From positions 15,588 to 79,587 of the forward strand of contig PABI01000032.1 in NCBI GenBank assembly GCA_002699125.1: a stretch of DNA of 64,000 nucleotides. Direction: 5' to 3'. The notes under the pieces are model-generated. The model saw only the letters and a list, made by a program, of their open reading frames with translations, did no database searches and had not been told where the DNA came from. The DNA comes from Anaerolineaceae bacterium. Its GTDB lineage: Bacteria; Chloroflexota; Anaerolineae; Promineifilales; Promineifilaceae. This document shows positions 1 to 64,000 of the stretch, piece after piece. The translations under genes and the position numbers were made by a program. Each line of letters opens with the position of its first letter. The first letter of the stretch is position 1.

Positions 1-419
1 ACGGCCTGGGCCAACCGGGCGTGCTGCTGCACGGCGTAGCCACTCGCCCCGGCAAGCCTACTATCGTCGGCGTGGTGAACGGCAAGCCGGTGCTGGGGCT
101 GCCCGGCAACCCTGTCTCGGCGATGGTGCAGTTTGATATGTTTGGCGTGCCCGCCATTTACCATTTGCAGGGCGTAAAAAAGATGCCCCGCCGTGGGCTG
201 GTCTGGGCCCAGCTCAGCCAAAACATCGCCAGCGAAAGCGGCCGGGAAGATTATGTGCCTGCCCGCCTGGAAGACAGTGCCGACGGTCTGCGCGCCATCC
301 CTGTTTTTGGCAAAAGCAACCTCATTTATACCCTCGTCAATGCCGACGGACTGATTAGGGTGCCGCTGAACAAGGGTGGCCTGCTGGCCGGCGAATGGGT
401 GGAAGTTCGTCTGTTTTAA
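1..419 (+). CDS. moeA: Molybdopterin molybdenumtransferase MoeA, C-terminal part (5' end off-window)
   Basis: Frame is open from the window edge. The translation ...LLHGVATRPGKPTIVGVVNGKPVLGLPGNPVSAMVQF... carries the conserved MoeA KPGKP / GLPGNPVS signature. Stop TAA at 417-419. Confidence 0.85.
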   Translation, partial: GLGQPGVLLHGVATRPGKPTIVGVVNGKPVLGLPGNPVSAMVQFDMFGVPAIYHLQGVKKMPRRGLVWAQLSQNIASESGREDYVPARLEDSADGLRAIPVFGKSNLIYTLVNADGLIRVPLNKGGLLAGEWVEVRLF

Positions 420-423
420 GAAG

Positions 424-463
424 AACACCCTTGCCTACATTTGCAGACAAGGGTGTTTTTATT
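424..463 (+). terminator. Rho-independent terminator after moeA (sits between convergent genes)
   Basis: Perfect 10-bp stem AACACCCTTG (424-433) / CAAGGGTGTT (448-457), 14-nt loop, followed by TTTTATT. Confidence 0.6.
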
Positions 464-504
464 GGCTACCTGATCAATTCAGGCAAGTTAAGATTTGTTG
501 AAAC

Positions 505-1737
505 TTAAGGCGCAGTGGCGGTAAACAAAATGGGCAGGTCGGTAACGACCTCGGCACATTTGTCATGGTTGCCGACGTTTGGACCGGCAACAAAGACCAG
601 TGAATCCCACTCACCTTCTGAACCGACACAGCTGATCTCGCTACCAATTGACAGTTCCATGGCATCGACCTCAGCGCTTAAACCGCCATCGGCTGTAACG
701 GAGGCACTGCCGGTGCCGTTGTCTTGCCCATTGTAGAATACTGTTTGGCCAAAGCTGGTGGGTTCCAACAATCCAGCAGAGTTGAATTCCGTACCAACCA
801 GAATGTTCAAGGTAGCGGTATCACCTACGGCAATTGTGCCTGCGTCCCAGGTCAACGATTCTTTAACCATGCCGTCAAACGGATCGGATACAGGCATGAT
901 GATGACATTGCCTGGATCGTCTGTTTCAAATGGCTGGGCTTCGTTGCTGAACGTGTCCTCTACAACGACGTTGGTCAGTTCTGTACCGCCACAATTTTCT
1001 ATTTTGATGGTCACCAGGAAGTAGAAGAGGTTTTCTTCATCGCCATTGTTTTCACCTTGAACGGCTACCGGGATAATGCCATCAGACAAGAACAGATCGT
1101 CTGAAGTGCGGAAGGGGCCATCTAACGTTTTGGTCAGCTTCAGGCAGGGCTCTGCCGGAACGGTTGGTGTGGGCGTTGGTGGAACGGGCGTATTGGTTGG
1201 CGTTGGTGGAATCGGTGTGTTAGTTGGTGTTGGTGGAATTGGTGTGTTGGTTGGCGTTGTTGAGGGTTGTGGTGTGTTTGTCGCCGTTGGTATTGGTGTG
1301 TTGGTGGGTGTATTGGTCGGCGTAGGCTGTGTGCCATCACACGGGCCAAGCGTGGCAATAACCTTCATGTCGTTGGACTGTGCGCCAATATTGATTGTGC
1401 TGGTCAATGGGAACGTGATTCCGAGTTCAGCGTAATCGAGCGGAATCACCACGGTTTCGTTGGCCTCCAGGGGGACGGTAATGATGTAATATTCGCCCAA
1501 GACGATCAGGCGGATGGCTTCTTCTCCAGCCTCGTCTGAAAGGTTAATCACGGTCAGAGAACCGCTTTCACAATTTAAATCTAGAATTAATCGTGTCACG
1601 ATCTGATTGCCTGCTGGCCGCGTGGCGTCGGGGTCGCCGTTGGCACTGGCAAAGTTTACTTGCCAGGAACCCAGGACAAGCAGGGCAATAAGCCCTGTTA
1701 GCAACAGCAGTAATGTTGGCTTAGTTTTATTTTGCAT
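505..1737 (-). CDS. Secreted hypothetical protein with Pro/Thr-rich linker
   Basis: 410-aa ORF with an N-terminal signal-like hydrophobic stretch (KPTLLLLLTGLIALLVLGSW) and a central PT-rich linker. No catalytic motif recognised. Opposite-strand ORFs here are low-complexity artefacts. Confidence 0.7.
   Translation of the reverse strand: MQNKTKPTLLLLLTGLIALLVLGSWQVNFASANGDPDATRPAGNQIVTRLILDLNCESGSLTVINLSDEAGEEAIRLIVLGEYYIITVPLEANETVVIPLDYAELGITFPLTSTINIGAQSNDMKVIATLGPCDGTQPTPTNTPTNTPIPTATNTPQPSTTPTNTPIPPTPTNTPIPPTPTNTPVPPTPTPTVPAEPCLKLTKTLDGPFRTSDDLFLSDGIIPVAVQGENNGDEENLFYFLVTIKIENCGGTELTNVVVEDTFSNEAQPFETDDPGNVIIMPVSDPFDGMVKESLTWDAGTIAVGDTATLNILVGTEFNSAGLLEPTSFGQTVFYNGQDNGTGSASVTADGGLSAEVDAMELSIGSEISCVGSEGEWDSLVFVAGPNVGNHDKCAEVVTDLPILFTATAP
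1147..1332 (-). repeat. Coding tandem repeat (TNTPIPPTP-type PT linker)
   Basis: Near-identical ~27-nt units (ggtgttggtggaat(t/c)ggtgtgtt(a/g)gtt) encode TPTNTPIPPTPTNTPIPPTPTNTPVPPTP. Confidence 0.7.
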
Positions 1738-2078
1738 TTTGGGATCTCCATTCTTTCTTTGTATTGTGAGTTGTTGAGTAGAATTGAGTACAGATCAGCC
1801 TGATGTTTTCAGGCATTTGCGCAAATCACAAGAAATCAGGCAACCTGTTTCAAGGTTTATTATGTGATTTGCACCACTTGCGCAAGGACAGCCCTCCTTT
1901 CCCTGGCTTCGGGCAGAAAGCGCGAAGCAACAAGGCCTGGAACGATAAATATGGCTTGCACTAATCTCTCCCAAGTTAAATGCAAATTTGTTTCTTTTTA
2001 TGGAAATTTTATTTTCAGGACACTGACGCGGGTATTGTAAGCGCGAACGGCCGTTTTCGTCAACTGGAAGCGAAAATT

Positions 2079-3065
2079 TTAAGTTAAGGATTCATCCTGG
2101 CTGCCGGCAGATAATTCCAGCGCCTTTTTTCGGCTGCGCTGTACGGTGCTTAAAATATAGACTGGGGCACCCAGGAAGCCGGAAAGCCGCTCGATGGCAA
2201 AGACAAGCAGCGTGAGGGCTACGGCTTGTTCATCGCTCAGTCCGGCGCTGGCGAACAGCAGGGGCGCCAGCCCTTCGCGAATACCTAACCCGCCGATAGA
2301 GGGCAGCAGAATTGCCAGCGAGAGGAAAGGGGTGACCAGAAAGTAGTGGGTAAACGGGACCTGGTAACCTAACGCCAGGCCAGCGGCGGCAAACCAGCCA
2401 ATTTGCATCAGGTTGAAGAGGATGGAGACGCCCATTGCCTGCCAAACGGCCGTCCAGCCACAGGCCTGCACCGCTACAATAATCCCATCAACTTTTTGCC
2501 ACGCAGGCTGCAAAAATGAGGGCAGCAATCGGCCAAGGCGGCGCACCAACCGTCCTTCCAGCATGATAAAACCGCCAATGAGACCGATGAGACAAACGGC
2601 CGTTGTTTGCCAAAACAAGGTCTGCGGAAAGTTGTCTGGCCGGAAAGGGAGGGCTGCCAATCCAATCATGAACAGGGCCAGCAAGCCGGTGGCCCGATCG
2701 ACCAGAACGGTGCCGGCGGCCGTTTTGGCGGGCACGTCCTGGGCGGCTTCGACGGCGCGCACCACATCGCCGCTAAAACCGGACGGCAGCACGGAGTTGA
2801 AGAAGTTGGCGGCAAAGTAAAGCGATACCAGACGCTGAAAGCGGATGGTTTCGCCAATGCCCCGCAGCAGCAGCAGCCAGCGATAGGCGCGCACCACCAG
2901 GCTGCTGTTGACCAACAAAAACCCAACCAGCACCCAGCCGAGATTGGCTTGCAGCAGCCGCTGGCCGGTGTCAGCGAGATCAACCTGGCGGGAAACGTAA
3001 AGCAGCGCCAGGACGGTAATGCTGATTTTGATGATGGTGCCGAGATGTTTACGCATAAATTTCAC
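2079..3065 (-). CDS. UPF0104 / lysyl-phosphatidylglycerol-synthase-TM-like (flippase-like) membrane protein
   Basis: 328-aa polytopic membrane ORF. The N-terminus (KISITVLALLYVSRQVDL...RAYRWLLLL) and overall pattern resemble the UPF0104 family that often accompanies glycosyltransferases. Family call is from memory. GTG start at 3065; an ATG lies 3 codons in. Confidence 0.7.
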   Translation of the reverse strand: MKFMRKHLGTIIKISITVLALLYVSRQVDLADTGQRLLQANLGWVLVGFLLVNSSLVVRAYRWLLLLRGIGETIRFQRLVSLYFAANFFNSVLPSGFSGDVVRAVEAAQDVPAKTAAGTVLVDRATGLLALFMIGLAALPFRPDNFPQTLFWQTTAVCLIGLIGGFIMLEGRLVRRLGRLLPSFLQPAWQKVDGIIVAVQACGWTAVWQAMGVSILFNLMQIGWFAAAGLALGYQVPFTHYFLVTPFLSLAILLPSIGGLGIREGLAPLLFASAGLSDEQAVALTLLVFAIERLSGFLGAPVYILSTVQRSRKKALELSAGSQDESLT

Positions 3066-3069
3066 GCGA

Positions 3070-3130
3070 AGAAAAACCTCCCGCAGGCTTCATAAATGAC
3101 CGGCAACTGGTCGGGAGCCTGCGGGAGGTT
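3070..3130 (-). terminator. Rho-independent terminator built from the CCTGCGGGAGGTT hairpin element
   Basis: Perfect 14-bp stem (3075-3088 pairs with 3117-3130). On the minus strand it is followed by a T-run (A-run 3070-3074 on +). It lies directly after the stop of the 3139-4134 gene. Confidence 0.65.
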
Positions 3131-3138
3131 GGAGAAGG

Positions 3139-4134
3139 TTAGAGTGGCTGCGGGCGGGGCACCTTTACTTTGGGATGGGCGATAGCCGCCGTGCGTGGTC
3201 CGGCAGCCTCTTCCTGGGCCGCGGCGGGCAGGGGGATTTCTAAACGCTGCCCGACGTACAGCTGGGCGTCCGGCTGGTTGTTGTACACCTGGATGGCGCG
3301 CCAGCGCAGCGAATCATCATAGTAGCGGCGGGCGATGCCGCTGTAGGTGTTGCCGTGTACCACGGTATGAAGCTCTACTTTTTTGCCCCAATTGCCTACA
3401 CGGTTTAGCCAGTGAACGGCCGTTTCCCCATCGCCCAAATTTGGTGCAGCGACACCTTCATAGGCGGCCAGCGACAAAATGCGGCGGCGCAGCTCGCCAT
3501 CGATGGCAATGGCGTTAAGCGCTTCTTCTCTTTCTTTTTTGATTTCGTCAGGGATGAGTTCTTCTTCAGCAACTTCACCGACAAATGGATAGCTGTAGTC
3601 GGGGATGAGACAGCCAAAATTATCGTTTTCTGTGTAATGGAAGCCGCCCCAGCCGTCCAGAAACTGTTTGTTGCTGAAGCGGAAATATTCCCCTTTGGCA
3701 CGCTGGGCCCACAGGCCAAAGAGCGGATCGTGGACAAAAACGTGCGTGTCATCATAGCCGGTGACGACCAAAAAGTGGCCGTATTCAAACTGGTTGCCGG
3801 TGAGTTTGACCCACGGCTTGTATTTCACCAGTGCAATGAAGGCGTGGCCATTGTCGATGTTTTCGCGTAAGCCTTGCAGCGCCTGGTTGGCATTGGCGTA
3901 TTTTTTGTAGGTGAGCGTGAGCTGTCCGGCGCCCCAGGCGGCGTTTTTCAGGTCAGGGATGTAGGTAAATTTGGGGCGCACGCCGATATAAGCGTACAGT
4001 TCATCCGGGGTGATGGCGACGCGCTTGCCGTTGAGCAGCATGGCGACGCTGGTCGGCCCACAATCACTGGAATGATCTTTGGCATCTTTGTCCCATTGGG
4101 AACGATACGGTATTTGCAGCTTTTTTTCGGTCAT
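3139..4134 (-). CDS. C39-like (papain-fold) peptidase domain protein with C-terminal LysM
   Basis: N-terminal IPYRSQWD...SSDCGPTSVAMLL and later HFLVVTGYDD fit a Cys/His peptidase_C39-like arrangement. C-terminal HTVVHGNTYSGIARRYY...YVGQRLEIP is a LysM motif. Confidence 0.7.
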   Translation of the reverse strand: MTEKKLQIPYRSQWDKDAKDHSSDCGPTSVAMLLNGKRVAITPDELYAYIGVRPKFTYIPDLKNAAWGAGQLTLTYKKYANANQALQGLRENIDNGHAFIALVKYKPWVKLTGNQFEYGHFLVVTGYDDTHVFVHDPLFGLWAQRAKGEYFRFSNKQFLDGWGGFHYTENDNFGCLIPDYSYPFVGEVAEEELIPDEIKKEREEALNAIAIDGELRRRILSLAAYEGVAAPNLGDGETAVHWLNRVGNWGKKVELHTVVHGNTYSGIARRYYDDSLRWRAIQVYNNQPDAQLYVGQRLEIPLPAAAQEEAAGPRTAAIAHPKVKVPRPQPL

Positions 4135-4283
4135 CGTTACTACTCCTCGTAAATCAGCGTCCTATTTTGTGCAGAGAAAATCAGGTTTTTGAAGGCGATT
4201 TCATATTGGTCATGTGAACGGCCGTCATTTTATCTGCTTTGTGGTGGGGTTGCCATTGTCAATGAGTGAGTATAGGGGTTTCG

Positions 4284-4313
4284 TTGTCAGATCAGTGAGC
4301 AGGCACTTATAAT
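4284..4313 (+). promoter_or_regulatory. Sigma-70-like promoter positioned for a leaderless or near-leaderless mRNA
   Basis: TTGTCA (4284-4289), 18 nt, TATAAT (4308-4313). The ATG at 4323 is only 9 nt past the -10. No Shine-Dalgarno. Confidence 0.4.
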
Positions 4314-4322
4314 CAGCCGTCT

Positions 4323-6077
4323 ATGGGAATTTTGCAGAAAAAGTTGTGGCGTTTGGTGCTGGTCGTGCTGGCAGTGTGGTTGTTTTTCTTTTTGGCGCTG
4401 GACAGCATGGTAAATGACAGCCCAACAATGGATGAACAAAACCATCTGGCGCGGGGTGCGGCGTTTGTGAAAACGGGCGATCCCCGGCTAAGTCTGGAGC
4501 ATCCGCCGCTGGTGAACAGCCTGAGCGGCCTGCCGCTGCTGCTTCTTCCCGACTTGCACTTTCCGTTTGACCATCCCAGCTGGACCGATTTACAGCCGCC
4601 GGACGTGTATTGGTATGTCTTCGCCGACCAATTTCTCTGGCAGGTCAACCAGGACGTGAAGCGCATGATTTTTCTGGGTCGGCTGCCCATTGTCTTCTTG
4701 ACGCTGGGATTGGCACTGGTGGGGTTCCACTTTGCCCGTGATTTTTGGGGACGGCCGTCTGCCACCCTTGCTTTTATTTTATTGCTGTTTGAACCGAATA
4801 TTTTGGCAAACGGCCGTCTCGTCACCACCGATTTGGGCGGCACGCTGTTCATCACCCTGGCGCTGCTGTTGATGTGGCGTTTGTGGACGGCACCAGGTTG
4901 GGCCTGGCGGCGCTGGCTGGCGGCCGGCGTGGGGCTGGGGCTGGCTTTTGGCAGCAAGCTTTCGATGTTGACGTTTGTGCCCATCTTAAGTGTACTGGCC
5001 ATTTTGCCGATGTTTAACGCGGAGGCGCATGCAATCCCGGATTGCCGGCGCAGAGGGGTTTTTCAGAGGTTGGTGCAGTTGGGTGGGGCGGGGCTGATCT
5101 CTGTTTTGGTGGTGTGGGCGATTTTTGGGTTTGAGTGGGGGATGTTTCGGTTTCCCTCGGAGACGTTTGATTTTTTGAATCGGTTCAGCGGACCGATGCC
5201 TACGTTTTGGGCGGGCGTTGATCAGATTGTGAATGTGAGCCGGGAAGGACGTATGGCCTTTTTGCAGGGCGAATCGTCTAACCAGGGCTTTTTGCTCTTT
5301 TTCCCCGTGGCATTTTTGGTGAAGACGCCGTTGGTGCTGCTGGTGGGTTTGTTGGGGTTGGTATGGTTGGGCTGGAAACGGCCTGTACTGAGCCTGCCGA
5401 AGCGGCCGTCCACTCGCCCCAAATTACTTTTCCTCTTCATCCCCGCTGTTTTGTACTTTACCGTTAGCGTCATCAGCGACATCAACATTGGTTACCGGCA
5501 TTTGCTGCCAATTTTGCCACTCATCATTGTGGGGTTGAGTGGGCTGCCGATGTATTTTGCTGGAGAAATTCAGGATAAGCGTGAGTGGTGGCGCGGCGGG
5601 GACGCCAGCCACAGCAGAGCGGTGGCGCTGGTTTTAGCGCTGGGCATTTTGCTGCCGACGCTGTGGATTCATCCGCATTATTTGAGCTATTTCAACCTGG
5701 CGGCAGGTGGTCCGGCCAACGGAGCCTCAATTTTAGCCGACAGCAGCAACGATTGGGGCCAGGATTTGCTGCGCCTGCGGGATTGGATGGCAGAAAATGA
5801 GCAGGAAACGATCAAGCTAGGTTGGTTTGGCACGGCCGATCCTGCCTATTACGGAATTAACTTTGAACCACTGCCTGGTTTCCCCAGGGCAGAATTCTTG
5901 GCCTTGTGGGCCAATCCGCCGTTTAATCCGGAAAATCCTGAACCGGGTTTGTACGCCATCAGCGCCAGCAGCCTGTGGGAAAGCCATTGGGAAGCACGGC
6001 ACGTTTATGCCTGGTTCCGCGCTCAGGAACCAACAGACCGGATTGGGTATTCGATTTATATTTATGATTTGCGTTAA
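4323..6077 (+). CDS. GT-C fold membrane glycosyltransferase (ArnT/PMT-like), paralog of 9908-12301
   Basis: 584-aa polytopic ORF with an acidic DE motif in the first loop (MDEQNHLARG). Blocks shared with 9908-12301: LANGRL(V/A)TTD, DIN(I/L)GYRHLLP, HPHYL..FN, DWGQDL, GYSI(Y/F).Y. It lacks the shared C-terminal domain. Confidence 0.8.
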   Translation: MGILQKKLWRLVLVVLAVWLFFFLALDSMVNDSPTMDEQNHLARGAAFVKTGDPRLSLEHPPLVNSLSGLPLLLLPDLHFPFDHPSWTDLQPPDVYWYVFADQFLWQVNQDVKRMIFLGRLPIVFLTLGLALVGFHFARDFWGRPSATLAFILLLFEPNILANGRLVTTDLGGTLFITLALLLMWRLWTAPGWAWRRWLAAGVGLGLAFGSKLSMLTFVPILSVLAILPMFNAEAHAIPDCRRRGVFQRLVQLGGAGLISVLVVWAIFGFEWGMFRFPSETFDFLNRFSGPMPTFWAGVDQIVNVSREGRMAFLQGESSNQGFLLFFPVAFLVKTPLVLLVGLLGLVWLGWKRPVLSLPKRPSTRPKLLFLFIPAVLYFTVSVISDINIGYRHLLPILPLIIVGLSGLPMYFAGEIQDKREWWRGGDASHSRAVALVLALGILLPTLWIHPHYLSYFNLAAGGPANGASILADSSNDWGQDLLRLRDWMAENEQETIKLGWFGTADPAYYGINFEPLPGFPRAEFLALWANPPFNPENPEPGLYAISASSLWESHWEARHVYAWFRAQEPTDRIGYSIYIYDLR

Positions 6078-6087
6078 AATCTTTAAC

Positions 6088-6205
6088 TGTCATTCTGAGT
6101 GAAACGAAGAATCCCTCTTAACCTTGTAGACAAAAACATTTCTCCGCAAGCACAGTAAACATTGTTTGAAGGTTCTAGGGATGCTTCACTCCGTTCAGCA
6201 TGACA
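6088..6205. repeat. MITE-like element with 29-nt imperfect terminal inverted repeats (GTCAT...ATCC family)
   Basis: Left arm TGTCATTCTGAGTGAAACGAAGAATCCCT (6088-6116). The reverse complement of the right arm (6177-6205) is TGTCATGCTGAACGGAGTGAAGCATCCCT, matching at 22 of 29 positions. Each arm is itself a small hairpin with compensatory T:A to G:C changes. Confidence 0.6.
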
Positions 6206-6239
6206 ATTCAGGAAGCATTCGGGAAGCATTGGAATTTTT

Positions 6240-8180
6240 GTGGATACCAGAGTAGGTACTAGGAAAAGAAAATTTGTGTGGTGGGGAACGGCCGTACTCC
6301 TACTTGCCGCTGTTTTTCGCCTGGTGCTGCTGCATGATGTGCCGCCGGGATTGTCCCAGGACGAGGTGCTGAACGCCGACATCGTGCAGTTTACTCGCGG
6401 CGGCTACCATGCGCTTTTTTTCCGCGAGGGGTATGGTCACGAGCCACTTTACCATTATTTTTCGGTGCCGTTCCAGGTGCTGCTGGGCGATAATGTGCTT
6501 TCGATACGGTTGCCGGCGGTGACGTTGGGGCTGCTGCTGGTGGCTTTGACGCTGCGCTGGGCGCGGCGCGAGTTTGGTGGGAGAACGGCCGTTCTCGCCG
6601 GAATTGGTCTAGCGGTAAGCTGGTGGCCAATTGTGTTCAGCCGCGTAGGCATCCGCCCGATTTTGGAGCCGGTGCTGCTGCTGCTGTTTGCCTGGTTTTG
6701 GCCGAAACGGCCGTATCTTGCTGGCCTGTTTTTGGGCTTGAGTTTATACAGCTACACTGGGGCCAGAGTGGTCTTTGCGATTCCAGTGCTCTTGGCAATT
6801 TATTTGTTATTCACGCAAAGGCGCAAGGAGGTAGAGAAGAGAAAGCCGGTAAGAGGAGCGCTGATTGTCTTGGCTGTGTCGTTACTGGTGGCGCTGCCGT
6901 TGTTTTTGACGCTGTGGGCGGACCCGACTTTGCAGCAGCGGGTGGATCAGTTGGCCGGGCCGCTGGAAGCGTTGCAGGCCGGCGACCCGCAGCCGATTAT
7001 GCAGAGCGTGGTAGATACCGTTGGTATTTTCAGCTTTACAGGGGATCCGCGCTGGACGTATACGCTGCCCAATAGGCCATTATTTGATTGGGGTACGGCC
7101 GTTTTCTTTTACGTCGGTTTGCTGCTGGCATTTTGGCGCTGGCGCCAGCCGCACTACGCCTTTGTGCTCATCTGGCTGGGCGTCACGCTGATTCCCAGTG
7201 CGGTCACGCCGCAGTCACCCAGTACGGTGCGGCTGGTGGGGGCGCTGCCGGTGGTTTATTTAATGGTGGGATTGGGAATTACGGCCGTTTACCATTCCCT
7301 GTCTACAATGAAAGCATTTGCCAATCAACAAAAAGCTGTTTACCTTCTGTTTACGCTGCTGCTTGTGGCATTGTTGGGTGTGAATTTGTACCGAACCATC
7401 AATGACGGTTTCATTCGTTGGCCCCAGGCCGAGACGACCCGTCTAAAGCATTATCAAACAGTTTTGCTGGATATCGCGCGCGATTGGCGGGCTCATTCCA
7501 CGGAGAATCTGGTCGTGGCCGAAGCTTTTTATGAGCCCATTGATCGTGATTCCTTGATTCGGAATTTGGGCAGCGACCCACAAGCACGGTGGGTGCAGAC
7601 GGGGCCCGAGGTGGCCGGCGCGGTGGTATTGCCTGGCGGGGGAGACGGCCGTTTCTACGTACCGGAATTTGCTTCAGTGCATCCCTCTTTACTGGCAGCC
7701 GCCGGTATCTCAACAGAGCCTCTTTTTCGCACTGAATCGCAGCCATCTTTTGCTGTTTATCACTTGCCGGTTGAACGGCCGCTTCCCGCAGTGCCGTTTG
7801 AGGCCTCGATCTCCTTTGAAAGCCGGATCAAATTAGAAGGGTATGAGCTTTTGTCGCCGGAAACCGGGGCGTTTCGCCATCTATTGACCTTTTGGCAGGT
7901 AGAAGATGCGCTGCCAGCTGACCTGAGAATTTTCATTCATGCTGTGGATGAAACAGGCAGTTTGGTGGCTCAGCATGATGGATTTGATGCGGCACCGGAG
8001 GAATTGCGGTCAGGAGATATCGTGATTCAGCATCACGTACTTGATTTGCCCGAGACGGTGGGTTCTCTGGAGTTGCAGGTTGGTCTATATACGCTTCATA
8101 ATCAGCAGCGGCTGCTGCCAGTTGGTTTTCAGAGGGATATCGTTGTTTTAACGCAGATGGTGCCCGTTGACGGAAAATAA
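6240..8180 (+). CDS. GT-C fold membrane glycosyltransferase (GT39/ArnT-like) with shared C-terminal domain
   Basis: 646-aa polytopic ORF with loop motif PPGLSQDEVLNA typical of ArnT/PMT-type enzymes. Shared C-terminal domain at 7809-8177. GTG start assumed. Confidence 0.8.
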   Translation: MDTRVGTRKRKFVWWGTAVLLLAAVFRLVLLHDVPPGLSQDEVLNADIVQFTRGGYHALFFREGYGHEPLYHYFSVPFQVLLGDNVLSIRLPAVTLGLLLVALTLRWARREFGGRTAVLAGIGLAVSWWPIVFSRVGIRPILEPVLLLLFAWFWPKRPYLAGLFLGLSLYSYTGARVVFAIPVLLAIYLLFTQRRKEVEKRKPVRGALIVLAVSLLVALPLFLTLWADPTLQQRVDQLAGPLEALQAGDPQPIMQSVVDTVGIFSFTGDPRWTYTLPNRPLFDWGTAVFFYVGLLLAFWRWRQPHYAFVLIWLGVTLIPSAVTPQSPSTVRLVGALPVVYLMVGLGITAVYHSLSTMKAFANQQKAVYLLFTLLLVALLGVNLYRTINDGFIRWPQAETTRLKHYQTVLLDIARDWRAHSTENLVVAEAFYEPIDRDSLIRNLGSDPQARWVQTGPEVAGAVVLPGGGDGRFYVPEFASVHPSLLAAAGISTEPLFRTESQPSFAVYHLPVERPLPAVPFEASISFESRIKLEGYELLSPETGAFRHLLTFWQVEDALPADLRIFIHAVDETGSLVAQHDGFDAAPEELRSGDIVIQHHVLDLPETVGSLELQVGLYTLHNQQRLLPVGFQRDIVVLTQMVPVDGK

Positions 8181-8230
8181 AGCTGTAGGTATATTTGCTT
8201 TTCATATTTTAAAAGGATTTGGAGGAAAAA

Positions 8231-9832
8231 ATGGAGTCAACAGAAAGGGAAATTAGTACGTCCAAAGGACGTTTCAAAATATTACTGACATTCATCGTAG
8301 CCATCGCTGGCTTGTTTGTATTGATTCAAACCCTGGCTATTTCAATGACGAGTGGGACAACGCCGACCTATGCGCAAGGCCCCGTTATTACCCCTACTTT
8401 AACCACAGAAGAAAAAATTCAAGAATACATTGAGGCTCATACGATTCAAGGGGACGTAATGCCAGAGGCTACCCCCGAGGCAAGTGAGGCCGTGGAAGAA
8501 CCCCAAGGTGTTGCTGACCTGGATGTTGCCTGGAGCGGCAACACGAGTATGGTCGGTAATCCCGGGACGACGGTTACCTATATGCTCACCTTGTCTAATG
8601 TGGGCAGTGAAGATGACACCTACGATATTACGGAAGCCTCTGGGTGGGCAATCTCGCTATCCGGTACATCCTTTCCAGTTACCGGCGGCTCCTCCACGCC
8701 CGTGAGTGTGACGATTACAGTGCCTCCTGCCGCGATGATTAGTGATTCGGATACGGCCGTTATCACTGCCACCTCCCAAACGGATGGAATGGTAAGTGCC
8801 GTCATAACATTAACGACAACGGCCGGTTCTGAAGTCCTGTATATGCCGATAATGTTCAAAGCCCTTCTGGCTCCAACCCTATCAGCTACCCGTCCGAACA
8901 GCGCCAATGATTGGCAAATGAACTGGACCGATAGCAACATGAATAAAACAGGATTTGAGCTGCAGCAATCCACAGACTCAACATTTGCCAGCAATGTAAC
9001 AACTTACAATTTGGCCAGCAATGTTTCTTCCCAACTGATTAACAACATCGAACCCTCCGCAAGCAACGTTTACTATTATCGTTTGCGCACCCTGGGTGAT
9101 GGCCAATCTAGTCCCTGGTCTCAGGTTGTTGCGGTTGCCGGTGCTTACTACGATGAATTTACCAGCAATCAAACAGGCTGGTCTGGTCCTAACACCTTGA
9201 AAGAAGGTATGCGACGTTTGACCTACATTGAAAAGGTGGACGCCTGGTATGAAAACAGCGACTGGTTGATTATTCGTGTGGAAGATTCTTGGGATTGGGC
9301 CATCGCCAGTCCTATGCTGCCCGCGCCAGAACCGCCCTATGTTATTGAATTTCGCTCAAAACCGGCCAATTTGGGTAACCTGGTTTCTCATGGGTTTGTC
9401 TTTGGTGGCGATTGGACCGGCGCACCTTGTCCAGATTGGAGTACCATCTTAGGCGTTTATGCCCACAAGAACTGCTTTAACCATTTCTACAATTCCAATC
9501 TCATCTGGTCTTCTGACACAGACTTGACCCTGTTGTGGGAACGCGTGGACAATCTGGTTTATTGCCCCAGCTGTGGCGGCAGCCCGTTGAAGCGGCTGGG
9601 TGATGCGTCGATTGTTTTACCTTTCCATCCCAATGCATCTGACTGGAATAGGTATCGTATAGAGGTGCGTGAATCAGATATTAAGTTCTTTATGAACGGC
9701 GATCTTCGCCTGACATATAATGACACGCGCTGGATTGACGATCCTTACTTTGGTGTGTTTGCTTCCACGGATGAATACAGTAACTCTACCTGGCGCTTTG
9801 ACTATATTCGGATAACACCTCTGGATAATTAG
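8231..9832 (+). CDS. Membrane-anchored extracytoplasmic protein (beta-sandwich modules plus ConA/LamG-like C-terminal domain)
   Basis: ATG at 8231 is preceded by GGAGGA (8221-8226). TM anchor ILLTFIVAIAGLFVLIQTLAI. CARDB/NEW3-like (TVTYMLTLSNVGSEDDTYDI) and FN3-like (YYYRLRTLGDGQSSPWS) segments. The C-terminal NRYRIEVRESDIKFFMNGDL resembles DUF1080/LamG-type jelly rolls. Domain calls are from memory. Confidence 0.7.
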   Translation: MESTEREISTSKGRFKILLTFIVAIAGLFVLIQTLAISMTSGTTPTYAQGPVITPTLTTEEKIQEYIEAHTIQGDVMPEATPEASEAVEEPQGVADLDVAWSGNTSMVGNPGTTVTYMLTLSNVGSEDDTYDITEASGWAISLSGTSFPVTGGSSTPVSVTITVPPAAMISDSDTAVITATSQTDGMVSAVITLTTTAGSEVLYMPIMFKALLAPTLSATRPNSANDWQMNWTDSNMNKTGFELQQSTDSTFASNVTTYNLASNVSSQLINNIEPSASNVYYYRLRTLGDGQSSPWSQVVAVAGAYYDEFTSNQTGWSGPNTLKEGMRRLTYIEKVDAWYENSDWLIIRVEDSWDWAIASPMLPAPEPPYVIEFRSKPANLGNLVSHGFVFGGDWTGAPCPDWSTILGVYAHKNCFNHFYNSNLIWSSDTDLTLLWERVDNLVYCPSCGGSPLKRLGDASIVLPFHPNASDWNRYRIEVRESDIKFFMNGDLRLTYNDTRWIDDPYFGVFASTDEYSNSTWRFDYIRITPLDN

Positions 9833-9858
9833 TCAGGTGCGTTTTCGAACGCCTTAAA

Positions 9859-9901
9859 AGCCTCGGAGGAATATCAACTATTCCTCCGAGGCTTTATTAT
9901 T
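9859..9901 (+). terminator. Rho-independent terminator
   Basis: Perfect 15-bp stem AGCCTCGGAGGAATA (9859-9873) / TATTCCTCCGAGGCT (9879-9893), 5-nt loop, then TTATTATT. Confidence 0.8.
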
Positions 9902-9907
9902 AGCAAG

Positions 9908-12301
9908 ATGCGTAAAGAAGGGATTCAAGCCATTGGGTCTGAGTGGAGGCGTTTGGGGTGGCTTTTGCTCATTTTTTTGTCGTTTTTTGGCCTCGCAATA
10001 TCCAATCTTTCCCAACTATCACCAACATTTGATGAACAAGGTTTTATTACCAGAGGCCTGGGCTATCTGCGTGGTGAAAACCAGCATATGCGCGTGGGCC
10101 ATCCCCTGGGCCTAAACGGGTTGAATGCGGCTTTGCTGGTGGGAGATGATACGGTGCAGCTGCCTACATCGGACCCCTCCTGGCAGCTGTCCAGTTTTCA
10201 TCGCCCTTCTGAACTGTTTTTATGGGAAATTGGCAATGACGTTGCGCACGTCATGTTTCTGGCTCGGCTGCCGACCATCTGGCTGGGGCTGCTGCTGGTG
10301 GCGCTGGTGGGCCGGTGGGCCTGGGAATTGACCCAACGAAGCTGGGCGGCTCTGCTGGCAATGGTATTAGCAGCCTTTGATCCCAATTTGCTGGCCAACG
10401 GCCGTCTGGCTACCACCGATTTTGGATTAACTTTTTTTGCTTTTTTGGCTGGCTTTTTGCTGTGGCGTTTTGGTAAACGGCCGTCCTGGCCACGTGCCAT
10501 TTGGGCTGGTGTTGGCTTTGGCCTGCTGCAAAACACAAAATTTACCGCCGGTCTGTTTGTTCCACTTTTCGCGCTGGTTCTTCTTTTGTTTGTCGTTAGC
10601 TGGTATCGACAATCAACGCTGAAACCGCCACTTTTTAGTTGGAACTCGCCGCTGGTTATACTGGTGGTTGCCTTTCCGCTGGCTGCTTTTTTGACCTTGT
10701 GGGCTGCCTATGGTTTCCAGGTTGGTACCTTGCCCGACGGTTTGCCCACCATGCCGCAGCTGGCCGGACTCACCGTGCCGCTGTCGCACCATTTGGAGCA
10801 GCTGCTGGACATTGGCGGGCGGCTGCAAAAAAGCACGCCCGCGTTTCTGATGGGCAGTTATTCTGACAGCGGTTGGTGGTATTATTTCCCGGTTGCCTTT
10901 GTGCTCAAGACGCCGCTGCCCACCCTGATTTTGCTGTTGGGAACCGGAGGGGGGCTGCTGTGGTTAGGCGTTCGTCAATGGCTGGCTGGCCGCAGGCTGA
11001 GTTTAGCCGCATTGTTGATTCCGCCATTGGGTTACTTTGGCTTTGCCCTGACGACCGATATTAATTTAGGCTACCGACATCTGTTGCCGGTGCTGCCTTT
11101 TTTCTTTGTGCTTATCGCGGTAGTCTTGTTTTGGCTGAGTGGGGAAACGGCCGTTTCAACAAGCTCACTATGGGCTCTTTGGCAGCGTTACCAACAAATC
11201 GCGCTTGTGGGTTTGGTAGGTTGGCTGGCCGTGATCGCCTTTTGGCTGCACCCGCACTATCTGGCATTTTTTAACGTCTTCGCCGGCGGGCCGGACGGTG
11301 GCTGGCGCTATCTGGTCGACAGCAACCTGGATTGGGGTCAGGATTTGGGCGGCTTAAAAAACTGGATGGATGAAAATGGTGTCGAGCAGGTGTGGTTGAG
11401 TTATTTTGGTGAAGGACGGCCGTCTTATTATAACATCAACCACATCGGCCTGGACAGTTTTCCACCCCGGCTGATGAATCCACAGGCACGGCCGTTTTAT
11501 CCCCTTGACCCTGCACCCGGCATCTACGCCATCAGCGCCACGACGTTGCAGGGGGTTCATTTTGCTGACCACGACACGTTTGTCTGGTTTCGCCATAAGG
11601 AGCCACTGGACAAGGTAGGCTACAGCATTTTTTTGTACGAGGTGCCACCCTATGGCGAACCTACCGATGTGGTGCTGGCAGGTTTGCAGCTAGATGAGAT
11701 CGCCCCGGAAGATTTTGCCCGGTTCCAAACCAACCAGGTGACGCCGCGCTGGGTGAATGCCGATAGCGCATTTTTTCAGCCTGCCGCAGCTGAGTTCTGG
11801 TTGGCCGAGCGTGAAGGTTTTGAAATGGAGTGGATGGAGACGGCCGTTTCCCGCCAGCCCATCACCGAAAATGAACAATATTCCCTCTACCGCGTGCAAA
11901 GCAACAGCCAAACGGTCGTAGCCAGCCACCAATTTAGCCTGGCCGAACACCGAATTGAACTGCTGGACCAGCCGCCCACCGTTTTGCTTCAAGATGACAT
12001 TTTGCAGTTAACCACTCGCTGGCGCAATGAAACTGGTCCGGTTCCACTGAAAATCTACGTTCATCTGCTGGACGAATCAGGCCAAATCGCTGCCCAGTGG
12101 GATGGCCTGGATGTGGCTTGGGAGGGTTGGCGTGCCGGGGACATTTTGTGGCAACAGCACGCCATCGCGCTGCGGCCCGAGCTGCCCGCCGGGCCCTACG
12201 ACCTGCGCGTTGGATTGTATGATCCAGCAGCAGGCACCCGCTGGCAAACGGCTGACGGTGCCGATTTTGCCTACCTTACAACTGTGGAGGTGGCCCCGTG
12301 A
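9908..12301 (+). CDS. GT-C fold membrane glycosyltransferase (ArnT/PMT-like) with shared C-terminal domain
   Basis: 797-aa polytopic ORF with first-loop FDEQGF motif. Paralogous to 4323-6077. Shared C-terminal domain at 11933-12298. Confidence 0.85.
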   Translation: MRKEGIQAIGSEWRRLGWLLLIFLSFFGLAISNLSQLSPTFDEQGFITRGLGYLRGENQHMRVGHPLGLNGLNAALLVGDDTVQLPTSDPSWQLSSFHRPSELFLWEIGNDVAHVMFLARLPTIWLGLLLVALVGRWAWELTQRSWAALLAMVLAAFDPNLLANGRLATTDFGLTFFAFLAGFLLWRFGKRPSWPRAIWAGVGFGLLQNTKFTAGLFVPLFALVLLLFVVSWYRQSTLKPPLFSWNSPLVILVVAFPLAAFLTLWAAYGFQVGTLPDGLPTMPQLAGLTVPLSHHLEQLLDIGGRLQKSTPAFLMGSYSDSGWWYYFPVAFVLKTPLPTLILLLGTGGGLLWLGVRQWLAGRRLSLAALLIPPLGYFGFALTTDINLGYRHLLPVLPFFFVLIAVVLFWLSGETAVSTSSLWALWQRYQQIALVGLVGWLAVIAFWLHPHYLAFFNVFAGGPDGGWRYLVDSNLDWGQDLGGLKNWMDENGVEQVWLSYFGEGRPSYYNINHIGLDSFPPRLMNPQARPFYPLDPAPGIYAISATTLQGVHFADHDTFVWFRHKEPLDKVGYSIFLYEVPPYGEPTDVVLAGLQLDEIAPEDFARFQTNQVTPRWVNADSAFFQPAAAEFWLAEREGFEMEWMETAVSRQPITENEQYSLYRVQSNSQTVVASHQFSLAEHRIELLDQPPTVLLQDDILQLTTRWRNETGPVPLKIYVHLLDESGQIAAQWDGLDVAWEGWRAGDILWQQHAIALRPELPAGPYDLRVGLYDPAAGTRWQTADGADFAYLTTVEVAP

Positions 12302-14367
12302 GCCGTCGGGTTTTGCTGCTGCTGGTGGTGCTGCTGGCCGCTTTTTTACGGCTTTGGCAGCTGGAATCCCTGCCGCCGGGCCTGTACCATGACGAAGCGT
12401 ACAACGGCCTGGATGCCCTCTCGCTGGTGCAGGGCAAGACATTCCCCCAATTTTACGAAGGCTGGGAGCTGTATGCCCAGGATGCCCATGCCGATAATCC
12501 GCCCACGCCGATGCGCTGGCCCGTTTTTTTTGAAGGCAATTACGGCCGTGAACCCCTCCACGTCTACCTCATGGCCGTCTCCATCTGGCTGTTTGGTCCC
12601 ACGCCGTTTGCCATTCGCCTGGTTCCCGCTCTCTCTGGTGTCCTGGCGGTGCTGCTCACCTATTTCGCCGCCAAAGAACTCCTGGCTGCCAAAAAAAAGC
12701 CACCTAACAATAACCAATCTCCAATAACCAATCTCCAATCTCATATTCCTGTGCTGGCCGCATTTTTTCTGGCAGTTTTGGTGCCCGCCATTCACTTTAG
12801 TCGCTTTGGCCTGCGCATGATGGTGTTTGTGCCGGTTGAAATGCTTACCGTCATCTTTTTCTGGCGCGGCTACAACCTCAGCCAGGTCACCGTGTCACCT
12901 GGTCACCGTGTCACTTGGTCATTTTTACTTGCTGGCTTCTTTCTTGGATTGGGCCTCTACGTCTATGCCGCTGCCCGGCTGTTTCCATTGCTCTTCGTTT
13001 TGTTTATCCTATTTTGGGCGTGGCGCGATTGGTCCGGCTTGCGCCAAAACGTGCTGAATATTGGGGGCATGGCGGCCGTGGCCGTGCTGACGGCGCTGCC
13101 GCTGCTGCTCTATTTTTGGCGCTATCCGTACTTTTTTGTGTTTCGTATTGCCTACGTAGCGAACAAAGGGCTGGGCACGGTCGAGGATCAGCCGCTGTTG
13201 ACCTGGCTGTTGAATGTAGGGCGGGTGGTGCGCGGCCTGTACTGGCAGGGCGAAACACATTTGCGCCATAATTTGCCAGGACGGCCGTATCTCGATCCCC
13301 TTCAAGCCATCTTTTTTACCCTGGGCCTGCTGCAAACCATTCGCCAAAAACTCAATCCCCGCACCGTGTTCCTGCTGCTGTGGCTGCTGGTGATGCTGCT
13401 GCCCACCATCATGAGCGGCGACGCCCCCCACTTTGGTCGCATGACTGGCGCCGCCGGTGTGGTGGCGATTGTGGCGGCGGTTGGCTCTGTCTGGCTTGGG
13501 GAATGGTTAATGGTTAATAGTAAATGGTTAATGGTTAATGGGAAACGCTCGCCGAAGACCTTTCACTTTTTACTTTTCACTTTTTACTTCTTACTCCTCG
13601 CTGGCAGCCTCGCCTTCACCCTCCGCGATTATTTTGGTCGTTACGCTGGCCATCTTCAGCTGGCCGCCGATTTTTACCTGCCGGATTGGGAATTGGGACA
13701 GTTTGCTGCGGAACAGCCGGAGGGAACGGCCGTTTACCTCACGCCCACCCAGGAAGAAATGGCCACCATCTACTTTGCCTTGGCCGACCCCGATGGCATT
13801 AGCAGTTTTTCCGGGGCGAGCACACTCGTTCCGGCAGGGCAGCCAGAGGCGGCGGCACTTTACCTGGTGCGTACCGAGAATGAGGCCAGTTGGCAGCAGC
13901 TGACCAACTTCTTTACCGAATATGAGACGGATCAATCGCGGGATGATTTTTGGGCACTGCACGTGCCAGAGAGCAGTGCCCAGGCGATTGAGGCGGTGGT
14001 TGCGGAGGAAACGGCCGTTTCCTTTGCCAATACCATTCAACTGTTAGGCTGGTCGGTGCAAACGGAGGCTAACCAGGTACAGGTCAATCTGGCCTGGCAG
14101 GCATTGGCAGAAATGCCGCTGGCCTACACGGCATTTGTGCATGTTCTGGATGGCTCGGGGCAAATTGTAGCGCAGCTAGACCGGCAGCCGGAAGGCTATC
14201 CCACCACCGATTGGCAGCCGGGCGAGGTGGTGGTAGACAAGTACACCATCGCGCTGCCAGATGGGCTTCCGCCGGGTCCTTTTATTTTGCAAACCGGATT
14301 TTATGATTTGGCGACATTGAACGGTTTGGGTGAAACGGTCGTACTCACGGAGACCTTCGCCCCATGA
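12298..14367 (+). CDS. GT-C fold membrane glycosyltransferase (GT39/ArnT-like) with shared C-terminal domain and in-frame tandem-repeat insertions
   Basis: 689-aa polytopic ORF. The GTG start overlaps the upstream stop (GTGA). Loop motif PPGLYHDEAYNG. Shared C-terminal domain at 14017-14364. It contains four short tandem-repeat blocks that keep the frame open. Confidence 0.8.
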   Translation: MSRRVLLLLVVLLAAFLRLWQLESLPPGLYHDEAYNGLDALSLVQGKTFPQFYEGWELYAQDAHADNPPTPMRWPVFFEGNYGREPLHVYLMAVSIWLFGPTPFAIRLVPALSGVLAVLLTYFAAKELLAAKKKPPNNNQSPITNLQSHIPVLAAFFLAVLVPAIHFSRFGLRMMVFVPVEMLTVIFFWRGYNLSQVTVSPGHRVTWSFLLAGFFLGLGLYVYAAARLFPLLFVLFILFWAWRDWSGLRQNVLNIGGMAAVAVLTALPLLLYFWRYPYFFVFRIAYVANKGLGTVEDQPLLTWLLNVGRVVRGLYWQGETHLRHNLPGRPYLDPLQAIFFTLGLLQTIRQKLNPRTVFLLLWLLVMLLPTIMSGDAPHFGRMTGAAGVVAIVAAVGSVWLGEWLMVNSKWLMVNGKRSPKTFHFLLFTFYFLLLAGSLAFTLRDYFGRYAGHLQLAADFYLPDWELGQFAAEQPEGTAVYLTPTQEEMATIYFALADPDGISSFSGASTLVPAGQPEAAALYLVRTENEASWQQLTNFFTEYETDQSRDDFWALHVPESSAQAIEAVVAEETAVSFANTIQLLGWSVQTEANQVQVNLAWQALAEMPLAYTAFVHVLDGSGQIVAQLDRQPEGYPTTDWQPGEVVVDKYTIALPDGLPPGPFILQTGFYDLATLNGLGETVVLTETFAP
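12709..12743 (+). repeat. In-frame tandem repeat (AATAACCAATCTCC x2 plus partial; heptamer-like AAT(A/C)(A/T)CC x5)
   Basis: aataaccaatctcc at 12709-12722 and again at 12723-12736, then aatctc(a). Encodes NNNQSPITNLQSH. Confidence 0.8.
12885..12921 (+). repeat. In-frame 16-nt tandem repeat GGTCACCGTGTCAC(C/T)T x2.3
   Basis: ggtcaccgtgtcacct at 12885-12900, ggtcaccgtgtcactt at 12901-12916, ggtca at 12917-12921. Encodes VTVSPGHRVTWS. Confidence 0.8.
13502..13543 (+). repeat. In-frame heptamer array (AATGGTT)n, six units
   Basis: aatggtt aatggtt aatagta aatggtt aatggtt aatggga. The 21-nt super-period encodes WLMVNSK WLMVNGK. Confidence 0.85.
13564..13598 (+). repeat. In-frame heptamer array ((C/T)ACTT(T/C)T)n, five units
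   Basis: cactttt tactttt cactttt tacttct tactcct. Encodes FHFLLFTFYFLLL. Confidence 0.8.
14007..14022. repeat. Example of the iterated palindrome: perfect 16-mer GGAAACGGCCGTTTCC (core ACGGCCGT)
   Basis: Read directly from the sequence. The identical 16-mer recurs at 57449-57464. The 8-nt core occurs ~135 times in the window. Confidence 0.95.
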
Positions 14368-16265
14368 CGATGCGAACCACTTTTGTCCAAAAATGGGGCA
14401 TCTTTGTTGTGCTTGGTCTGGCGGTGCTGCTGCTGGCAGGTTATCTGGCGTATGCCTTAAACCTGACCAGGGGCGTGTTAGGCGTGCCGCTGGATGACGC
14501 CTGGATCCACTTTCAGTATGCGCGCAATCTGAGCCAGGGCGATGGTTTTAGCTATGTGCCCGGCGTGCCCACGCCCGGCTCCACGGCCCCGTTGTGGACG
14601 CTGCTTCTGGCAGGCATTGGCCTGTTCACCGATTCGTTTGTGTTGCCGGCCATGCTGCTCAGCGCCGCCCTCTTTTTGCTCACCATTTGGCTCACCTACC
14701 GGCTTACGCTGGACCTAACGGATCATGTGGGGATTTCGCTGCTGGCGGCAGCCGGGCTGGCGGTGACCGGGCGCATGGTGTGGGCCGGCTGGTCGGCGAT
14801 GGAGGTGACCCTGTTCACGGTGCTGAGCGTGGCGGCAGTGTGGGCTTACCAGCGGCGCGGCTTGAGCGGCTTGACGGCCGTCTTGTTTGCCCTGGCCAGC
14901 CAGACGCGGCCGGAAGGGCACGTATTGTTTGCTTTGGTCGTGCTGGATGGGCTGCTGGCCTGGCGCTGGCCTTATGGGGAGAAACGGCCGTCGCCCCCCT
15001 GGCGGCAGTTGTTTATTGCAGTGCTCATTTACGGGGCGATCCAGTTACCTTACGCCTTGTTCAGTTTATCGGTGACGGGACGGCCGTTGCCCAACACCTT
15101 TTACGCCAAGGCGCGGCAGAGTACCCTGTACAGCTGGCGCACGCTGTGGGAGACGCTGCAATATCATTGGGATGACAATTGGTTGACTTTGCTGCTGCTG
15201 CCTTTTAGCCTGTCCACGCTTTGGCGGCGCAACCGGCTGGTGGGAAGCTGGCTCGTGGGCCTATGGCTGCTGCTGCCATTTATTGTGCCCTTTTTATGGC
15301 ATCACGGCCGTTACACCATGCCGCTGCTGCCTTTTCAGATGATTGTCGCGGCGGTTGGGCTGCATTGGCTAGGCAGCAGACTTTGGCCGCGGCGGCAGGC
15401 GGTTTGGCTGGCCTTTGCCGGGCTGTGGCTTGGCATCGGGCTGTGGGGCGCACCGTATTGGGCCGGGATGTTGGGCTACAATGCCCGCGAAATTTTGGAG
15501 ATCGACGTGGCGCTGGGGGAATGGCTGGCGGGCAACGTGCCCGCAGAAGAAATTGTGGCCATCGACGACATCGGCGCGATTGTGTTTAAGGGACCGCGGC
15601 CAATTGTGGATTTGAACGGGCTGGTTTCGCCAGAGATGTGGCCGGTGCTGGATGATCCCGATCCGCCAACGGCGGCAATGCGCTTCCTGGCGACAAGTGG
15701 CGTGCGCTACCTGGCCATCTTTCCCGATTGGCACCCGCTGCTGGTGAGCGATCCGGCGATTGCCCAACCCATTCAGCGGTTTACCACGGACACCCATTCG
15801 ATCATCTTTGCCCAGGAGGCGGTGGTGTACGAGATGGATTGGCCTTACCGCCAGCAAATCGAGCCGCAGCATGAGGCAACGGCCGTTTTCGCCGATCGTA
15901 TTCAACTGAGAGGGTATGATTGGCAGCCGGATGATCAGGCGGTGGCCCTAACGCTGTATTGGCAGAGCGTGACGGCCGTTCCGGAAAGCTACAAGGTGTT
16001 TATCCACATCGTGGATGAAAATGACACTATCGTGGCCCAGGCAGACCGCTTACCGGTGAACGGATTGGCCCCCACCTGGCGCTGGCAGCCCGACGACCTG
16101 GTGCGCGACGTGTACCAGATTCCGCTGCCGCCAGAGCTGCCGCCGGGTCAGTACCAGGTGCGGCTGGGGTTGTACACGGAAGCAAACGGCCGTCTTCCCT
16201 TGAGCAACGTCGCATCCCCTACCGATTTTATAACCCTGCTAGAGTGGCAACTCAAAGATAGTTGA
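14364..16265 (+). CDS. GT-C-like polytopic membrane protein with shared C-terminal domain
   Basis: 633-aa ORF. The ATG overlaps the upstream stop (ATGA). N-terminal loop motif PLDDAWIHFQYARNLSQGDGF resembles arabinosyl/mannosyl GT-C families. Shared C-terminal domain at 15882-16262. Confidence 0.8.
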   Translation: MTMRTTFVQKWGIFVVLGLAVLLLAGYLAYALNLTRGVLGVPLDDAWIHFQYARNLSQGDGFSYVPGVPTPGSTAPLWTLLLAGIGLFTDSFVLPAMLLSAALFLLTIWLTYRLTLDLTDHVGISLLAAAGLAVTGRMVWAGWSAMEVTLFTVLSVAAVWAYQRRGLSGLTAVLFALASQTRPEGHVLFALVVLDGLLAWRWPYGEKRPSPPWRQLFIAVLIYGAIQLPYALFSLSVTGRPLPNTFYAKARQSTLYSWRTLWETLQYHWDDNWLTLLLLPFSLSTLWRRNRLVGSWLVGLWLLLPFIVPFLWHHGRYTMPLLPFQMIVAAVGLHWLGSRLWPRRQAVWLAFAGLWLGIGLWGAPYWAGMLGYNAREILEIDVALGEWLAGNVPAEEIVAIDDIGAIVFKGPRPIVDLNGLVSPEMWPVLDDPDPPTAAMRFLATSGVRYLAIFPDWHPLLVSDPAIAQPIQRFTTDTHSIIFAQEAVVYEMDWPYRQQIEPQHEATAVFADRIQLRGYDWQPDDQAVALTLYWQSVTAVPESYKVFIHIVDENDTIVAQADRLPVNGLAPTWRWQPDDLVRDVYQIPLPPELPPGQYQVRLGLYTEANGRLPLSNVASPTDFITLLEWQLKDS

Positions 16266-16268
16266 AAA

Positions 16269-16299
16269 AATCTGCGTTAATCTGCGAAATCTGCGGATT
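16269..16299. repeat. AATCTGCG word repeat, three direct copies (period 9-10)
   Basis: aatctgcg at 16269-16276, 16279-16286 and 16288-16295. It fills the gap between convergent genes and encodes the last codons (SADFAD) and the stop of the minus-strand gene. Confidence 0.85.
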
Positions 16300-18205
16300 C
16301 TTCAGCAGAACCAACGGTGATTTCTTGCAAAACAACGTGGTCGCTGCCGTTAGTGAGCAGGCGGGTGCCGTCGCGGGCATCATACAGACCGGCGATGAGA
16401 GTGTAACGGCCGTCCGCCAAATCTGGTGGTAGGGAAAGCTGGTAGCTGTCCACCACGACCTCGTCCGGCTGCCAGCAGGTTGGCGGCCATTGGCCATTGA
16501 CCGGCCAGTTATCTTGCTGGGTCACTAACTGTCCGCTGGCATCCAAAAGCTGGGTGAAGACGGTATACGGCCGCAGCGTGGCCCCATCTGCCTGCCAGTA
16601 GAGTGTAAAGGGCAGCTGGCTGCCGGGAGCTACGTCGGTTGGTGGTAAATCAGCCCCCAGCAGCGTGATTGTTTCGCTGAAGGTGACGTTGACGGCCGTT
16701 TCTGGCGTTTTGTCTGCTGGTTGGGACGGCCGTTCCGCCACCACAATGACCGGGCGCACCGGCTGCCAGGCCAGCCCCAGGCTGATCGTTAAGGCAATTT
16801 GTGCAGCCACGATGAGCAGCTGCCACCGTTGCGGCAGCCAATCGTCCAGCGCTCCCGCGCCAACAATCGCCAGCAGCGGCATAAAAAAGAGCCAGAGCCG
16901 TCCCACTTCGCCCCGCGCTGAACCGGAAAAATTGAGTACCAGAATCAGGGCTAAAAGTGAAAGTGCAAGCATGTGCGAGGACGTGAGTCGGCGCTGGCGA
17001 AAAGCTGTCACTGTGCCCACGAGCGCCAGGCCAAAGCCCAGGAGCAGCGGCCAGCCGGCAAACACGAGCAAATCAACCAGATTCCACACGATCCACCAGT
17101 CGTAGCGGCGCAGCAGCGTCACGAGAGTGTAATGCTGTTCCAGACCGGTCTGGATGATGGCCCAGGGCGGCACGCCCCAGCCCAGCCAGAGCAACAGCCA
17201 AAGCGATAATCCCGACGCACTCAAAACCGTGCCAACCTTGATGAGGCGATTGGCGGTGAGCTGCTGCCTGCGCCACCAATCGAGCAGCAGGTAAAGGGCG
17301 ATAGGCAGCGCCAGCGCCAAGTTGCCCAGGCTGAGGAAGGTGAGCAGTGAATACAGCAGTCCGGCCAGCGCATACCAGGTGAGACGGCCGTTTTCCTGCC
17401 CTTTCACCAGGCACAAAAACAGCAGCAAAACCAGCGGCGGATAAAGCTGCACCACCTTGGGCGCAAACAGTATCAGGGCGGGGGGCGTGGCGATGAGCAG
17501 CGTGGCCAGGCGAGCTTTGCTGGGTTCCAGCCAGTGGCGCGCCAGTGCGTAACCGGGCCAAATGGTGAGGGCTGCGGCCAGCAGCGGCAGCAGGGACCAG
17601 GTGAACAAGGCAGCGGCTACGGCAAACGGCCGTTCCAGCAGCCACAAATCCATACAGCGACCGGGATAAACCCAGCTGGCTATCTTCAGGGAAAGCTCGG
17701 GGAAGCGGTTGAACAGGCTGGCGGTGAGATTGTTGGCGATGAGCAGTCCCGGCGGGTGAGTGCGGGCGTGTTCGGCGGCAAAGGTGGGCATCAGTTCCGG
17801 GTAGTTTTGCAAGGCGTTGTGCAAATCGGGCAGCGTGATGGCCGGCTCGAAGTAGCCGCCGGACAGGTTAGACAGGGTGCGATCGACCAACTCGGCCAGC
17901 ACCGGCTGGCGGTCAGCCTGGATGATAGCCAGTTGCAAAGCGATCATGATGCCGCTTAAAGCCAGCAAGGCAAGCAGATTGCGGCCACGTTGGTCCGGCT
18001 GTCGCAGCCACCAACCGGCCACCAACAGTAACAGGAGCCCGATAAAAATAGGAAGCCACCAGTGGGAAAACGGCCGTAACCAATAAGGCCAGTACCATTC
18101 GCTCGTTTCCGGGGCCGGCCCGCGCAGCCAGGGCACAGCATCGGTAAAAATTAGCACAATCAAGGCCAGGGTGGGCAGCAAAAGAAGTGATAATCGACGG
18201 TTCAT
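16277..18205 (-). CDS. Polytopic membrane protein (GT-C-like) with shared C-terminal domain
   Basis: Long ORF with more than 10 hydrophobic segments. Shared C-terminal domain at 16280-16687. ATG at 18205 is preferred over the TTG at 18235 used by the ORF track, which lies inside a hairpin at 18218-18242. Confidence 0.75.
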   Translation of the reverse strand: MNRRLSLLLLPTLALIVLIFTDAVPWLRGPAPETSEWYWPYWLRPFSHWWLPIFIGLLLLLVAGWWLRQPDQRGRNLLALLALSGIMIALQLAIIQADRQPVLAELVDRTLSNLSGGYFEPAITLPDLHNALQNYPELMPTFAAEHARTHPPGLLIANNLTASLFNRFPELSLKIASWVYPGRCMDLWLLERPFAVAAALFTWSLLPLLAAALTIWPGYALARHWLEPSKARLATLLIATPPALILFAPKVVQLYPPLVLLLFLCLVKGQENGRLTWYALAGLLYSLLTFLSLGNLALALPIALYLLLDWWRRQQLTANRLIKVGTVLSASGLSLWLLLWLGWGVPPWAIIQTGLEQHYTLVTLLRRYDWWIVWNLVDLLVFAGWPLLLGFGLALVGTVTAFRQRRLTSSHMLALSLLALILVLNFSGSARGEVGRLWLFFMPLLAIVGAGALDDWLPQRWQLLIVAAQIALTISLGLAWQPVRPVIVVAERPSQPADKTPETAVNVTFSETITLLGADLPPTDVAPGSQLPFTLYWQADGATLRPYTVFTQLLDASGQLVTQQDNWPVNGQWPPTCWQPDEVVVDSYQLSLPPDLADGRYTLIAGLYDARDGTRLLTNGSDHVVLQEITVGSAEESADFAD

Positions 18206-18317
18206 AGCAGTTAAAAGCCGAGCTTGTCCCGACAAAGCTCGGCCTGGGGAATGTTACCATATTTTGTCGTCAATTTGGCATAGGCATGATACAGTCGCCA
18301 CCCGAATCGGGAATTGT

Positions 18318-21053
18318 ATGAGAAAGCGTATCAAAACATCGTGGCCCTGGCTGGGCTTTTTGCTGCTAATTGGTCTTTTCTTAGCCCCGGCGCTGCTGCC
18401 GGGCAAGGTGCTGCTGCCGCTGGATGTGGTGGTGCAGGTGTGGCCGCCGTGGCAGCAGCCCAACCAGCTGGTTGACGTTCACAATCCCCTGATCACCGAC
18501 GTGGTCGATTACATTTTTCCGGTCAAAGCGTTTGTGGCGGAGCAGGTGAAGCAGGGCACGCTGCCGCTGTGGAACCCTTACGTGCTGGGCGGCTATCCGC
18601 TGACGTACAACACCCAGGCCGGACTGTTTTATCCGCTATCCATTTTTTATTACCTGCTACCGGCGGCGACGGCCGTTGACGGCGTCATCTTTGCCCAACT
18701 GTTTTTGGGGGCGGCGTTTATGTTTGCCTTCTTGCGCCAGCTGCGGCTGCGCGCCGTGGCGGCCTGGGTGGGCACGGCCGTTTTCCTGTTCAACGGCATG
18801 ATGATTGTTTGGCTGGAGTGGCAGGTAGTTCATGCGGCCGTTATCTGGCTGCCGCTCCAGTTGTTATTTATCGAGCGAATCGCCCAGAAGTGGGAAAAAT
18901 CGCCTGAGCAACTGCAAGCGTTCTGGCCAACGGCACTGGAGGCTGTGGGCGCGGGCGTTGCCTTTGCCATTCCCTGGCTGGGCGGGCATTGGAACTGGGC
19001 GCTGTATGGTAGCATGACGGCCGTTTTGTATTTGCTGTGGCGTTGGCGGCCGCTGTGGTGGACGGCCGTTCGCCACAGAAAACTGGGGCAGGGTAGGGTG
19101 CTGGGGGGAACGGCCGTCTTTGTCTTAGGTCTGGGCGTGGCGCTGAGCCTCATTCAGGTGCTGCCCGCCTTTAACTATTTGCTGCGCGGCCACCGGGATG
19201 CGTTCACGTTTAGCGAGTCGCTCAGCCTGGGACTTAAATCTTCGGCCGTGGTGGCGCTGGTGCCGGACTTTTTTGGCAATCCCATCGACAATAACTGGTG
19301 GGGACAGACTAATTACAACGAGATGACGTTTTACGTGGGGCTGCTGCCGCTGTTTTTGGCGGTGACGGCCGTTTGGCTGCGGCGGGATCGGAACACCGGT
19401 TTTTTTGTAGTTTGGGGTGGAGTTGGCCTGCTGTGGGCGTTAGGGACGCCTGCCTATGGCTTGCTGTACGTGCTGCCGGTGTTTAATGGACTCTGGCCCA
19501 GCCGGGCGATGACCGTGCTGCTGTTTTGCCTGTCCGTTTTGAGCGCGATCGGTTTAGATGCGATGCTGGCGGCTGGGGTGAATTGGCGGACGGTGTGGCG
19601 AACGGCCGTTGCCGCGGCCGTGGTGTTCCTGGGTGTTGTGGCTGGATTTATCTGGTGGTATCGGCCAGAATGGACCGTTTTGCAACCTGAACTGATTTGG
19701 TTTGGACTATCTTTGCTCGTTTGTGTGCTGCTGCTGTGGCTGGGGCCAAATCGGCTGCGTCCGACGGGTTTTGCGGCACTGGTGGCTGGCTGGATTGTGC
19801 TGGAACTGTTTTGGCTGGGACACGATTACAACACGGTGGGTGATGTGGCCGATTTGTACCCGATGACGGAAACGGCCGAGTTCCTGCACAACGATCCTGA
19901 AAAATTTCGTATAACCACTTTGCCCGAAGGTGTGGCCTATCCGCCAAACACGGCTTTACAGGCCCGCCTGCAAAACATGAGCGGCTACGAACCGGCCATC
20001 TTGCAAAATGTGGTGAATTACGTGCAGGCGGCCGAGGGGGGCGACGCGATCTATTTTGAGCGCGAGCTGATGCCGCTGCGCGGGCTGGAGTCGCCGCTGA
20101 TTGACGCGCTTAACGTTAAATACGTGGTCACAATTAGCGATTGGTACCAGGACCAATCGGTGTTGGGTCAGGCAGGGGAAGATGTGGTGCAATGGCTGCC
20201 GCTGGCGGAAGATGCACCGTTGTCGCAGCCGTTCAGCGTGCCTGATGCCGGGCTGCATCGCCTGGATGTGCCGCTGCAATTTTCGGCCGATGCAGCCGGT
20301 GTGGTGACCGTGCGTGTCTTGTCGGCCGACGGTCGGCAGGAATTTGCCCATGCGGATTGGCCGGTTGGCCAGCCGCTGGCCGATGGCTGGGCCAGCTTTT
20401 TCTTTGGCGCATTTCCCTCGGAGTGGGGGCGGGATTTTTTGCTGACGGTGTCGTTTGCGGGAACGGGTCAGGCTGAAATTGGCGGCAGCGCCGCTGGCCT
20501 GGCTTTTCGCAGCTACTATTTGCCACGCCCGCAATTGGTGCATGAGAGCGGCAAAACGCGCATCTACCTGAATGATGGCTTTTTCCCGCGGGCGTACGTG
20601 GTGCCCAAAGCCATCCCGGCAGCAAATGAAGCGGAGGCGTTGGCTCTGGTGCAGCAGCAGGCGGATGCCTTAGCAGAGTTGGTGGTGTTGGAGTCTGTTG
20701 GCCAGGAAGAGCCACCGCAATGGGAAACGACCGTTTCATCCATCAGCAATGTCACCATCACCCAGTATGAGTTGAACCAGGTGGTGCTCGATGTGGCACT
20801 GGATGATGCCAGCTTTGTGGTCCTGGCCGATACGTATTATCCGGGCTGGCGGGCCACCATTGACGGTGAAGAAACGCCGGTATACCGGGCCAACAGCGTG
20901 GTGCGGGCAGTGTATGTTCCGGCAGGCAAGCATTCGGTTACGTTTTCTTTTCTGCCCAATGATTTTGTGTGGGGTACGGCCGTTTCCGGTCTGGCACTGC
21001 TGCTGGCGATGATCGTTGCTGGCTGGGGGTGGGTGAGAAACCGCCGACGATGA
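18318..21053 (+). CDS. YfhO-family GT-C membrane protein
   Basis: Start moved to ATG 18318 (MRKRIKTSWPWLGFLLL). The YfhO-like N-terminal region (LLPLDVV...WNPYVLGGYPL) and the C-terminus LADTYYPGWRATIDGEETPVYRANSVVRAVYVPAGKHSVTFSF are characteristic of the family. Confidence 0.85.
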   Translation: MRKRIKTSWPWLGFLLLIGLFLAPALLPGKVLLPLDVVVQVWPPWQQPNQLVDVHNPLITDVVDYIFPVKAFVAEQVKQGTLPLWNPYVLGGYPLTYNTQAGLFYPLSIFYYLLPAATAVDGVIFAQLFLGAAFMFAFLRQLRLRAVAAWVGTAVFLFNGMMIVWLEWQVVHAAVIWLPLQLLFIERIAQKWEKSPEQLQAFWPTALEAVGAGVAFAIPWLGGHWNWALYGSMTAVLYLLWRWRPLWWTAVRHRKLGQGRVLGGTAVFVLGLGVALSLIQVLPAFNYLLRGHRDAFTFSESLSLGLKSSAVVALVPDFFGNPIDNNWWGQTNYNEMTFYVGLLPLFLAVTAVWLRRDRNTGFFVVWGGVGLLWALGTPAYGLLYVLPVFNGLWPSRAMTVLLFCLSVLSAIGLDAMLAAGVNWRTVWRTAVAAAVVFLGVVAGFIWWYRPEWTVLQPELIWFGLSLLVCVLLLWLGPNRLRPTGFAALVAGWIVLELFWLGHDYNTVGDVADLYPMTETAEFLHNDPEKFRITTLPEGVAYPPNTALQARLQNMSGYEPAILQNVVNYVQAAEGGDAIYFERELMPLRGLESPLIDALNVKYVVTISDWYQDQSVLGQAGEDVVQWLPLAEDAPLSQPFSVPDAGLHRLDVPLQFSADAAGVVTVRVLSADGRQEFAHADWPVGQPLADGWASFFFGAFPSEWGRDFLLTVSFAGTGQAEIGGSAAGLAFRSYYLPRPQLVHESGKTRIYLNDGFFPRAYVVPKAIPAANEAEALALVQQQADALAELVVLESVGQEEPPQWETTVSSISNVTITQYELNQVVLDVALDDASFVVLADTYYPGWRATIDGEETPVYRANSVVRAVYVPAGKHSVTFSFLPNDFVWGTAVSGLALLLAMIVAGWGWVRNRRR

Positions 21054-23197
21054 ACGAAAAGCGCTGGCTGTGGCTGATTTTGGCGGTTTACGCTGCGTTG
21101 GGGATGGCGTATTCCTGGGTGGTGCCGTTGGGTGAATCGCCCGATGAAGTGGACCATTTTTTGTATGTGCGTTACCTGATCGAGCAGCGCGAATTTCCCG
21201 TTATGCAGCCCGTCGCGGCGGACAACGAGACGATGGAGGCCAACCAGCTGCCGCTTTTCTATTTGCTCAACGCCGTGATCACCGCGCCGTTCCCCATGAC
21301 AGCTTCGGCCGATTTACCCCGCAATGCCTGCTTTACGTTTGATCCAAACGACGGCGGTCGCGCCCATTTTTACCTGCACAAAGCAGCCGAGCACAATCCA
21401 TTTGCGCCTGACTATATGGCGTTTCGCGTAGCCAGACTGCTGTCTGTGGCTTTGGGTGCCGTGACGGTGTGGCTGGCGTACCGCCTGGGACGGCGGCTGG
21501 CTCCGGCTGACAAACGGGTGGGGCTGCTGGCGGCAGGCATCTTGGCGTTTAATCCCCAGTTTATTTTTATGATGGCCAGCGTGAACAATGATGTGTTAAC
21601 GGCCGTTTTCGGTGCGGCCCTGGTTTATTTTTCGGTTACGGCGGCGCAAACTCCTTCATTGAGGCGTTTTATTGGCCTCGGTGTGTTGGTGGGGTTGGGG
21701 CTGTTGACCAAGTTTGCTCTGCTGGCTTTTTGGCCGCTGCCGCTGCTGGCCGTTTTGTTGAACGTGGGCAACGGCCGTATCAAGCAAACGTTGCAAAACG
21801 GAACGGCCGTCATCGGCTTGCCCGTGCTGATTGCTGGCTGGTGGTATGTTCGTGCTTTCCGGCTGTATGGCGATCCATTGGCCTGGGAGGTGCATTTGCA
21901 GGCCAAGGGGTCGGAAGTGCTGCGCACCGCGGGGCTGACGCTGGCCGATTTGGGCGAGTTTGTGGTGATTCACTTTCAATCGTACTGGGCCTGGTTTGGC
22001 TGGCTGAAAATTCAGCCGGCGGATTGGGTATATGCTCTGCTGGCAATGTTTGTACTTTTGGCCGTCGGAGGATTTCTCCTGGTGCTGCGCGAAGGTTATA
22101 CTCAGCGTGGGGCAGCCAAAGTGGCCAATCTTCTCGGATTTATTCGTGAGCGTGCGGTGATAACGGCCGTACTGTTCAACATCCTGGCCACTGCCGCTAT
22201 CTACGCTTCCCTGCTGCGCTACATCCAAACGATCAATTGGTCCGGCTACCAGGGGCGGTTGGCCTACGCGGCGGCCGCACCGATGGCTGCGCTGTTGGCG
22301 CTGGGCTGGTGGCGTTTGACCCGATTTTGGCGGCAAAAAGCATTCGGCAGCTTGCCGGTGGTGGGCTTGTTGCTGTTGGCTGTGGCCAGTTTGGTGCAGC
22401 TTGGTGGTGCGTTTGCCCGACCGGCACTTTACATGCCACCGGTCCATTGGGATCGCGTTTGCCAGATGACATCCGCCAGATTTTTTGTGGAAGCGGTTGA
22501 TTTTCCACCAACGGTAGCGCCAGGCGATTCTGTGCGGGTGTCGTTGGGTGGTTACGGGCGGGATGGAGGAACAGCCACAGGCGAAATAGCATTGCTGGAT
22601 TGGGAGGGTGGTTTGCTGGATACGGCCGTACTCAACCTGTCCTGGCCCGCCGCAGCACCAATTTCAGACACGGTGCAGCTTACCGTACCGCCCGATGTTT
22701 TGCCCATGCGGGCGCGACTGGCTTACTTCTTTAACGATGACACGGTGGCGCTCGGTTATCTTAAAGTTGCTGCGGGGGAAACGGCCGTGCCCCAACCCAC
22801 AAGTACAGTCAGCGCCAACTTCGGCGATCAGATAATGTTAATCGGCTACGATTTACAAACGGAAGCTGACAGCATTCGCCTCACAACGTACTGGCAGGCG
22901 TTGCGGCCCATCGTCGAAGATTTCACCATTTTTGTTCATTTGCTGGATGAGGCAGGGAATCTGATTGCCCAACAAGATGCCCAGCCACAGGGTGGCCGCT
23001 ATCCCACCTCAATTTGGCACGTGGGGGAAGTGGTAGTAGATGAGCGGCTTATAAAGAGTGATGCGGCGGAAACGGCCGTATCACTCTCTGTAGGGCTTTA
23101 TATGCCGGAGAATGGACAAAGAGTCCCCCTTACTGCGGAAGGGCAGCCGCCTGGTGATGCGCTGCGGCTGCCCCTGCTTTACGAAAGTGAACCCTGA
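21050..23197 (+). CDS. DUF2142-like GT-C membrane protein with shared C-terminal domain
   Basis: ATG at 21050 overlaps the upstream stop (ATGA). PLGESPDEVDHFLYVRYL loop motif. Polytopic. Shared C-terminal domain at 22811-23194. Confidence 0.8.
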   Translation: MNEKRWLWLILAVYAALGMAYSWVVPLGESPDEVDHFLYVRYLIEQREFPVMQPVAADNETMEANQLPLFYLLNAVITAPFPMTASADLPRNACFTFDPNDGGRAHFYLHKAAEHNPFAPDYMAFRVARLLSVALGAVTVWLAYRLGRRLAPADKRVGLLAAGILAFNPQFIFMMASVNNDVLTAVFGAALVYFSVTAAQTPSLRRFIGLGVLVGLGLLTKFALLAFWPLPLLAVLLNVGNGRIKQTLQNGTAVIGLPVLIAGWWYVRAFRLYGDPLAWEVHLQAKGSEVLRTAGLTLADLGEFVVIHFQSYWAWFGWLKIQPADWVYALLAMFVLLAVGGFLLVLREGYTQRGAAKVANLLGFIRERAVITAVLFNILATAAIYASLLRYIQTINWSGYQGRLAYAAAAPMAALLALGWWRLTRFWRQKAFGSLPVVGLLLLAVASLVQLGGAFARPALYMPPVHWDRVCQMTSARFFVEAVDFPPTVAPGDSVRVSLGGYGRDGGTATGEIALLDWEGGLLDTAVLNLSWPAAAPISDTVQLTVPPDVLPMRARLAYFFNDDTVALGYLKVAAGETAVPQPTSTVSANFGDQIMLIGYDLQTEADSIRLTTYWQALRPIVEDFTIFVHLLDEAGNLIAQQDAQPQGGRYPTSIWHVGEVVVDERLIKSDAAETAVSLSVGLYMPENGQRVPLTAEGQPPGDALRLPLLYESEP

Positions 23198-23202
23198 CCG
23201 GG

Positions 23203-24447
23203 TTAACGCAAAACTGTTACCGTCGCGACAAACTCGTCACAGATCGCATTACATCGATCTAAATCGTCGCATTCAATGTGCCAGGTACGGTTGGCCACAA
23301 ATACGTCATGTGTCTGGGAATTTACGGCAATGGCGTATGGTTGGCGGCCGGCGGGTTGGGTGCTTATAACAGATCCATTTTGCAAAATTGTCACCGTGTT
23401 GCTGTCGTGGTTGCCTACGTAAGCATATCCGGTGGTAGGGTCTACGGTAACTGGTGTAGGCGCTTCACCAACTGGCAGCGTCGCTACCACGTTCCGCCCG
23501 GATAGAACGGTTACTGAGTTGTCCTTTCGGTTTGTGGCGTAAGCCAGGTGGTGAATGGGGTCAGTGGCTACGTCTAAAGAGCGAACGGCCGTAAAATGAG
23601 GCGTGACGGTATAGTCATCTCGATGAAATACTGAAATGTTTTGCGGGTATGTTGTGCTGGGATTGGAATGGGCCAGGTAGAAATAGCCGCTTGTAGGTTC
23701 CAGGCTGATCTCCATCGTGCCCCACCCTGCCTGAAACTGCGTTACCAGCGTCGTGCCATCAATAACATACACGATGCCATTTTCCCAACTGGGAGCATAT
23801 ACCAGCCCGGTAAGTGGGTCAACCTCGATTGAGCGCACCCAGCCGGCACCGGCCAGATGCACGTCAACGATTTCCGGGTTGGGGCCGGTCCCTTTGATCA
23901 CCCGCACCGTGCTGTCAAGATCGGTGACGTAGATGTACTCATTGACCGGGTTGTAAATGATGTCATGAGGTTCAAAATGATCCGGCAGCCGGTCTACCAG
24001 CGCTGCTTGGTCAAATATGGTAATTTGCTCTACCCCCTGCGTATCTGTCAAATGGGTGATGTATGTGCGATTGCTGTTAGGAATGGAAACGATGTCGGTA
24101 GGCAACTTGCCAATTTGCACATTACCCACAAAGTTATCCTGGAAGATCATGCTAACGTTATTACTGTAGCTGTTAGCTACGTAAACATAGCCGCTTTGCT
24201 CATTGACGCCGATGTCGTTAGGGCAGTAAGCGCCGGGTAGTTCGATGTTATTGGCGAAGACGGGAGGTAGCGGGGTCGGTGTAGGCACAATGTGCATAAT
24301 GGCCGGTAGGTAAGTAAATTCATCTGCTTCGGAGCTTTTTACCATTGTTGTGTTAGACACCAGCATGAGGCCGAAGGCAACGGCCGTCAGGAGGGCAAAC
24401 CCCGCAATGGTCAGACGGTTTTGCCTTGTTTTCTTATTTTTTAACAT
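23203..24447 (-). CDS. YVTN-family beta-propeller repeat protein, membrane-anchored or secreted
   Basis: N-terminal anchor LTIAGFALLTAVAFGLML. Repeated Y(V/A)(T/A/G)N...N(S/T)V(S/T)(V/I/M)(I/L) units: YVANSYSNNVSMI, YVTDLDSTVRVI, YATNRKDNSVTVL, YVGNHDSNTVTIL. Confidence 0.8.
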   Translation of the reverse strand: MLKNKKTRQNRLTIAGFALLTAVAFGLMLVSNTTMVKSSEADEFTYLPAIMHIVPTPTPLPPVFANNIELPGAYCPNDIGVNEQSGYVYVANSYSNNVSMIFQDNFVGNVQIGKLPTDIVSIPNSNRTYITHLTDTQGVEQITIFDQAALVDRLPDHFEPHDIIYNPVNEYIYVTDLDSTVRVIKGTGPNPEIVDVHLAGAGWVRSIEVDPLTGLVYAPSWENGIVYVIDGTTLVTQFQAGWGTMEISLEPTSGYFYLAHSNPSTTYPQNISVFHRDDYTVTPHFTAVRSLDVATDPIHHLAYATNRKDNSVTVLSGRNVVATLPVGEAPTPVTVDPTTGYAYVGNHDSNTVTILQNGSVISTQPAGRQPYAIAVNSQTHDVFVANRTWHIECDDLDRCNAICDEFVATVTVLR

Positions 24448-24681
24448 TAAGTAATTACCTCGTTATTGGCTTGGGTTAGTAATTTTGAAACAGAAAAGTC
24501 CCCGGTTGCGCAGGTAGGGATACATCTCTGCAAACGACCTTGGGACAGAATGGCTCGAAGTATAGCAAAAGCTTTTTACTTTCAAAATTTGGCAATGTTG
24601 TTGTGCAATGCCAAGCTGCCTTATCATTATGACTGCAAACAAACAGCACAAATTAACATAACATTTAGTCGGCAACGGCCG

Positions 24682-24711
24682 TTGGACGCACCATCTAAAG
24701 CAAGATAAGAT
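24682..24711 (+). promoter_or_regulatory. Candidate promoter positioned for a near-leaderless mRNA
   Basis: TTGGAC (24682-24687), 18 nt, TAAGAT (24706-24711). The ATG at 24722 is 10 nt past the -10. No SD. Confidence 0.3.
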
Positions 24712-24721
24712 ACCTTCCGAT

Positions 24722-27004
24722 ATGTTGAGGAATGATGAAATGGCGCATTCAGATTCGGAAATTCAGCGGGAAACAGCTTGCTCTGAACCTGCCGAAGGAG
24801 CCGTTGCCCCAGAGCCAAATCTGGTCTCTCTGATCATTCCTACCCGCAACGAATCGCAAAACGTGGTTCCGCTACTGAAACGGCTGGCAGCCGCCCTGGC
24901 GGCAGACGGCGACGAGCACGCCATCGAGGTCTTGTTTGTCGATGACAGCACGGATGATACACTTGAGGTGATCACCCAGGCGGCGGCTGATTTTCCTTTT
25001 GATGTGCGCGTCATTGCCCGCCCGCCGGAACGTCGTAACGGCTTGAGCGGAGCTGTGGTGGAAGGGTTCAGCGCAGCGCAGGGCACCTGGCTGTGCGTGA
25101 TGGATGCCGATTTGCAGCACCCGCCGGAGCTGGTGCCGGTGCTGCTGGCCCGCGCCGTGGCGGCTCGGGCCGACATTGTGGTGGGCAGCCGCAAATGTGA
25201 CGTGTTTGGTCCGCTGGGGTTGAGCCGCAAGCGGGCCATGACGTCCCAACTGCTCACGCTGCTGGCCCGCGCCTGGTTTCCCCGGCTGCTGCGTAATGTT
25301 TCGGACCCGTTGACGGGGCTGTTTTTGGTGCGGCGGGCGGCGGTGGATACGGCCGTTCTGCGGCCCAACGGTTTCAAAATATTGCTGGAAATCTTGATCC
25401 GCTGCCCCGGCCTGCGCGTTTCGGAAATTCATTTCGATTTTGCCAGCCGACACGAAGGGGAGAGCAAAGCTGACTTCCAGGAGGGGATGAACTTTTTCCG
25501 TCATTTGCTGCGGCTGCGGCTGACGGCCAACCAATCGTTCCCCCGGTTGGTGTTGGTGGCGTTGGTGAGTTTGGTGCTGGATCCGGCCGTGTTCACCGCC
25601 GGCCAGCAGTTCCTGAGCTGGCCTTATCTACTCACCGCGTTTGCGGCTGCCCAACTAATCATCTTGCTGCGTTTTTACCTGACGGAAAAATGGGTGCTCG
25701 GCGGCGGGCATCCGGTGCCGGGCTGGCCCAGCCTGCGCCGCTTTTGGATCACCAACCAGCTTTCATTGCTTTTGCTGCGCCTGCCCTTGCTGTTGCTGTT
25801 TATTTCTGCCTGGCGCTGGTCGTCAATGGGGGCCATTGTGCTGGCGATTCTGGTGGAAAGTGTGGGTCGCTATGTGGTGTCTGAGCAGTGGGTTTTTTCG
25901 CGCCGGGGCATCACCATGTGGCAGCCCGGCATCTACCGCTACGATATTCACGGCATTCTGCGCCTGGAATCGCAAACGCCGCTGCCGGAACTGGCCCATT
26001 TTGCCACGGCCGAACCGCTGCCCCAGGTTGATATTCAAATTCGCATCGACCGTTTTGGTACACCCACGCCGCAGCCGGGCGCCATTACCTACAGCGAACG
26101 GCTGAGCCGCTTTGGCTTTGGGTCGGCCGTTATGCCCGGCACCGATTTTATCGAAATTGTGATCTCGCCCCTCCTGGCCACGGCGCCGTTTGCTTTGTAC
26201 AAAAGCGTTTTGGAGCCGGTGCTGCGTTGGGCCTTTGTGCAGCGTGGCTATGCCCTGGTTTATGGCGCAGCAATGGCCCGGCAGGGCGAGGCCGCGCTTA
26301 TTGTGCCCGAAAGGGATGAGGGCAAAACTGAGGCTGTTTTGCAGGCAATACGCCAGGCTGACTATGCGTTTATGGCCGATGACTTTGTGATTTTGGCGAG
26401 CGACGGCCGTCTCTACAACTTCCCTAAACCAGTGACGGTAACCAGCTCGGTGCTGCGCGCCGTGGGCAGCGGGCAGTCGCGGCAAGTATGGGAGCGATTT
26501 AAACTTTGGCTGCAAAATTTGCTTTATTTGCGGTTGGGGCGAAAAGTAGGTTTGCAGCTCAGCCGGCGTGGCTGGCCTGTGGCGACACTGAACATCATCT
26601 GGCAGCGGCTGTGGCTGCCGCCCAAACGTCCCATTGAGGACGTGCAGCCGGGCGTGGCTTTGGTGGATACGGCCGTACTCAAAGAAGTTGTCCTGCTGGT
26701 TGAGGCTGCCCAATCAAGCGCCCCGCTGCCAGCCGCGCAAGTGGTTCAATTTGTGCAGCGCCGCCAGCAGGCCGTACAGGGCTTTCCGCCATATGATTTG
26801 CTGCTGGAGCAGCTGGAACACGCCGCCAAAGCTGGTTGGCAAGAAAAAGAACAATCCATCATTGCCCAGGCACTGCAAGCCTGCCCGGGCTGGACTCTGG
26901 GAAAGCAGGACAAGTGGCCGCAGAAAGGACAATCAAATGTCATACCCGCAAAGGCGGGTATCCATCTATTTGACCAGAGTGGATTCCTGCCTTCGCAGGA
27001 ATGA
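24722..27004 (+). CDS. Three-module protein: GT2 (Dpm1/GtrB-like polyprenyl-phosphate sugar synthase), GtrA-like TM module, and a C-terminal HprK-like/unknown domain
   Basis: GT2 motifs: LIIPTRNESQNV, VLFVDDSTDDT, VMDADLQHPPE. GtrA-like motifs: LLRFYLTEKWVLG and RYVVSEQWVFSRR. The C-terminal region GYALVYGAAMARQGEAALIVPERDEGKTEAVL...FMADDFVIL resembles HprK C-terminal-like kinases with a degenerate P-loop. The last ~22 codons and the stop lie inside repeat element 26939-27005. Confidence 0.8.
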   Translation: MLRNDEMAHSDSEIQRETACSEPAEGAVAPEPNLVSLIIPTRNESQNVVPLLKRLAAALAADGDEHAIEVLFVDDSTDDTLEVITQAAADFPFDVRVIARPPERRNGLSGAVVEGFSAAQGTWLCVMDADLQHPPELVPVLLARAVAARADIVVGSRKCDVFGPLGLSRKRAMTSQLLTLLARAWFPRLLRNVSDPLTGLFLVRRAAVDTAVLRPNGFKILLEILIRCPGLRVSEIHFDFASRHEGESKADFQEGMNFFRHLLRLRLTANQSFPRLVLVALVSLVLDPAVFTAGQQFLSWPYLLTAFAAAQLIILLRFYLTEKWVLGGGHPVPGWPSLRRFWITNQLSLLLLRLPLLLLFISAWRWSSMGAIVLAILVESVGRYVVSEQWVFSRRGITMWQPGIYRYDIHGILRLESQTPLPELAHFATAEPLPQVDIQIRIDRFGTPTPQPGAITYSERLSRFGFGSAVMPGTDFIEIVISPLLATAPFALYKSVLEPVLRWAFVQRGYALVYGAAMARQGEAALIVPERDEGKTEAVLQAIRQADYAFMADDFVILASDGRLYNFPKPVTVTSSVLRAVGSGQSRQVWERFKLWLQNLLYLRLGRKVGLQLSRRGWPVATLNIIWQRLWLPPKRPIEDVQPGVALVDTAVLKEVVLLVEAAQSSAPLPAAQVVQFVQRRQQAVQGFPPYDLLLEQLEHAAKAGWQEKEQSIIAQALQACPGWTLGKQDKWPQKGQSNVIPAKAGIHLFDQSGFLPSQE

Positions 27005-27005
27005 C
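26939..27005. repeat. GTCAT...ATCC palindromic element, two inverted arms
   Basis: Arm 1 is GTCATACCCGCAAAGGCGGGTATCCA (26939-26964). The reverse complement of arm 2 (26980-27005) is GTCATTCCTGCGAAGGCAGGAATCCA. The arm differences are pairwise compensatory within each arm's hairpin. Confidence 0.75.
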
Positions 27006-27079
27006 AATTAGGTTTTATAACCTATTCCCAGAACGACCTGAATAATTGTCCAGGATAGATTGAATGAGAATTTTTAAAC

Positions 27080-27865
27080 ATGAGTGAGAAGAAAAAGAAC
27101 GTTATTGTTGTGATGCCGGCCTACAATGCGGCGCAAACATTGGTAGACACCTACCGCAGCATCCCTGCCGACTGCGTGGACCAGGTCATTTTGGTGGATG
27201 ACGGCAGCATTGATGATACGGCCGCAGTTGCTCAGGAGCTGGACCTGGATTTGATTATCCATCCGCACAATGCCGGGTATGGCATGAACCAGAAAACGTG
27301 CTACATGGAAGCCCTGCGGTTGGATGCCGAAATTGTCATCATGCTCCATCCAGATGGCCAATATGATCCCAAAATTATCCCGGAAATGATTGCCGCTATT
27401 CGTGAGGGAAAGGGAGATTTTGTTATGGGTTCCCGCTTTATCCCGCCGGAAGGTGCTCTGGCCGGCGGGATGCCGCGCTACAAATATCTGGCCAATCGCT
27501 TTCTGACCGGCGTAGAAAATTTTGTGATGGGTACCAACCTGTCTGAGTGCCACACGGGGTACCGGGCCTACAGCCGCCAACTGCTGGAAACAGTCCCTTT
27601 TTTGCGCAATTCCAACGACTTTGCCTTTGATACGGAGATGATTTTTCAGGCCAATTATTTTGGCTTTCGTTTTGCCGAGGTGCCGGTGAGTACCAAATAT
27701 TTCAATGAAGCATCATCCATTAGCTTTACCGCCAGCAGCGTTTACGGGTTAAAAACGCTGTGGGTGGCCGGTCGTTATTTGCTGCACCGCCTAAAAATCT
27801 GGCGGTTTGACCTGTTCAAGCCCACGCACCGGGGCAAGCCGGAAGCGCACAAGCTTGCCGGATAG
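27080..27865 (+). CDS. Family 2 glycosyltransferase (polyprenyl-phosphate sugar synthase-like)
   Basis: VIVVMPAYNAAQTL and VILVDDGSIDDT motifs, with a 261-aa length typical of Dpm1/GtrB-like soluble GT2 enzymes. Confidence 0.85.
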   Translation: MSEKKKNVIVVMPAYNAAQTLVDTYRSIPADCVDQVILVDDGSIDDTAAVAQELDLDLIIHPHNAGYGMNQKTCYMEALRLDAEIVIMLHPDGQYDPKIIPEMIAAIREGKGDFVMGSRFIPPEGALAGGMPRYKYLANRFLTGVENFVMGTNLSECHTGYRAYSRQLLETVPFLRNSNDFAFDTEMIFQANYFGFRFAEVPVSTKYFNEASSISFTASSVYGLKTLWVAGRYLLHRLKIWRFDLFKPTHRGKPEAHKLAG

Positions 27866-27878
27866 TTACAGCGTGGAG

Positions 27879-27924
27879 CGTGATGCCTGAAATGTGATTT
27901 TCTCACGCATCACGTTTTACGTTT
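27879..27924 (+). terminator. Rho-independent terminator
   Basis: Stem CGTGATGC (27879-27886) / GCATCACG (27907-27914), followed by TTTTACGTTT. It overlaps the upstream GTG start proposed by the ORF track for the next gene. Confidence 0.5.
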
Positions 27925-27935
27925 CAAGAACCCCC

Positions 27936-28625
27936 ATGGATTACCGCAAACCCGTTACATTTGGCGACAATTGGTCGCCAAGCCGCTATAAAGTTTTGCC
28001 GTATTTTGCTGTGGAGAAGCAGGTTTTTTTAAGCGCGCCTTCTCCTAAAATTTTGGATCTGGGTTGTGCCGCTGGTTGGAACATGAGTCGATTTAAGCAG
28101 TACGGCCGTTCCCCCATCGGTATCGACGTCGTGCCGGATCGCGTAGAATTGGCGGCGCATCACGGGCCGGTAGCAATCGCTTCTGGCCTCGATTTGCCTT
28201 TTGCTAACGAGACGTTTGACATCATCTACATCCAGCACGTGCTGCACCACATTGGCGTCGTGGACCGGGCGCTTGGTGAAGTGCGCCGCTGTTTGAAGCC
28301 GGGCGGCGTGCTGTTTTTGGTAGAAACCACGGAGGACAATCCGATCATCCGCTGGGGACGGCGTTTGTACCCCAAATGGCTGGGGGATGAGATCAACGCC
28401 CCGTTTTATTTTGCCGAACTGAAAGAGACGCTGGCGCAGGACGGTTTTAAAGTGGAAACGGCCGCACAATACAGCGTTCTCTTCTGGCTGTGGGAGATTT
28501 TGCCCGATCATGTTTCCTTCATGGAAAAGTTGACGCCGCTGTTTGTGGCCATTGAGCAGGTTTTGGTCAAAGCATTTCGTAAACAGTCGGCCCACTGCTT
28601 TTACGTGGCGGTGAAAAATGACTGA
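27936..28625 (+). CDS. Class I SAM-dependent methyltransferase
   Basis: Motif I ILDLGCAAGWN, post-motif LKPGGVLFLVE. Start moved to ATG 27936 (MDYRKP), downstream of the terminator hairpin. Confidence 0.8.
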   Translation: MDYRKPVTFGDNWSPSRYKVLPYFAVEKQVFLSAPSPKILDLGCAAGWNMSRFKQYGRSPIGIDVVPDRVELAAHHGPVAIASGLDLPFANETFDIIYIQHVLHHIGVVDRALGEVRRCLKPGGVLFLVETTEDNPIIRWGRRLYPKWLGDEINAPFYFAELKETLAQDGFKVETAAQYSVLFWLWEILPDHVSFMEKLTPLFVAIEQVLVKAFRKQSAHCFYVAVKND

Positions 28626-30096
28626 GGTGATGAGCGGCAATCGAGAGCGCTGGTTTGTGGGGCTGCTGCTGGCCATCATGCTGCTGAAGGGAGCGCTGTG
28701 GAGCCTGGCGTTTCCCCTGTGGCAGGGGCCAGATGAAGACGATCATTATGCCGTAATTCAGTTCATTGGCGAAAACGGCCGTCTCCCCGACGAAGCCGAC
28801 ACCTGGCTGCCCGATGAAGTTGCCCTTTCACGCGAACTGGCCGACGTGGGCCGCCTGGATTACAACCCGGAGCAGCGCCAGGGCTGGAGCAATCAGCCCG
28901 TGGGCCTGCGCGAAGCGGAGTTTGATGCCCTGCCGCCGTCCAGCCGCACCAGCACTGAAATTGGCATTACCGGCAAGTTGATGCACGCCACGCCGCTGTA
29001 TTACATGCTGGCGGCCGTTCCATACCGGCTGGTTGGCTACAGCCAAAATTTACTGGTGCGGATGCAGGTGCAGCGCCTGTTTGCCGTCCTGGTGAGCAGC
29101 CCCATCGTCATTGTCGCTTATCTCATTGCCCGGCTGCTGTTTCCCGCTAACCAGATGATGCGCCTGACCATTCCCACGCTGGTCGCTTTTCACCCACAGC
29201 TGACGCAGATGACGGCCGTTATTTCCGTTGATGGCCTCTTTTTTGTGCTGTATTCGCTGCTGATTTACTTTTGTTTGCGGGTACTGCGGGATGGATTGGA
29301 TTATAAAACGGCCGTTTTCATCGGCCTCACCTTTGCCGCTGCCTTTCTCATCAAGCCCACCATTAACGGCTTTGTGCCGCTGGTGGCCCTGGTGGTTTTG
29401 TATGATTGGTGGCGGCGCAAAGGCAAGCGGATGCAGGTTGTGTGGGCGGCCGTGGCGATGAACGTCGTCATCCTGCCGCCCGCGGTTTGGTGGATGGCCC
29501 GCAGCTGGCGCATCAACGGCGATCTGTTTTACTTCAATCCGGTGGTGGAAGGGCACCGCATCATCCAAAATCCGTTTTATGATTATCAATTTTTCCCGCA
29601 CATGCTCGATTATTACCGATCGGTTTGGGGCGGGCTGTTTGTGACCTGGTGGGCCCATTTTGGCTGGGTGGATACGCCGCTGCTGCCCTGGGTGTATACG
29701 CTTTTGCGCCTGCTAACCGTGCTGGCAATTGGCGGATTGCTCTGGAAAGTGGGGCGTGACTGGGGGAAACGGCCGTCTTTCCCACAATGGCAGCAGGGTC
29801 AACAAATGGCCCCTGTAGTTGTCTGGTTCTTTCTGGCGCTGACGCTGCTGGTGCCCATTGTCCTGCTGCAAGTGTACGACCTGACGTTTTGGTGGGAATA
29901 TGGCAACGGCCGTGGCTTGCAGGGACGCTACTGGCTGGGCACAGTGGTGCCTATGCTCACCTTTTTTGCTTTAGGGTTGCTCTTTTGGCTGCCCCAACGA
30001 TGGCATCCCGCCGCCCACTGGCTTTTGCGGCTGGGGATGGTTTTATTTAATTTTATCTCGCTGCTGGGCTACATTTTGCCCCGGTACTATTTGTAG
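28618..30096 (+). CDS. DUF2142-like GT-C membrane protein (no shared C-terminal domain)
   Basis: 492-aa polytopic ORF that overlaps the upstream gene by 8 nt. Loop motif FPLWQGPDEDDHYAVIQF parallels 21050-23197. Confidence 0.75.
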   Translation: MTEVMSGNRERWFVGLLLAIMLLKGALWSLAFPLWQGPDEDDHYAVIQFIGENGRLPDEADTWLPDEVALSRELADVGRLDYNPEQRQGWSNQPVGLREAEFDALPPSSRTSTEIGITGKLMHATPLYYMLAAVPYRLVGYSQNLLVRMQVQRLFAVLVSSPIVIVAYLIARLLFPANQMMRLTIPTLVAFHPQLTQMTAVISVDGLFFVLYSLLIYFCLRVLRDGLDYKTAVFIGLTFAAAFLIKPTINGFVPLVALVVLYDWWRRKGKRMQVVWAAVAMNVVILPPAVWWMARSWRINGDLFYFNPVVEGHRIIQNPFYDYQFFPHMLDYYRSVWGGLFVTWWAHFGWVDTPLLPWVYTLLRLLTVLAIGGLLWKVGRDWGKRPSFPQWQQGQQMAPVVVWFFLALTLLVPIVLLQVYDLTFWWEYGNGRGLQGRYWLGTVVPMLTFFALGLLFWLPQRWHPAAHWLLRLGMVLFNFISLLGYILPRYYL

Positions 30097-30108
30097 GTGT
30101 GCGTGAAG

Positions 30109-31842
30109 ATGAAATCATTCCTCACTTCTTCTCGCTTGCCCTGGGTGATTACGGCCGTTCTTGGCCTGGTCTTCGTTTTCCTGCTGTTTGTGGGTCAATG
30201 GCGCAGCACTGCCACGGGCGCGCAGGTGCAGGTGCCCATGTTTTACGACGCCCACTACCTTTTCCCTCGGCCCTGGACCCAGGCCCAGGAAGTCCCCGGC
30301 GTGCCCGCTCCATTCCCTGTTGCTTTTTACGGATCCAACACCATCTCGCAGACCTTTATCAGCGGAGCCGATAAACTGGCAGCGGTGGAAATTTGGCTGC
30401 AAGCACCACCTGTTGGTGATGTGACGGTGACGCTGTCCGATGAAACCGGCCCGCTTTTCGCGGGGCAAATTGATGATTCGCCGCGGGCAGGTGGTTTTGT
30501 ACATTTTGCTTTTCCAACGGTTAGCGATGCCGAAGGACGCACCTTTGAGCTTACGCTGACTGCCCTGGACGCCACGGCTGATGCTCCAGCTGTCACCCAC
30601 GTCATCGGTGGGGATCGGCTGGGCGGGCGGCTGCGCCTGAACGAGTATCCCCGCCCCGGCAATCTGGAATTGCGCACCTATGTGACAGGAACGGCCGTTT
30701 TCGATGCCCTCGCTGAACAATTATTGCCCGATATTTTTCGGCTGCGTTTGCAACAGTACAAACCGTCTTTTGTGAAAGGGAGCACGTTTGCTGGGCTGCT
30801 GGTGTTGACGGCCGTCTTAACCGTGGGGCTGCTGGTTGTGGCTCGACCGCCGTCGCAAAAGGCGGGGCAAGTAGGGGGCTGGCTACTGGCCGGTTTGCTG
30901 CTGGTTGGGCTGGCGTGGCAGCTTGGGGATGGGCGCGTTTACTTACCAATTTTTCAGGAAACGATTTTTTTAGAGGAGGCAACGGCCGTTGACCGCCCAA
31001 TCGACACGCGAAACTGGCTCATTGTCAATGATCTAACTGCTGTTTTGTGGACGGCCGAACGCCTGCCGGAAGAGCGCTTCATCACCACCGAGCTTTTTAA
31101 TGAGCGTCCAGCCATCCGCGTGCCTGCCGATTCTGCCCTGGAATATGCGCTGGATTTGCCGCTGAACGGCCGTCTGCAAACCGGTTTGCAGGCGACGGGC
31201 GTGGGGTCATTGTGGATGGCCATTGAATTTAATGGTTCACAGGTAATTGAGGTGCCGGTTACTGCTGGCGACCCGCCAAAGTGGCTGGACCTGGATTTAA
31301 CGCCGTGGCAGGGTCAAGGCGGCGTTTTGCGTTTGTTCACCGAGCCAATGGAGGGAACCCCCGATGGTTTATGGTTGATGCCTCGACTGCTCGCTGGACG
31401 GAGCTGGTTGCTGGATGAATTGCCAGAAACGGCCGTTCCTGCCGGGCACCAACTAGGCCAGGACATTGTTTTGCTGGGCTATTCCGTGGAACCAGCCCAG
31501 CCTCAGCCGCAGGAGGTGGTGGCGGTGACTTTGTATTGGCGCGGGGAACGGCCGTTGAGCCAAAACGGTACCGTATTTGTCCATGCTCTGAATGCTGCCG
31601 GGGAGATGGTCGTGCAAAGCGACAGCCAGCCGGTGCAAAACAGCTATCCGCTGGATACCTGGCCTGCCGGGATGATCATTGTTGACCGCCATCAATTGGT
31701 CTGGCCTGGCGATGATCCGCTCAGCCAGCTTGCCGTCGGCTTGTATGATCCCACCACGCTGGTACGCTTCCCTGTGCAAAATCCCGACGGTACGATAGAT
31801 GGCAACGGCCAGGCGCTGCTGCCCGTTCCGGGAGCCCCATGA
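30109..31842 (+). CDS. Membrane-anchored accessory protein with YfhO-like extracytoplasmic module and shared C-terminal domain
   Basis: ATG at 30109 (MKSFLTSSRLPWVITAVLGLVFVFLLF). Only ~3 TM segments. The segment ISQTFISGADKLAAVEIWL...FELTLTA resembles LSQPFSVPDAGLHRLDVPL...FLLTVSF of the YfhO protein. Shared C-terminal domain at 31447-31839. Confidence 0.75.
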   Translation: MKSFLTSSRLPWVITAVLGLVFVFLLFVGQWRSTATGAQVQVPMFYDAHYLFPRPWTQAQEVPGVPAPFPVAFYGSNTISQTFISGADKLAAVEIWLQAPPVGDVTVTLSDETGPLFAGQIDDSPRAGGFVHFAFPTVSDAEGRTFELTLTALDATADAPAVTHVIGGDRLGGRLRLNEYPRPGNLELRTYVTGTAVFDALAEQLLPDIFRLRLQQYKPSFVKGSTFAGLLVLTAVLTVGLLVVARPPSQKAGQVGGWLLAGLLLVGLAWQLGDGRVYLPIFQETIFLEEATAVDRPIDTRNWLIVNDLTAVLWTAERLPEERFITTELFNERPAIRVPADSALEYALDLPLNGRLQTGLQATGVGSLWMAIEFNGSQVIEVPVTAGDPPKWLDLDLTPWQGQGGVLRLFTEPMEGTPDGLWLMPRLLAGRSWLLDELPETAVPAGHQLGQDIVLLGYSVEPAQPQPQEVVAVTLYWRGERPLSQNGTVFVHALNAAGEMVVQSDSQPVQNSYPLDTWPAGMIIVDRHQLVWPGDDPLSQLAVGLYDPTTLVRFPVQNPDGTIDGNGQALLPVPGAP

Positions 31843-33086
31843 TTTTACGCATCAGATCGCTTCTCACCTCTGCCGATGCCCGCGATGGCGTGGTAATGAC
31901 GGCCGCAACCGTCTTGGCCGGTGGCTTTGATTACCTGGTGCTGGTTGTGGCCGGACTGTTATTGTCTGATCCGGCAGCGATTGCCTTTTTGGCGGTGATG
32001 AACCTGCTCAAAATTGCCGAGCAGGTGACCTGGGTGATTCGCAACGTGGTGGCTTATTACACGGCCGAATTGGCGGTTCAGGCCGATGCCCCAAGGCAAA
32101 TTGGCCAATTTGTGCGCCGCCGCTGGCGCTGGGCTTGGCGCTGGGGGTTGCTGGTGGCGCTGCTGTTTGGTCTGGCGGCCCCGTTGACCAATCGCCTCAT
32201 CAATGCCAATTCCACCGGCGCGGTGATGGCTGCCGGGCTGGCCTTACTCTTCTTTTTTGTGCGCCCGGTCACAGATGGCGCGCTGCAAGGGGTGCAAAAC
32301 TTTTTGGGGCTGGGCAGCGTGGTGGTGCTTCAGGCGGTGCTGCGTTTTGGACTGACGGCCGTTCTCATCTGGGCCGGTTTAGAATTGGTTGGCGCGGTTC
32401 TGGCGCTGCCGCTGGCCAGTGGCCTGGCGCTGCTGCTGGCCCTGTGGCTGCTGCGCGACTATTTTCGTGTCCCGGCACAATCGGCGAAATCCAAAATTAG
32501 TTTTAGCTATTCGGCGCTGACGTTTGTGGGTCTGTTGGCCTTTGCCGTCCTGGTTTACAGTGATGCCATTTTGGTGAATCGACTTTTCCCCGAAGCGGTA
32601 GCCGCGCAGTACACGCCGGTTAATGTGTTGGCCCGGATCAACCTGTTTGTGCCGGTGGCACTGGGCATGGTACTGTTTCCCAAAGCGACGCAGCGCCAGA
32701 CGCTGGGGCAGGATGCCCGGCCGATGCTGCTGCTGGCGCTGGCGGCGACGCTGTTGCCGGGGTTGGGGTTAACGGCCGTTTACTTCCTGGCTCCAGAATG
32801 GATTGTGACGCTCGTTTTTCGCGGCCAATACGGGAATCCGGGACTGCTGCTGGGCTGGGTTGGCCTGGCCACAACCTTGTTTGCCGGGGTGAATATCTGG
32901 CTCAACTATGCACTGTCGCTGGGAAGACGGCCGTTTGTCTACTTGCTGGCGGTCATCGCCGTCGCCCAAATTTGCGCGGTACTGCTGCTGGACCACACGC
33001 TGATGACCATTGCTTTTGTGCTGATCGGGTCTGGTCTGGCAGCCAATCTGGCGGGGGCAGCCCTGTTATTAAGCAATAAGAATTGA
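31839..33086 (+). CDS. Wzx/MOP-superfamily-like polysaccharide or lipid-linked-oligosaccharide flippase
   Basis: 415-aa ORF with ~12 hydrophobic segments and an ATGA overlap with the upstream gene. The pattern is that of polysaccharide biosynthesis (flippase) proteins. Family call is from topology and context. Confidence 0.65.
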   Translation: MILRIRSLLTSADARDGVVMTAATVLAGGFDYLVLVVAGLLLSDPAAIAFLAVMNLLKIAEQVTWVIRNVVAYYTAELAVQADAPRQIGQFVRRRWRWAWRWGLLVALLFGLAAPLTNRLINANSTGAVMAAGLALLFFFVRPVTDGALQGVQNFLGLGSVVVLQAVLRFGLTAVLIWAGLELVGAVLALPLASGLALLLALWLLRDYFRVPAQSAKSKISFSYSALTFVGLLAFAVLVYSDAILVNRLFPEAVAAQYTPVNVLARINLFVPVALGMVLFPKATQRQTLGQDARPMLLLALAATLLPGLGLTAVYFLAPEWIVTLVFRGQYGNPGLLLGWVGLATTLFAGVNIWLNYALSLGRRPFVYLLAVIAVAQICAVLLLDHTLMTIAFVLIGSGLAANLAGAALLLSNKN

Positions 33087-33165
33087 TCCGCAGATAACGC
33101 AGATAACGCAGATTTCTGCCTTTAATCTGCGTCAATCTGCGGATTATTTCCACATCGCAGATTAA
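33087..33165. repeat. CGCAGAT / ATCTGCG word-repeat cluster forming a composite hairpin
   Basis: cgcagata at 33089-33096, acgcagata at 33097-33105 and acgcagatt at 33106-33114. Inverted aatctgcg follows at 33124-33131 and 33134-33141, plus cgcagatt at 33157-33164. It lies immediately after the flippase stop (33084-33086). Confidence 0.85.
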
Positions 33166-33240
33166 TCGTGGCTGAGGCGGTGCGATGTAGTTGGTTCACT
33201 GACGGTACAGTCGGTATACTTGCCCTCTTGTTTAAACGAA

Positions 33241-33307
33241 AAGGTGCGACGCACTTTTATGGGCACTGTTTGTTGAACTTAGCTCAATAACAAGTGCGTC
33301 GCACCTC
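33241..33307 (+). promoter_or_regulatory. 5' leader hairpin upstream of the GT2 gene
   Basis: AAGGTGCGACGCACTT (33241-33256) pairs with AAGTGCGTCGCACCT (33292-33306). This gives a 15-bp stem and 35-nt loop, ending 16 nt before the GTG start at 33323. No T-run follows. Confidence 0.4.
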
Positions 33308-33322
33308 TTGGAATGAATATTT

Positions 33323-34204
33323 GTGATCGATTGTTCAATTGGCATCACCGCTTATAACGAAGCGGCCAACATCGGTAACTTGTTACAGCGAATTCTGGAT
33401 CAGCGCCTGGAAACGGTAGCGATTCAGGAGATCATTGTGGTGGCCAGCGGCTGCACCGACAGCACCGAAGCGATTGTGCGGGAATTTGCGGCGCGAGACG
33501 GCCGTATCCGCCTCCTCGTCCAACCTAAACGCGAAGGCAAAGCGTCGGCCATGAACCTGTTTATCCGCGAGGCGGCTAACGAGGTGATGATTTTATGCAG
33601 CGCCGACTTGCAGCCGGATGCCAAGGCCGTTGAGCAGCTCATTGCGCCTTTTGCCGACCCGGAAGTGGGCATGTCCGGCTGCCATCCCGTGCCGGTTAAC
33701 GACCCGGAAACATTCATGGGGTTTGCCGTGCATTTACAGTGGAACCTGCATCATGCCCTGAATATGTCTGGCGGTTTTAAGGGGGGCGAGATGGTGGGTT
33801 TTCGTCGCCTGTTTGCGCGCATTCCGTACCATACGGCCGTTGATGAAGCCAGCGTTGAACCAATCGTGCGTGGGCAGGGGTACAAAGTGCAGTACTGTCC
33901 TGAGGCTATTGTGTATAACAAGGGACCGGAAACCGTGGCCGACTTTTTACGCCAGCGGCGGCGCATTTACGCCGGGCACCTGGACCTGGCCAATTTGCTG
34001 GGCTACAAAGTGAGTACGATGTCTGGTGGTAATATTGCCGGGCTTTTGCTCAAAAATCTGGATTGGCGGCCCAAGCAGTTGATCTGGACGGTGGCGGTGA
34101 TTGGGTTGGAGATTTACGGCCGTTTCCTGGGCAAGCGCGACTTCAAAAACCGCAAAAATCACACCATCTGGGAAATCGCCACAACGACCAAAGAGCTTTC
34201 ATGA
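33323..34204 (+). CDS. Family 2 glycosyltransferase
   Basis: SIGITAYNEAANIGNLL and IIVVASGCTDST motifs. A C-terminal hydrophobic segment is present. GTG start. Confidence 0.8.
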   Translation: MIDCSIGITAYNEAANIGNLLQRILDQRLETVAIQEIIVVASGCTDSTEAIVREFAARDGRIRLLVQPKREGKASAMNLFIREAANEVMILCSADLQPDAKAVEQLIAPFADPEVGMSGCHPVPVNDPETFMGFAVHLQWNLHHALNMSGGFKGGEMVGFRRLFARIPYHTAVDEASVEPIVRGQGYKVQYCPEAIVYNKGPETVADFLRQRRRIYAGHLDLANLLGYKVSTMSGGNIAGLLLKNLDWRPKQLIWTVAVIGLEIYGRFLGKRDFKNRKNHTIWEIATTTKELS

Positions 34205-35307
34205 AATCAATGCTCGGCGTGCTCACACGCATCCCTTTATTTAAACTGTATCGGCGGTTTGGCTGGCCTCAAATGCTGCCGCTCAATATTACGCTCTCCC
34301 CATCGCCCAAGTGCAACTCCCGCTGCCTTACCTGTAACATCTGGATGAAGCGGGAAAACGAACTCGACCTGGATGAATGGGACAAAGTGCTGGCCTCGCT
34401 GGGCAAAGCGCCGTACTGGTTTACCATCAGCGGCGGTGAACCGCTCATGTTTCCCCACATTGTGGAGCTGACCAAGCTGGCTTACAAACATTGCCGGCCG
34501 GGCATCATCAACATCCCCACCAACGGCATTCTCAAAAGTGGCCCGGAGCGCGTGCGCGAGATTCTGGAATATTGCACTGACTCCCAGCTCATCATCAACC
34601 TGTCGCTGGATGGTGTGGGCGAAAAGCACGACTTCATTCGCGGCGTGGCGGGTAATTTTGAGAAGTTTGAGGAGCGGCTGGAGCAATACCTGGCGCTGCG
34701 TGACGAGTTTCCTAACCTGGCGGTGGGGATTCACTCGGTGGTTTCCGTGTTCAGCGTGGGACATCTGGATGAACTGATCACTTACGCCGAAAATTCCCGG
34801 GCCGACCAGTTCATCACCGAGATTGCTGAGCCGCGCGTAGAGCTGGACACAGTGGGCCTGCCCATTACTCCCAGCCCGGAACAATATGCCGAGGCCATCG
34901 ACAAGCTGATTGCCTACGTCAACAGCAAGCAGTACAAAGGCGTGGCCAAAATTACCGAAGCGTTCCGCGTGGAATATTACAAGCTGGTGAAGCGCATTTT
35001 AGACGAGCAGGACCAGGTGATTGGTTGTTATGCCGGCTGGGCCAGCGCCCAAATTTACGCCGACGGCACCGTTTGGCCCTGCTGCGTCCGTGCCGACGAT
35101 TTAGGCAACCTGCGCGAGCATAACTACGATTTTAAGGAAATCTGGTTTGGCGAAAAAATCAAAGAAGTGCGCCGCTCCATTTACGAGAAGGAATGCCACT
35201 GCCCGTTGGCCAACGCCAGCTACACCAACATGTTGATGGACGTGCCCACGGCCAGCCGAGTGGCAGCCAAAGTGATTTCGCCAAGCTCTATTGAGGTACG
35301 GCCGTAA
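34201..35307 (+). CDS. Radical SAM / SPASM-domain enzyme
   Basis: ATG at 34201 overlaps the upstream stop (ATGA). CX3CX2C motif in SPSPKCNSRCLTCNIW. GGEPLMF SAM-binding motif. The C-terminal Cys cluster (CYAGW...WPCCVRADDLGNL...CHCPLAN) fits a SPASM/twitch domain. Confidence 0.85.
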   Translation: MKSMLGVLTRIPLFKLYRRFGWPQMLPLNITLSPSPKCNSRCLTCNIWMKRENELDLDEWDKVLASLGKAPYWFTISGGEPLMFPHIVELTKLAYKHCRPGIINIPTNGILKSGPERVREILEYCTDSQLIINLSLDGVGEKHDFIRGVAGNFEKFEERLEQYLALRDEFPNLAVGIHSVVSVFSVGHLDELITYAENSRADQFITEIAEPRVELDTVGLPITPSPEQYAEAIDKLIAYVNSKQYKGVAKITEAFRVEYYKLVKRILDEQDQVIGCYAGWASAQIYADGTVWPCCVRADDLGNLREHNYDFKEIWFGEKIKEVRRSIYEKECHCPLANASYTNMLMDVPTASRVAAKVISPSSIEVRP

Positions 35308-35327
35308 AAAGCAATGGGACACACATG

Positions 35328-35359
35328 AACGCAGACTTTTTTCTCTGCGTCTCTGCGTT
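35328..35359 (+). repeat. TCTGCG-word hairpin after the radical SAM gene
   Basis: AACGCAGA (35328-35335) pairs with TCTGCGT (35344-35350) or TCTGCGTT (35352-35359). Same word family as 16269-16299 and 33087-33165. Confidence 0.6.
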
Positions 35360-35373
35360 AAAAGGGTTTCACG

Positions 35374-35658
35374 ATGTCATTTGAGTGGCTCAATAAATTT
35401 CACAAAGATATGGAAAAACCGGCTGACTATGCTGAAAAGACGCTGGCACAGTATCGGCTGGGGATGAAGGCCAAGGGCTCCATTGCTGGCGTGGCTATTT
35501 TGATCGATGAGGATGGCTGCGAGGCGTGCCGTGCCCTGCCCGCTGATGCGGTCTACCATCCCGACGAAGCGCCGCATTTGCCACTACCAGAATGCAGTAA
35601 AGGTCGCCACTGCCGCTGTGTTTATCGGCCCGTGATGACTTACCAGGTTGAAGAATGA
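35374..35658 (+). CDS. Small Cys-rich hypothetical protein (94 aa)
   Basis: ATG start. C-terminal half carries CEAC...C...HCRC (GCEACRALPADAVYHPDEAPHLPLPECSKGRHCRCVY), a plausible zinc-binding arrangement. No family assigned. Confidence 0.5.
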   Translation: MSFEWLNKFHKDMEKPADYAEKTLAQYRLGMKAKGSIAGVAILIDEDGCEACRALPADAVYHPDEAPHLPLPECSKGRHCRCVYRPVMTYQVEE

Positions 35659-35752
35659 AAACCGTGGTTAGGTGGAGCCTAAGCTTGCCCAAGGCAGAAC
35701 CGGGCTTCGACAAGCGCAGCCCTCGTTTAGGTTGTAAAAATTCTGTCGATTT

Positions 35753-36727
35753 ATGAATGTAACAGTTACAGGTGCAACGGGATTTGTGGGTGGGGCGCTG
35801 GTGCGTGCTTTACTGGCTGAGGGGCATAAGGTGGTGGGCGTGAAACGGCCGTCTTCCACTCAACCAACCTCACAGCACCCATCCTTCACCTGGGTCAACG
35901 GCGATGTGACCGATCCAACTAGTTTGCACGGCCTCTTTGACGGCGCGGATTGGCTTATTCACGCCGCCGGCATGTTGGGGCAGGCAGGCGTGCCGGAGCA
36001 AGCTTACTTTGCATTGCACGAACAGGGCACGAACAATGTCCTGGCCGAGGCCGAAAAGACAAATGTGGGCCGTATTTTGTACATTAGCAGTCCCGGCGTG
36101 CTGGGGCCAATCAGTGGGCCGCCGGCCGATGAAACCGCGCCGCTGGCTCCCAGCAATCCGTACGAGCGCAGCAAAGCAGCGGCCGAGCAGGTGGCGCAAG
36201 TGTACGCCAGTGCCGGCCTACCGGTGGTCATCGCCCGGCCGGAATTTATTTATGGTCCGACTGATTTGCACGTGTTGGGGCTGTTTAAGGCGGTGCGCGA
36301 CGGCCGTTTCTTCACCATCAACGGCGGGCAGAACCATTGCCACCCAACCTACATTGATGATGCGGTGTCTGGGATGCTGCTGGCTTTGGTGAACGGTCGT
36401 CCTGGCGAAATTTACCACATCACCGGGCCGGAGCCGGTAACGTTTCGCGAGCTGGGGCAGACGATTGCGGCTGCGCTGGATGTGCCGCCGCCGGGCTTGA
36501 ACCTGCCGCGTTGGTTGGCCTGGCTGGGGGCAACGGGATTGGAGCTGGGAATGGGTTTGTTAAATAAGGAGCCCCCGCTCAGCCGCACCGGCGTCGCCTT
36601 TTTTAGCGAAGACCGCCGCTTTTCCTGGCAGAAAGCACATGAAGAACTGGGCTACACGCCCCAATGTGACCTGCCACGCGGCGTAGCCGAAACGGTGGCC
36701 TGGTATCGGGCAAACGGGTTGGTGTGA
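35753..36727 (+). CDS. NAD-dependent epimerase/dehydratase (SDR family)
   Basis: VTGATGFVGGALV (GxxGxxG) and YERSKAAAE (YxxxK) motifs. Confidence 0.9.
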   Translation: MNVTVTGATGFVGGALVRALLAEGHKVVGVKRPSSTQPTSQHPSFTWVNGDVTDPTSLHGLFDGADWLIHAAGMLGQAGVPEQAYFALHEQGTNNVLAEAEKTNVGRILYISSPGVLGPISGPPADETAPLAPSNPYERSKAAAEQVAQVYASAGLPVVIARPEFIYGPTDLHVLGLFKAVRDGRFFTINGGQNHCHPTYIDDAVSGMLLALVNGRPGEIYHITGPEPVTFRELGQTIAAALDVPPPGLNLPRWLAWLGATGLELGMGLLNKEPPLSRTGVAFFSEDRRFSWQKAHEELGYTPQCDLPRGVAETVAWYRANGLV

Positions 36728-36730
36728 ACA

Positions 36731-37525
36731 ATGCTGAAATCACTTTCCATCAAATCTTTATATGTGCTGGCACTGGCCGAAGGCGAGGGCGTGGGCACGG
36801 CGTATGAATATTTTGCCAAGCGACTGGTGTTGGCGCGCTGGCTGAAAAATCGGCAAGCGCAAGAGCGCAAGCCGCAGCGGCTGCTCATTGCCGGGCTGCC
36901 GGAGAAGTACGGCAGTAGCCTGGACTTTTTGCAGCTGGCGCAGGAGTTGGACGTCGAAGTTACCGTAGCGGATGAACGGCCGTCTGCCTTACAAAAGCTG
37001 CAAAATTCGTTGGCGACGGCGCAGGCGGAAGGGTGGTTAACGGCCGTATCCCCACAACTCATTTCTTTAACCCACCTGGCCGATTTAAGCCCAATCGACG
37101 AGCCGTTTGACTTGTGCCTGGGATCCGAAGGATTGCAGCGGTTAGACGCCGACCACCGGCCGGATTACGTGCGGCATGTGCAGCGATTGGCGTCCAGTGC
37201 GGCCCTGTTTGTCCCCAACGGTGACAACATGGCTCACACCAACATCAGCGGGCTGGCTGGCGTGACGCTGGCCGAGATGCAGCAGTTGCTGGGTAATGCC
37301 AAAACGGGTTACATCGACATGCCGCCCTTCCCGCCGGGCATCACCCGCAGCGACGAGCAGCGCGAGCAGGCGACCAGCGGCACGATGGAAGCAATGGCCA
37401 TGTGGGGATTGGGTTACTATGCGCGATTGGAACATTTTTTGCCAACGGCCGTGCGGCGCAAGCAGTCCCACATTGTTTACGCCCTGATGAATTTAGATAA
37501 AGAATTGGACACTGATAAACATTGA
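36731..37525 (+). CDS. Hypothetical protein, possibly Rossmann/methyltransferase-like
   Basis: 264-aa ORF starting 4 nt after the epimerase stop. LLIAGLPEKYGSSLD and DLCLGSEGLQRL weakly recall class I methyltransferase motifs. Low-confidence functional call. Confidence 0.55.
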   Translation: MLKSLSIKSLYVLALAEGEGVGTAYEYFAKRLVLARWLKNRQAQERKPQRLLIAGLPEKYGSSLDFLQLAQELDVEVTVADERPSALQKLQNSLATAQAEGWLTAVSPQLISLTHLADLSPIDEPFDLCLGSEGLQRLDADHRPDYVRHVQRLASSAALFVPNGDNMAHTNISGLAGVTLAEMQQLLGNAKTGYIDMPPFPPGITRSDEQREQATSGTMEAMAMWGLGYYARLEHFLPTAVRRKQSHIVYALMNLDKELDTDKH

Positions 37526-37574
37526 TTTTCACAGATTTGGACGAAAAATCAGTGGTTATCTGTGTTTATCAGTG
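37510..37574. repeat. Nested inverted word repeats (CACTGATA / CACAGAT ... ATCTGTG / TATCAGTG)
   Basis: cactgata at 37510-37517 and cacagat at 37530-37536 are mirrored by atctgtg at 37558-37564 and tatcagtg at 37567-37574. The cluster spans the stop of 36731-37525. Confidence 0.6.
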
Positions 37575-37606
37575 TCCTATTTAGAGACAAACAACGAAAC
37601 GCATTC

Positions 37607-39907
37607 ATGATGACTCAGATAAAAAACAGATTGCAGCGCATTGACCCCGGCTATTGGGTCGTTTTGGCGATCTGCCTGCTGGCGGTGTGGCCGTTTATTG
37701 GCCGGGCCAGCCTGCCGCAGCAGACGGATGCGGAGCTGCATATTTTTCGCCTGGCAGAGCTGAGCTTTTTGGTGCGCGGCGGCGAATTTTATCCACGATG
37801 GGCCCCCAACTTTTATCACGGTTACGGCTACCCTATCTTCAACTACTACGCGCCCTTGAGTTATTATGTTGGCCTGGTTTTTGAGCTGCTGCCTGGCCTG
37901 GATGCGGTGGCCGGGGTGAAGGCAGTGTTTGTACTGGGGCTGTTGGGAGCCGGATTCGGGATGTATGGGTTTGTGCGCGACAACTGGGGACGGCCGTCTG
38001 GCTATCTGGCGGCAGCAGTGTATGTGTATGCCCCGTATGTGCAGTATGTGGACCCCGTCGCCCGCGGTGCGCTGGCCGAAGCGTTTAGCCTGGGCGTGTT
38101 TCCGCTGGCGCTGTGGGCGTTGGACCGCTTGCGGCGGCAGCCAACCTGGGGGCGCTGGGTGACGGCCGTTCTCCTCATCGTTGCCGTTATTTTAAGCCAC
38201 AACCTGATGGCCCTGCTCTTTTTTGGCCTGTTGGCAGCCTGGGTGCTTTGGCAAACCATCGTCCGTCAGGCGGATACTGCTGGACTGCGCTGGCTGTGGG
38301 CGGCGTTGGGGCTGGGGTTGGGAATGGCCGCCTTCTTCTGGCTGCCCGTTTTACTGGAGCGCAACGCCGTTAATCTGGATACGCTAATTGGTGCCGGGGA
38401 CAATTACGACTTCCGTACCCACTTTTTAAGCTGGGGCGAGATGCTGGCCGCCACGCTGCGCCTCGATTGGGGCGCAACGGAGCCGGTGTTCCGTTTTAAT
38501 TTGGGGCTGGCCCAGTGGATTTTAGGCGGCGCGGGACTCATTTTATTGCTGCTGCGGCGTGTAAAGCAGGCCAGGCAGGTGCTGTTTTTTGCGTTGGCAA
38601 CGGCCGTTCTCGTTTTTATGCTGCTGCCCGCCTCTACCTTTTTGTGGGAGGCGACGCCTTTTTTGCCTTTTTTCCAATTCCCCTGGCGGCTGCTGGGCGG
38701 CACGGTAGCCATGCTGGCCGTTCTGGCTGGTGCCGGGGTAAAGGCTGTGCAGACAAATTGGCCTAAGCTGCGGGGATGGGGCACGGTTACGGCCGTTACC
38801 TTTTGTCTCCTTACCGCGCTGCCTCTCACCCAACCGGCACCCTGGCCTGACTTCGGCGATGTGTTCCCCTTGCGCATGTCGCTCATCGAAAATTCCGGGC
38901 GCTGGCTGGGAACCACCTCCACCGCCGACTACGTCCCGGCAACGGTGGACATCATTCCCGAGCGCAAAGGCAGCGTAGTGGTGGGCTTTATCAATGAGGA
39001 ACCGCTGGATCGCGTGAACCGGGCGACGCTGCCCGGCGGTGCGGAGGTAATCCATGAAGAGGTAAGCCCGCTCCATTTGCGCTTTAACGTGAACTCGCCA
39101 GAAAAATTCCTGCTGCGCCTTTTCCTTTTCCAGTTTCCGGGTTGGACGGTGACTGTAGACGGCGCGCTGGTGAAGCCAGAATTGGCCCGCCCGGAAGGCT
39201 TCATGGCCATCCCGGTGCCCGCCGGTGAGCACATGGTGGATGTACAGTTCCGCGATACGCCGCCGCGCCAGATTGCCTGGGCGATAACGGCCGTTTCTCT
39301 TTTGCTTATGGCGGTAGGCGGCTGGCGCTTGCGCCAAAATGAGGGCAAATTTAGCCTGCCGGACCAACTGACGATGACCGACTGGCGCGTTTTAGGGGCG
39401 GCGCTGCTGGTTTCGGCCATCACGCTGCTGATTCTTGGCCCATTGCAGCTGCTTCATTACAATTCCACCGGCTACGTGGCGGAACCGGCACAGGTCGATC
39501 GCCTGGATGATTTTGGTGGCCAGATTGCTTTGATTGGTTTTGATGCGTCGGCAGAAACGGCCGTGCCCGGTGAGCAGGTGACCGTGACCCTGTACTGGCA
39601 GGCTCAAACCAGCATGGCCATTAATTTCCAAAGCTTTGTGCACCTGCTGCGGCCCGATGGCTCATTGGCGGCACAGTCAGACCACCTGAATCCGGGCGAA
39701 TTTCCCACCCGCCGCTGGCCGCTTGACAAATATGTGCGTGATGTCCACATCCTACAACTGCCGCCTGATTTGCCCCCCGGCGAATACCAGCTCACGGCTG
39801 GACTATGGGTGCAAACCGAGGGCTGGCGCTTGCCGCTGCTGGATGCCAACGGCAATCAGGTAGATGATAAGGCAGCACTTTTTACTTTGACAGTCGTCGA
39901 TGACTGA
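37607..39907 (+). CDS. PTPS-related-family GT-C-like membrane protein with shared C-terminal domain
   Basis: Start moved to ATG 37607. ELHIFRLAELSFLVRGGEFYPRWAPNFYHGYGYPIFNYYAPLSYY matches my memory of the '6-pyruvoyl-tetrahydropterin synthase-related' membrane protein family. Shared C-terminal domain at 39506-39904. Confidence 0.8.
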   Translation: MMTQIKNRLQRIDPGYWVVLAICLLAVWPFIGRASLPQQTDAELHIFRLAELSFLVRGGEFYPRWAPNFYHGYGYPIFNYYAPLSYYVGLVFELLPGLDAVAGVKAVFVLGLLGAGFGMYGFVRDNWGRPSGYLAAAVYVYAPYVQYVDPVARGALAEAFSLGVFPLALWALDRLRRQPTWGRWVTAVLLIVAVILSHNLMALLFFGLLAAWVLWQTIVRQADTAGLRWLWAALGLGLGMAAFFWLPVLLERNAVNLDTLIGAGDNYDFRTHFLSWGEMLAATLRLDWGATEPVFRFNLGLAQWILGGAGLILLLLRRVKQARQVLFFALATAVLVFMLLPASTFLWEATPFLPFFQFPWRLLGGTVAMLAVLAGAGVKAVQTNWPKLRGWGTVTAVTFCLLTALPLTQPAPWPDFGDVFPLRMSLIENSGRWLGTTSTADYVPATVDIIPERKGSVVVGFINEEPLDRVNRATLPGGAEVIHEEVSPLHLRFNVNSPEKFLLRLFLFQFPGWTVTVDGALVKPELARPEGFMAIPVPAGEHMVDVQFRDTPPRQIAWAITAVSLLLMAVGGWRLRQNEGKFSLPDQLTMTDWRVLGAALLVSAITLLILGPLQLLHYNSTGYVAEPAQVDRLDDFGGQIALIGFDASAETAVPGEQVTVTLYWQAQTSMAINFQSFVHLLRPDGSLAAQSDHLNPGEFPTRRWPLDKYVRDVHILQLPPDLPPGEYQLTAGLWVQTEGWRLPLLDANGNQVDDKAALFTLTVVDD

Positions 39908-39985
39908 TGGCGTCACTACTTGCCATCGGCAACTCATTTCGCACAGTATGACACTTTTACGCAATGGTGAACTATCTTTGAAAAG

Positions 39986-42262
39986 ATGTCCTCACTTCTG
40001 ATGAACTTCTATCGCAAACGGCCGTTCTTGAGTCTGACCCTCATTTTTACGCTGCTGGCGGTGCTTTTCCTGCACCGGGTGCTGTTTCCGGCCGAGGGGA
40101 TGGCACTGGCGGGGCTGGATGCGCGCAGCTTGTTTTATCCGTGGTGGGAATTTGCGCGGACGGCCGTACGCTCCGGCCATCTTCCCCTGTGGGATGCCAA
40201 CAGCTTTAGCGGCTACCCTTTTTTGAGCAATCCGCAGGTAGCTCTGTTTTATCCGTTGAACTGGCCGCTGCTCCTGCTGCCGGTGCGCTTTGCCCTCAGC
40301 TGGCACGTGCTCATTCATCTGGTGGTGGCCGGGCTGGGAATGTTTTTACTGGTGCAGCACCTCAGTGGCAGTCGTGCCGGAGCGTGGTTGGCGGCGCTGA
40401 CGTTTGCCTTTAGCGGTTTTATTGCGGCGCGAATTTGGGCAGGACACATTGGCCTCCTTGCTACGGACGTGTGGCTGCCCTGGCTGCTGCTGGGCACAGC
40501 GTGGAGCGTCCAGCGGCGGAGTGTCTGGTCGGCGATCATCGCCGGCGTGCCGCTGGCCCTGGCGATTTTGGCCGGGCACACGACCTCACTGCTGTACATC
40601 GGGTTGATCTGGGGGCTGTTTGCCATTTATCAGTTATGGGTTAACCACAACCGCTGGCTCGTTGTGCGGCAGATGGCGATTATGACAGTGCTGGGTCTTT
40701 TGCTGGCCGGGGTACAGCTGGTGCCGCTGGCCGAATTTTCTTCCGTTTCCTCCCGCGCCGCCGAACCAACCTTTGAATTTGCCACGGCGTATTCATTGCC
40801 ACCATCGCACATCATCACCTGGCTGCTGCCGGAATTTTTTGGCGAGCCAACGCGGGCCGGCTACTGGAGCGTGCCCGCGTTTGACGAGCTGACTTACTAT
40901 GTTGGACTATTGCCACTGCTGGGAGTGGCAATAGCGCTGCGTAAACCATCGAAATTGGGCTGGTTTTATCTGGCGCTGGTTGTGCTGGGCTTTTTGCTGG
41001 CGCTGGGCAGCTACGGTTTTCTCTACGGCATCTTTTACGATTTGCTGCCGCCGTTCCGCCTGGCGCGGGCACCGGGGCGGGCGGCGTTTTTGCTGGTGTT
41101 TGCCCTGCCGGCGCTGCTGGGTGAAGCAGTGGCTCGATGGGAGCAGGTTGATTGGGGCGAGAAGCAGGTTGGTTTTATGCGCTGGCTGGTGGGGGGAACG
41201 GCCGTTGCCATCCTAACTTCTTTAGCCGCCACCGGGGCAGTGTTTGCGGCGCAACATCCCACAGGGACAAGCGGCCGTTTATGGCATCAACTTGGTGGGT
41301 GGGGAATTGCGCTAATTGGTGTGGTGGCTGGCGGTTGGCTGCTTGGGCGGTTTTTTGCCGAGAGGGATGCAGCGAAGAAAAAATGGTGGTTGGGCGGATT
41401 AACGCTGCTGCTGTTGGCCGATTTGTGGATCTTTGGCTTTAAATTGGTGCAGGTGGGGGGAACGGCCGTTGATCCGCTGTGGACTGATGCTAAACAAATC
41501 ATTGGTGAGACGGAGCTGCGGGTGCTGCCCTGGGGCATCTCCATTTTTGAGCAGAACGGCGCAGCACAGGTGGGTTTGGACTCTGTGTTTGGCTACAACG
41601 CGCTGGAGGTAGGGGCCAACATCGCTTTTGCCTCGTCGGTGCCCGATCCGCGCTCCACGGCATACGATATTTTGGGCGCGGGCACTGTTGTGTCCACGGC
41701 GCCGCTGCAAGGTGTTGAGGATGGGGAACGGCCGTTGCAGCTTTTAGGCAATACGGCGCGCGTCTGGGTTTACCAGCGGGGACGCACTTTGCCCCTGGCC
41801 CGGTTGGTGACCCAGGTAGAAATCATTCCCGATGCGGCCCAGGCTACAGCTCGCGTGCACCAGCCTGATTTTGACCCCGTAACCACAGCAATTTTAGAAG
41901 CAGAGCCGGATTGTGTTTTACCGGGCGGTGTTAGCGAGGGAACGCCTGCACTGAGCGGGGCCGAAGTGGCCGTTATCAGCGAAAAGGCCAACGGCTTCTG
42001 GCAAATTCAAACGAACAGCCCCACGCCGGCACTGTTGGTTCTAAGCGAGACGGCCTATCCGGGTTGGCGGGTGTATGTTGACGGGGTAGAACAAGAATGG
42101 CAGATAGCGTATACGGCCGTGCGCGCCACCTGTGTCCCAGCCGGGGAACACACAATCGAATGGCGCTACCAGCCGCGCAGCTATATGTTTGGCGGATTGT
42201 TGTCGCTGTTGGGATTGGTTTTGGTGGGAACGGCCGTTTTTATGGGGAGGCGTAAATCATGA
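39986..42262 (+). CDS. YfhO-family GT-C membrane protein
   Basis: SFSGYPFLSNPQVALFYPLNW near the N-terminus. The C-terminal ETAYPGWRVYVDGVEQEW...VPAGEHTIEWRYQP is typical of YfhO. Confidence 0.85.
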   Translation: MSSLLMNFYRKRPFLSLTLIFTLLAVLFLHRVLFPAEGMALAGLDARSLFYPWWEFARTAVRSGHLPLWDANSFSGYPFLSNPQVALFYPLNWPLLLLPVRFALSWHVLIHLVVAGLGMFLLVQHLSGSRAGAWLAALTFAFSGFIAARIWAGHIGLLATDVWLPWLLLGTAWSVQRRSVWSAIIAGVPLALAILAGHTTSLLYIGLIWGLFAIYQLWVNHNRWLVVRQMAIMTVLGLLLAGVQLVPLAEFSSVSSRAAEPTFEFATAYSLPPSHIITWLLPEFFGEPTRAGYWSVPAFDELTYYVGLLPLLGVAIALRKPSKLGWFYLALVVLGFLLALGSYGFLYGIFYDLLPPFRLARAPGRAAFLLVFALPALLGEAVARWEQVDWGEKQVGFMRWLVGGTAVAILTSLAATGAVFAAQHPTGTSGRLWHQLGGWGIALIGVVAGGWLLGRFFAERDAAKKKWWLGGLTLLLLADLWIFGFKLVQVGGTAVDPLWTDAKQIIGETELRVLPWGISIFEQNGAAQVGLDSVFGYNALEVGANIAFASSVPDPRSTAYDILGAGTVVSTAPLQGVEDGERPLQLLGNTARVWVYQRGRTLPLARLVTQVEIIPDAAQATARVHQPDFDPVTTAILEAEPDCVLPGGVSEGTPALSGAEVAVISEKANGFWQIQTNSPTPALLVLSETAYPGWRVYVDGVEQEWQIAYTAVRATCVPAGEHTIEWRYQPRSYMFGGLLSLLGLVLVGTAVFMGRRKS

Positions 42263-42453
42263 ATGGAAACAAACGAGCAGACATCAAAATCGGTCAGCAC
42301 GTGGCTATTGTGTTGAAGCAAGATCAGCGCAGCGGCAAACGTACTGAAGGCGTAGTGCAAGCGATCCTTACTAAATCGGCCACGCATCCCCACGGCATCA
42401 AGGTGCGCCTGAAAAGCGGTGCCGTTGGGCGCGTAAAAGAGATTTTGGAATAG
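42259..42453 (+). CDS. YwbE-family small conserved protein
   Basis: ATGA overlap with the YfhO gene. DIKIGQHVAIVLKQDQRSGKRTEGVVQAILTKSATHPHGIKVRL closely resembles Bacillus YwbE as I remember it. Confidence 0.8.
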   Translation: MNGNKRADIKIGQHVAIVLKQDQRSGKRTEGVVQAILTKSATHPHGIKVRLKSGAVGRVKEILE

Positions 42454-42559
42454 TTCCGGGCAAAATCTAAGCAAATCTACTCTTTTTGACCAAATTTAAC
42501 TTCAATAAGGTATAATCGGTGCATTAGTTTAGCGACATCGGCCCCAATTGTTTACCTTT

Positions 42560-43867
42560 ATGGAATCGAATTTACAGTCTGTAGAACGAGCCCAGCTTCG
42601 CGACTTTTTAGTCAACCACTTTGGCCAGGATGAACTGGAACTGCTCGCTTTCGACCTTGGTGTGGATTATGAGCTGCTGAGCTACCACAACAAGCAGAAG
42701 CTTTCGCTGGAGTTGGTGGCTTACTTTGAGCGCCGCAATCGTCTTGGCTGTCTCTTAAACGAGGTAATTTGCCGTCGCCCGCTCAACAATCTAACGCACC
42801 TGCTGGAAAAAGTGCCTGCGTGCGCGCCCCTCACCAAAATCCAGATCATCAGCCACGCCAGCCCGGAAATCAGTGAAGAGATTGAAACTTTTTTGGAATA
42901 TCTGGCGCAAAAGCATGGTCTTAGCCGTGAAGAAATGAGCCTGATTGCCGTTGCCCAGGGCAGCTTGTATTTACTGCTTGGCCTGCCAGAGGCCAAGGCG
43001 CGTGCCCTGCAAAATTCTGGCAATGAATCGGTTGGTGACACTTTTGAAGCTACCGTTTTTGCTTCATTGTCTGGGCGCAGCCGGAATATTTGGCGCATGG
43101 TTGCTCTGGAATGGCCACCGGTCCTATCGCAAAATAAGCTGCTGCCCCGTATCACCTGGCAAAAAGCGGCCGAAATTCAACGGCTCAAAGAAAAAGACGA
43201 GCTGCTGCGTCGGCTGGTGGCCGGGAATCGATTTGGGGCACATGGTACGCGGACTACCCTGGCGGCATTGAGCGGCTACGCGCAGCTGTTGTCTTTAACG
43301 GCCGTTCCCGGTGACAAGCAGGCAAGCTACATAGACAAACTGGTTCAGGCGTCTGACGATTTGTCGGAAAGCCTGACCATTTTGCACAGCCTCATTGGTG
43401 CCAGAGAAGAGGTAGTTGCGATTCAGTCCGTGCTGCAATATTTGCTGCCAGATGTGACCCCCATTGCCGAGCAGTCCGGCATTCAACTGGACTTAGACGT
43501 GGCAGCCGGGCTGAGCACCAGCCAGCAGCACATCCGCTGTAATCTGGTTTTGTTGGCCCAATCAGTTCGGGCGCTGGTGCGCCAGGCGGTTTTTCGTGCG
43601 GGGGAAAACGGCCGTATCCAGCTCTCAGCCAGCCTGGAGGGCAATCAATTTGTGATTCAGGTACAAGATGAGGGTGAACCTATTCCTGCGGAGATAGCGG
43701 ACGCCGTTTTTGAACCGCAAGGGCAAGTCCATGATCCTGCCCAGGCTGGCAACAGTTTGAGCCTGGCTCTGGTGAAAATGTTGATTGAGCAAATGGACGG
43801 CAATATTTGGTTTGATCCAGGTGCCGGGCCGGGCAATACGTTTGGTGTTTCGTTTCCAGTAAGCTAG
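42560..43867 (+). CDS. Orphan histidine-kinase-like protein with EAD-like (death-like) N-terminal domain
   Basis: The N-terminal ~80 aa (ERAQLRDFLVNHFGQDELELLAFDLGVDYELLSYHNKQKLSLELVAYFERRNRLGCLLNEVICRRP) fits the effector-associated-domain pattern. DHp H-box AHGTRTTLAALSGYAQLL. The HATPase region has weak N and G2 boxes (no N-box Asn; GNSLSLAL). No TM segment and no adjacent response regulator. Confidence 0.75.
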   Translation: MESNLQSVERAQLRDFLVNHFGQDELELLAFDLGVDYELLSYHNKQKLSLELVAYFERRNRLGCLLNEVICRRPLNNLTHLLEKVPACAPLTKIQIISHASPEISEEIETFLEYLAQKHGLSREEMSLIAVAQGSLYLLLGLPEAKARALQNSGNESVGDTFEATVFASLSGRSRNIWRMVALEWPPVLSQNKLLPRITWQKAAEIQRLKEKDELLRRLVAGNRFGAHGTRTTLAALSGYAQLLSLTAVPGDKQASYIDKLVQASDDLSESLTILHSLIGAREEVVAIQSVLQYLLPDVTPIAEQSGIQLDLDVAAGLSTSQQHIRCNLVLLAQSVRALVRQAVFRAGENGRIQLSASLEGNQFVIQVQDEGEPIPAEIADAVFEPQGQVHDPAQAGNSLSLALVKMLIEQMDGNIWFDPGAGPGNTFGVSFPVS

Positions 43868-43881
43868 CTTCAGCGTGCTGT

Positions 43882-45144
43882 TTAAGGTGAATGACCTTCT
43901 TGCCAGTCGCGCAGGGTGGCGTCGGGCGGCAGGGTAATGCCGATCTGGTAGGTGAAATTTGGTGGATAGGTCATTTGCGTGCCCTGAGCGTTTTGGTAGG
44001 TGAGCCAATCCCCATCTGGACTCCAGATTGCATTTTGACCACCGATGTAATGCTCACTGCTGCCATCGGCTGCCACTGCCCACAAACCTTGTGTTGCCGG
44101 GTCCATTGAGAGCACTTCGTATGCCAGCCAGCGGCCATCGGGGCTCCATACCGGCGGCGAAAACCAGCCATCCCGGCCCAAAATGTCACTGTAAGGATGC
44201 AACAGCTGTGCCTGTCGCTGTGCCAGATTGAACACGCCCAGCACGACTGCCGGCGGTTCGTCTGGCGCGGTTGTGTCGGCCAGGACCATCACCCAGGCCA
44301 GCTTTTGGCTGTCTGGGGACCAGGCGGGTGCGCCGATGGCGCGCAGTTCCAGCGTTTCGGACAAGCCGTATGCATACGGATCAAATTGTGTTGTTTCGGT
44401 TGTCATTTGTACCCAAGCCTCCTGTGTTTGCAATTCAAAAGCAAAACTAATGCCGTTGGGGGCTGTGGCCAATGGTGACCTGCTCTTGCGGTTTTGGGAT
44501 GGCCCCAACAAGTTAATTTCGTTGGTCGTTAAATCGAGCTGCGCCAGAAAACGGCCGTCTGCTCCCGGTTCTATGCCTATAAATATTGCATCTGGTTGGC
44601 CGGGCCACCATTGCGGGCAGCATTCTGTCTGGCCGGTTGTGTTGGTGAGATTGGTCGTTTGGCCACTGCTCAGTTCCGTCAGCCACACATCCCCTTCGCG
44701 CACGGTGAGCAGGCGACGGCCGTTTGGCTCCAATACGGCCGTGGGGTCATCAAATAAAAACTGTGGCTGCCAATCGGCCCCTATTTGCCACAAGCCGTCT
44801 GCGCTGCCGTACACCATGCCAGGAAAGGATGGTGCCGGCGTGGGGGTGTAGGGCGTGGCCGGTGGCCAGGGTGTGGTGGTGAGTTCGTTGCGGGGAACGG
44901 CCGTTTGTGCTGCGAACGGTGTTGTGGTTAGCGTAGGTGTAGGTGTTCCTGTTGCCGTTGCCCTTGCTGTGGGCGAGGCCGTGGGTCGAGCCACCGTTAC
45001 GACCTCTTGCGGCGCTTCGCCCGCCACTTGCTCAGAGAGTGCCGGTTCCGGGTCTGTGGGCAGGCAGGCGCTTAAAATGAGCAGAATGCTCACTGCCAGT
45101 GGGATGAGCCATTGCAAATGTTTAAGAAGAACATTTTGAGTCAT
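43882..45144 (-). CDS. PD40/TolB-like beta-propeller lipoprotein
   Basis: Start preferred at M14 (MTQNVLLKHLQWLIPLAVSILLILSAC, lipobox-like LSAC). Repeats WSPDGRWLAY, WSPDGDWLTY, WSPDSQKLAW. Confidence 0.8.
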   Translation of the reverse strand: MTQNVLLKHLQWLIPLAVSILLILSACLPTDPEPALSEQVAGEAPQEVVTVARPTASPTARATATGTPTPTLTTTPFAAQTAVPRNELTTTPWPPATPYTPTPAPSFPGMVYGSADGLWQIGADWQPQFLFDDPTAVLEPNGRRLLTVREGDVWLTELSSGQTTNLTNTTGQTECCPQWWPGQPDAIFIGIEPGADGRFLAQLDLTTNEINLLGPSQNRKSRSPLATAPNGISFAFELQTQEAWVQMTTETTQFDPYAYGLSETLELRAIGAPAWSPDSQKLAWVMVLADTTAPDEPPAVVLGVFNLAQRQAQLLHPYSDILGRDGWFSPPVWSPDGRWLAYEVLSMDPATQGLWAVAADGSSEHYIGGQNAIWSPDGDWLTYQNAQGTQMTYPPNFTYQIGITLPPDATLRDWQEGHSP

Positions 45145-45273
45145 GGGATTGCTTCCAGGACAAATTGATTGATAATCAATCAAGAATCAGATCAGGTATT
45201 TCAATCATATCCAGCATATCCAGAAAGTAGCAATCGGGCTGAACGCAATTGCCATGACTGCTTTTTGTTTACC

Positions 45274-47133
45274 CTACGCTGGCTTCTTTTGGGTGATGTT
45301 GTCCAGGGCAAATTGAATGGCCCTGGCCTGGTCGTCGGTTACCGAAGATTTTTCCAGCTTGCCGTGCCCGGCATCAAACCAGTGGATTTCAATTGGCTTC
45401 TCCAGCGCTTTCATTTTGGCGACAAACTGCTCCATCTGGCGTGCCGTGGTGCGTGAATCGTTGAATCCCTGGAAGATGAGCAGAGGGGCCTGAATATCCT
45501 CAATGTAGGTGCTGGGGGAGCTTTTGACATAGTTTTGCCGCACGTCGGCCAGGTGCCCGGCGTGCCAAACGGCAAAAGCGCCCTTCATGGCATCGGCGGC
45601 ATCTTCATAGTTAGCCACCCAATCGGCAATTGCCACCATGGCAATACCGCCGGCCCATAAATCCGGCCTTCGCGCTAATCCCCACAGCGTTAAGTAGCCG
45701 CCATAAGAAGCGCCGTTAAGGAAGATGGCGTTTGGCTGGGCGATTTGCTGGTCTACCAACCAGTCGCGTGCGGCCACCATGTCCATTAGCTCATAATGGC
45801 CCAGGTTGCCCCAAATCTGGCTCTTGAAGGCATCGCCAAAGCCGGTGGAGCCACGATAGTTGATGGTGCAAAAGGCAAAGCCATGATCGACCCAGGCTTG
45901 CGCTGGTGGCGAAAATGTTTCGGTAATGGCGACATGCGGCCCGCCGTGCATGTTGAGGATGGTGGGAAAGGGGCCACTGCCTTCCGGTGTAACGAGCCAG
46001 CCCTGGAACGGTGTGCCGTCGGCCGAGGTGATGGTGACCGACTGCCAGGGACGGCCGTTTGGCACATTGTCCGGACCATAGAGGATGCGTTTTCTACTGC
46101 CCGTACGGCCGTCCAGCTCCACCACCTGCATCGGATTGGCCCCATTTTGCCACAAGGAAACGATGGTGCCGTCGGGCAAAAAGTGGGGGAAAGAGCCAAA
46201 AGGACCTACGGATAGATCGTAGGTGCCGCTGGGATGGTCCAATTTGGTCAGCGTGCTGCTGGCAAGTTCGTAGGTGTAAAGCTGCTGCTGCGCCCAGTGG
46301 GAATGGCACAGCAGCAAGGTTTGGCCATCTGGTGACCAATCCCAGGCGAGCATATCGCCCTCCATGTCGGGGAAATCGAGGTCGGTTCGTTCCTGGGTGC
46401 GGGGATGCCAGAAATACGGCCGTTTCTGCCCCGATTTTGAACTCACACCCAAAATGCGTTCATCTCCTGCCAGCGGCGAAAAACAGGTGGGTGTGATGCT
46501 GGCGTCTGCTCCGTCCCACAGCTCAGCCACTTCTTCACCGGTAACGGCATCAAACACTACCACACAGTAAAGTCGGGAGCCGGTGCGCCGCGTGGAGCGA
46601 ACGGCGGCTAATGTCTCGTCGGCTGAGAGCTCTGCTTGCCAAAATTCCATCTTGTCTTGATAAAGTAAGCGCTGCTTTTGCACCTGATCCTGTTCGTCCA
46701 GGTCCAGGCTGTGTAGTTGGTACCCTGCTTCGGTTACGATGGTGAGCGCCATACGCCGGTTGTTGGCGGCAAAGCCAATGCCGCGCAAATTGTAGGGTGG
46801 CAAATCGGGCGTGATGTCCTCCGGTGGCCCACCCGCGCAGCTCTGGCGGACGACATGTCCTTTTTCGTCGCCTTTGGTGTCCTGAAGGTAATGGAAGAAA
46901 CGGCCGTTGGGCGACAGCGCTACGTTAAAATAAGGGACCCCACCTTCATCATCCGTTACCTGGCGGATGGCTCCTGTCATACGATCAACGGCGTAAAGCT
47001 GAAAAACGCCTGATTTGTCACTGACCAACATCGTTTGCTCTGGCTTATGCCGTGCCGTGTGTGTCCAGGCCACGGTGGGCAAATGATACCGCTGTTTCCA
47101 GGCTGCGTTTTCGCTTGTCTGTAATTGCTTCAC
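45274..47133 (-). CDS. S9-family serine peptidase (prolyl oligopeptidase / acylaminoacyl-peptidase-like)
   Basis: N-terminal propeller region plus a C-terminal alpha/beta hydrolase with GASYGGYL (GxSxGG nucleophile elbow), FQGFNDSR (Asp) and DAGHG (His). Confidence 0.9.
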   Translation of the reverse strand: MKQLQTSENAAWKQRYHLPTVAWTHTARHKPEQTMLVSDKSGVFQLYAVDRMTGAIRQVTDDEGGVPYFNVALSPNGRFFHYLQDTKGDEKGHVVRQSCAGGPPEDITPDLPPYNLRGIGFAANNRRMALTIVTEAGYQLHSLDLDEQDQVQKQRLLYQDKMEFWQAELSADETLAAVRSTRRTGSRLYCVVVFDAVTGEEVAELWDGADASITPTCFSPLAGDERILGVSSKSGQKRPYFWHPRTQERTDLDFPDMEGDMLAWDWSPDGQTLLLCHSHWAQQQLYTYELASSTLTKLDHPSGTYDLSVGPFGSFPHFLPDGTIVSLWQNGANPMQVVELDGRTGSRKRILYGPDNVPNGRPWQSVTITSADGTPFQGWLVTPEGSGPFPTILNMHGGPHVAITETFSPPAQAWVDHGFAFCTINYRGSTGFGDAFKSQIWGNLGHYELMDMVAARDWLVDQQIAQPNAIFLNGASYGGYLTLWGLARRPDLWAGGIAMVAIADWVANYEDAADAMKGAFAVWHAGHLADVRQNYVKSSPSTYIEDIQAPLLIFQGFNDSRTTARQMEQFVAKMKALEKPIEIHWFDAGHGKLEKSSVTDDQARAIQFALDNITQKKPA

Positions 47134-47275
47134 ACTTCACCTCTCCTTGTCGTTCGGTCTAGTTGAGGAATGTTTTGGCTTCTGCTTACCTCCGTTCATT
47201 GTAAACGAAACTGCCAAATTTATTAGCATTTTGTCGCCTATTCGCCTTGTCACTGCTTCACCCCGGCAAAATTTC

Positions 47276-47304
47276 TTGACGCAACCCCTTGCCTGGGCTA
47301 GAAT
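47276..47304 (+). promoter_or_regulatory. Near-consensus sigma-70 promoter upstream of ffh
   Basis: TTGACG (47276-47281), 17 nt, TAGAAT (47299-47304). It would give a ~190-nt leader before the ffh start at 47502. Confidence 0.5.
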
Positions 47305-47373
47305 TGCCCGTCTGCAAAGCAACATAAAAATTTGTAGCAAACAAGCAGCATCTTTAACCAATAGAACGTGGCG

Positions 47374-47411
47374 AATAACGGGTTAATACCATTATTGACC
47401 CGTTTATTTTT
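47374..47411 (+). terminator. Terminator-like hairpin with T-run inside the ffh leader (attenuator or end of a small RNA)
   Basis: AATAACGGGT (47374-47383) pairs with ACCCGTT(T)ATT (47398-47408) with one bulge, followed by TTTTT. Confidence 0.4.
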
Positions 47412-47430
47412 GTCCCTGAATCGAACGAAC

Positions 47431-47486
47431 AACTTGCGGGAGGTTTTAGACGATACGGGATTGATGGAAGAAACCTCCCGCAGGTT
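47431..47486 (+). repeat. Second copy of the CCTGCGGGAGGTT hairpin element
   Basis: AACTTGCGGGAGGTTT (47431-47446) pairs with AAACCTCCCGCAGGTT (47471-47486), 16 bp with one G:U. It uses the same arm word as the hairpin at 3075-3130. Confidence 0.7.
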
Positions 47487-47501
47487 TCTGACGAGGTTTT
47501 T

Positions 47502-48845
47502 GTGTTTGAGTCATTAGGAAATCGCCTGCAATCTGTATTTGATGGCTTGCAGCGGCGCGGCAAACTTACCGAAGCGGATGTAGACAAAGCGATGCGCGAG
47601 GTGCGCCTGGCTTTGTTGGAAGCGGATGTAAACTTCAAGGTTGTCAAGCGCTTTGTGGAACGGGTGCGGGAACGCGCCGTAGGCCAGGAAGTGATGCGCA
47701 GTCTGACGCCGGGCCAGCAGGTGGTAAAGATTGTTCAAGAAGAGCTGGTGCAAACGCTGGGCGAACCGGGCCGCCTTAATTTAGGCATGCAGTCTCCGGC
47801 AGTGATCATGCTGGTTGGGCTGCAAGGTGCGGGTAAAACCACGATGGCTGGTAAGCTGGCGCTTCATTTGCGTAAACAGGGGAGACGGCCGTTGCTCGTT
47901 GGCGCTGATGTCTATCGTCCCGCCGCCATTGAACAGCTGCAGACCCTGGGCCGCCAACTGGACATTCCCGTCTATGACGAAGGACCAGAAGCCAATCCGG
48001 TGACCGTCTGCGCCAACGGCGTGAAGAAAGCTGTGGCTACCGGCGCTACCACCGTCATTTTAGATACCGCCGGCCGGTTGAACATTGACGAAATGATGAT
48101 GGGCGAAATCAAGGCCATCAAAGAAAAAGTCAATCCGATAGAGACATTGCTGGTAGCCGACGCCATGACGGGCCAGGAAGCGGTGCGCGTGGCCACTGAC
48201 TTTAACGAAGCGGTCAACATCACCGGCCTCATCATGACCAAAATTGATGGTGATGCCCGTGGTGGGGCAGCCATCTCCATGCGTGAAGTCACCGGCGTGC
48301 CGATTAAATTCCTGGGCACGGGCGAAAAGCTCAGCGCCATCGAAGAGTTTCATCCTGACCGGCTCTCCAGCCGTATTTTGGGGATGGGTGATGTGCTAAC
48401 GCTCATTGAGCGAGCGCAAGAGGAGATGGACCAGGAAGAAGCCGAAAAAGCGGGCAAGAAGATGCTCCAGGGTGATTTCAACCTGGAAGATTTTCTGAAC
48501 CAGATGCAGCAAATTAAGCGCCTGGGGCCAATTGGCCAACTGCTGGAAATGATTCCCGGCATGAACAAAATGACCAAAGATGTGGATTTGAGCAGTGCTG
48601 AAGGTGATTTAAAGCGCATTGAGGCAATTATTCGCTCGATGACGCCGCAAGAGCGGCGCAACCCCAAGATTCTCAAGGCCAGCCGCAAACGCCGTGTCGC
48701 TGCCGGGTCCGGCACAACCGTGCAGGATGTCAACGCGCTGCTAAAGCAGTTTCAAGAGATGAAAAAGATGATGAAACAGCTGACAAAGGGGCGCGGGCGC
48801 GGACTGCGTAATCTGATGGGCGGCATGGGTGGCTTTGGCCAGTGA
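47502..48845 (+). CDS. ffh: Signal recognition particle protein Ffh (SRP54)
   Basis: GLQGAGKTT, DTAGR and TKIDGDARGG GTPase motifs plus a Met-rich M domain. GTG start preceded by GAGG. Confidence 0.95.
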   Translation: MFESLGNRLQSVFDGLQRRGKLTEADVDKAMREVRLALLEADVNFKVVKRFVERVRERAVGQEVMRSLTPGQQVVKIVQEELVQTLGEPGRLNLGMQSPAVIMLVGLQGAGKTTMAGKLALHLRKQGRRPLLVGADVYRPAAIEQLQTLGRQLDIPVYDEGPEANPVTVCANGVKKAVATGATTVILDTAGRLNIDEMMMGEIKAIKEKVNPIETLLVADAMTGQEAVRVATDFNEAVNITGLIMTKIDGDARGGAAISMREVTGVPIKFLGTGEKLSAIEEFHPDRLSSRILGMGDVLTLIERAQEEMDQEEAEKAGKKMLQGDFNLEDFLNQMQQIKRLGPIGQLLEMIPGMNKMTKDVDLSSAEGDLKRIEAIIRSMTPQERRNPKILKASRKRRVAAGSGTTVQDVNALLKQFQEMKKMMKQLTKGRGRGLRNLMGGMGGFGQ

Positions 48846-48883
48846 TCGGTATACAGTAATTAGTAAAACTGCGCGCCTGGCTT

Positions 48884-48909
48884 GTCATTCCCGCGCAGGT
48901 GGGAATCCA
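48884..48909. repeat. GTCAT...ATCC palindromic element, single clear arm
   Basis: GTCATTCCCGCGCAGGTGGGAATCCA (internal stem ATTCCC/GGGAAT). A degenerate second arm may extend to ~48940 (TGGAT...GAATGAT). Confidence 0.6.
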
Positions 48910-49038
48910 TAGGCTGGATGCGTCAAAAACTGCTGAATGATGTAGAATTGATGAGTTAATAAAATAATCAGGGCGGACGCAAACAGTCGCCTGCCGTAAA
49001 TTGTGAAATAATCTTGAAGTGAGTGGAGATAAAGACAG

Positions 49039-49719
49039 ATGCTAAAGATTCGATTGAGCCGCACAGGCAAGAAAAGACAACCAAGCTACCGCGTGGTTGT
49101 GGCTGATATTAATTCAAAGCGAGACGGCCGTATTGTGGAACGCATTGGCCATTACAATCCGCTGGTAGAACCGTCTGAGTTTGCCATCAAAGAAGACCGC
49201 GCCCTGCATTGGCTGAGCGTAGGTGCCCAACCGACTGACGCCGTTCGTCGTCTGCTGGACAAACAAGGTACCTTTGACCGTTTAGGTCGCCTGCATGCCG
49301 GGGAATCCCTGGACGTGTTGGCCGCTGAGGTCACCGGTGCTGTCGTTGCTGCCCCCGAGGCTGTTGAGGAAGTTGCCGAGGAAGAAGAGACGGTTGAAGA
49401 AGAGGAAGAATCGGTTGTGGAAGAAGCTGTTGAAGCTGTTCAGGAAGTAGCCGCCGACGTTGTTGAAACCGTTGAAGATGCTGTCGAAACAGTTGTTGAT
49501 GCCGTAGAAGACGCGGTTGATGCCGATGACGAAGAAGACGAGGCTGAAACTGAAGAAGAACTGGCCGAAGATGATGTAGATTCTTCTGAGGAAGATGAAG
49601 GCGAAGAAGAGGACGACGACGACGAAGAAGAGGACGACGACGACGAAGAAGAAGAGGACGAAGAAGAGGACGACGACGACGACGATGAAGACGACGACGA
49701 CGAAGACGACAAGGATTAA
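49039..49719 (+). CDS. rpsP: 30S ribosomal protein S16 with ~140-aa acidic C-terminal extension
   Basis: MLKIRLSRTGKKRQPSYRVVVADINSKRDGRIVERIGHYNPL is canonical S16. From ~49294 the protein is almost only E/D/A/V and ends in runs of D and E. Confidence 0.9.
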   Translation: MLKIRLSRTGKKRQPSYRVVVADINSKRDGRIVERIGHYNPLVEPSEFAIKEDRALHWLSVGAQPTDAVRRLLDKQGTFDRLGRLHAGESLDVLAAEVTGAVVAAPEAVEEVAEEEETVEEEEESVVEEAVEAVQEVAADVVETVEDAVETVVDAVEDAVDADDEEDEAETEEELAEDDVDSSEEDEGEEEDDDDEEEDDDDEEEEDEEEDDDDDDEDDDDEDDKD

Positions 49720-49730
49720 TCGGGGGCGTT

Positions 49731-49973
49731 ATGAAAGACCTTGTTGAATATGTCGTGAAGTCGCTGGTTGAGTCGCCGGATGAAGTTTCGATTGCTGAGT
49801 ACGATAACCAGGATGAAACCGTGTTGGAATTGACGGTTGCTGGTTCAGATATGGGCCGAGTCATTGGCAAAAGCGGGCGGGTGATTAATGCCATTCGCAC
49901 CCTGGCGCAGGTGGCGGCGGCCAAACAGGACACGCGCGTGTCTGTGGAGCTGGTTGAAACAGGCAATCGCTAA
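49731..49973 (+). CDS. KH-domain RNA-binding protein (UPF0109 / YlqC-like)
   Basis: 80 aa with GRVIGKSGRVINAIRTL (GxxG KH motif). It sits in the conserved position between rpsP and rimM. Confidence 0.85.
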   Translation: MKDLVEYVVKSLVESPDEVSIAEYDNQDETVLELTVAGSDMGRVIGKSGRVINAIRTLAQVAAAKQDTRVSVELVETGNR

Positions 49974-50037
49974 TTCCCAACCTGATCTTGGGCATATGTT
50001 TCACCTGCGCTTCACCAATTGAGCAGAAACCTGTGAT

Positions 50038-50068
50038 AACCTCGCGACAGCGAGGTTTTTGTCGTTTT
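50038..50068 (+). terminator. Rho-independent terminator after the KH gene
   Basis: AACCTCGC (50038-50045), loop GACA, GCGAGGTT (50050-50057), then TTTGTCGTTTT. Confidence 0.6.
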
Positions 50069-50154
50069 CGCCTGAATGTAAAGAACGATGCGAAGGCGCT
50101 GGCGCAAAGAGTCCGGAAGAAAATCTATCATTTTCTAGTGGGACCACCATAAAT

Positions 50155-50697
50155 ATGAGCAAAAAGAAGACACTCGCTGCGGCCGCAGATGACGAAACAG
50201 AATTTATTGTGATTGGCGAAATCACCAAACCGCATGGGGTGCGTGGCGAGATGCGGGTGAAGCCGCATACCGACGAACCGGAGCGGTTTACCTGGCTAGA
50301 GCAGGTGTACATCGGTGAAGAGAATCCCCGTTTAATGGCGGTAGAGAAGGCGCGGCTGCACCAGGGAATGATCTTGCTCAAGTTAGCGGCCGTAAACGAC
50401 CGAACTGCTGCTGATACCCTGCGTGGTGAATGGCTCATGGTGCCAGAAACCGAGGCGCTTCCCCTGGAAGAAGGTGAATATTTCCTGTTCCAGCTCGAAG
50501 GGCTGGCCGTCTCCACCGTGGAGGGTGAGGCGCTGGGCACCTTAACCCGTATCATCGAGACAGGGGCCAACAATGTGTTTGTGGTGCAGGGTGAGCAGGG
50601 CGAGCTGCTTTTGCCAGACATTGCAGACGTGGTGCAGGAAATTGATTTTGAAAACGGCCGTATGGTTGTGGCCTTGCTGCCCGGCCTACGGCCGTAG
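50155..50697 (+). CDS. rimM: 16S rRNA processing protein RimM
   Basis: Start moved to ATG 50155 because the track start at 50059 lies in the terminator. GEITKPHGVRGEMRVKPHTD and the PRC-barrel-like C-terminus are typical RimM. Confidence 0.85.
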   Translation: MSKKKTLAAAADDETEFIVIGEITKPHGVRGEMRVKPHTDEPERFTWLEQVYIGEENPRLMAVEKARLHQGMILLKLAAVNDRTAADTLRGEWLMVPETEALPLEEGEYFLFQLEGLAVSTVEGEALGTLTRIIETGANNVFVVQGEQGELLLPDIADVVQEIDFENGRMVVALLPGLRP

Positions 50698-50753
50698 CCG
50701 GTTAACGGCTATCAGGTTTTACCGTTTAACAAGTACCAAAAAGTTTCTCTCAA

Positions 50754-50781
50754 TTGACAACCCGCTCGTAAAAGGTATGCT
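50754..50781 (+). promoter_or_regulatory. Candidate promoter for a leaderless dprA mRNA
   Basis: TTGACA (50754-50759), 16 nt, TATGCT (50776-50781). The ATG at 50788 is 6 nt past the -10. No SD. Confidence 0.3.
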
Positions 50782-50787
50782 TTTCAT

Positions 50788-51915
50788 ATGTCCGACCTGA
50801 AGTATTGGCTTGGTTTTAATTTGGTAAAAGGCATCGGTCCGGCCAAGGTGCAGGCCTTGCTGGATTACTACGGTTCGCTGGCCAATGCGTGGCAGGCCAA
50901 TGAGTACGAGCTGCAAAAAATCGGGCTGGATCGACGGGCCATAAAAACGTTTTTGGAGACGCGCCAGGCGGTAGATTTGGATCTGGCACTGGCGCGCGTG
51001 GAGCAGGCGGGTGTCTCTTTGCTCACCTGGGAGATGCCGACCTATCCCAAATATTTGCGCGAGATTCCCAATCCGCCACCGCTGCTTTATTACCAGGGTG
51101 AGCTGCGCGAGCAAGACCAGTGGGCGGTGGCCGTGGTGGGCACGCGGCGGCTGACCGGCTACGGCCGTCAGGTGACACAAGATTTGGTTGCCGGGCTGGT
51201 GCAAAATAACGTCACCATCATTAGTGGGTTGGCGCGCGGGATTGATGCTATTGCCCATAAAACGGCCGTGGAATTTGGCGGCCGAACCCTGGCTGTGCTG
51301 GGTTCTGGCCTGGATTGCATCTACCCGGCCGAGCACCGTACGTTGGCGCAAGAAATTGCGCAAGGGCAAGGGGCTATCATCAGCGAATATGGCCTGGGCG
51401 TGCAGCCGGAAGCCAAAAATTTTCCGCCCCGTAACCGCATCATCAGTGGGCTTTCATTGGGCGTAATCATTGTTGAAGCAGGTGAACGGAGCGGCGCGCT
51501 TATCACGACTAACTTTGCCCTGGAGCAAAACCGCGAAGTGTTTGCCGTACCGGGTAATATCAACAGTCCGGTTAGCAGCGGACCCAACAAGCTGATTCAA
51601 GAAGGGGCCAAGCTGGTGCGGCGGGTGGAAGATGTCCTGGAAGAGCTGAATTTGCACATGGTGGTTGAGCATACGGCCGTACAAATGGTACTCCCCGAAA
51701 CGGCCGAAGAAGTGGCCCTATACACTCAGCTTTCGGCCCAGCCGGTACACATCGACGAATTGAGCCGGGCCACGGGCCTGCCCAGCGCCCTGGTAAGCAG
51801 CACCCTGACATTGATGGAACTCAAGGGGATGGTGCAGCAGGTTGGCGGCATGAACTATATTTTGCTTCGTGAAGATGGACCCGTTTACGATACAACAACC
51901 GACAATAAACAATGA
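50788..51915 (+). CDS. dprA: DNA-processing protein DprA
   Basis: N-terminal SAM-like LKYWLGFNLVKGIGPAKV, Rossmann core GLARGIDAIAHKTA...IISEY, and a C-terminal winged-helix-like tail. Confidence 0.9.
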   Translation: MSDLKYWLGFNLVKGIGPAKVQALLDYYGSLANAWQANEYELQKIGLDRRAIKTFLETRQAVDLDLALARVEQAGVSLLTWEMPTYPKYLREIPNPPPLLYYQGELREQDQWAVAVVGTRRLTGYGRQVTQDLVAGLVQNNVTIISGLARGIDAIAHKTAVEFGGRTLAVLGSGLDCIYPAEHRTLAQEIAQGQGAIISEYGLGVQPEAKNFPPRNRIISGLSLGVIIVEAGERSGALITTNFALEQNREVFAVPGNINSPVSSGPNKLIQEGAKLVRRVEDVLEELNLHMVVEHTAVQMVLPETAEEVALYTQLSAQPVHIDELSRATGLPSALVSSTLTLMELKGMVQQVGGMNYILLREDGPVYDTTTDNKQ

Positions 51916-51924
51916 GGATAGAAT

Positions 51925-53025
51925 ATGAAAATTATCATTTTTGCCGGTGGCTCTGGCCGCCGCTTGTGGCCGCTTAGCCGTAAAAAATCCCCCAAGCAGT
52001 TTGAACCGATCATTGGTGAAAAATCGACACTGCGCCTGGCAGTCGATCGGGTGGAACCGGTTTATGGTGCAGAAAATATCTTCATTTCGACCAACGAGCG
52101 TTACGTAGACATCATTCGTAAGCAGCTGCCGGAACTGCCCCCGGACAACGTCATTGGCGAGCCGACCCGACGAGATCTGGCGGCGGCCGTGGGGCTGGCG
52201 CTGTCTCACCTGGCCCACGCGACTCCGGAAGAGGCGCAGGAAAACGAGCCAGTGGCCATTTTGTGGGGCGACAATTACATGGACCAGGTTGATGTATTTC
52301 GGCGCGTCCTGGAGAGCGCGGAAAAGCTGATTGCCAGCCAGAAAGCCAAAATTATTTTCATGGGCGAAACGCCTCGTTTTGCCAACGATCAGCTGGGCTG
52401 GATTGGTTTGGGTGAGGAAAAGGGAACGGTGAACGGCCGTGCCTACTTCGGCTTCAAATCGTTGCGCTACCGGCCACCGTTAGCCGAGTGTCAACAGATG
52501 TTTGCCGAAAATACACATGTGTGGAATACTGGCTACTTCGTAACCACTATCGGTTTTGTGCGCAAACAGTACCAACAGCTGCAACCCACCATGTGGGCTG
52601 GCCTCAAGGAAATTGAAGAAGCAATTGGGCAGCCAAATTACCAGGAGACCTTGCAGCGCGTCTACCCGAATTTTGAGGTCATCAGCTTTGATGACGCGAT
52701 TCTGCACCACATAAAACCGGATGATGCGCTGGTGCTGCATGGCGAGATGGGTTGGAGCGATCCGGGTACCTTATATGCGCTTAAAGAGGCGATTAATCCT
52801 GACCTGAAGGCCAATGTAACCAAAGGCCAAGTCATTGCCGAGCAGACAAACGATAGCCTGGTTTTTAATTATGAAGAAAACAAGCTGGTAACGGTTATTG
52901 GCCTTGAAGGGATGATTGTGGTAAACACGGAAGATGCTATCCTGGTTGTACACAAGGATAATATTCCTTTGGTTAAGAAAGTGGTTAACGACCTGGAAGG
53001 GACTGATTTAGAAGCGTATAGTTGA
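51925..53025 (+). CDS. Mannose-1-phosphate guanylyltransferase-like sugar nucleotidyltransferase
   Basis: MKIIIFAGGSGRRLWPLSRKKSPKQF (GGxGxRLWPLS signature) and a length typical of ManC-type enzymes. Confidence 0.8.
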   Translation: MKIIIFAGGSGRRLWPLSRKKSPKQFEPIIGEKSTLRLAVDRVEPVYGAENIFISTNERYVDIIRKQLPELPPDNVIGEPTRRDLAAAVGLALSHLAHATPEEAQENEPVAILWGDNYMDQVDVFRRVLESAEKLIASQKAKIIFMGETPRFANDQLGWIGLGEEKGTVNGRAYFGFKSLRYRPPLAECQQMFAENTHVWNTGYFVTTIGFVRKQYQQLQPTMWAGLKEIEEAIGQPNYQETLQRVYPNFEVISFDDAILHHIKPDDALVLHGEMGWSDPGTLYALKEAINPDLKANVTKGQVIAEQTNDSLVFNYEENKLVTVIGLEGMIVVNTEDAILVVHKDNIPLVKKVVNDLEGTDLEAYS

Positions 53026-53046
53026 TTTTGTTGAACTCGTTTTGCT

Positions 53047-53101
53047 AAACAGAAAACGTAAAACGGGCAGGTTTGGCACCGTTTTACGTTTTCTGTTTTA
53101 T
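53047..53101 (+). terminator. Strong rho-independent terminator
   Basis: Perfect 20-bp stem AAACAGAAAACGTAAAACGG (53047-53066) / CCGTTTTACGTTTTCTGTTT (53079-53098), 12-nt loop, then a T/A-rich tail. Confidence 0.8.
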
Positions 53102-53113
53102 ATAGATATTTTT

Positions 53114-55519
53114 ATGAGTGATGAAGAAAAATTGATTGGATATTGTTTTAAATGCCGCGAAAAGCATGAAATTTTGGAGCCCAAGGCAGAGTGGGCGGCC
53201 AATGGATCGCCCGGGACGCGTGGAACCTGTGCCAACTGTGGGGGAACCATCTACAAGGCAGGGTATACGCCGGCCCACGATGATTTGCCTAAGCCCGAAA
53301 TAAAAGTGACGCGGAAAAGCAAAAAGAAAAAGAAGTCCGCCAAGAAAAAATCGTCGCGGAGTAAGGGCAACACGCGCCGCTCGGGTAAACTGGTGGTGGT
53401 GGAATCCCCGGCCAAGGCCAGAACCATTGGTCGCTATTTGGGCAAAGGCTACAATGTCAAGTCCAGCGTGGGGCACGTGCGTGATTTGCTTAAATCACGC
53501 CTGAGCGTGGATGTAGAGAACGATTTTGATCCCGAATACCGCGTGCCCAACGAGAAGCGGGATGTGGTGAAAGAGCTAAAAGCAGCCGCCGCCAAAGCCA
53601 AAGAAATTTACCTGGCGACTGACCCGGATCGTGAGGGTGAGGCAATCGCCTGGCACGTGTTGGAATCGGCGGAGATGGACCCGGACATTACACAGCGGGT
53701 GGTGTTTCACGAGATTACCAAGCCGGCCATTGAGAAGGCGTTTTTGGAGCCACGTGGCATCGACATGGATCGGGTGAATGCCCAGCAGGCGCGCCGCATT
53801 TTGGATCGATTGGTGGGATATAAGCTGAGCCCACTGCTGTGGCGCAAGGTGCGCGGCCGTTTGTCGGCCGGGCGCGTGCAGTCTGTGGCGGTGCGGTTAG
53901 TGGTCGAGCGCGAGCGCGAGATTAAAGAGTTTGTCTCTGAAGAGTATTGGACGCTGGGTGCCGAGTTGAGCCGGGAACAGGACCGTGATGAAAAGGAACG
54001 GCCGTTCTTCCAGGCACGTCTACACAAATTGAACGGGGAAGACCCCGTGCTGCAAAGCGAAGAAGACGTGCAGCCCCATCTGGTGGCGCTGGAAAAAGGC
54101 GTCTGGGAAATTGGTGAGGTGCGCATTGGCAAACGGACTCGTCGTCCCGCTGCGCCGTTTACCACCAGTACCATGCAGCAAGAAGCATCGCGGCGGCTGG
54201 GCTTTAATACCAGCAAGACGATGCGCATTGCTCAGCAGCTGTACGAAGGCATCGACCTGGGTGGTGAAGAAGGTGCTATCGGTTTAATCACTTACATGCG
54301 TACTGACAGCGTTTCTGTGAGCAAAGAAGCGGAAACCGAAGCGCGCTCTTACGTCGGCAAGCGGTTTGGGGCCACGTACGTGCCGGTGAAGCCGCCGCAG
54401 TACAAAACCAAGTCCAAAACGGCGCAGGAAGCGCATGAGGCTGTGCGGCCCACGTCTGTGCAGCGCGTGCCCAAGCCGATTAAAGAGCATCTGTCGCGGG
54501 ACCAGTACCGTTTGTACAAGCTGATCTGGGATCGCTTTGTGGCCAGCCAGATGGCGCCGGCCCGGTACGATACGGTGTCGGTGGATATTTATGCGGGGGA
54601 TGAGAAGGTGGCGACAGTGAAACGGCCGTATCTCTTCCGCGCTACCGGGTCGGTAATGACCTTTGCCGGTTTCCTGGCATTGTATGAAGAAAGCCGTCCG
54701 GAAGACCGCCCCGACGATGACCAAAACCAGGTGCCGTCTGATTTGACAGAAGGCGAAATGCTCGATTTGCTGCGCCTGCTGCCGGAACAACATTTTACCC
54801 AGCCGCCGCCACGATTCAGTGAAGCGACGCTAGTGAAATCATTGGAAGAGTACGGCATTGGCCGTCCCAGCACCTATGCCTCCATCATTTCCACCATTCA
54901 AAATCGGGGATATGTTGATCGCGTCGATAAGCGGCTCCAGCCCACCGAGACCGGGCAGATTGTGAATGATCTACTGGTGGAATATTTCCCCAACATTCTG
55001 TCGGTTGATTTTACGGCGCGGCTGGAGGATGAGCTGGACAAGATTGCCGAGGGCGAGCCGTGGGTGCCGGTCATCGGCAGCTTCTACGGCCAGTTTTCCG
55101 AGAATTTGGAAGTGGCCAATGAATCAATCCCCAAGATTGATTTGAAGCCTGAGGTTGAGTTGGTGGGGCGCGAGTGCCCGTTGTGTGGTAATGATTTAGT
55201 GTACCGGGAAGGACGATACGGCCGTTTCATCGGCTGCTCTAACTTCCCCAAATGCCGCCACACGGAGCAACTGCTCATCAAAGTGGGCGTCACCTGCCCC
55301 AACGGTGGTGAGATGGTTGAACGGCGCACCCGGCGTGGCCGCGTTTTTTACGGCTGCTCTCGCTATCCGGACTGTGAATTTAGCAGCTGGAAAAAGCCGG
55401 TGCCCGACCCTAACAATAGCTGCCACGGCCTGCTGGTGCAGCTCAATGAAAACGAAACGGACTGTGTGGCCTGCGGCCTTAAAGAGCCTGTCGAAGACAA
55501 AGAAGCCGTCGCCGATTAA
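53114..55519 (+). CDS. topA: DNA topoisomerase I with extra N-terminal zinc ribbon and Lys-rich linker
   Basis: Start moved to ATG 53114, after the terminator. TOPRIM motif KLVVVESPAKARTIGRYLG, catalytic Tyr motif GLITYMRTDS, and C-terminal Cys4 ribbons (CPLCGNDL...CSNFPKC). The N-terminal CFKCREKHE...CANCGG ribbon is followed by KSKKKKKSAKKKSSRSK. Confidence 0.95.
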   Translation: MSDEEKLIGYCFKCREKHEILEPKAEWAANGSPGTRGTCANCGGTIYKAGYTPAHDDLPKPEIKVTRKSKKKKKSAKKKSSRSKGNTRRSGKLVVVESPAKARTIGRYLGKGYNVKSSVGHVRDLLKSRLSVDVENDFDPEYRVPNEKRDVVKELKAAAAKAKEIYLATDPDREGEAIAWHVLESAEMDPDITQRVVFHEITKPAIEKAFLEPRGIDMDRVNAQQARRILDRLVGYKLSPLLWRKVRGRLSAGRVQSVAVRLVVEREREIKEFVSEEYWTLGAELSREQDRDEKERPFFQARLHKLNGEDPVLQSEEDVQPHLVALEKGVWEIGEVRIGKRTRRPAAPFTTSTMQQEASRRLGFNTSKTMRIAQQLYEGIDLGGEEGAIGLITYMRTDSVSVSKEAETEARSYVGKRFGATYVPVKPPQYKTKSKTAQEAHEAVRPTSVQRVPKPIKEHLSRDQYRLYKLIWDRFVASQMAPARYDTVSVDIYAGDEKVATVKRPYLFRATGSVMTFAGFLALYEESRPEDRPDDDQNQVPSDLTEGEMLDLLRLLPEQHFTQPPPRFSEATLVKSLEEYGIGRPSTYASIISTIQNRGYVDRVDKRLQPTETGQIVNDLLVEYFPNILSVDFTARLEDELDKIAEGEPWVPVIGSFYGQFSENLEVANESIPKIDLKPEVELVGRECPLCGNDLVYREGRYGRFIGCSNFPKCRHTEQLLIKVGVTCPNGGEMVERRTRRGRVFYGCSRYPDCEFSSWKKPVPDPNNSCHGLLVQLNENETDCVACGLKEPVEDKEAVAD

Positions 55520-55586
55520 TGGGCAGCCAACCCTTTACTTGTACCTCCTGCAAAAGCGGGAATGGCAAATAAACATTGTTATAAAC

Positions 55587-55639
55587 TTCCCCGGAAATTG
55601 CCTGATGTGCCAAACATCTGGAAAGCAGTTTCCGGGGAA
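55587..55639 (+). other. Perfect 11-bp inverted repeat hairpin downstream of topA
   Basis: TTCCCCGGAAA (55587-55597) / TTTCCGGGGAA (55629-55639), 31-nt spacer. No T-run, so function is unclear. Confidence 0.5.
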
Positions 55640-55819
55640 ATCTGTAATTAGCTACGTTGCTTTTGCGTTGTCATTTCGTAGCGGAATTAGTACCTCTTGG
55701 TAGAGACTTTCCCCCCACAAATTGCTAAAATATTTGCGTCATGTATTTATCGAGCCTGGAGCCTGTTGAAGACAAACCCTCAACGGATACCCCATATTGT
55801 TTAATGTAAAGGAAAAAAT

Positions 55820-57790
55820 ATGAACCTTCGCCTTGCTTCAATCTTGTCTTTCTTCACCCTGGCATTGACCTTGATCGTAGGTTTGGGCATGGATACGCGT
55901 CAATCTGTAGCGGCTCCTGCCGGGACAACCGATCAACTCACCTATTTGCCATTTGTGGCCAAAGCGCCCGATTTGTTTATCACCAACCTGGAAATCAGCC
56001 AATCCGTTCAGGATGCCAATAACACGGTGCCCCTGGTGGCTAACCGACCCACGGTGGTGCGAGTCTACACAGCTACCAGCAGCGGCAACAGTGTGCCCAA
56101 TACCAGCATTACCCTAACAGCCACGCGCAACGGCGTTGCCCTGACGCCGGTAACTTCTGGTGTCAAAACTGCCTCCGGCGCTTCCAGCCGCAGCAGCCTA
56201 AGCAGCACGTACAATGTTACCTTGCCCGCCGACTGGCTTTCTGGCACTGTTTTAATAACGGCTAAGGTGACCGGTGAACCTATCGGCAGCTTTACAAAGC
56301 TGGTTACGTTCAATACAGTCCCTACTTTGAACGTTGTTTTAGTGCCAATCAATTACACGCATACTCCAACAGGAGTTACTTTTCCAGGTCCAAATAGTGA
56401 TGGAATCAGCGACTGGATCATGCGAGCCTATCCGCTGAGCAATATGAATGTGACGCTCCATCCAAATGGAATGAATTTTTCAGGGAATTTACGAGAGGCT
56501 GCTTCCTGGGAGCAATTATTAAACGATGTAAGCCAGCTTAAAGATAATGATATTGATTTCTATTCTCCCACAGTGTATTACGCCTATATCGATTTTGACT
56601 GTGGCTGGTTCAATTGCAGTACAGGGGGCATTGCCGGTATCGGCTGGATTGGTTTCCGGGCTGCTGTTGGTTTTGATCATCCATCAACCGAGGTGACGGG
56701 TGAACTGGCCGGACATGAAATTGGTCACAACTTTGGTCGTTACCATGCGCCTTGTGGGGTAAGCGGTGATGCAAATTATCCTTACACGGGTGCCTCAATT
56801 GGTCAGTATGGTCTGGATGGCATCGGTGGTTCACTAGAACTGCTCAGCCCCAATGACTATGTGGACATGATGAGCTACTGTGACCCGGTTTGGGTGTCTG
56901 ATTACACCTACGAGGCGCTTTACACCGATCAGGTGAACAACGGTGCACTGGTTTGGGCACCGGCAGAGGAAAGTTTAGTCGTTCGTGGTTCTGTGGCTGA
57001 AGACGGAGCTGTCTCGCTTAATCCGGTTTACATTTTGCCGCAAACGGCCGTCAACCCCCAAAACGGTCTCTACGAAGTGGAACTGCTGGATACAGCAGGC
57101 AACATCATCGCCACTCATTCGTTGGATTTGCTGATTGCTGAGGAAGAAGGTGTCTCTGCCCAGGCCATTCACGGCGTGGTGCCGGCACCGGAAGTGCCGG
57201 TGGCCGAACTGCGGATCGTGGAAGTGGCTTCGGGAACGGCCGTTGCCAACCGTACCCTCTCCACTGCCAGCATGGCGGCTAACGCCACGCTGAACCAACG
57301 CAGTGAAACGGCGACCGTCAGCTGGGGCATTGCTGACGTGCCGGCCAACGTGCGCTACACGGTGGGCAATGGCCAGACGTGGACGACGGTTGGCTTAAAC
57401 GTGCTGGGCGGCAGTTTAGACGTTGATCTGAGCAATTTGCCGGGTGGGGGAAACGGCCGTTTCCAAATCATCCTGGCCGATCAGGGTACGCCTACCCGCT
57501 TTGAGGTTGCGCTGCCCACGCCGCTGGCCGACAAGCAGCCCACCGCCTGGATCACCGGCCCCAATGTTGTGTCTACCGGTGCTCCGGCTGAGCTCTACGC
57601 CTTTGGCTCCGACGCCGAAGATGGGGCTTTACGCGATTTTGCCTGGTCGGTGGATGGTGAAGCAGTTGATGCAGACTCGGCGCTGTTCTTGCACGAGCTG
57701 GCCCCCGGTGAGCATGTGATTACTTTGCGCGCAACAACGAGCAGCGGGCAAACGGCCGTTACCAGCAAGGTGATTACCGTTGCGCCGTAG
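55820..57790 (+). CDS. Secreted zinc metalloprotease (metzincin-type HExxHxxGxxH)
   Basis: Signal-like N-terminus (LASILSFFTLALTLIVGLG). HEIGHNFGRYH motif. C-terminal beta-sandwich-like repeats. Confidence 0.8.
   Translation: MNLRLASILSFFTLALTLIVGLGMDTRQSVAAPAGTTDQLTYLPFVAKAPDLFITNLEISQSVQDANNTVPLVANRPTVVRVYTATSSGNSVPNTSITLTATRNGVALTPVTSGVKTASGASSRSSLSSTYNVTLPADWLSGTVLITAKVTGEPIGSFTKLVTFNTVPTLNVVLVPINYTHTPTGVTFPGPNSDGISDWIMRAYPLSNMNVTLHPNGMNFSGNLREAASWEQLLNDVSQLKDNDIDFYSPTVYYAYIDFDCGWFNCSTGGIAGIGWIGFRAAVGFDHPSTEVTGELAGHEIGHNFGRYHAPCGVSGDANYPYTGASIGQYGLDGIGGSLELLSPNDYVDMMSYCDPVWVSDYTYEALYTDQVNNGALVWAPAEESLVVRGSVAEDGAVSLNPVYILPQTAVNPQNGLYEVELLDTAGNIIATHSLDLLIAEEEGVSAQAIHGVVPAPEVPVAELRIVEVASGTAVANRTLSTASMAANATLNQRSETATVSWGIADVPANVRYTVGNGQTWTTVGLNVLGGSLDVDLSNLPGGGNGRFQIILADQGTPTRFEVALPTPLADKQPTAWITGPNVVSTGAPAELYAFGSDAEDGALRDFAWSVDGEAVDADSALFLHELAPGEHVITLRATTSSGQTAVTSKVITVAP
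57449..57464. repeat. Example of the iterated palindrome: perfect 16-mer GGAAACGGCCGTTTCC
   Basis: Read directly from the sequence. Identical to 14007-14022. Confidence 0.95.
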
Positions 57791-57815
57791 CTTCTTAAAG
57801 CTGTAAGAAAATTGG

Positions 57816-57881
57816 ACGCTGATTTACCTGATTACCCTGATTTTTTTTGGTCGTGGGAATCAGGTGGATCAGCGTTTTTTC
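57816..57881. terminator. Composite word-repeat hairpin terminator between convergent genes
   Basis: Outer stem ACGCTGAT (57816-57823) / ATCAGCGT (57868-57875), inner CCTGATT / AATCAGG. T-runs occur in the loop and after the stem (57876-57881). Confidence 0.65.
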
Positions 57882-57985
57882 TATGTAAATGTTCGCCCAG
57901 CCGTAAACGGACTGGGCTAGTTATGAAAGCCTCTTTGAGACTAATTTTTAGCCCTGAAAGGGCTTCCAAATGATAGCCGGGGGCT

Positions 57986-59644
57986 TTAGCCCTCGGCGGG
58001 TCCCCAACCGCCGCCCCCCGGCGTTTCAATTTTCAGAATATCGTCCGCATCGAGCCGGCAGGTGAATTTGCCCGGCAGCTCGGTGTTGCTTTCCCCTTGA
58101 ATGAGGCTGTTGCGGCCCGGACGGCCGTTTTCGCCGCCTTGTAACCCATAAGCTCCCTGCTTACGTCGTTCGCTGGTTACGGTCACCGTTACGGGCGTAA
58201 GAAAGCGGATGCTGCGGATGAGGCCATCGCCGCCGCGCTGCTGCCCCGCGCCGCCAGAGTGGGGACGCAGGCTGTATTGTTCTAGTCGCAACGGAAAGCT
58301 GTACTCCAGCGCCTCCACCGGCGTATTGAGCGTGTTGCTCATGTGGACGTGCATGCCGCTGCCGCCATCGGCTTCTGGTCCGGCACCCGCGCCGCCGCCG
58401 ATGGTTTCATAGTAGGCAAACGGCCGTCCGCTGCCCAGATGTTTGCCGCCAAAAGTAAGATTGTTCATCGTGCCCTGGCTGGCGGCGGGAATGAGCTGGG
58501 GCAGTGCCTGAGCCAGCGCGCCAAACACGGCGTCGGTGATGCGCTGGGACGTTTCCACGTTCCCGGCGGCCACAGCGTGCGGCTGGGGTGGGTCCAGCAA
58601 GGAACCTGGGGGAATGGTGACGCTAATCGGCGCAAACGCCCCCTCGTTCATGGGCAAATCGGTTTGCACCAGAGCCAGGGCGGCACAGCGCAGGCAGTAG
58701 GCCACGGCCGATTGGGCAATGGCCGGCACGGCGTTGAGATTGCCGCGCACGGCAGCGGCTGTACCGGTGAAATCAACATGCAGCTGGCTGCCGTTCACGG
58801 TGAGAGTTACCTTGATGGGAATGGGGGGGCTGTCCGGTTGGCCATCGTCGTCGAGAAAGTCGGTGAAGGTGTAACGGCCGTTTGGTATTTGGGAGACGGC
58901 CGTTTTAGTCAAAGTCTTCGCGTACTCTATAAGAGCTTCGGCATGAGTTAGCGCTTCATCCAGGCTGTAGCGATCCACAATTTCTGCCAGCCGTTTTTCA
59001 CCGATGGCGTGGGCTGCCAGCTGGGCGGCCAAATCGCCGTTGCGCTCGTCGGGGGTGCGCACGTTGCGCAGGATGAGCTGCCAAACTGCCTCGTTGCGCT
59101 CACCGGCGGCCACCAGCTTAATGGGTGGAATAATAATTCCTTCCTGGTAAATCTCGGTGGAAAGGGGCATCGAGCCGGGCGACATGCCACCGACGTCGGC
59201 GTGGTGGGCGCGGCTGGCTACAAAAAATGAGGGGGTGACAAGGTGAGGGGGTGACAAGGTGACAAGGTTGTCAGACTGATCACCGTTTACCGATGACGGT
59301 TCACCAAAAAAGACGGGTGAGACGAGCGTAATGTCCGGCAAGTGGTTGCCGCCCTGGTATGGATCGTTGACGATGATGACGTCGCCGGGGGCGAAGGGAG
59401 CGCATTGCTCAATGGCGGCCTGGACGGAGGCGGGCATGGCACCGAGATGTACGGGAATGTGGGCTGCCTGGGCCAGCATACGGCCGTCACCCAAAAAGAG
59501 GGCGCAGCTAAAGTCCAGACGTTCTTTAATGTTGGGGCTGTAGGCGGCGCGGCCCAGCGTCACGCCCATCTCTTCAGCCACGGAAGCGAACAGATAGCGA
59601 AAAATTGAAAGGGAAGCGGCCGTTGGTTTGGTCAGATTGTTCAT
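57986..59644 (-). CDS. Hydantoinase B / oxoprolinase family protein with in-frame repeat insertion
   Basis: IFRYLFASVAEEMGVTLGRAAYSPNIKERLDFSCALF, NDPYQGGNHLPDITLVSPVF and ASRAHHADVGG are family hallmarks. No hyuA-like partner is adjacent. Confidence 0.85.
   Translation of the reverse strand: MNNLTKPTAASLSIFRYLFASVAEEMGVTLGRAAYSPNIKERLDFSCALFLGDGRMLAQAAHIPVHLGAMPASVQAAIEQCAPFAPGDVIIVNDPYQGGNHLPDITLVSPVFFGEPSSVNGDQSDNLVTLSPPHLVTPSFFVASRAHHADVGGMSPGSMPLSTEIYQEGIIIPPIKLVAAGERNEAVWQLILRNVRTPDERNGDLAAQLAAHAIGEKRLAEIVDRYSLDEALTHAEALIEYAKTLTKTAVSQIPNGRYTFTDFLDDDGQPDSPPIPIKVTLTVNGSQLHVDFTGTAAAVRGNLNAVPAIAQSAVAYCLRCAALALVQTDLPMNEGAFAPISVTIPPGSLLDPPQPHAVAAGNVETSQRITDAVFGALAQALPQLIPAASQGTMNNLTFGGKHLGSGRPFAYYETIGGGAGAGPEADGGSGMHVHMSNTLNTPVEALEYSFPLRLEQYSLRPHSGGAGQQRGGDGLIRSIRFLTPVTVTVTSERRKQGAYGLQGGENGRPGRNSLIQGESNTELPGKFTCRLDADDILKIETPGGGGWGPAEG
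59228..59274. repeat. In-frame 16-nt tandem repeat TGAGGGGGTGACAAGG x2 plus partial and inverted copy
   Basis: Units at 59228-59243 and 59244-59259, partial tgacaagg at 59260-59267, then inverted ttgtca. On the minus strand it encodes part of SSVNGDQSDNLVTLSPPHLVTPS. Confidence 0.8.
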
Positions 59645-59650
59645 AGAAAC

Positions 59651-60871
59651 TCATTTTTCCATCAGACGGAGCATCTCATAAGCCGGGCGGGGTGTCATGT
59701 TGGGATCGACCAGACTGTACCCGCTCATTTCATCGTTGGGGGGACGGCCGTAAACCAAATTCCACACCGTCAACATTTCTACCCAGGGCCAATCGCGCCG
59801 AACCCGCTCAAAGGAGCCTAGCAAATAGAGTGCCTGTTGCTGGGCTGATACTGAAGGATGATCGCTGGACTGTATTGTATATCCCAGCTCAGTGATCCAA
59901 AAGGGCTGTGTGGCATTGTGCGCCAGCATAATATCGCGCAAATCCAGGATGCGCGCCAGATTCAGGCTATCCAATGCCTCCCGGTCAGCCTCCGGTGACA
60001 GGCCGTAGCCGTAATCGTGCACCGCGAGCACGTCGAAGCAGTCGGCCGCGCCTGCCGCCAGCATCTGGTCAAGAAAGTCACGATCGTCCAGAGCGCGTGG
60101 CGAACGTTCGTTGGTGGGGGCCAAGCCGCCACCAATCACCAAGGCACCAGGGTCGGCGGCGCGGATGCGTTGGTAAGCTACGCCAAGAACGGCCGTATAG
60201 TCAGCCGGATCAGCCACCCAGCCCTCATAGGATAGCCAATGGTCGGGGGACGTGCCACCGGAGCGGCTCCATTCGGCGGCCAGATTGGGCTCGTTCCAGA
60301 TGATGTAACCGAGGATGTGGCCCTGGTAGCGGCTGGCAACGGCCGTTACAAAATCTGCATAGGCGGCCACATCAAACGGCACGCCTGATTCAGCGGGCAA
60401 GCGTGCCCACTCAGGTGGCATGTCCAGCCGGATGACGAGGTCAAGATCATAAGTGCGCGCCATTTGCACCATGTAATCGCCTACTTCCCAACGATAGCGA
60501 CCTGGTTCTGGGTTAAAGTCACGCCAGGGGAAGACCTGCACAACTGTGTCAAAGCCGGCATCGGCGGCCAAAGCGGCCACCTTGTCATCAAGTAAGATGG
60601 TGTGGACGGCGTGGCGAAACGGTCGTTCCTCCCGTGCGGGCGGCGGCGGCAGATCCGGCTCTGGCAGGTCGTGTTGGGCGATGGTGTGGGTGGTTGGCAG
60701 AGGAAGAAACTGGTCGCAGGCGGAGGGAACGGCCGTTGGTCTCGAAGTTAATGAAGCTAACGCGGAAGATGTGCTGGGAGTTGCTGCTTGAGGGGTAGCA
60801 CAACCTACTATCCATGCAAGTAATGTTAGTATACCTATCCACGCTAACGGCCGTTTGCTTACCGCTGCCAT
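59651..60871 (-). CDS. Clan GH-A glycoside hydrolase-like lipoprotein (GH5-like)
   Basis: Lipobox-like LLAWIVGCATP. IIWNEPNL (acid/base NEP motif) and WITELGY (nucleophile Glu). Confidence 0.7.
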   Translation of the reverse strand: MAAVSKRPLAWIGILTLLAWIVGCATPQAATPSTSSALASLTSRPTAVPSACDQFLPLPTTHTIAQHDLPEPDLPPPPAREERPFRHAVHTILLDDKVAALAADAGFDTVVQVFPWRDFNPEPGRYRWEVGDYMVQMARTYDLDLVIRLDMPPEWARLPAESGVPFDVAAYADFVTAVASRYQGHILGYIIWNEPNLAAEWSRSGGTSPDHWLSYEGWVADPADYTAVLGVAYQRIRAADPGALVIGGGLAPTNERSPRALDDRDFLDQMLAAGAADCFDVLAVHDYGYGLSPEADREALDSLNLARILDLRDIMLAHNATQPFWITELGYTIQSSDHPSVSAQQQALYLLGSFERVRRDWPWVEMLTVWNLVYGRPPNDEMSGYSLVDPNMTPRPAYEMLRLMEK

Positions 60872-62190
60872 TTGCCCACCTCCACTGGATTTAGTGGATC
60901 AGACACATCAAGAATTACCAGGCCGTCATCCCAATCCAGAAGATACACCAGCCCATTAGCCTTCACAATGTCGCTAAAATAGGCGTTTGGATAGAGCGAA
61001 TTGGCCAGACTTGGTCTAAAACGCTCAAGCACGTCCAGGATATAAAGCCCATCCGATGAGGCAAAATAGACGTAGTGGTCAACCGTAACCAATCCGCCAC
61101 TTTGACTACTTTGAATAGAAGTGTTTGGGAGTTCCTGAAGCAATTCACCAACGACGCCTGGGCTAGAAAGATCTAATATACGGAATAAAAAGCCTTCTCC
61201 ATTGGGGATAACGATAACCGTATAGGCATCCTCATCAGGGTCCGAATAATCCAATAGCGTCCTGCTTCCATTACGATATGAAAGTTCTCTAGTGATGCGA
61301 GGGTTTAGAGGCTCGGAAACATCATAGATAAGGATTTCGGGGTGTGAATAGCGATTATTACTAGGAAATAAGTGAAGGTATCCGTCTATCTCTCTAACCT
61401 CACTAAGGATATAGCATCCCGAACAGCTGCCGGACCACCCTTCCTGGATGGTTCCAATTTTAGTAGGAAGACGGGGGTTTGAAACGTCCACAACCTCCCA
61501 GTCATCTTTAAAGCCAATCACGTGCGCAATATCACCGATAACAATTGCATCAATTGCTAAAAATTCCGGGCTGTAAAGGCCCAATTTAGAGGGGTTTGTG
61601 GGATCGGTTACGTCGACAATGGCCAATTCTATGGGCCATTGATAAATGTTCTCCCCCTCCCTTTGGATAGCATAAAGTGTATCATCTACAACCTGAATTT
61701 CTTCTATTTGATTAGGAAAGACCGTTTCGCCGACCAAAATGGGCTGGCTGGGCATGGAAACGTCCACTATAAACAAACGTTTACCAAATGCTACATAAGC
61801 CAGATTCTCTTGGACGAGGAAGGTCGTGTACGAATCCTGAGATTTGGCGATTATGGTTGCTTGCAGTTCGGCAGGTGTGAAGGATACGGGTGTGTGAGTA
61901 GGCCGCCGGGGCTGAGGCGTCTTCGGATTCGCGTTGCGGGAGTACAGTGTGTCAGGTGTAGGCGTTGATGAGGCGGTGGGCGTTACGGAGGGCACGGCCG
62001 TTACCACAACAGTTGTGGGCGAAGCAGTGAAGGTAGGTGTGCTGGTCGCCACGGCCGTTTCCGTTGGGCTGGCTGGGGTAATGAAGGCTACGGTGGCAAC
62101 GGCCGTTGGCGCAGATGTGTCATCGTTACAGGCGGCCAGCAGCAAGATGATTCCTAAACTCACCAACCATCCAAATTGCTTTAATGCCAT
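60859..62190 (-). CDS. LVIVD-repeat beta-propeller lipoprotein
   Basis: Lipobox LLLAACNDD, PT-rich linker, and repeats LFIVDVSMPSQPILVG, LAIVDVTDPTNPSKLG, LYILDVLERFRP, LVILDVSDPLNPVEVG. Confidence 0.85.
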   Translation of the reverse strand: MALKQFGWLVSLGIILLLAACNDDTSAPTAVATVAFITPASPTETAVATSTPTFTASPTTVVVTAVPSVTPTASSTPTPDTLYSRNANPKTPQPRRPTHTPVSFTPAELQATIIAKSQDSYTTFLVQENLAYVAFGKRLFIVDVSMPSQPILVGETVFPNQIEEIQVVDDTLYAIQREGENIYQWPIELAIVDVTDPTNPSKLGLYSPEFLAIDAIVIGDIAHVIGFKDDWEVVDVSNPRLPTKIGTIQEGWSGSCSGCYILSEVREIDGYLHLFPSNNRYSHPEILIYDVSEPLNPRITRELSYRNGSRTLLDYSDPDEDAYTVIVIPNGEGFLFRILDLSSPGVVGELLQELPNTSIQSSQSGGLVTVDHYVYFASSDGLYILDVLERFRPSLANSLYPNAYFSDIVKANGLVYLLDWDDGLVILDVSDPLNPVEVGKWQR

Positions 62191-62228
62191 AATCTGCCTC
62201 GTTTAAGTGAAAACGGACCAATATAACA

Positions 62229-63512
62229 TTACCAACCACCTTGACGATGGAAATGGTTTACTTCCACAGGATTGGCCGGATCAGTTACGTCAAAAATGTA
62301 TAAGCCTGTATCCCAATCGACGATGAACATATGCCCGTTTTCGACAGCAATATCGGTGAGGTGAGTGTCGGGAAACAAGGAGAGAACCAACTGCGGGTTG
62401 ACTGGATCGGCAATATCAACGATTTGAAGTCCATTTGAGATTATATAAGCAAAGTGACCAATAAGTGCCAACTGCCGACCGCCAAGCGATTGTGTGGTAC
62501 TTAACGCAACAGGTTGGCTGCGATCCGAAATATCTAATATTTGTAAAGAACGAGGGCTGACAAGATAAGCATAATCGTCACGAACAGCAAAATCCAGGTA
62601 CTCTTCGCTCGATTCATAACGTCCAAGCTCTAAAAATTCAAGGGGATTGCCTGTGTCGTATATCGAAAAAGTGCCGTAACAGGCTGTTCTATAACATGCA
62701 TGGTCAAACCAGTAACGATATTCATCTACAACCGCGAAACGGCCGTAATGGAACACCTCATGTACATGCTGTAGGTCAAGCGGGATTTGCGTTGGGTTAG
62801 CTACGTCTGACACATCGACGATTTCCCAGGTAAAGTTGCTAACAAGATAGGCGACATTGTCAATAACAGTCAGGTTAAATACATTAAAATGGGTGTTGTA
62901 AAAGCCGGATGTGGCGAATTCTGTTGAAGGTAATAAATCAGAAAAAGCAGCCACGTTGATAATTTGTAGCCCGGTGTCTAGCTTTTCACTGATTGTAGGG
63001 CCAGTATGAAGCATGTTGCCCGGTGTTCCCAGAGCAGCGTAAATGTAGTCGCCAATAATTTGAACATCATTGATCTGATTCAGGAAAGAATGTGTTCGCC
63101 CTGAATACATCCGGTTGGGCTCAAAGACATTGTGCAAAACGACCAGCCGTTTGCCGTAGCTAACATAGGCGCGATCCCCTTGTACCGCTACGGCTGTATA
63201 ATGCGCCGGAAATCTGGCCTCCTGTGTCGCCAGCAATGCAGTGGGTGAAAGAGTGGTGGGCGTCTCAGGGGTGGGCGAAACCGCCTCTCGGTGATCGTTT
63301 CCAATGCCAAGCACCGGTTGGGTCGCCGTGGGCACGATGGGGGTTGGCGTAGCCTGAGTTTGCAGCGTCGGTTGGGGTGGCTGGGCAGTTATGGTTGTTT
63401 CTAGAACTGGCATGGGGCTGGGAACGGCCGCATCCTCCTCCGAACAGCCCAATAATCCATACCAGCCTACAAAAAACAATCCCAGGCAAATCCATCTGAC
63501 AGGCCGCACCAT
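62229..63512 (-). CDS. LVIVD-repeat beta-propeller lipoprotein (paralog)
   Basis: Start preferred at 63512 (MVRPVRWICLGLFFVGWYGLLGC), which avoids overlap with the PRTase gene. Repeats WEIVDVSDVANPTQI, LQILDISDRSQPVAL, LQIVDIADPVNPQLV, LYIFDVTDPANPVEV. Confidence 0.8.
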   Translation of the reverse strand: MVRPVRWICLGLFFVGWYGLLGCSEEDAAVPSPMPVLETTITAQPPQPTLQTQATPTPIVPTATQPVLGIGNDHREAVSPTPETPTTLSPTALLATQEARFPAHYTAVAVQGDRAYVSYGKRLVVLHNVFEPNRMYSGRTHSFLNQINDVQIIGDYIYAALGTPGNMLHTGPTISEKLDTGLQIINVAAFSDLLPSTEFATSGFYNTHFNVFNLTVIDNVAYLVSNFTWEIVDVSDVANPTQIPLDLQHVHEVFHYGRFAVVDEYRYWFDHACYRTACYGTFSIYDTGNPLEFLELGRYESSEEYLDFAVRDDYAYLVSPRSLQILDISDRSQPVALSTTQSLGGRQLALIGHFAYIISNGLQIVDIADPVNPQLVLSLFPDTHLTDIAVENGHMFIVDWDTGLYIFDVTDPANPVEVNHFHRQGGW

Positions 63513-63531
63513 TTTTGACAAATCGCCTGTA

Positions 63532-63990
63532 TTAAGAATCCTCGCTTGTGAAAACGGGCAAATTGGCCAGGGCAACGATATTGCTCCAGTCGGCATCACC
63601 TTCGGTGAAAACGGCCGCAGTCTTCACAATCTCACCGCCGGCATGTGCTACCACATTTTCCATGCCTTTTAATGTACTGCCAGTGCTGATCACATCATCA
63701 ACCAGAACGACCTTTTTATTTTTGATAAACTCTTTATCTTTTTCATCCAGGTAAAGCGTTTGCGGCTTGCCGGTGGTGATGGAGACGGTTTCGGCGCTGA
63801 TGGCATCGCCCATGTAGCTTTTGTACGATTTTCGCAGGACGATGTAAGGTAGGCCCATCAAGGCGCTCATCTCGTAGATGAGGGGAATGCCCTTGGCTTC
63901 GGCCGTTACCAGCACTTCGGCCGGCGTATTTTTTAGCCGCTCGGCCAGGGCTGCGGCCGTGGCCTTCACAACAATGGTATCGCCCAGCAT
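63532..63990 (-). CDS. Phosphoribosyltransferase-family protein (purine/adenine PRTase-like); may extend past the window edge
   Basis: PRPP-binding motif KKVVLVDDVISTGSTL. The frame stays open to position 64000, so the true start is uncertain. Confidence 0.7.
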   Translation of the reverse strand: MLGDTIVVKATAAALAERLKNTPAEVLVTAEAKGIPLIYEMSALMGLPYIVLRKSYKSYMGDAISAETVSITTGKPQTLYLDEKDKEFIKNKKVVLVDDVISTGSTLKGMENVVAHAGGEIVKTAAVFTEGDADWSNIVALANLPVFTSEDS

Positions 63991-64000
63991 ATTAAAAATG

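Follow-up and report, generated by a model that had tools for sequence, protein, structure and literature searches.

The 64 kb stretch of DNA analysed here (the window) comes from a TARA Oceans scaffold of an uncultured marine Promineifilaceae bacterium (Chloroflexota) and carries, among other genes, a block with ffh, rpsP, rimM, dprA (50788–51915), a nucleotidyl-transferase gene and topA. The 8-base palindrome ACGGCCGT occurs exactly 135 times in this DNA, that is 2.1 per kb, in line with the first-pass annotation, which had counted about 135. The copies start at positions 2047, 2446, 2596, 3416, 4218, 4751, 4810, 6288, 6585, 6707, 7095, 7281, 7645 and 8753 (1–10 kb); 10398, 10477, 11147, 11416, 11488, 11840, 12542, 13281, 13726, 14011, 14874, 14984, 15080, 15304, 15879, 15972, 16186, 16406, 16692, 16726, 17384, 17626, 18070, 18669, 18774, 19017, 19062, 19110, 19365 and 19602 (10–20 kb); 20976, 21599, 21771, 21803, 22163, 22622, 22781, 23072, 23585, 24380, 24675, 25349, 26403, 26669, 28102, 28775, 29212, 29308, 29769 and 29906 (20–30 kb); 30151, 30691, 30808, 30982, 31166, 31429, 31548, 32355, 32772, 32927, 33498, 33833, 34116, 35298, 35845, 36300, 36976, 37040, 37445, 37990, 38162, 38600, 38789, 39287 and 39557 (30–40 kb); 40018, 40160, 41198, 41462, 41728, 42113, 42230, 43298, 43608, 44551, 44716, 44735, 44897, 46051, 46105, 46416, 46900, 47885 and 49124 (40–50 kb); and 50654, 50688, 51161, 51262, 51673, 52433, 53998, 54622, 55218, 57044, 57236, 57453, 57752, 58121, 58420, 58874, 58896, 59480, 59744, 60189, 60339, 60729, 60847, 61994, 62051, 62099 and 62739 (50–64 kb). 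Between 132 and 134 of the 135 copies (∼98%) lie in coding sequence, in all three frames and in both gene orientations. The only intergenic copies are the three named previously: 2047–2054, an isolated GC-rich word within an AT-rich spacer, 4218–4225 between divergent genes, and 24675–24682 upstream of a GT2/GtrA gene. The tightest cluster (19017–19117) consists of three copies, 45 and 48 bp apart, in a single gene.

ACGGCCGT is the most frequent 8-mer of any kind in the window, and the runner-up among the palindromic octamers reaches 5 copies. Dinucleotide-preserving shuffles of the window yield a mean of 1.39 copies and a maximum of 6, Markov models of orders 0–3 expect 1.4–6.0 copies, and with the sites masked orders 1–3 expect 1.1–2.0. 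The over-representation in the window is about 100-fold. The coding sequence contains 134 copies, compared with 2.3 after codon-order shuffling and 17.6 (maximum 27) after synonymous-codon shuffling. Of the expectation checks proposed beforehand, the codon shuffles fall far below the observed number, whereas the maximal-order Markov model expects 118 copies (O/E 1.1). This ratio is trivially close to one and refutes nothing, because the word itself supplies 135 of the 150 ACGGCCG and 135 of the 152 CGGCCGT heptamers. One-mismatch relatives are scarce in the window, as had been claimed: GCGGCCGT is found 13 times, ACGGCCGC and ACGGCCGA 7 times each, and the interior variants 0–4 times each.

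The coding copies are read as T-A-V in 71 cases, as [NDHY]-G-R in 35 and as x-R-P in 28, and all three frames are indeed used as first reported. In the window the word encodes 35 of the 40 [NDHY]GR peptides, 28 of the 36 xRP[FLSYCW] peptides and 71 of the 73 TAV peptides; TAV is the commonest tripeptide (73 vs. 9.4 expected), and TAL and TAI are depleted. Since nearly every Thr-Ala-Val is encoded by the word and this tripeptide is the commonest, the DNA word shapes codons and proteins and not the reverse.

The preference for an extended palindrome seen in the first-pass annotation is also borne out by the counts. An A precedes the word in 75 of the 135 copies in the window and a T follows it in 75, AACGGCCGTT occurs 37 times, and the 16-mer GGAAACGGCCGTTTCC, the full flank extension, is present at 14007–14022 and 57449–57464. 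The flank preferences are identical across the three reading frames and amount to ≤0.25 bit per position. Left and right flanks are no more complementary than their separate base frequencies predict; they do not covary, which argues away from a hairpin. The site has a strict 8-bp twofold-symmetric core and weak symmetric flanks (ggAA...TTcc).

The block from ffh to topA could be compared between genomes with and without the word. The ffh copy (47885–47892, peptide GRRPLL) is orthologous in 54 of 57 genomes with the word and in none of 23 without it. Further downstream lie a copy in rpsP (49124–49131) and one in rimM (50654–50661, ENGRM), the latter conserved in 43 of 52 genomes with the word; here relatives without it carry other amino acids. 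Three copies are located in dprA: 51161–51168 (SYGRQ, 33 of 44), 51262–51269 (KTAVE, 27 of 44, KTALE in relatives without the word) and 51673–51680 (xTAVQ, 38 of 44). The copy in the nucleotidyl-transferase gene (52433–52440) is shared by 14 of 40 genomes, and those in topA at 53998–54005 (ERPFF), 54622–54629 (KRPYL) and 55218–55225 (RYGRFI) by 34, 39 and 34 of 42. In genomes with the word, the major-allele frequency at third codon positions is 0.89 inside the word vs. 0.60 in the flanks, where synonymous positions drift freely. Relatives without the word encode the same amino acids at the sites with mixed codons (0.50 at the word positions, 0.56 in the flanks). The orthologous 8-mers align without gaps, and thus the copies arose by substitution and not by insertion. 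A DNA-level force keeps ACGGCCGT at thousands of orthologous positions, overriding synonymous drift and even altering amino acids.

Across the whole genomes of a large clade of uncultured Promineifilaceae, of which we know no cultured member, ACGGCCGT is a signature word. It ranks first among all 8-mers in about 56 of 80 related species, at 0.5–2.4 per kb and a GC content of 43–58%, and the same sites recur in dozens of independent assemblies. Taken together, 911 kb from genomes with the word yield 1497 sites and 404 kb from relatives without it 31, and the word is absent from Promineifilum and other outgroups. The genomes with the word group into a single large clade, within which one subclade has lost it secondarily; there the ancestral sites have degenerated to mixed synonymous codons. 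Once the maintaining force is lost, the word decays. The earlier conclusion that a process at the level of DNA and not protein selection is at work is upheld by the use of three frames, by orthologous fixation where word-free relatives have mixed codons for the same amino acids, by the near-complete encoding of compatible peptides and by the clade-wide occurrence regardless of GC content.

The same force acts on any DNA living in these cells, phages included. Bona fide phage contigs carry ACGGCCGT, and phage structural genes (portal, E = 2e-71; terminase) as well as a conjugative-type element have 2–3.7 sites per kb. No clade-specific DNA methyltransferase, reader protein or competence gene was found in the window and its flanks, in 80 related loci, in the word-rich viral stretches (∼340 kb) or in ∼75 kb of word-rich metagenome DNA. 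A single DNA methyltransferase could be clearly recognised on a word-rich phage contig; it is a member of an ordinary restriction–modification family of the MvaI/BcnI type, and its homologues sit on contigs with zero copies of the word.

As the first-pass annotation had proposed, ACGGCCGT belongs to the HIP type of highly iterated palindromes, and it shows every sequence-level hallmark of these. HIP1 (GCGATCGC) and the alternate cyanobacterial HIPs (e.g. GGGATCCC, CAGGCCTG, TCGATCGA) are also GC-rich palindromic octamers. Both HIP1 and ACGGCCGT are ∼100-fold over-represented at ∼2 per kb, dispersed in coding and non-coding DNA in every frame and conserved at orthologous positions, with deviations concentrated at the first and last base and weak extensions that keep the palindrome, and both are clade-wide with secondary loss in some lineages. 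Nevertheless, the words differ (HIP1 has 0 copies in the window), and ACGGCCGT is known here from sequence alone, the DNA searched having yielded no cognate methyltransferase. As it is found in Chloroflexota and HIP1 in Cyanobacteria, its origin is presumably independent. We found no prior description of ACGGCCGT in the literature, and it seems to be a counterpart of the still unexplained HIP1 that arose independently.

[quoted passage not shown] By analogy, we suggest that the likeliest role of ACGGCCGT is to tag self DNA for recombination, uptake or repair, a reading to which we give an even chance. The symmetric core and flanks suggest that a dimeric sequence-specific protein would read the word as duplex DNA, and by analogy with HIP1 this reader would most likely belong to a recombination or DNA-uptake pathway and an orphan cytosine methyltransferase would mark the CGGCCG/GGCC core. 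Cells would more readily take up, spare or recombine DNA that bears the tag. A new copy would then have a small fixation advantage and a lost copy a disadvantage, so that copies would build up at all positions where the encoded protein can bear the change. In favour of this reading we count, besides the HIP1 precedent, the strong excess of the word, its spread through one clade, the conserved positions, the saturated peptides, the flank preferences, the spacing of the sites described below and the copies in phages and a mobile element. We count against such a tag that the DNA searched held no clade-specific methyltransferase, reader protein or competence gene, that a drive by uptake only should not act on phages if these are strictly lytic, and that a purely neutral repair or conversion bias equally expects positional conservation and saturation. 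The presence of dprA in the window had been taken as a hint of an uptake role. The gene is present, but the hint does not hold: the ffh–rimM–dprA–topA block, dprA included, is also found in 21 relatives without the word, and this equal presence likewise counts against the tag.

A neutral repair ratchet is possible but in our view doubtful. Here a mismatch or very-short-patch-type repair activity peculiar to the clade, perhaps directed by methylation as in Elhai's HIP1 model (PMC4390886), would turn near-matches into ACGGCCGT and mend mutated copies, leaving the word as a functionless by-product of the repair bias. Near-total encoding of compatible peptides and reshaped proteins are typical of directional drive, phages replicating in these cells match the word density of weakly constrained host genes, the word decayed fast after its loss in one subclade, and transversion one-offs are ∼twofold lower than in word-free relatives. 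On the contrary, transition one-offs are not depleted, with variants of positions 1 and 8 if anything enriched, and so there is no clear sink for repair conversion. The enzyme would also need full 8-bp specificity. Very-short-patch repair of the Vsr type does shift word frequencies by a methylation-linked bias (CCWGG in E. coli), but the cases known to us raise counts well under twofold, far from 100-fold, and show a clear deficit of the one-off CTWGG, a pattern without parallel for ACGGCCGT. Nor does a ratchet predict the shortage of gaps >2 kb between sites (28 vs. 49 expected). This shortage would suit a role in chromosome architecture, ACGGCCGT binding an abundant nucleoid-associated or condensin-type protein and being selected for even coverage, as proposed for HIP1 on the basis of its reported periodicity (PMC5861425). 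The spacing is slightly more even than random (coefficient of variation 0.85–0.90), no pairs are <15 bp apart vs. ∼38 expected, an exclusion zone consistent with a protein footprint, and a symmetric site suits a dimeric binding protein. We nevertheless regard this role as improbable: saturation of every compatible peptide far exceeds what regular spacing needs, phage structural genes are dense in the word without an obvious need for host nucleoid sites, and the spacing in the window fits an exponential distribution (KS test p = 0.32), judged over 64 kb where the periodicity in question has a scale of 10–90 kb.

More improbable still is a link to defence, in which a resident restriction–modification or methyl-dependent system would target the word or its CGGCCG/GGCC core, and protection or mimicry would account for the abundance. 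The core is an EagI/HaeIII-type site, the phages of the clade carry the word, and in L052, a relative without it, CGGCCG is nearly missing (1 in 9.9 kb), so that this core is indeed under restriction pressure in the family. However, genomes as a rule avoid the targets of the restriction systems they carry, far from enriching them 100-fold, genomes with the word show no avoidance of CGGCCG outside it (∼1 per kb), and no copy was found to have restriction–modification genes nearby. Readings that trace the word to a favoured peptide or codon pair, to a tiny mobile repeat, to an RNA hairpin or to a sequencing or assembly artefact have a negligible probability. Just over half of the coding copies (71 of 134) do encode Thr-Ala-Val, but the three frames, the intergenic copies and the mixed codons of word-free relatives refute a protein-level origin, and synonymous shuffling refutes codon usage. 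Gap-free alignments speak against a mobile repeat, the weak, non-covarying flanks against both a repeat and a hairpin, and the recurrence in independent assemblies against an artefact.

A self-DNA tag invites comparison with other words. The USS of Pasteurellaceae and the DUS of Neisseriaceae are likewise short and clade-specific, occur ∼1–2 times per kb inside genes in several frames, where they bias peptide content, and are thought to spread by fixation bias. They are, however, asymmetric, 9–12 bp long and often paired in terminators, whereas ACGGCCGT is a strict palindrome with 98% of its copies in coding sequence and no known uptake bias or receptor. Chi (RecBCD/AddAB) is asymmetric, co-oriented with replication and over-represented only few-fold, and we know of no description of a palindromic Chi. 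A Chi-like role has been suggested for HIP1. Like ACGGCCGT, Chi is an over-represented word, a 5–8-mer, and it marks self DNA; the density of ACGGCCGT lies within the range of Chi in Firmicutes.

The octamer ACGGCCGT, which is its own reverse complement and has G or C at six of its eight positions, is present in 135 exact copies in the window of 64 kb (2.1 per kb), where 1.4 are expected; the first-pass annotation had put the number at about 135. No other octamer is as frequent, those ranked next being overlaps of the word itself, and the runner-up among the palindromic octamers reaches 5 copies. In 100 dinucleotide-preserving shuffles the word occurred 1.39 times on average and at most 6 times; Markov models of order 0–3 predict 1.4–6.0 copies and models of order 1–3 with the sites masked 1.1–2.0. 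The single-mismatch variants are scarce in the window, as had also been claimed, with 13 copies of GCGGCCGT, 7 each of ACGGCCGC and ACGGCCGA, and 0–4 copies of the interior variants. Within the window alone the intersite spacing fits an exponential distribution, and, as the 134 gaps average 453 bp, the absence of the word from the first 2 kb is not significant.

The maximal-order Markov comparison, which had been proposed as a check, gave an observed to expected ratio of 1.14 in the window and thus no excess, yet this result is circular, because the word supplies its own sub-words (135 of 150 copies of ACGGCCG and 135 of 152 copies of CGGCCGT). All that this comparison probes is the independence of the two end bases for a given core, and hence it does not refute the over-representation. 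Codon shuffles had been proposed as well. Shuffling the codon order inside genes leaves 2.3 expected copies in the coding sequence, and shuffling synonymous codons, which preserves every protein and the codon usage of each gene, leaves 17.6 (maximum 27), compared to 134 observed. Of all 135 copies in the window 132 (98%) are coding, and the three intergenic ones are found at 2047, 4218 and 24675, as originally reported. All three reading frames are used, again in agreement with the first-pass annotation, with counts of 71, 35 and 28.

The proteins of the window are shaped by the word to a considerable extent. It encodes 71 of the 73 Thr-Ala-Val, 35 of the 40 [NDHY]-Gly-Arg and 28 of the 36 x-Arg-Pro-[FLSYCW] strings. 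Thr-Ala-Val is the top tripeptide (73 vs. 9.4 expected) and exceeds even Leu-Leu-Leu, while Thr-Ala-Leu and Thr-Ala-Ile are depleted; word-bearing genomes average 1.70 Thr-Ala-Val per aligned DprA ortholog, word-free ones 0.06. The density of the word is lowest in highly constrained genes (0.7 per kb in ffh) and peaks at 3–4 per kb in the membrane glycosyltransferase-like genes. The case thus shows how strongly a pressure at the DNA level can act on proteins, as it has made Thr-Ala-Val the commonest tripeptide.

A scan based on ffh with one genome per GTDB species yielded 80 loci, nearly all with Chloroflexota-type labels (Candidatus Promineifilaceae, ‘Ardenticatenaceae’, Anaerolineae, Candidatus Leptofilum, Promineifilum) and one labeled Patescibacteria; in the NCBI taxonomy Candidatus Leptofilum is placed in Chloroflexota, Ardenticatenia, Promineifilales, Promineifilaceae. 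About 56 of the 80 species loci, spanning a GC content of 43–58%, carry the word at 0.5–2.4 per kb, and in almost all of these it is the commonest octamer. It is at background level in 23 loci, among them all of Promineifilum. With a cut-off of at least 0.9 copies per kb, the pooled word-bearing set comprises 51 loci with 1497 sites in 911 kb (1.64 per kb), compared to 31 sites in 404 kb of the relatives without the word. In a distance tree of four proteins the word-bearing genomes form one large clade, and nested in it is a subclade in which the density is reduced (0.5–0.7 per kb) or the word is lost (≤0.2 per kb). The members of this subclade are the loci L055, L071 and L076, and also L072, L073 and L080; the subclade offers a natural loss-of-function series for tracing the genes behind the word.

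In some word-free relatives other palindromic octamers are moderately frequent: TGCCGGCA occurs 8 times in the 9.9 kb of locus L052 (about 0.4–0.5 expected), where CGGCCG is nearly missing with 1 copy, CGATATCG occurs 6 times in the 21 kb of L082 (0.3–0.65 expected), and L056 has 21 copies of CCGGCCGG and L081 13 of CGCCGGCG. These may be alternate highly iterated palindromes (HIPs), each count coming from a single locus of 10–21 kb. Furthermore, the metagenome contigs L234, L257 and L258 have dispersed copies of ACGGCCGT at 2.5–3.8 per kb. Their GC content of 0.62–0.65 exceeds that of all 80 species loci and they have no orthologous genes in common with the loci compared; they may represent a further lineage bearing the word.

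The comparison of orthologs, another check that had been suggested, showed that the same positions are kept across species. We used codon alignments of ffh, rimM, dprA, the nucleotidyltransferase gene and topA, and species with the word at shared positions have a DNA identity of only about 70–80%. Of 57 genomes with the word 54 have the site in ffh, compared to none of 23 without it; the corresponding counts are 43 of 52 and none of 22 for the site in rimM, 34–39 of 42 and 1 of 19 each for the three sites in topA, and 27–38 of 44 and 0–1 of 21 for the three sites in dprA. At these sites the word-free relatives mostly have the same amino acids (GRRPLL, KRPYL, RYGRFI) encoded by mixed synonymous codons, whereas in the word-bearing genomes all eight bases are fixed and the adjoining synonymous positions vary. 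Accordingly, the major-allele frequency at third codon positions of the word-bearing genomes is 0.89 within the word vs. 0.60 in the flanking ten codons; for the word-free relatives the values are 0.50 and 0.56. Some sites even needed amino acid changes, for example, from TAL to TAV in dprA and from assorted residues to NGR in rimM. The codon alignments contain no gaps inside the orthologous 8-mers, and therefore the copies arise by substitution and not by insertion. In the loss subclade, decay has left assorted synonymous codons at the ancestral sites. The hydantoinase gene of the window and its neighbors recur with 100% identity on TARA Oceans metagenome scaffolds, the longest of which is TARA_SAMEA2623741_METAG-scaffold_259 with 125 kb; with the other contigs that have these genes being 100% identical, we found no strain polymorphism.

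Mobile DNA also carries the word. Scans of IMG/VR returned a limited set of contigs with 2–4 copies per kb, among them the 65.5-kb contig IMGVR_UViG_3300048592_001391 (L151, L217 and L375), which encodes a portal protein (E = 2e-71), a large terminase and a head protease and has the word inside these genes in all frames at 1.5–5 per kb. A second word-rich contig with a terminase is L149, and ParA, an FtsK/TraB-like ATPase and a transglycosylase give the 100-kb contig IMGVR_UViG_3300033417_000002 (L102 and L176) the look of a conjugative element. The word is as dense in this mobile DNA as in weakly constrained host genes; thus, resident mobile DNA is subject to the same force, and a special enrichment in phages is not implied. 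A metagenome scan for three clustered copies mainly picked up TGTACACGGCCG, a tandem satellite with no relation to the word. Degenerate TGTACACGGCCG satellites with 10–18 word copies per kb make up L283, L308, L307, L281, L262, L267 and similar short contigs; they are unrelated to the dispersed word and confound pattern searches.

The sites have a weak symmetric extension, roughly ggAA-ACGGCCGT-TTcc, with at most 0.25 bit of information per flank position and the same preference in all three frames. The first-pass annotation had noticed this bias, and in the window we find A on the 5′ side of 75 and T on the 3′ side of 75 of the 135 copies; the 16-mer GGAAACGGCCGTTTCC, which it had listed twice, is indeed present at 14007 and 57449. 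In the pooled set the frame counts are 657, 461 and 275, and 7% of the sites lie outside long open reading frames, about 0.7 of the proportional rate. The complementarity of the two flanks has the value predicted by their separate base frequencies, and therefore there is no selection for a hairpin. With Rfam and tRNA scans giving no matches either, a reading as hairpin or RNA structure can be discarded. The flanks rather suggest that each half-site is read on its own, as with a dimeric protein on duplex DNA, and that the word is recognized as duplex DNA by a symmetric protein. In the pooled spacing, pairs of sites less than 15 bp apart are absent (about 38 expected), and gaps above 2 kb are too few with 28 vs. 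49 expected (coefficient of variation 0.90).

Compared to the word-free relatives, one-off words show no strong depletion: they are about twofold lower for transversion variants, equal for transition variants and slightly higher at positions 1 and 8. We tried to read methylation from this mutation spectrum, but C-to-T one-off words are no commoner than in the word-free relatives, and the decayed sites of the loss subclade are too saturated to be read.

HIPs are GC-rich palindromic octamers with observed to expected ratios of tens to hundreds and about 0.3–2.7 copies per kb, and they have a cognate, usually orphan, DNA methyltransferase recognizing the core of the word. The word described here resembles them in its hyper-abundance (135 vs. 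1.4 expected), in its dispersal as single copies over coding and non-coding DNA in any frame without a longer repeat unit, in the conservation of its sites (54 of 57 for ffh; third positions 0.89 vs. 0.60) and in its clade-wide spread over about 56 of 80 species with one internal subclade having lost it. [quoted passage not shown] The HIP1 word GCGATCGC itself has 0 copies in the window.

Other known systems are less similar. USS/DUS elements have an asymmetric core of 9–12 bp and often form inverted pairs in intergenic terminators, whereas ACGGCCGT is a strict 8-bp palindrome and 98% coding. Chi sites are strand-oriented words skewed with the direction of replication, and ACGGCCGT cannot be oriented in this way because it is a palindrome. 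REP, MITE and very small mobile repeats have a longer conserved unit, are intergenic and appear as insertions relative to orthologs; here the orthologous 8-mers are free of gaps, the flanks are unconserved and 98% of the copies are coding.

Using catalytic-motif patterns, we found no DNA methyltransferase or candidate reader for the word in the window, in both TARA scaffold flanks, in the 80 loci, in 340 kb of word-rich viral DNA or in 75 kb of word-rich metagenome DNA. One enzyme was considered as writer and rejected, namely an N4-cytosine-type methyltransferase (Pfam N6_N4_Mtase) at 9018–9839 of the word-rich phage contig L363 (IMGVR_UViG_3300033072_001034), the only methyltransferase seen on such a contig. 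Its closest solved structure is the rotifer N4CMT, it has close homologs of 71–95% identity and more than 7000 homologs with E below 1e-30, and its close homologs adjoin MvaI/BcnI-family endonucleases on contigs from which the word is absent. Thus, it is an ordinary restriction-modification methyltransferase and probably has an anti-restriction role. Of the competence machinery that goes with USS/DUS, which includes a sequence-specific receptor and biased uptake, only dprA was seen. Its presence in the window had been taken as a hint of an uptake role; this argument falls, as the conserved block with dprA also occurs in 21 word-free relatives and dprA gives no information either way.

There is hardly any doubt that ACGGCCGT is a HIP-type element which is made and kept by a directional force at the DNA level, which is specific for a clade, can be lost and acts on phages too. 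Readings at the protein level, as a mobile repeat, as an RNA structure or as an artefact are refuted. With cyanobacterial HIP1 as the closest precedent, we tentatively favor that the word would serve as a HIP1-like self-DNA tag in recombination, uptake or repair. In a wider form, which we put forward with the same reserve, it might be the recognition word of a so far undescribed clade-specific genome-maintenance system with a candidate writer and/or reader telling self from foreign DNA in recombination, uptake or defense, which would have arisen in Chloroflexota independently of HIP1 and which resident phages and conjugative elements would imitate.

The main rival is a neutral repair ratchet, which accounts just as well for the saturation and for the data on phages. 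The absence of a clear one-off sink and the sheer size of the effect speak against it; we regard it as rather unlikely. Less likely still is a role in nucleoid architecture, which we judge improbable. Targets of resident restriction-modification systems are normally avoided in the host genome, whereas ACGGCCGT is enriched 100-fold and CGGCCG elsewhere, at about 1 per kb, is not avoided; we give a restriction-related origin very little credence.

For about 30 years there has been debate over what HIP1 does, and to our knowledge it is known from one phylum only. ACGGCCGT is apparently a second, independent HIP system in another phylum and hence a second test case, with another word, dozens of genomes and natural loss lineages, so that HIP function becomes testable by comparing which genes track the word in both phyla. 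If the wider reading given above is right, HIPs would represent a solution on which bacteria converged repeatedly, rather than an oddity of cyanobacteria, and a comparison of both systems could reveal common machinery. Elhai's survey of alternate HIPs does not include CGGCCG (PMC4390886), and this survey as well as the HIP1 studies of 2018 (PMC5861425) and 2026 (bioRxiv 10.64898/2026.06.24.733823) concern cyanobacterial genomes only. Among open-access papers and preprints, the top-ranked of the 291 full-text matches do not treat ACGGCCGT as a genomic repeat, and in the open-access literature we found no link of CGGCCG methylation or of HIP1 to Chloroflexota, no joint occurrence of ‘Promineifil’ and ‘palindrom’ and no survey of over-represented palindromic octamers covering the word. 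For practical purposes, the word serves as a clade-specific marker in binning and in assigning phages and plasmids to hosts among the Promineifilaceae, and word-poor regions flag recent horizontal transfer. Promineifilaceae are abundant filamentous bacteria of wastewater plants and the sea. If the analogy to HIP1 holds true, adding (methylated) copies of the word could help the genetic tractability of these uncultured bacteria.

The window comprises the conserved block ffh-rpsP-KH-rimM-dprA-nucleotidyltransferase-topA and a long array of PMT_2/YfhO-type membrane glycosyltransferase-like genes. As the plus strand has an excess of G (19143 vs. 16291 C) and carries most genes, the window probably lies inside one replichore. 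The region 4323–42262 (∼38 kb) has about a dozen large polytopic PMT/PMT_2/YfhO-type glycosyltransferase-like genes together with genes for GT2 enzymes, a class I methyltransferase, a radical-SAM/SPASM protein, an epimerase and a flippase-like protein, and is apparently a cell-envelope glycan locus of very large size. The protein encoded at 42548–43867, which is kept in the closest relatives, combines an N-terminal EAD7 (effector-associated domain 7) with a C-terminal HATPase_c domain, as is typical of conflict and defense systems. In addition, topA (53042–55519) encodes a DUF5679 zinc-ribbon at the N-terminus, and the S16 protein encoded by rpsP (49039–49719) has a C-terminal extension of about 160 residues.

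Follow-up and report, generated by a model that had tools for sequence, protein, structure and literature searches.

A 38-kb cluster of 11 GT-C-type membrane protein genes in a Chloroflexota genome, probably dedicated to envelope glycosylation

Main finding

In the window, that is, the whole stretch of 64,000 nucleotides analysed here, 11 polytopic GT-C-type proteins are encoded between positions 4323 and 42262. With a probability of roughly two in three, the cluster is explained by a chromosomal, vertically inherited envelope-glycosylation supercluster, in which merged three-component modules would use polyprenyl-phosphate-sugar donors at the outer face of the membrane. The 38 kb of the cluster hold 23 genes, counted from 64 aa upwards, and the 11 make up about half of them, a frequency far above chance; the remaining 26 kb of the window contain none.

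The GT-C proteins

The 11 GT-C genes are the following:

4323..6077, + strand: no. 1, PMT/ArnT-like, 584 aa (PMT 36.6 bits, PMT_2 35.7 bits, both above cut-off); MDEQNH at residue 36; 9 TM segments
6240..8180, + strand: no. 2, PMT_2 type, 646 aa (PMT_2 33.9 bits); SQDEVLNA at residue 39
9908..12301, + strand: no. 3, PMT/ArnT-like, 797 aa (PMT 48.5 bits); FDEQGF at residue 41
12298..14367, + strand: no. 4, divergent PMT_2 type, 689 aa (PMT_2 20.1 bits, short of the cut-off); YHDEAYNG at residue 30
14364..16265, + strand: no. 5, 633 aa, no Pfam model (AF2 fold and invariant DD); LDDAWIHF, DD being residues 44-45
16277..18235, - strand: no. 6, divergent PMT_2/GT39-like (PMT_2 E = 0.006, nearly the whole model covered)
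18171..21053, + strand: no. 7, YfhO family, up to 960 aa (YfhO 53 bits); 11 TM segments
21050..23197, + strand: no. 8, PMT_2 type, 715 aa from the ATGA-overlap start (PMT_2 64.1 bits); SPDEVDHF
28618..30096, + strand: no. 9, PMT_2 type, 492 aa (PMT_2 35.4 bits); GPDEDDHY at residue 37; 9 TM segments
37562..39907, + strand: no. 10, PTPS_related/YfhO-like, 781 aa (PTPS_related 38.4 bits; YfhO 28.1 bits, just short of the 28.5 cut-off)
39986..42262, + strand: no. 11, YfhO family, 758 aa (YfhO 42 bits); 11 TM segments

The ORFs and coordinates given in the sequence-only reading were found to be correct. It had counted 11 GT-C-like proteins, and this number is borne out by profile matches, by paralogy, by transitivity through homologues and by fold. 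Eight of them exceed the Pfam gathering scores of PMT/PMT_2, YfhO or PTPS_related, and in each of the 11 about 8-12 hydrophobic segments are seen. The Pfam GT-C clan CL0111 includes PMT, PMT_2 and PTPS_related (PMC7801869), and YfhO is described as a predicted GT-C by which teichoic acids are glycosylated (PMC5836110, PMC8035078). The set spans at least four sequence families; the two YfhO proteins (18171 and 39986, paralogues of each other) are as first proposed, whereas none of the proteins matches DUF2142, which had been named as a further type. All seven acidic first-loop motifs quoted beforehand were found, at residues 30-57 of their proteins.

The remaining three proteins were assigned by paralogy, by PMT_2-bearing homologues of about 50% identity, and by fold. 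The 12298 and 6240 proteins are paralogues over their full length (blastp E = 1.7e-29); the 4323 and 9908 proteins are paralogues with 35% identity. Homologues that are about 50% identical to the 16277 protein carry PF13231 or bear GT39/ArnT-like names; the protein is 100% identical to the deposited MAT96469.1 (634 aa), from the length of which the true start of its gene is probably 18181, and the 18171 gene possibly starts at 18264 or 18318 instead. The 14364 protein gave no family match in the Pfam search, but it has more than 500 homologues in Anaerolineae/Chloroflexota, D44 and D45 are invariant across 36 homologues, and the top 14 structure matches (Foldseek) of its AF2 model (pLDDT 89.9) are all GT-C, with STT3, ArnT (TM 0.58), ALG9/12, PglB and AftB as best matches.

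The genes are tightly packed. Six 4-nt start/stop overlaps of the ATGA/GTGA kind, all noted before and all real, lie at 12298 (GTGA, with the upstream gene) and, as ATGA, at 14364, 21050, 31839, 34201 and 42259 (this one with the last GT-C gene); there is one further overlap of 8 nt, and the other same-strand gaps are mostly below 80 nt. Of the sigma-70-like promoter matches in the cluster, the best is

4284..4313, + strand: candidate promoter, TTGTCA-18-TATAAT (11/12)

and ends 10 nt 5' of the first GT-C gene (4323), but as the total of promoter-like sites across the cluster is not above chance, it is to be regarded only as a candidate.

A shared C-terminal beta-sandwich

The new element of this analysis is a C-terminal beta-sandwich of about 115 aa, together with its spread. 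It is common to seven of the GT-Cs, namely 6240 (about 7740-8177, by blastp and alignment), 9908 (about 11936-12298), 12298, 14364, 16277, 21050 and 37562 (about 39497-39904), and to one membrane protein that is not a GT-C (30097); the 4323 protein is without it. The domain has no sequence match in Pfam or the PDB, its model is confidently all-beta (pLDDT 95.5), and it is found in about 33,000 representative proteins, attached to several GT-C families. Fold matches are modest overall (TM about 0.45-0.57). They include the Wzt carbohydrate-binding domain (TM 0.5-0.57), of which one entry among the nearest folds has 3-O-methyl-mannose bound, but lipid-binding ML/NPC2 domains fit equally well. 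In a three-component system, the C-terminal Ig-like CBM of a GT-C was shown to bind the acceptor polysaccharide, and EmbC and AftD were named as further such cases (PMC11127046). The beta-sandwich described here might likewise keep the acceptor glycan, or else the lipid donor, beside the active site. Since the domain is so generic, its common possession is no proof of a common acceptor.

Synthases, flippases and other genes

Interleaved with the GT-C genes, or adjoining them on the upstream (2079) or downstream (42259) side, are the following:

2079..3065, - strand: flippase-like membrane protein (LPG_synthase_TM/UPF0104, MprF flippase-domain type; PF03706, E = 1.5e-38)
8219..9832, + strand: membrane-anchored secreted protein, 537 aa, one N-terminal TM segment
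23203..24447, - strand: membrane-anchored YVTN-type beta-propeller protein, 414 aa, one TM segment (NCBIfam beta_rpt_yvtn 58.5 bits)
24722..27004, + strand: DPMS-type polyprenyl-phosphate-sugar synthase (Glycos_transf_2 96.4 bits)
27080..27865, + strand: second polyprenyl-phosphate-sugar synthase-like GT2, soluble, 261 aa (NCBIfam and PDB matches)
27894..28625, + strand: SAM-dependent methyltransferase, 243 aa (Methyltransf_11 68.9 bits)
30097..31842, + strand: membrane protein, non-GT-C by TM layout, in the conserved core module
31839..33086, + strand: Wzx-like (MOP/Polysacc_synt) flippase, 415 aa, 11 TM segments (PF01943 31.9 bits, cut-off 28.2)
33323..34204, + strand: generic GT2 glycosyltransferase, 293 aa (Glycos_transf_2 90.1 bits)
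34201..35307, + strand: Radical SAM/SPASM (twitch-type) enzyme (Radical_SAM 48.4 bits, SPASM 40.3 bits, N_Twi_rSAM E = 9e-24)
35753..36727, + strand: extended SDR, NAD-dependent epimerase/dehydratase family (Epimerase 136.5 bits; top NCBIfam match HpnA-like sugar epimerase, 4e-48, below cut-off)
36731..37525, + strand: soluble protein, 264 aa, with neither a Pfam nor an NCBIfam match
42259..42453, + strand: YwbE-family small protein, 64 aa (TIGR03833 111 bits)

The Wzx-like, UPF0104, methyltransferase, radical SAM/SPASM and SDR assignments were thus confirmed by profile; the 2079 protein, with at least six TM segments, also scores above cut-off as a 'flippase-like domain-containing protein' (NCBIfam TIGR00374, 58.6 bits). 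Of three GT2s taken for synthases, two stand. The 24722 protein combines a GT2 catalytic domain, a 4-TM GtrA/DPMS domain (GtrA_DPMS_TM 25.9 bits, just under the 26.1 cut-off) and a C-terminal extension of about 360 aa with no match in Pfam, NCBIfam or the PDB; its residues 34-343 match the Pyrococcus Dol-P-Man synthase 5mlz (E = 2e-38) and ArnC (E = 4e-17). The best NCBIfam matches of the 27080 protein, all below their equivalog cut-offs, are AglJ (1.7e-22), PpgS (1.4e-21) and Dol-P-hexose transferase (9e-17), and in the PDB it matches DPMS (1.4e-7) and ArnC (1.3e-6). The 33323 protein is not clearly of the synthase type, as generic GT2s match it best (family 2 glycosyl transferase 6yv7, E = 9e-11; DPMS just 1e-4).

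The 8219 protein, which comprises a Thr-rich stretch, an Ig-like region and a C-terminal DUF1080/lectin-like region, has weak Pfam matches only (FixG_C, 0.0014; 3keto-disac_hyd, 0.0053); its gene is kept within the cluster, the orthologue that occupies the corresponding place in L081 being 71.5% identical, and it is possibly an acceptor or accessory protein. The 30097 protein was ruled out as a GT-C by its three TM segments and extracytoplasmic domains: it has two extracytoplasmic regions and the shared beta-sandwich (about 31399-31839), and Pfam and NCBIfam searches gave no match.

Conservation and genomic setting

The source organism is an uncultured marine Chloroflexota (Promineifilaceae-like), represented by a MAG. 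The left half of the cluster is collinear in GCA_016710325.1 (47-79% identity), its gene order being kept in L081, and the right half in a Promineifilaceae MAG (76-95%). The core module from 24722 to 33086 keeps its gene order in L001, L002 and L004, including orthologues of the 30097 protein and of the 28618 protein (62-91% identical), and the neighbours of the 21050 gene (the YfhO and beta-propeller genes) are retained in the metagenome contigs L087 and L085. Single GT-Cs have orthologues of about 50% identity across Anaerolineae. The 12298 and 39986 proteins have orthologues of 53% and 49% identity, respectively, in L082. An acquired, mobile island, as the word 'island' had suggested, is rejected by this synteny in Promineifilaceae MAGs and by the lack of a compositional break, tRNA or integrase at the locus.

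The 11 enzymes may act stepwise on one polymer, as the sequence-only reading suggested, but co-location need not mean one pathway, since a more distant MAG carries the orthologues in two or more loci, 1.27 Mb apart. The manC-like gene downstream is present as described, but sits between dprA and topA, i.e. among housekeeping genes.

A possible route of glycan assembly

No characterised pathway matches the cluster gene for gene, in agreement with the sequence-only reading. The likeness drawn there to mycobacterial arabinogalactan/LAM assembly holds as a functional analogy only, since neither Emb, AftA or GT87 family matches nor decaprenyl-phospho-arabinose genes were found here. The locus is also without a priming phosphoglycosyltransferase, Wzy (polymerase), Wzz, ligase and ABC exporter, and therefore appears to encode extracytoplasmic steps rather than a complete classical polymer pathway. 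It resembles a union, in one place, of several systems that each have three components: a lipid-sugar synthase, a flippase and a GT-C transferase.

The density of GT-Cs, combined with synthases, flippase-like proteins and sugar-modifying enzymes, argues for glycosylation at the outer face with lipid-phosphate-sugar donors. The 24722 and 27080 proteins (DPMS/ArnC-type GT2s) would, on the cytoplasmic side, charge polyprenyl phosphate with sugars taken from nucleotide sugars, and diversification of the donor sugars might fall to the methyltransferase (27894), the third GT2 (33323), the radical SAM enzyme (34201) and the SDR (35753). The lipid-linked sugars could cross the membrane via the Wzx-like 31839 protein, possibly also via the 2079 protein and/or the TM domain of the synthase; in DPMS, the GtrA-type domain is not known as a flippase. 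Each of the 11 GT-Cs would then transfer a sugar, by means of its first-loop acidic motif, to an envelope acceptor; candidates are Thr/Pro-rich proteins of the envelope, a polysaccharide associated with the wall, or both. Most likely, the cluster builds or decorates a glycan of the cell envelope, with chemistry of a known type applied on an unusual scale.

Composition of the GT-C locus

ORF calling recovered the gene positions of the sequence-only reading, and its count of eleven GT-C proteins in the 38-kb locus between 4323 and 42453 proved correct, with eight Pfam assignments complemented by paralogy, homologues and fold; checked by profile, paralogy, homologues and one fold search, the GT-C nature was upheld for all eleven. 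In the Pfam scan, eight of the eleven proteins scored above the gathering score of a family, and PMT, PMT_2 and PTPS_related all belong to the Pfam GT-C clan CL0111 (PMC7801869).

GT-C proteins of the locus, named by gene start
4323, 6240, 9908, 21050 and 28618: PMT or PMT_2, over the Pfam gathering score
18171 and 39986: YfhO, over the Pfam gathering score
37562: PTPS_related, over the Pfam gathering score
12298: full-length paralogue of 6240 (27% identity over 713 columns, E = 1.7e-29, BLAST)
16277-18235 (-): PMT_2 match under threshold yet spanning the model; product 100% identical to MAT96469.1 ("hypothetical protein CL608_04940")
14364: no Pfam family in the Pfam scan; GT-C by fold

The full-length homologues of 16277 (about 50% identity) carry PF13231 or source names such as GT39 or ArnT-like. 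Single-sequence searches of the PDB returned nothing significant for 14364, 16277, 18171 and 37562. For 14364, a confident model (pLDDT 89.9) could be built from an alignment of 36 homologues, in which a helical bundle at residues 7-391 is followed by a beta-rich soluble part. In the GT-C fold search, which covered this protein only, the best PDB folds were all GT-C, namely STT3, ArnT (TM 0.58), ALG9/12, PglB, AftB, DPY19, Pmt4 and AftA (Foldseek E of 4e-8 to 9e-4); the match to AftB (16% identity, TM about 0.5) was not better than those to ArnT or STT3.

Hydropathy predicts 7-12 hydrophobic segments in each of the eleven proteins, and their soluble domains would be extracytoplasmic. All seven acidic motifs that had been quoted from the sequence were found again, at residues 30-57 and directly past the first hydrophobic segment, and acidic residues also follow the first transmembrane segment in 16277 and in the three proteins of the YfhO and PTPS types. 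The PLDD motif does not vary within the 14364 family, D44 and D45 being unchanged in the 36 homologues. Two assignments were dropped: the DUF2142-like type of the sequence-only reading, as no protein matches DUF2142, and 30097 as a further GT-C, as this 581-aa protein has one N-terminal and two central transmembrane segments and large extracytoplasmic regions.

Predicted donor synthesis and membrane passage

Other genes in and beside the locus
2079: MprF-flippase-like protein, adjoining the cluster
3139-4134 (-): Peptidase_C39_2 and LysM protein between the flippase-like gene and the first GT-C gene, possibly a peptidoglycan-associated peptidase
24722: DPMS-type synthase, with a C-terminal extension encoded at 25922-27004 (+)
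27080: GT2 of the polyprenyl-phosphate-sugar-synthase type
31839: Wzx-like protein
33323: generic GT2
36731-37525 (+): 264-aa soluble protein without family match, between the SDR and the PTPS_related GT-C genes, 3 nt past the SDR stop

Three GT2 enzymes had been taken for polyprenyl-phosphate-sugar synthases, which holds for 24722 and 27080; 33323 is a generic GT2. Residues 34-343 of 24722 align with the Pyrococcus Dol-P-Man synthase 5mlz, its transmembrane domain included (E = 2e-38), and with ArnC (E = 4e-17), while 27080 resembles AglJ (E = 1.7e-22), PpgS, DPMS and ArnC in NCBIfam and the PDB, with the NCBIfam scores below the equivalog cut-offs. The GtrA-like module described as fused to one of the GT2s is indeed a fused transmembrane domain, but it is the four-segment domain of the DPMS type, at 25.9 bits against a GtrA_DPMS_TM cut-off of 26.1. 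There is no stand-alone GtrA in the locus, which instead has the Wzx-like protein (PF01943, 31.9 bits against a cut-off of 28.2) and the MprF-flippase-like protein. Behind the DPMS-type domain, 24722 continues for about 360 aa as a conserved C-terminal extension, for which Pfam, NCBIfam and the PDB gave no match. As full-length homologues with 33-37% identity over residues ~26-735 are found in Sphaerobacter, Streptomyces and Micromonospora (also at the comparison loci L005-L010), the fusion of synthase and extension is widespread.

A Pfam scan of 29 ORFs (505-48845) detected no initiating phosphoglycosyltransferase, Wzy, Wzz, ligase, LCP protein or ABC exporter, and the locus therefore appears to encode elaboration steps and not a whole classical pathway.

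An ArnC-like synthase and an adjoining MprF-flippase-like gene, together with the high rank of ArnT in the fold search of 14364, would also be expected if the locus served an ArnT-type modification of lipid head groups, i.e., of membrane glycolipids and not of wall polymers or proteins. However, this is very improbable, as the window shows no lipid A pathway, L-Ara4N genes (ArnA/B/D) are absent, Chloroflexota are generally taken to be without LPS, and lipid head groups would not require the big extracytoplasmic beta-sandwiches borne by these enzymes.

A shared C-terminal beta-sandwich

All-against-all BLAST revealed a domain of about 115 aa that is homologous among eight proteins and forms the C-terminus of each (E of 1e-5 to 6e-20).

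Carriers of the shared domain
6240, 9908, 12298, 14364, 16277, 21050 and 37562: GT-Cs, of three families
30097: non-GT-C membrane protein of the core module

This domain has no significant sequence match in Pfam or, when searched as a profile, in the PDB; over its eight copies, Pfam hits at E <= 10 were weak only (Wzt_C 0.013, ML 0.016). It was modelled with confidence as a beta-sandwich (pLDDT 95.5), and its nearest folds, at modest similarity (TM 0.45-0.57, Foldseek E of 2.5e-4 to 3e-3), are the ML/NPC2 lipid-binding and the Wzt carbohydrate-binding domains, with ApaG, RhoGDI and Ig-like domains of glycosidases as further neighbours. With the two nearest it has in common an Ig-like beta-sandwich of about 115-140 aa, but there is no significant sequence similarity to either the Wzt C-terminal domain or ML/NPC2, and while the Wzt domain is cytoplasmic on an ABC transporter, the shared domain is predicted to be extracytoplasmic on GT-Cs.

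A profile of the domain, searched against 1.84 billion representative proteins, retrieved 33,415 at E <= 1e-3, of which 10,461 also passed E <= 1e-30. The best matches are proteins of 900-1400 aa that end in three or four tandem copies, and the nine top matches that were scanned have PMT_2, TMEM260-like (DUF2723), PTPS_related or YfhO at the N-terminus, the shared domain itself never falling under a Pfam model; the named examples are from Chloroflexota. These architectures come from the representative library and the Pfam scan of top matches, as a separate homologue search yielded fragments of at most 280 aa. What emerges is a large accessory domain family of bacterial GT-Cs that has no name; because it is so general, it does not prove one common acceptor for its eight carriers. 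Of note, a DUF2079 polytopic protein encoded in a distant Chloroflexia MAG (locus L082, 7846-9870 (-)) also ends in this domain, which adds a further membrane-enzyme family.

Full or almost full conservation is seen at W, Q, D, G, F, P, P, W, D, Y and R. Sugar-binding sites often contain such aromatic and polar residues, and this pattern would fit sugar binding by the shared domain. A C-terminal Ig-like CBM has been shown to bind the acceptor polysaccharide in a GT136 enzyme, with EmbC and AftD cited as further examples (PMC11127046). By analogy, acceptor binding would be the simplest role to propose for the shared domain, with ML-like handling of lipids as the other option.

Conservation, gene order and origin

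The nearest locus among species-representative genomes, in a Candidatus Promineifilaceae MAG (L004), is collinear with 24722-36731 at 76-95% amino acid identity. Together with the identity of the 16277 product to MAT96469.1, a protein of an "Anaerolineaceae bacterium" MAG, this places the window in an uncultured member of Chloroflexota, within the Anaerolineae/Promineifilaceae group. The order of the core module is kept in L004 as well as in L001 and L002, from two MAGs at a greater distance (42-82% identity).

Six-gene core module
24722-33086: DPMS-type synthase, GT2, methyltransferase, 492-aa PMT_2 GT-C, 30097, Wzx

The left half of the locus is collinear in GCA_016710325.1 (L081, 47-79% identity), which has an additional 766-aa PMT and a 930-aa YfhO protein; such gain and loss of single GT-Cs in relatives suggests modular and not strictly sequential roles. 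A metagenome scan with the 21050 gene showed that the YfhO-PMT_2 and PMT_2-beta-propeller adjacencies are kept, on contigs whose short length informs on local adjacency only and not on the junction of the left and right halves, and a scan with the beta-propeller gene returned no relatives. In the L001 genome, the orthologue of 14364 lies 1.27 Mb off the core module, at a locus (L082) where it is accompanied by orthologues of 12298 (53%) and 39986 (49%), the DUF2079 protein, a GT2, an SDR and a DegT aminotransferase. Both 14364 and 16277 have hundreds of full-length homologues with 47-93% identity in Anaerolineae and Chloroflexota metagenomes. Synteny and the spread of orthologues therefore indicate that the components are old and vertically inherited, whereas their joining into one 38-kb block appears, from the loci compared, to be specific to this lineage.

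The description of the locus as an island, in the sense of acquired DNA, could accordingly not be maintained: G + C content shows no step (0.48-0.61 inside versus 0.49-0.60 outside), tRNA and Rfam scans of the window were both empty, relatives are syntenic, and orthologues of about 50% identity occur across Anaerolineae. The downstream flank consists of housekeeping genes (ffh, rpsP, dprA, the manC-like gene and topA). A manC-like gene, which had been counted with the cluster, does exist (GMP_PMI, E = 1e-56). Its neighbours are dprA and topA, past ffh and rpsP, no link to the cluster is evident, and it was dropped as a member on account of these surroundings.

Further genes downstream of the locus
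42548-43867 (+): histidine kinase (HisKA and HATPase_c), directly past the cluster, which begins with an EAD7 domain ("effector-associated domain 7"); a domain combination that is unusual among sensor kinases
49039-49719 (+): ribosomal protein S16 (residues 8-66) with a C-terminal extension of about 160 aa, probably a low-complexity tail, with a weak match to a contractile-injection-system tape-measure profile (E = 5.6e-5, below the cut-off)
53042-55519 (+): topoisomerase I with an N-terminal DUF5679 zinc-ribbon-like domain (44.6 bits) ahead of Toprim
59651-60871: 406-aa ORF without family match, beside the LVIVD propellers
60859-62190 (-) and 62229-63599 (-): two adjoining LVIVD-repeat beta-propeller proteins

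Within the locus, the six ATGA/GTGA overlaps noted from the sequence are present, and the genes also overlap by 8 nt at 28618 and abut directly (0 nt) at 30097. A scan for terminator-like sites was uninformative, its matches lying mostly within T-rich membrane-protein genes, and promoter-like sites were at chance level in the scan.

The differing arrangement of the genes in L082, L001 and L002 could mean that the GT-Cs are merely co-located and functionally independent, each acting on an acceptor of its own and clustered only for a shared donor supply or regulation. In line with this, they fall into at least four families with paralogue identities of 23-36%, and two genes on the opposite strand (16277 and 23203) as well as gaps of 236-445 nt imply no fewer than four or five transcription units. 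However, gene order is kept over nine to ten genes in L081 and over nine in L004, and translational coupling joins members of different families, so that independence of the enzymes seems to us possible but short of probable.

Relation to known systems

The locus looks like a multiplied version of the three-component systems, for which the literature describes a lipid-phosphate-sugar donor logic outside the membrane, as in GtrA/GtrB/GtrC modification of O-antigen, CsbB/GtcA/YfhO modification of LTA and WTA, and the PPPRS/MATE/GT136 system of Citrobacter (PMC11127046, PMC8035078, PMC7389260). In common with these it has a GT2 synthase, a candidate flippase, a GT-C and an auxiliary epimerase, including members of the YfhO family, but while each of these systems has one synthase, one flippase and one GT-C, there are here eleven GT-Cs and two synthases. 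In addition, the locus has no stand-alone GtrA or GtcA, its GtrA-type transmembrane domain being fused to a synthase as in archaeal DPMS, and the flippase candidates are Wzx-like and MprF-like. A GT-C of the GT136 type may likewise bear a C-terminal Ig-like acceptor-binding CBM, but the accessory domain found here belongs to a different, un-named family. Genes for an acceptor polymer are not in the locus. With the Wzx/Wzy pathway the likeness is only partial, since Wzx is present but the phosphoglycosyltransferase, Wzy and the chain-length regulator or ligase are absent.

In Haloferax volcanii, the Dol-P-sugar steps of the Agl pathway involve the AglJ and AglD synthases, the Wzx-like flippase AglR, the GT-C AglS and the methyltransferase AglP. 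The core module is similar in that an AglJ-like GT2, a DPMS-type synthase, a methyltransferase, a GT-C and a Wzx-like protein form an operon-like block, but its host is bacterial, its scores are below the equivalog cut-offs, there is no oligosaccharyltransferase of the AglB/STT3 type, and 30097 with its shared domain is additional.

The right-hand module of the locus, comprising a GT2, an epimerase-family SDR and two YfhO-like GT-Cs, parallels PgfS, PgfE, PgfM1 and PgfM2 of Streptococcus mutans, albeit in a different gene order and with an added radical SAM enzyme and the 264-aa protein. This likeness is one argument for a system that mainly O-glycosylates proteins, with the PMT- and YfhO-like GT-Cs acting on Ser/Thr/Pro-rich linkers as in actinobacterial Pmt and streptococcal Pgf, a possibility that partly overlaps the explanation preferred here. 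Also in its favour, two proteins match PMT proper in Pfam, and streptococcal GT-C systems glycosylate Ser/Thr-rich disordered regions according to a preprint (bioRxiv 10.1101/2024.05.05.592596). Thr/Pro-rich linkers are carried by three membrane-anchored envelope proteins encoded within the cluster or next to it and are plausible O-glycosylation targets.

Envelope proteins with Thr/Pro-rich linkers
505-1737 (-): TPTNTP / TPTNTPIPPTPTNTP repeats, 80% S/T/P over 40 aa, ahead of a DUF11 domain
8219-9832 (+)
43882-45183 (-)

Among the three there is also a T/P-rich stretch ahead of a PD40 beta-propeller. However, ArnT-type lipid and glycan transferases fall under the PMT and PMT_2 profiles too, no MIR domain was found, and linkers of this kind may simply be common in the genome. 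The NCBIfam matches to PgfM1 and PgfM2 are weak (16-25 bits against cut-offs of 1400-1500) and confined to the C-terminus, PgfS, PgfM1 and PgfM2 all staying short of equivalog level (15.9-57 bits against cut-offs of 500-1500). Furthermore, eleven different transferases exceed the need of known bacterial O-glycosylation systems, and the shared domain is like a glycan- or lipid-binding and not a peptide-binding module. Protein O-glycosylation as the main function is possible but not probable.

The likeness to mycobacterial arabinogalactan/LAM assembly (EmbA/B/C, AftA-D, PimE, MptA/B; PpgS/Rv3779; MtxS/MtxT), drawn already in the sequence-only reading, stands as a functional resemblance: many GT-Cs occur in both, which here too would act on the outer face with polyprenyl-phosphate-sugar donors, putative CBM-type extracytoplasmic domains are a further likeness, 27080 is PpgS-like, and AftB, AftA and PimE are among the fold matches of 14364. 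It does not extend to family membership, as no protein matches Arabinose_trans (Emb), AftA or GT87 in Pfam or NCBIfam at E <= 0.01, AftB and AftA being remote fold matches only, and as the locus has no UbiA-type or DprE-type gene for decaprenyl-phospho-arabinose. Moreover, the mycobacterial genes are spread over several loci in another phylum, whereas here there is one locus.

The strongest form in which the analogy had been put is a complete GT-C-driven polymerisation outside the cell, in which the eleven enzymes would extend and branch one wall or sheath heteropolysaccharide stepwise, as an independent analogue of mycobacterial arabinan/LAM. This would account for the number and diversity of the GT-Cs, the tight packing of their genes and the same beta-sandwich on seven GT-Cs and the core protein 30097, acceptor-binding CBMs being present on Emb and AftD also (PMC11127046). 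Some homologues of 14364 are named "arabinofuranosyltransferase" and one of 16277 "methylthioxylose transferase" by JGI, although these are automatic annotations. The missing matches to Emb, AftA and GT87, the lack of a primer (phosphoglycosyltransferase) or attachment (LCP, ligase) gene, the scatter of orthologues in a distant MAG and the turnover of single GT-Cs in relatives all argue against it, and a complete polymerisation system of this kind is rather unlikely.

Proposed function and implications

Overall, the reading as a GT-C-rich locus for extracytoplasmic glycosylation is supported, and the feature is real and conserved. Judged by analogy with described systems, its content fits polyprenyl-phosphate-linked donors for the GT-Cs. 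Cytoplasmic GT2 synthases would charge polyprenyl phosphate, the lipid-linked sugar would cross the membrane via a flippase, with the Wzx-like and the MprF-flippase-like proteins as candidates, and a GT-C would then pass the sugar to an acceptor outside, the eleven GT-Cs representing transfer steps. Several different donors could be supplied by the two synthases, the methyltransferase, the radical SAM/SPASM enzyme, the SDR and the further GT2, and candidate acceptors would be a wall-bound polysaccharide or the Thr/Pro-rich linkers of the envelope proteins. The enzymes may act on one product or on several. The chemistry is of a known kind; the locus stands out by its scale, by the lineage in which it occurs and by a large accessory domain that has no name.

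At a probability of roughly one in four, the locus might represent an independently evolved, GT-C-driven assembly line on the outer face of the membrane, by which filamentous Chloroflexota build a complex heteropolysaccharide of the envelope or sheath, and in which the widespread shared domain would be a new CBM family tethering successive GT-Cs and the non-enzymatic core protein 30097 to the growing polymer. If true, this would constitute a second "arabinan-like" paradigm, outside Actinomycetota.

Chloroflexota, and notably Anaerolineae, are abundant in oceans, sediments and wastewater, and their envelope chemistry and biogenesis are almost unstudied. Full-text literature searches returned no paper tying GT-C enzymes or GT39 to Chloroflexota, nor any description of GT-C clusters in this phylum. 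The ligand of the shared domain would inform substrate recognition by bacterial GT-Cs generally. Most of the machinery predicted for extracytoplasmic glycosylation is found together in this locus, with the six-gene core module and, across the class, single GT-C orthologues of about 50% identity as its conserved parts, and this offers a concrete gene list for work in cultured relatives.

Follow-up and report, generated by a model that had tools for sequence, protein, structure and literature searches.

Eight membrane proteins encoded in the window, a 64,000-nucleotide stretch of Anaerolineaceae DNA, carry one homologous C-terminal module of ~125 amino acids. The module is abundant, has no name and was met here only in Chloroflexota. 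Structure prediction indicates an uncharacterised, Cys-free beta-sandwich of Ig-like or CBM-like type. Our leading interpretation, to which we give a probability of roughly 45%, is that this is an extracytoplasmic glycan-binding unit that tethers the acceptor or the product.

Eight copies in the window and the wider family

Each module forms the final ~120 to 135 amino acids of a long ORF (Table 1). When the last 150 amino acids of the carriers are compared by pairwise BLASTP, all 28 tail pairs are significant, with best E-values per pair of 1.6e-6 to 9.2e-25 and identities of 27 to 45% over 69 to 131 amino acids. Tail A matches the other copies at E 1.6e-6 to 6e-16, and tail B is the most divergent of the eight. 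A tail HMM searched against the window's six-frame translation, 913 stop-to-stop ORFs in all, retrieves the eight carriers at E 1e-46 to 4.5e-57 and no ninth copy; since the next-ranking ORF reaches only E 0.28, the window contains exactly eight. The original prediction of eight C-terminal segments with a recurring pattern is thus borne out by alignment and HMM, with significant similarity throughout. The pattern itself agrees with the consensus of the window copies (L.GY ... LYWQA ... FVHLLD ... AQ.D ... PT..W..GE ... LP..LPPG.Y.L..GLY), and 665 non-redundant instances of the wider family also fit it.

Table 1. Module copies, their carriers and other genes of the island, in window positions
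Feature	Position	Strand	ORF or description	Evidence
Tail A	7809..8177	+	ORF 6240-8180, PMT_2-type GT-C	HMM envelope 7749-8171, E 2.7e-47
Tail B	11933..12298	+	ORF 9908-12301, PMT/PMT_2 GT-C	HMM envelope 11882-12298, E 1.8e-46
Tail C	14017..14364	+	ORF 12298-14367, GT-C-like	HMM envelope 13948-14346, E 1.3e-47
Tail D	15882..16262	+	ORF 14364-16265, GT-C by predicted fold	HMM envelope 15852-16259, E 1.5e-56
Tail E	16280..16687	-	ORF 16277-18235, ~13 TM	HMM envelope 16310-16729, E 8.1e-57
Tail F	22811..23194	+	ORF 20969-23197, PMT_2 GT-C	HMM envelope 22766-23188, E 1.2e-53
Tail G	31447..31839	+	ORF 30097/30109-31842, 3-TM protein	HMM envelope 31420-31836, E 9.6e-52
Tail H	39506..39904	+	ORF 37562-39907, PTPS_related/YfhO-type GT-C	HMM envelope 39491-39901, E 4.4e-54
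Glycan-assembly island	4323..42262		12 GT-C-type genes and G	Pfam scans
B paralogue	4323-6077		No tail	36% identity to B, 573 amino acids
H paralogues	18171-21053, 39986-42262		No tail	
GT2+GtrA fusion	24722-27004		In island	Pfam scan
Two further GT2 genes	27080-27865, 33323-34204		In island	Pfam scan
Tail-less PMT_2 GT-C (F paralogue)	28618..30096	+	Stop codon abuts G start	PMT_2 35.4 bits
Polysacc_synt flippase-like gene	31839-33086		In island	Pfam scan
Methyltransferase, radical-SAM/SPASM gene, epimerase			Also in island	Pfam scans

The family comprises 29,382 clusters at 50% identity, and all 119 verified genome matches are to Chloroflexota. The module is found at the very C-terminal end of proteins from at least seven GT-C families, in one to four tandem copies each; 46 of the 119 8-kb genome loci have two to four carriers. 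Among 61 random genome ORFs, the Pfam scaffolds are PMT_2 (33), PMT (12), DUF2142 (6), TMEM260-like (4), PTPS_related (3), DUF2079 (2) and YfhO (1).

Across the 665 non-redundant copies, conservation reaches 97% for both Trp residues and 83 to 87% for D, P, P, Y and G. A polar signature is also present (D 84%, Q 74%, R 73%, H 68%). Single or terminal copies retain F-x-H, Q-x-D, D and R in at least 91% of cases and inner array copies in 35 to 69%, a contrast that is partly biased because the loci were located by the pattern WQ-x11-FVHLLD. In D, the candidate-site residues are W533, H548, Q559, D561, W574, D582 and R610.

Scaffolds, topology and gene context

The scaffolds had been described as otherwise different. 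This stands at the family level, where the N-terminal parts form seven groups unrelated by BLAST ({A,C}, B, D, E, F, G and H; A and C are 30% identical over 377 amino acids), but most belong to a single GT-C superfamily: seven of the eight carriers are GT-C-type or GT-C-like. Pfam GT-C families score above threshold in A (PMT_2, 33.9 bits; cutoff 26.1), B (PMT, 48.5 bits), F (PMT_2, 64.1 bits) and H (PTPS_related, 38.4 bits; YfhO, 28.1 bits). Carriers C and E are merely GT-C-like, because their PMT_2 scores (20.1 and 17.3 bits) are under the cutoff. Full-length D was modelled by AF2 (pLDDT 92.6, pTM 0.90), and Foldseek matches the model to ArnT at E 1.1e-8 and also to STT3, ALG9, AftB, AftA and PglB; the predicted fold confirms D as a GT-C scaffold. 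Some orthologues of D are named 'arabinofuranosyltransferase' by JGI. The DUF2142-like scaffold of the original prediction is found on carriers in other genomes and matches no carrier in the window.

Acidic motifs, taken straight from the translations, occur in the first extracytoplasmic loop after TM1 of A (SQDEV), B (TFDEQ), C (YHDEA), D (PLDDAW), F (SPDEVD) and H (QTDAEL); none was clearly seen in the translations of E or G. Residues D44 and D45 of carrier D are invariant among 62 orthologues.

In the solved GT-C enzymes PglB, ArnT, EmbC and AftD, the C-terminal soluble domain is extracytoplasmic. Carrier D is predicted to be N-in with 11 TM segments and a 271-amino-acid C-terminal region outside, and G to be N-in with three, consistent with its earlier description as a protein with few TM segments. 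K and R residues are more numerous before the last TM segment than after it in six of the eight carriers. From these features we infer an extracytoplasmic module, as had been expected.

Each fusion of tail and scaffold is old and co-inherited with the scaffold. The two parts diverge at similar rates, and tails of orthologues are as conserved as the catalytic part: the orthologue of C in L044 has 56% identity in the scaffold and 54% in the tail, and that of E in L074 has 40% and 46%. Spread by domain shuffling, as originally proposed, can be upheld in deep time but not as a recent process, because each fusion was inherited along with its scaffold; the window tails, too, have diverged to the identities given above.

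The gene content of the island fits extracytoplasmic glycan assembly. The source is a marine Anaerolineae sugar-polymer gene island. Within it, protein G has no Pfam or NCBIfam match outside its tail and no GT-C signal. The G family is kept across Anaerolineae at 40 to 100% identity, and a gene for a tail-less PMT_2 GT-C always precedes the G gene. The conserved cassette, in the order PMT_2 (~495 amino acids), G homologue (~600 amino acids) and Polysacc_synt-like gene, recurs in L123 (44% identity) and in the Ardenticatenaceae genome L124 (57%). We propose the product of the tail-less gene next to G as the partner that receives the module from G in trans.

Predicted fold and closest known systems

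The isolated tail of D (residues 499-633) is modelled by AF2 as an eight-strand beta-sandwich with pLDDT 96 and pTM 0.89. This solo fold, the variable copy number per protein, and the presence or absence of the module among island paralogues support the suggestion that it is an autonomous domain. The tails are acidic and Cys-free, and the C-terminal regions of the carriers contain at most one Cys.

No family in Pfam-A (24,736 models) or NCBIfam r20 covers the tails of the eight proteins, and ten long representatives gave only sub-threshold Ig-like Pfam echoes. A tail profile searched against all PDB sequences retrieved nothing at E 10 or better. The module thus has no named family in these searches, in line with the original prediction. 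Solved structures resemble the D tail model weakly in Foldseek (TM 0.44 to 0.59, E 2e-4 or worse). The nearest are the O-antigen-binding domain of Wzt, NPC2/ML and GbpA, and GH2 Ig-like and plain Ig-like domains are also among the matches. The comparison with CBM and Ig-like folds that had been suggested yields matches that all stay at TM below 0.6.

Wzt-C (Wzt_C, PF14524) gives the top TM among solved structures (0.54 to 0.59 for 6o14, 8dky, 2r5o, 8dl0 and 7k2t). Like the tail, it is a similar-sized beta-sandwich that forms the very C-terminus of a membrane-associated protein of glycan assembly. The two share their general fold, which is insufficient for family membership: rmsd values are 3.9 to 7.2 A and identities 9 to 13%. 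Echoes of Wzt_C in Pfam searches are sub-threshold in 7 of 79 tails (best E 0.0016; one genome ORF reaches 1.2e-4), and the eight full-length window proteins have no Wzt_C match at E 0.1 or better. Wzt-C is cytoplasmic and resides on the ATPase of an O-antigen ABC transporter, whereas the tail is on GT-C proteins, probably outside, and often in tandem.

Mycobacterial GT-C arabinosyltransferases also have C-terminal carbohydrate-binding modules, namely the EmbC CTD (PMC3044687) and the AftD CBMs (bioRxiv 10.1101/2019.12.22.885152). As predicted for the tail carriers, a GT-C membrane enzyme is joined to an extracytoplasmic beta-sandwich, which binds sugar in EmbC and AftD, and as proposed for the island, a gene cluster with many GT-Cs builds an envelope polysaccharide. 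However, EmbC and AftD have no detectable sequence similarity to the tail among all PDB chains searched, and the tail is a single promiscuous family found on at least seven GT-C families, with all verified matches in Chloroflexota. EmbC was also rejected as a structural relative: neither its CTD nor the AftD CBMs are among the best 50 matches in the Foldseek listing for the module, so the analogy originally drawn with the EmbC module finds no support in the fold within that listing.

DUF4832 (PF16116) is the commonest weak Pfam echo (10 of 79 tails; E 2.5e-7 in one genome ORF), with alignments covering the C-terminal ~100 model positions, but it is below threshold in all eight window tails. 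A DUF4832 protein in BFVD matches the tail at TM 0.56 and rmsd 3.6, and DUF4832 and WztC-like proteins recur among the BFVD matches. DUF4832 is an uncharacterised domain that occurs in proteins resembling glycoside hydrolases and in Pel-associated ones; PMC7112168 names it solely as an accessory gene. Because it has no assigned function itself, it offers no functional transfer to the tail.

Possible functions of the module

GT-C glycosyltransferases use polyprenyl-phosphate sugars. If the module tethers glycans, the GT2+GtrA enzymes of the island would make lipid-linked sugars that are flipped to the outer face of the membrane, where the dozen GT-C enzymes would add sugars stepwise to a glycan or glycoprotein of the cell envelope. 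Through a putative site of two near-invariant Trp residues with His, Gln, Asp, Asp and Arg, the shared tail would bind a feature common to the polymer and so prevent each enzyme from leaving its acceptor or product, as the CBMs of EmbC and AftD or the C-terminal domain of Wzt do. Extra tandem copies, which are typical of CBMs, might add reach or avidity, and G could furnish the module to its tail-less GT-C neighbour. The ruler role suggested originally is likewise hypothetical. The carbohydrate-binding Wzt fold, the sub-threshold Pfam echoes, the GT-C carriers, the predicted outside location, the tandem copies, the polar and aromatic signature, the G cassette and the gene content of the island all tentatively favour this interpretation. 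Against it, the weak fold matches equally include lipid-binding ML/NPC2 and plain Ig-like domains, and the Pfam echoes of the window copies are all under curated thresholds.

The putative site is conserved across paralogues expected to differ in acceptor. A common ligand would explain this, and a structural polar network or a metal site would do so equally well. The same signature on such different enzymes could also be explained if the module were a protein-protein docking unit by which GT-Cs attach to one another or to a shared scaffold protein of the envelope, forming an extracytoplasmic assembly line without glycan binding. Ig-like sandwiches often mediate protein-protein contacts. As many as eight carrier genes lie close together in the island, 46 of the 119 genome loci likewise hold two to four, and a role for G as a separate subunit supplying the module to a tail-less GT-C would imply such contacts. 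We nevertheless consider docking unlikely, since pairwise contact does not require that one enzyme carry as many as four tandem copies, and the closest folds are sandwiches that bind ligands, not Ig domains of the adhesion type.

In the full-length model of D, no low-pLDDT linker precedes the module, and pLDDT is >90 over the junction. The module therefore seems rigidly packed into the periplasmic domain, which could mean a structural role: a cap that stabilises or shields the GT-C periplasmic domain in a monoderm envelope, helping it to fold or to resist proteases. In that case the conserved polar residues would make up a network buried in the domain or bind a structural Ca2+, with Q-x-D, D and H as possible metal ligands. 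The acidic, Cys-free composition of the tails is compatible with such a cap, as is the fact that paralogues work without the module. Its presence on a separate protein in the conserved G cassette, its multiplication to three or four copies and the conservation of orthologue tails at the level of the catalytic part are all unexpected for a cap, and we regard this explanation as doubtful.

Handling of the polyprenyl-phosphate carrier by an ML/NPC2-like lipid-binding domain, for donor presentation or product release, is very improbable: NPC2, MD-1, GM2 activator and RhoGDI match at TM 0.40 to 0.48 and 9 of 79 tails have sub-threshold Pfam ML matches, but none reaches threshold (16.0 bits for the D tail, cutoff 22.7), conservation falls on polar or aromatic residues instead of on the lining of an aliphatic cavity, the GT-C lipid carrier is already bound inside the membrane domain (ArnT, PglB, Emb), and both the tandem arrays and the placement at the C-terminus speak for a site away from the membrane. 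The ML domain (PF02221; NPC2, MD-1/MD-2, GM2 activator) is, like the tail, an Ig-like beta-sandwich of ~130 amino acids. It differs in that ML domains are disulfide-bonded and serve lipid transfer, whereas the tail has no cysteines and occurs in a glycosyltransferase context.

A C-terminal domain shared by eight proteins

Eight proteins of the window (A to H) end in a common module of about 125 amino acids, here called the tail. All 28 pairwise BLASTP comparisons of their last ~150 amino acids are significant, with best E-values per pair of 1.6e-6 to 9.2e-25 and 27-45% identity across 69-131 residues. An HMM of the tail, searched against the 913 six-frame ORFs of the window, recovers A to H with E-values between 1e-46 and 4.5e-57, against E 0.28 for the best other ORF, and the window therefore holds exactly eight copies. 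The original prediction of eight homologous tails, each at the end of its protein, is thus upheld at its coordinates, and the recurring motif that it described agrees with the tail consensus.

Coordinates of the tail-carrying proteins and of the gene cassette that includes G
Feature	Location	Coordinates	Strand	Tail
A	ORF in window	6240-8180	+	C-terminal end
B	ORF in window	9908-12301	+	C-terminal end
C	ORF in window	12298-14367	+	C-terminal end
D	ORF in window	14364-16265	+	C-terminal end
E	ORF in window	16277-18235	minus	C-terminal end
F	ORF in window	20969-23197	+	C-terminal end
G	ORF in window	30097-31842	+	C-terminal end
H	ORF in window	37562-39907	+	C-terminal end
Cassette	window	24722-33086		
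Cassette	L123	4661-13107		
Cassette	L124	8484-13114		

Modelled by itself (AF2, 79-sequence alignment), the tail of D (residues 499-633) folds into a beta-sandwich of eight strands and a single short helical turn at pLDDT 96 and pTM 0.89, in keeping with the autonomous domain that had been proposed. The tail had not been assigned to a named family, and indeed none of the Pfam-A and NCBIfam models matches it in the eight window proteins, nor does any Pfam model cover it in 10 long database representatives. The tail profile matches no PDB sequence at E 10 or better. Foldseek comparison of the model with the PDB gives weak matches only (E 2e-4 or worse, TM 0.44-0.59), to a GbpA domain, the Wzt O-antigen carbohydrate-binding domain, NPC2/MD-1/GM2-activator (ML fold), ApaG, RhoGDI and GH2 Ig-like domains. 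Sub-threshold Pfam echoes recur among 79 tails scanned one by one (DUF4832 in 10, ML in 9, Wzt_C in 7), and among genome ORFs one shows DUF4832 at E 2.5e-7 and another Wzt_C at E 1.2e-4. Nothing in the BFVD viral folds matches at E 0.001 or better; weaker matches again include a DUF4832 protein at TM 0.56 and one that is WztC-like. Given these weak fold matches and recurring echoes, the tail belongs, as a divergent member, among the Ig-like/CBM-like sandwiches and lies outside every curated family. Its nearest kin may be Wzt_C and DUF4832. The EmbC-type CBM, to which the tail had been likened, is not supported as a structural relative, and membership was rejected, since the profile matches no PDB sequence and no such module is among the 50 best Foldseek matches listed. 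Literature searches for a Chloroflexota GT-C tail domain and for DUF4832 function found nothing relevant.

Across 665 non-redundant copies, the conserved signature is L-x-G-Y ... T-L-Y-W ... Y-x-V-F-V-H-L-x-D-x-x-G ... A-Q-x-D-x-x-P ... P-T-x-x-W-x-x-G ... D ... P-x-G-x-Y-x-L-x-x-G-L-Y ... R-L, with its two Trp residues at 97% each. F-x-H, Q-x-D, D and R stand at 91% or more in single and terminal copies, whereas inner tandem copies keep the Trp residues and framework and have these residues in 35-69%, a comparison that is biased by ascertainment of genome loci with the FVHLLD pattern and that agrees in qualitative terms with a consensus drawn from unbiased representatives. Relatives with two to four tandem copies (proteins P0081-P0230 and loci L003-L122) show the full F-x-H / Q-x-D / R signature only in the last copy, and their inner copies are degenerate.

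A HMMER search, exhaustive over 1.84 billion representatives (clusters at 50% identity), puts the tail family at 29,382 proteins with E of 0.001 or better; 20,557 of these reach 1e-10 or better and 5,374 reach 1e-30 or better. Top matches are ~1000-aa proteins with three to four tandem copies at the C-terminus and with PMT_2, TMEM260-like or PTPS_related N-termini. We also searched genomes, one for each GTDB species, with a DNA pattern that encodes W-Q-x11-F-V-H-L-L-D and detects one motif variant. This yielded at least 120 loci, and an HMM confirmed the domain in 119 of those listed. All 119 are from Chloroflexota, chiefly Anaerolineae sensu lato (among them Caldilineaceae, Ardenticatenales, Promineifilaceae and Thermoflexales), and also Chloroflexia and one member of Dehalococcoidia; the single non-Chloroflexota locus among the matches listed (Phycisphaerales, L099) is a chance match without the domain. 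Because the scan covers at least 120 loci and one motif variant, it is a strong indication, not a census, that the tail is confined to Chloroflexota. The window itself lies on an 83.7-kb contig from a Tara Oceans marine metagenome, and an 'Anaerolineaceae bacterium' MAG encodes a protein with 100% identity to G.

The 119 listed loci contain 193 domain-bearing ORFs, of which 80, 85, 27 and 1 have one, two, three and four copies, respectively, and in 94% of cases the domain stops no more than 25 aa short of the end of its ORF. Complete carrier ORFs have a median length of 805 aa, and two to four carriers are present in 46 of these 8-kb loci. Pfam assigns 61 random complete carriers to PMT_2 (33), PMT (12), DUF2142 (6), TMEM260-like (4), PTPS_related (3), DUF2079 (2) and YfhO (1). 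A few short ORFs in loci L003-L122 (106-177 aa) consist of the tail domain alone, and may be fragments or stand-alone versions.

Carrier proteins and their history

The attachment of the tail to several scaffold families, also part of the original prediction, is supported by BLAST, which places the N-terminal parts in seven unrelated groups: A with C; B with 4323-6077; F with 28618-30096; H with 39986-42262 and 18171-21053; and D, E and G each alone. Pfam places A, B and F in PMT/PMT_2 (ArnT/PMT-like GT-C) and H in PTPS_related/YfhO, whereas the PMT_2 matches of C and E stay below threshold. The Pfam scan gave no match for D and G, and an NCBIfam scan of the carriers gave nothing further above threshold. 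The full-length model of D (AF2, alignment of 62 D orthologues; pLDDT 92.6, pTM 0.90) best matches ArnT (E 1.1e-8), STT3/OST, ALG9/ALG12, AftB, PglB and AftA in the PDB, and D is therefore a GT-C enzyme as judged from its predicted structure. No low-confidence linker precedes the tail in this model.

Model helices and K/R distribution give D an N-in topology with 11 TM helices, four K/R-rich cytoplasmic loops and the last 271 aa outside. G is predicted to be N-in with three TM segments, which places its tail outside as well, and K/R counts are higher before the last TM segment than after it in six of the eight carriers. The C-terminal soluble domains of established GT-C structures are extracytoplasmic. 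From these topologies, the K/R bias and the GT-C structures we infer that the tail is probably outside the cytoplasmic membrane, as had been expected. The C-terminal regions of all carriers are strongly acidic and essentially Cys-free.

The tail is present in all orthologues of D (48-93% identity) and of G (40-100% identity). When the tails of A to G are compared with a pool of 987 proteins, the top or nearly top matches belong to proteins whose scaffold matches too, at comparable identity. Between each tail and those of its orthologues, identity is 39-100%, compared with 27-45% between window tails. Because tail and scaffold match together and window tails are mutually so divergent, tail accretion must have been repeated but long ago, and each fusion has since been inherited vertically. 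The domain shuffling proposed originally is thus retained as repeated accretion in deep time; recent shuffling or gene conversion within the island, the glycan-assembly gene run at 4323-42262, was rejected, as orthologue tails are closer than island tails.

Tailed and tail-less members lie side by side in three scaffold groups of this island. The 4323-6077 product and B are PMT-type GT-C paralogues (36% identity over 573 aa) whose main difference is a ~200-aa C-terminal extension of B ending in the tail, and are a natural with/without-tail pair.

G has three predicted TM segments and no known domain, and its start codon adjoins the stop codon of the tail-less GT-C gene 28618-30096. In the window, L123 and L124, the G-family gene always directly follows a tail-less ~495-aa PMT_2 gene and precedes a Polysacc_synt-like gene, so the tail module accompanies a GT-C even on a separate polypeptide. 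GT2+GtrA, GT2 and methyltransferase genes are also upstream of the PMT_2-G pair in one relative, and the core of PMT_2, G and flippase-like genes is kept in 44%-identical and 57%-identical (Ardenticatenaceae) relatives. The cassette order is GT2+GtrA fusion, GT2, methyltransferase, tail-less PMT_2 GT-C, tailed G-family protein (~600 aa) and Polysacc_synt-like membrane protein. This looks like a self-contained three-component-type glycosylation unit with G as an unknown fourth component. The GT2+GtrA_DPMS_TM fusion (24722-27004) has a further ~370-aa C-terminal region without a Pfam match, and its architecture (744 aa) is kept in L123.

Apart from its GT-C genes and G, the island encodes the GT2+GtrA fusion, two more GT2 proteins, the methyltransferase and the Polysacc_synt flippase-like protein, along with a radical-SAM/SPASM protein and an epimerase. 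This content is consistent with extracytoplasmic glycan assembly from lipid-linked sugars. The radical-SAM/SPASM enzyme gene (34063-35307) lies among glycosyltransferase genes. Within the GT-C run, 8219-9832 encodes a 537-aa protein, predicted to be secreted or single-TM, with a Thr/Ser-rich N-terminal region and weak echoes only of Ig-like (FixG_C) and 3-keto-disaccharide-hydrolase/LamG-like domains; it may serve the island as a substrate for glycosylation or in glycan processing. Just beyond the island is a histidine kinase gene (42548-43867) with an N-terminal Effector-associated domain 7 (EAD7).

Possible roles of the tail

GT-C enzymes generally take on accessory modules for substrate binding, MIR, TPR and CBM domains among them, and a GT-C with an accessory sandwich is a known theme. 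The most likely role of the tail is that of a carbohydrate-binding accessory module that would recognise a feature common to the envelope polymer built by these GT-Cs, a reading to which we give a probability of about 0.45. The tail would tether its enzyme to acceptor or product, following the model of the EmbC/AftD CBMs and Wzt-C, which tether in their own systems, and tandem copies might add avidity or reach. Tails could instead be protein-protein docking modules that organise the GT-Cs, which we consider unlikely, and we are similarly doubtful of a purely structural cap or a metal site. An ML-like lipid binder is very improbable: the ML fold recurs among the weak matches, but membership in the ML domain was rejected on sub-threshold scores and the lack of cysteines.

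Oceans, sediments, sponges and wastewater all harbour abundant Chloroflexota, but next to nothing is known about how their multilayered envelope, which has no outer membrane, is composed and assembled; the debate has been summarised (PMC13319060). The tail might, more speculatively, be the signature module of an undescribed envelope-glycan assembly system, seen in this analysis only in Chloroflexota. One sandwich, on up to eight or more GT-Cs per genome and in trans on G, would recognise one common polymer or each other, and would organise a mycobacterial-arabinogalactan-like, extracytoplasmic, polyprenyl-phosphate-sugar-driven line for the outer layers of monoderm or 'neoderm' Chloroflexota. 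If this is true, the tail would define a new carbohydrate-binding (CBM) family. The GT-C enzymes marked by the tail are most probably those that make the Chloroflexota envelope. The family overturns no concept and has no solved relative. It stands out by being large, unannotated and, among the genomes checked, confined to Chloroflexota. Naming it would improve annotation for tens of thousands of 'hypothetical proteins' and would add a case to the general rule of accessory substrate-binding modules on GT-C enzymes, and the recombinant tail could serve as a probe, giving a handle for isolating the cognate polymer.

A highly iterated octamer

The window contains 135 copies of a palindromic octamer, ACGGCCGT, in its 64 kb, versus 1.4 expected (zero-order), or about one per 474 bp, in genes of both strands and usually in the flanked form AACGGCCGTT (example positions 14011, 15879, 16692, 22781, 31429 and 39557). 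In frame it encodes the tripeptide T-A-V ('ETAV', 'GTAV'), which recurs throughout the island proteins, and it is found just ahead of six of the eight tails. D orthologues have no T-A-V at the corresponding position, and the octamer is therefore a lineage-specific overlay. Tail similarity as an artefact of this palindrome was dismissed for the same reason, and because the homology is ~120 aa long. A literature search on the octamer found nothing relevant. ACGGCCGT resembles the HIP1-type highly iterated palindromes of cyanobacteria, although the host here is an Anaerolineae genome.
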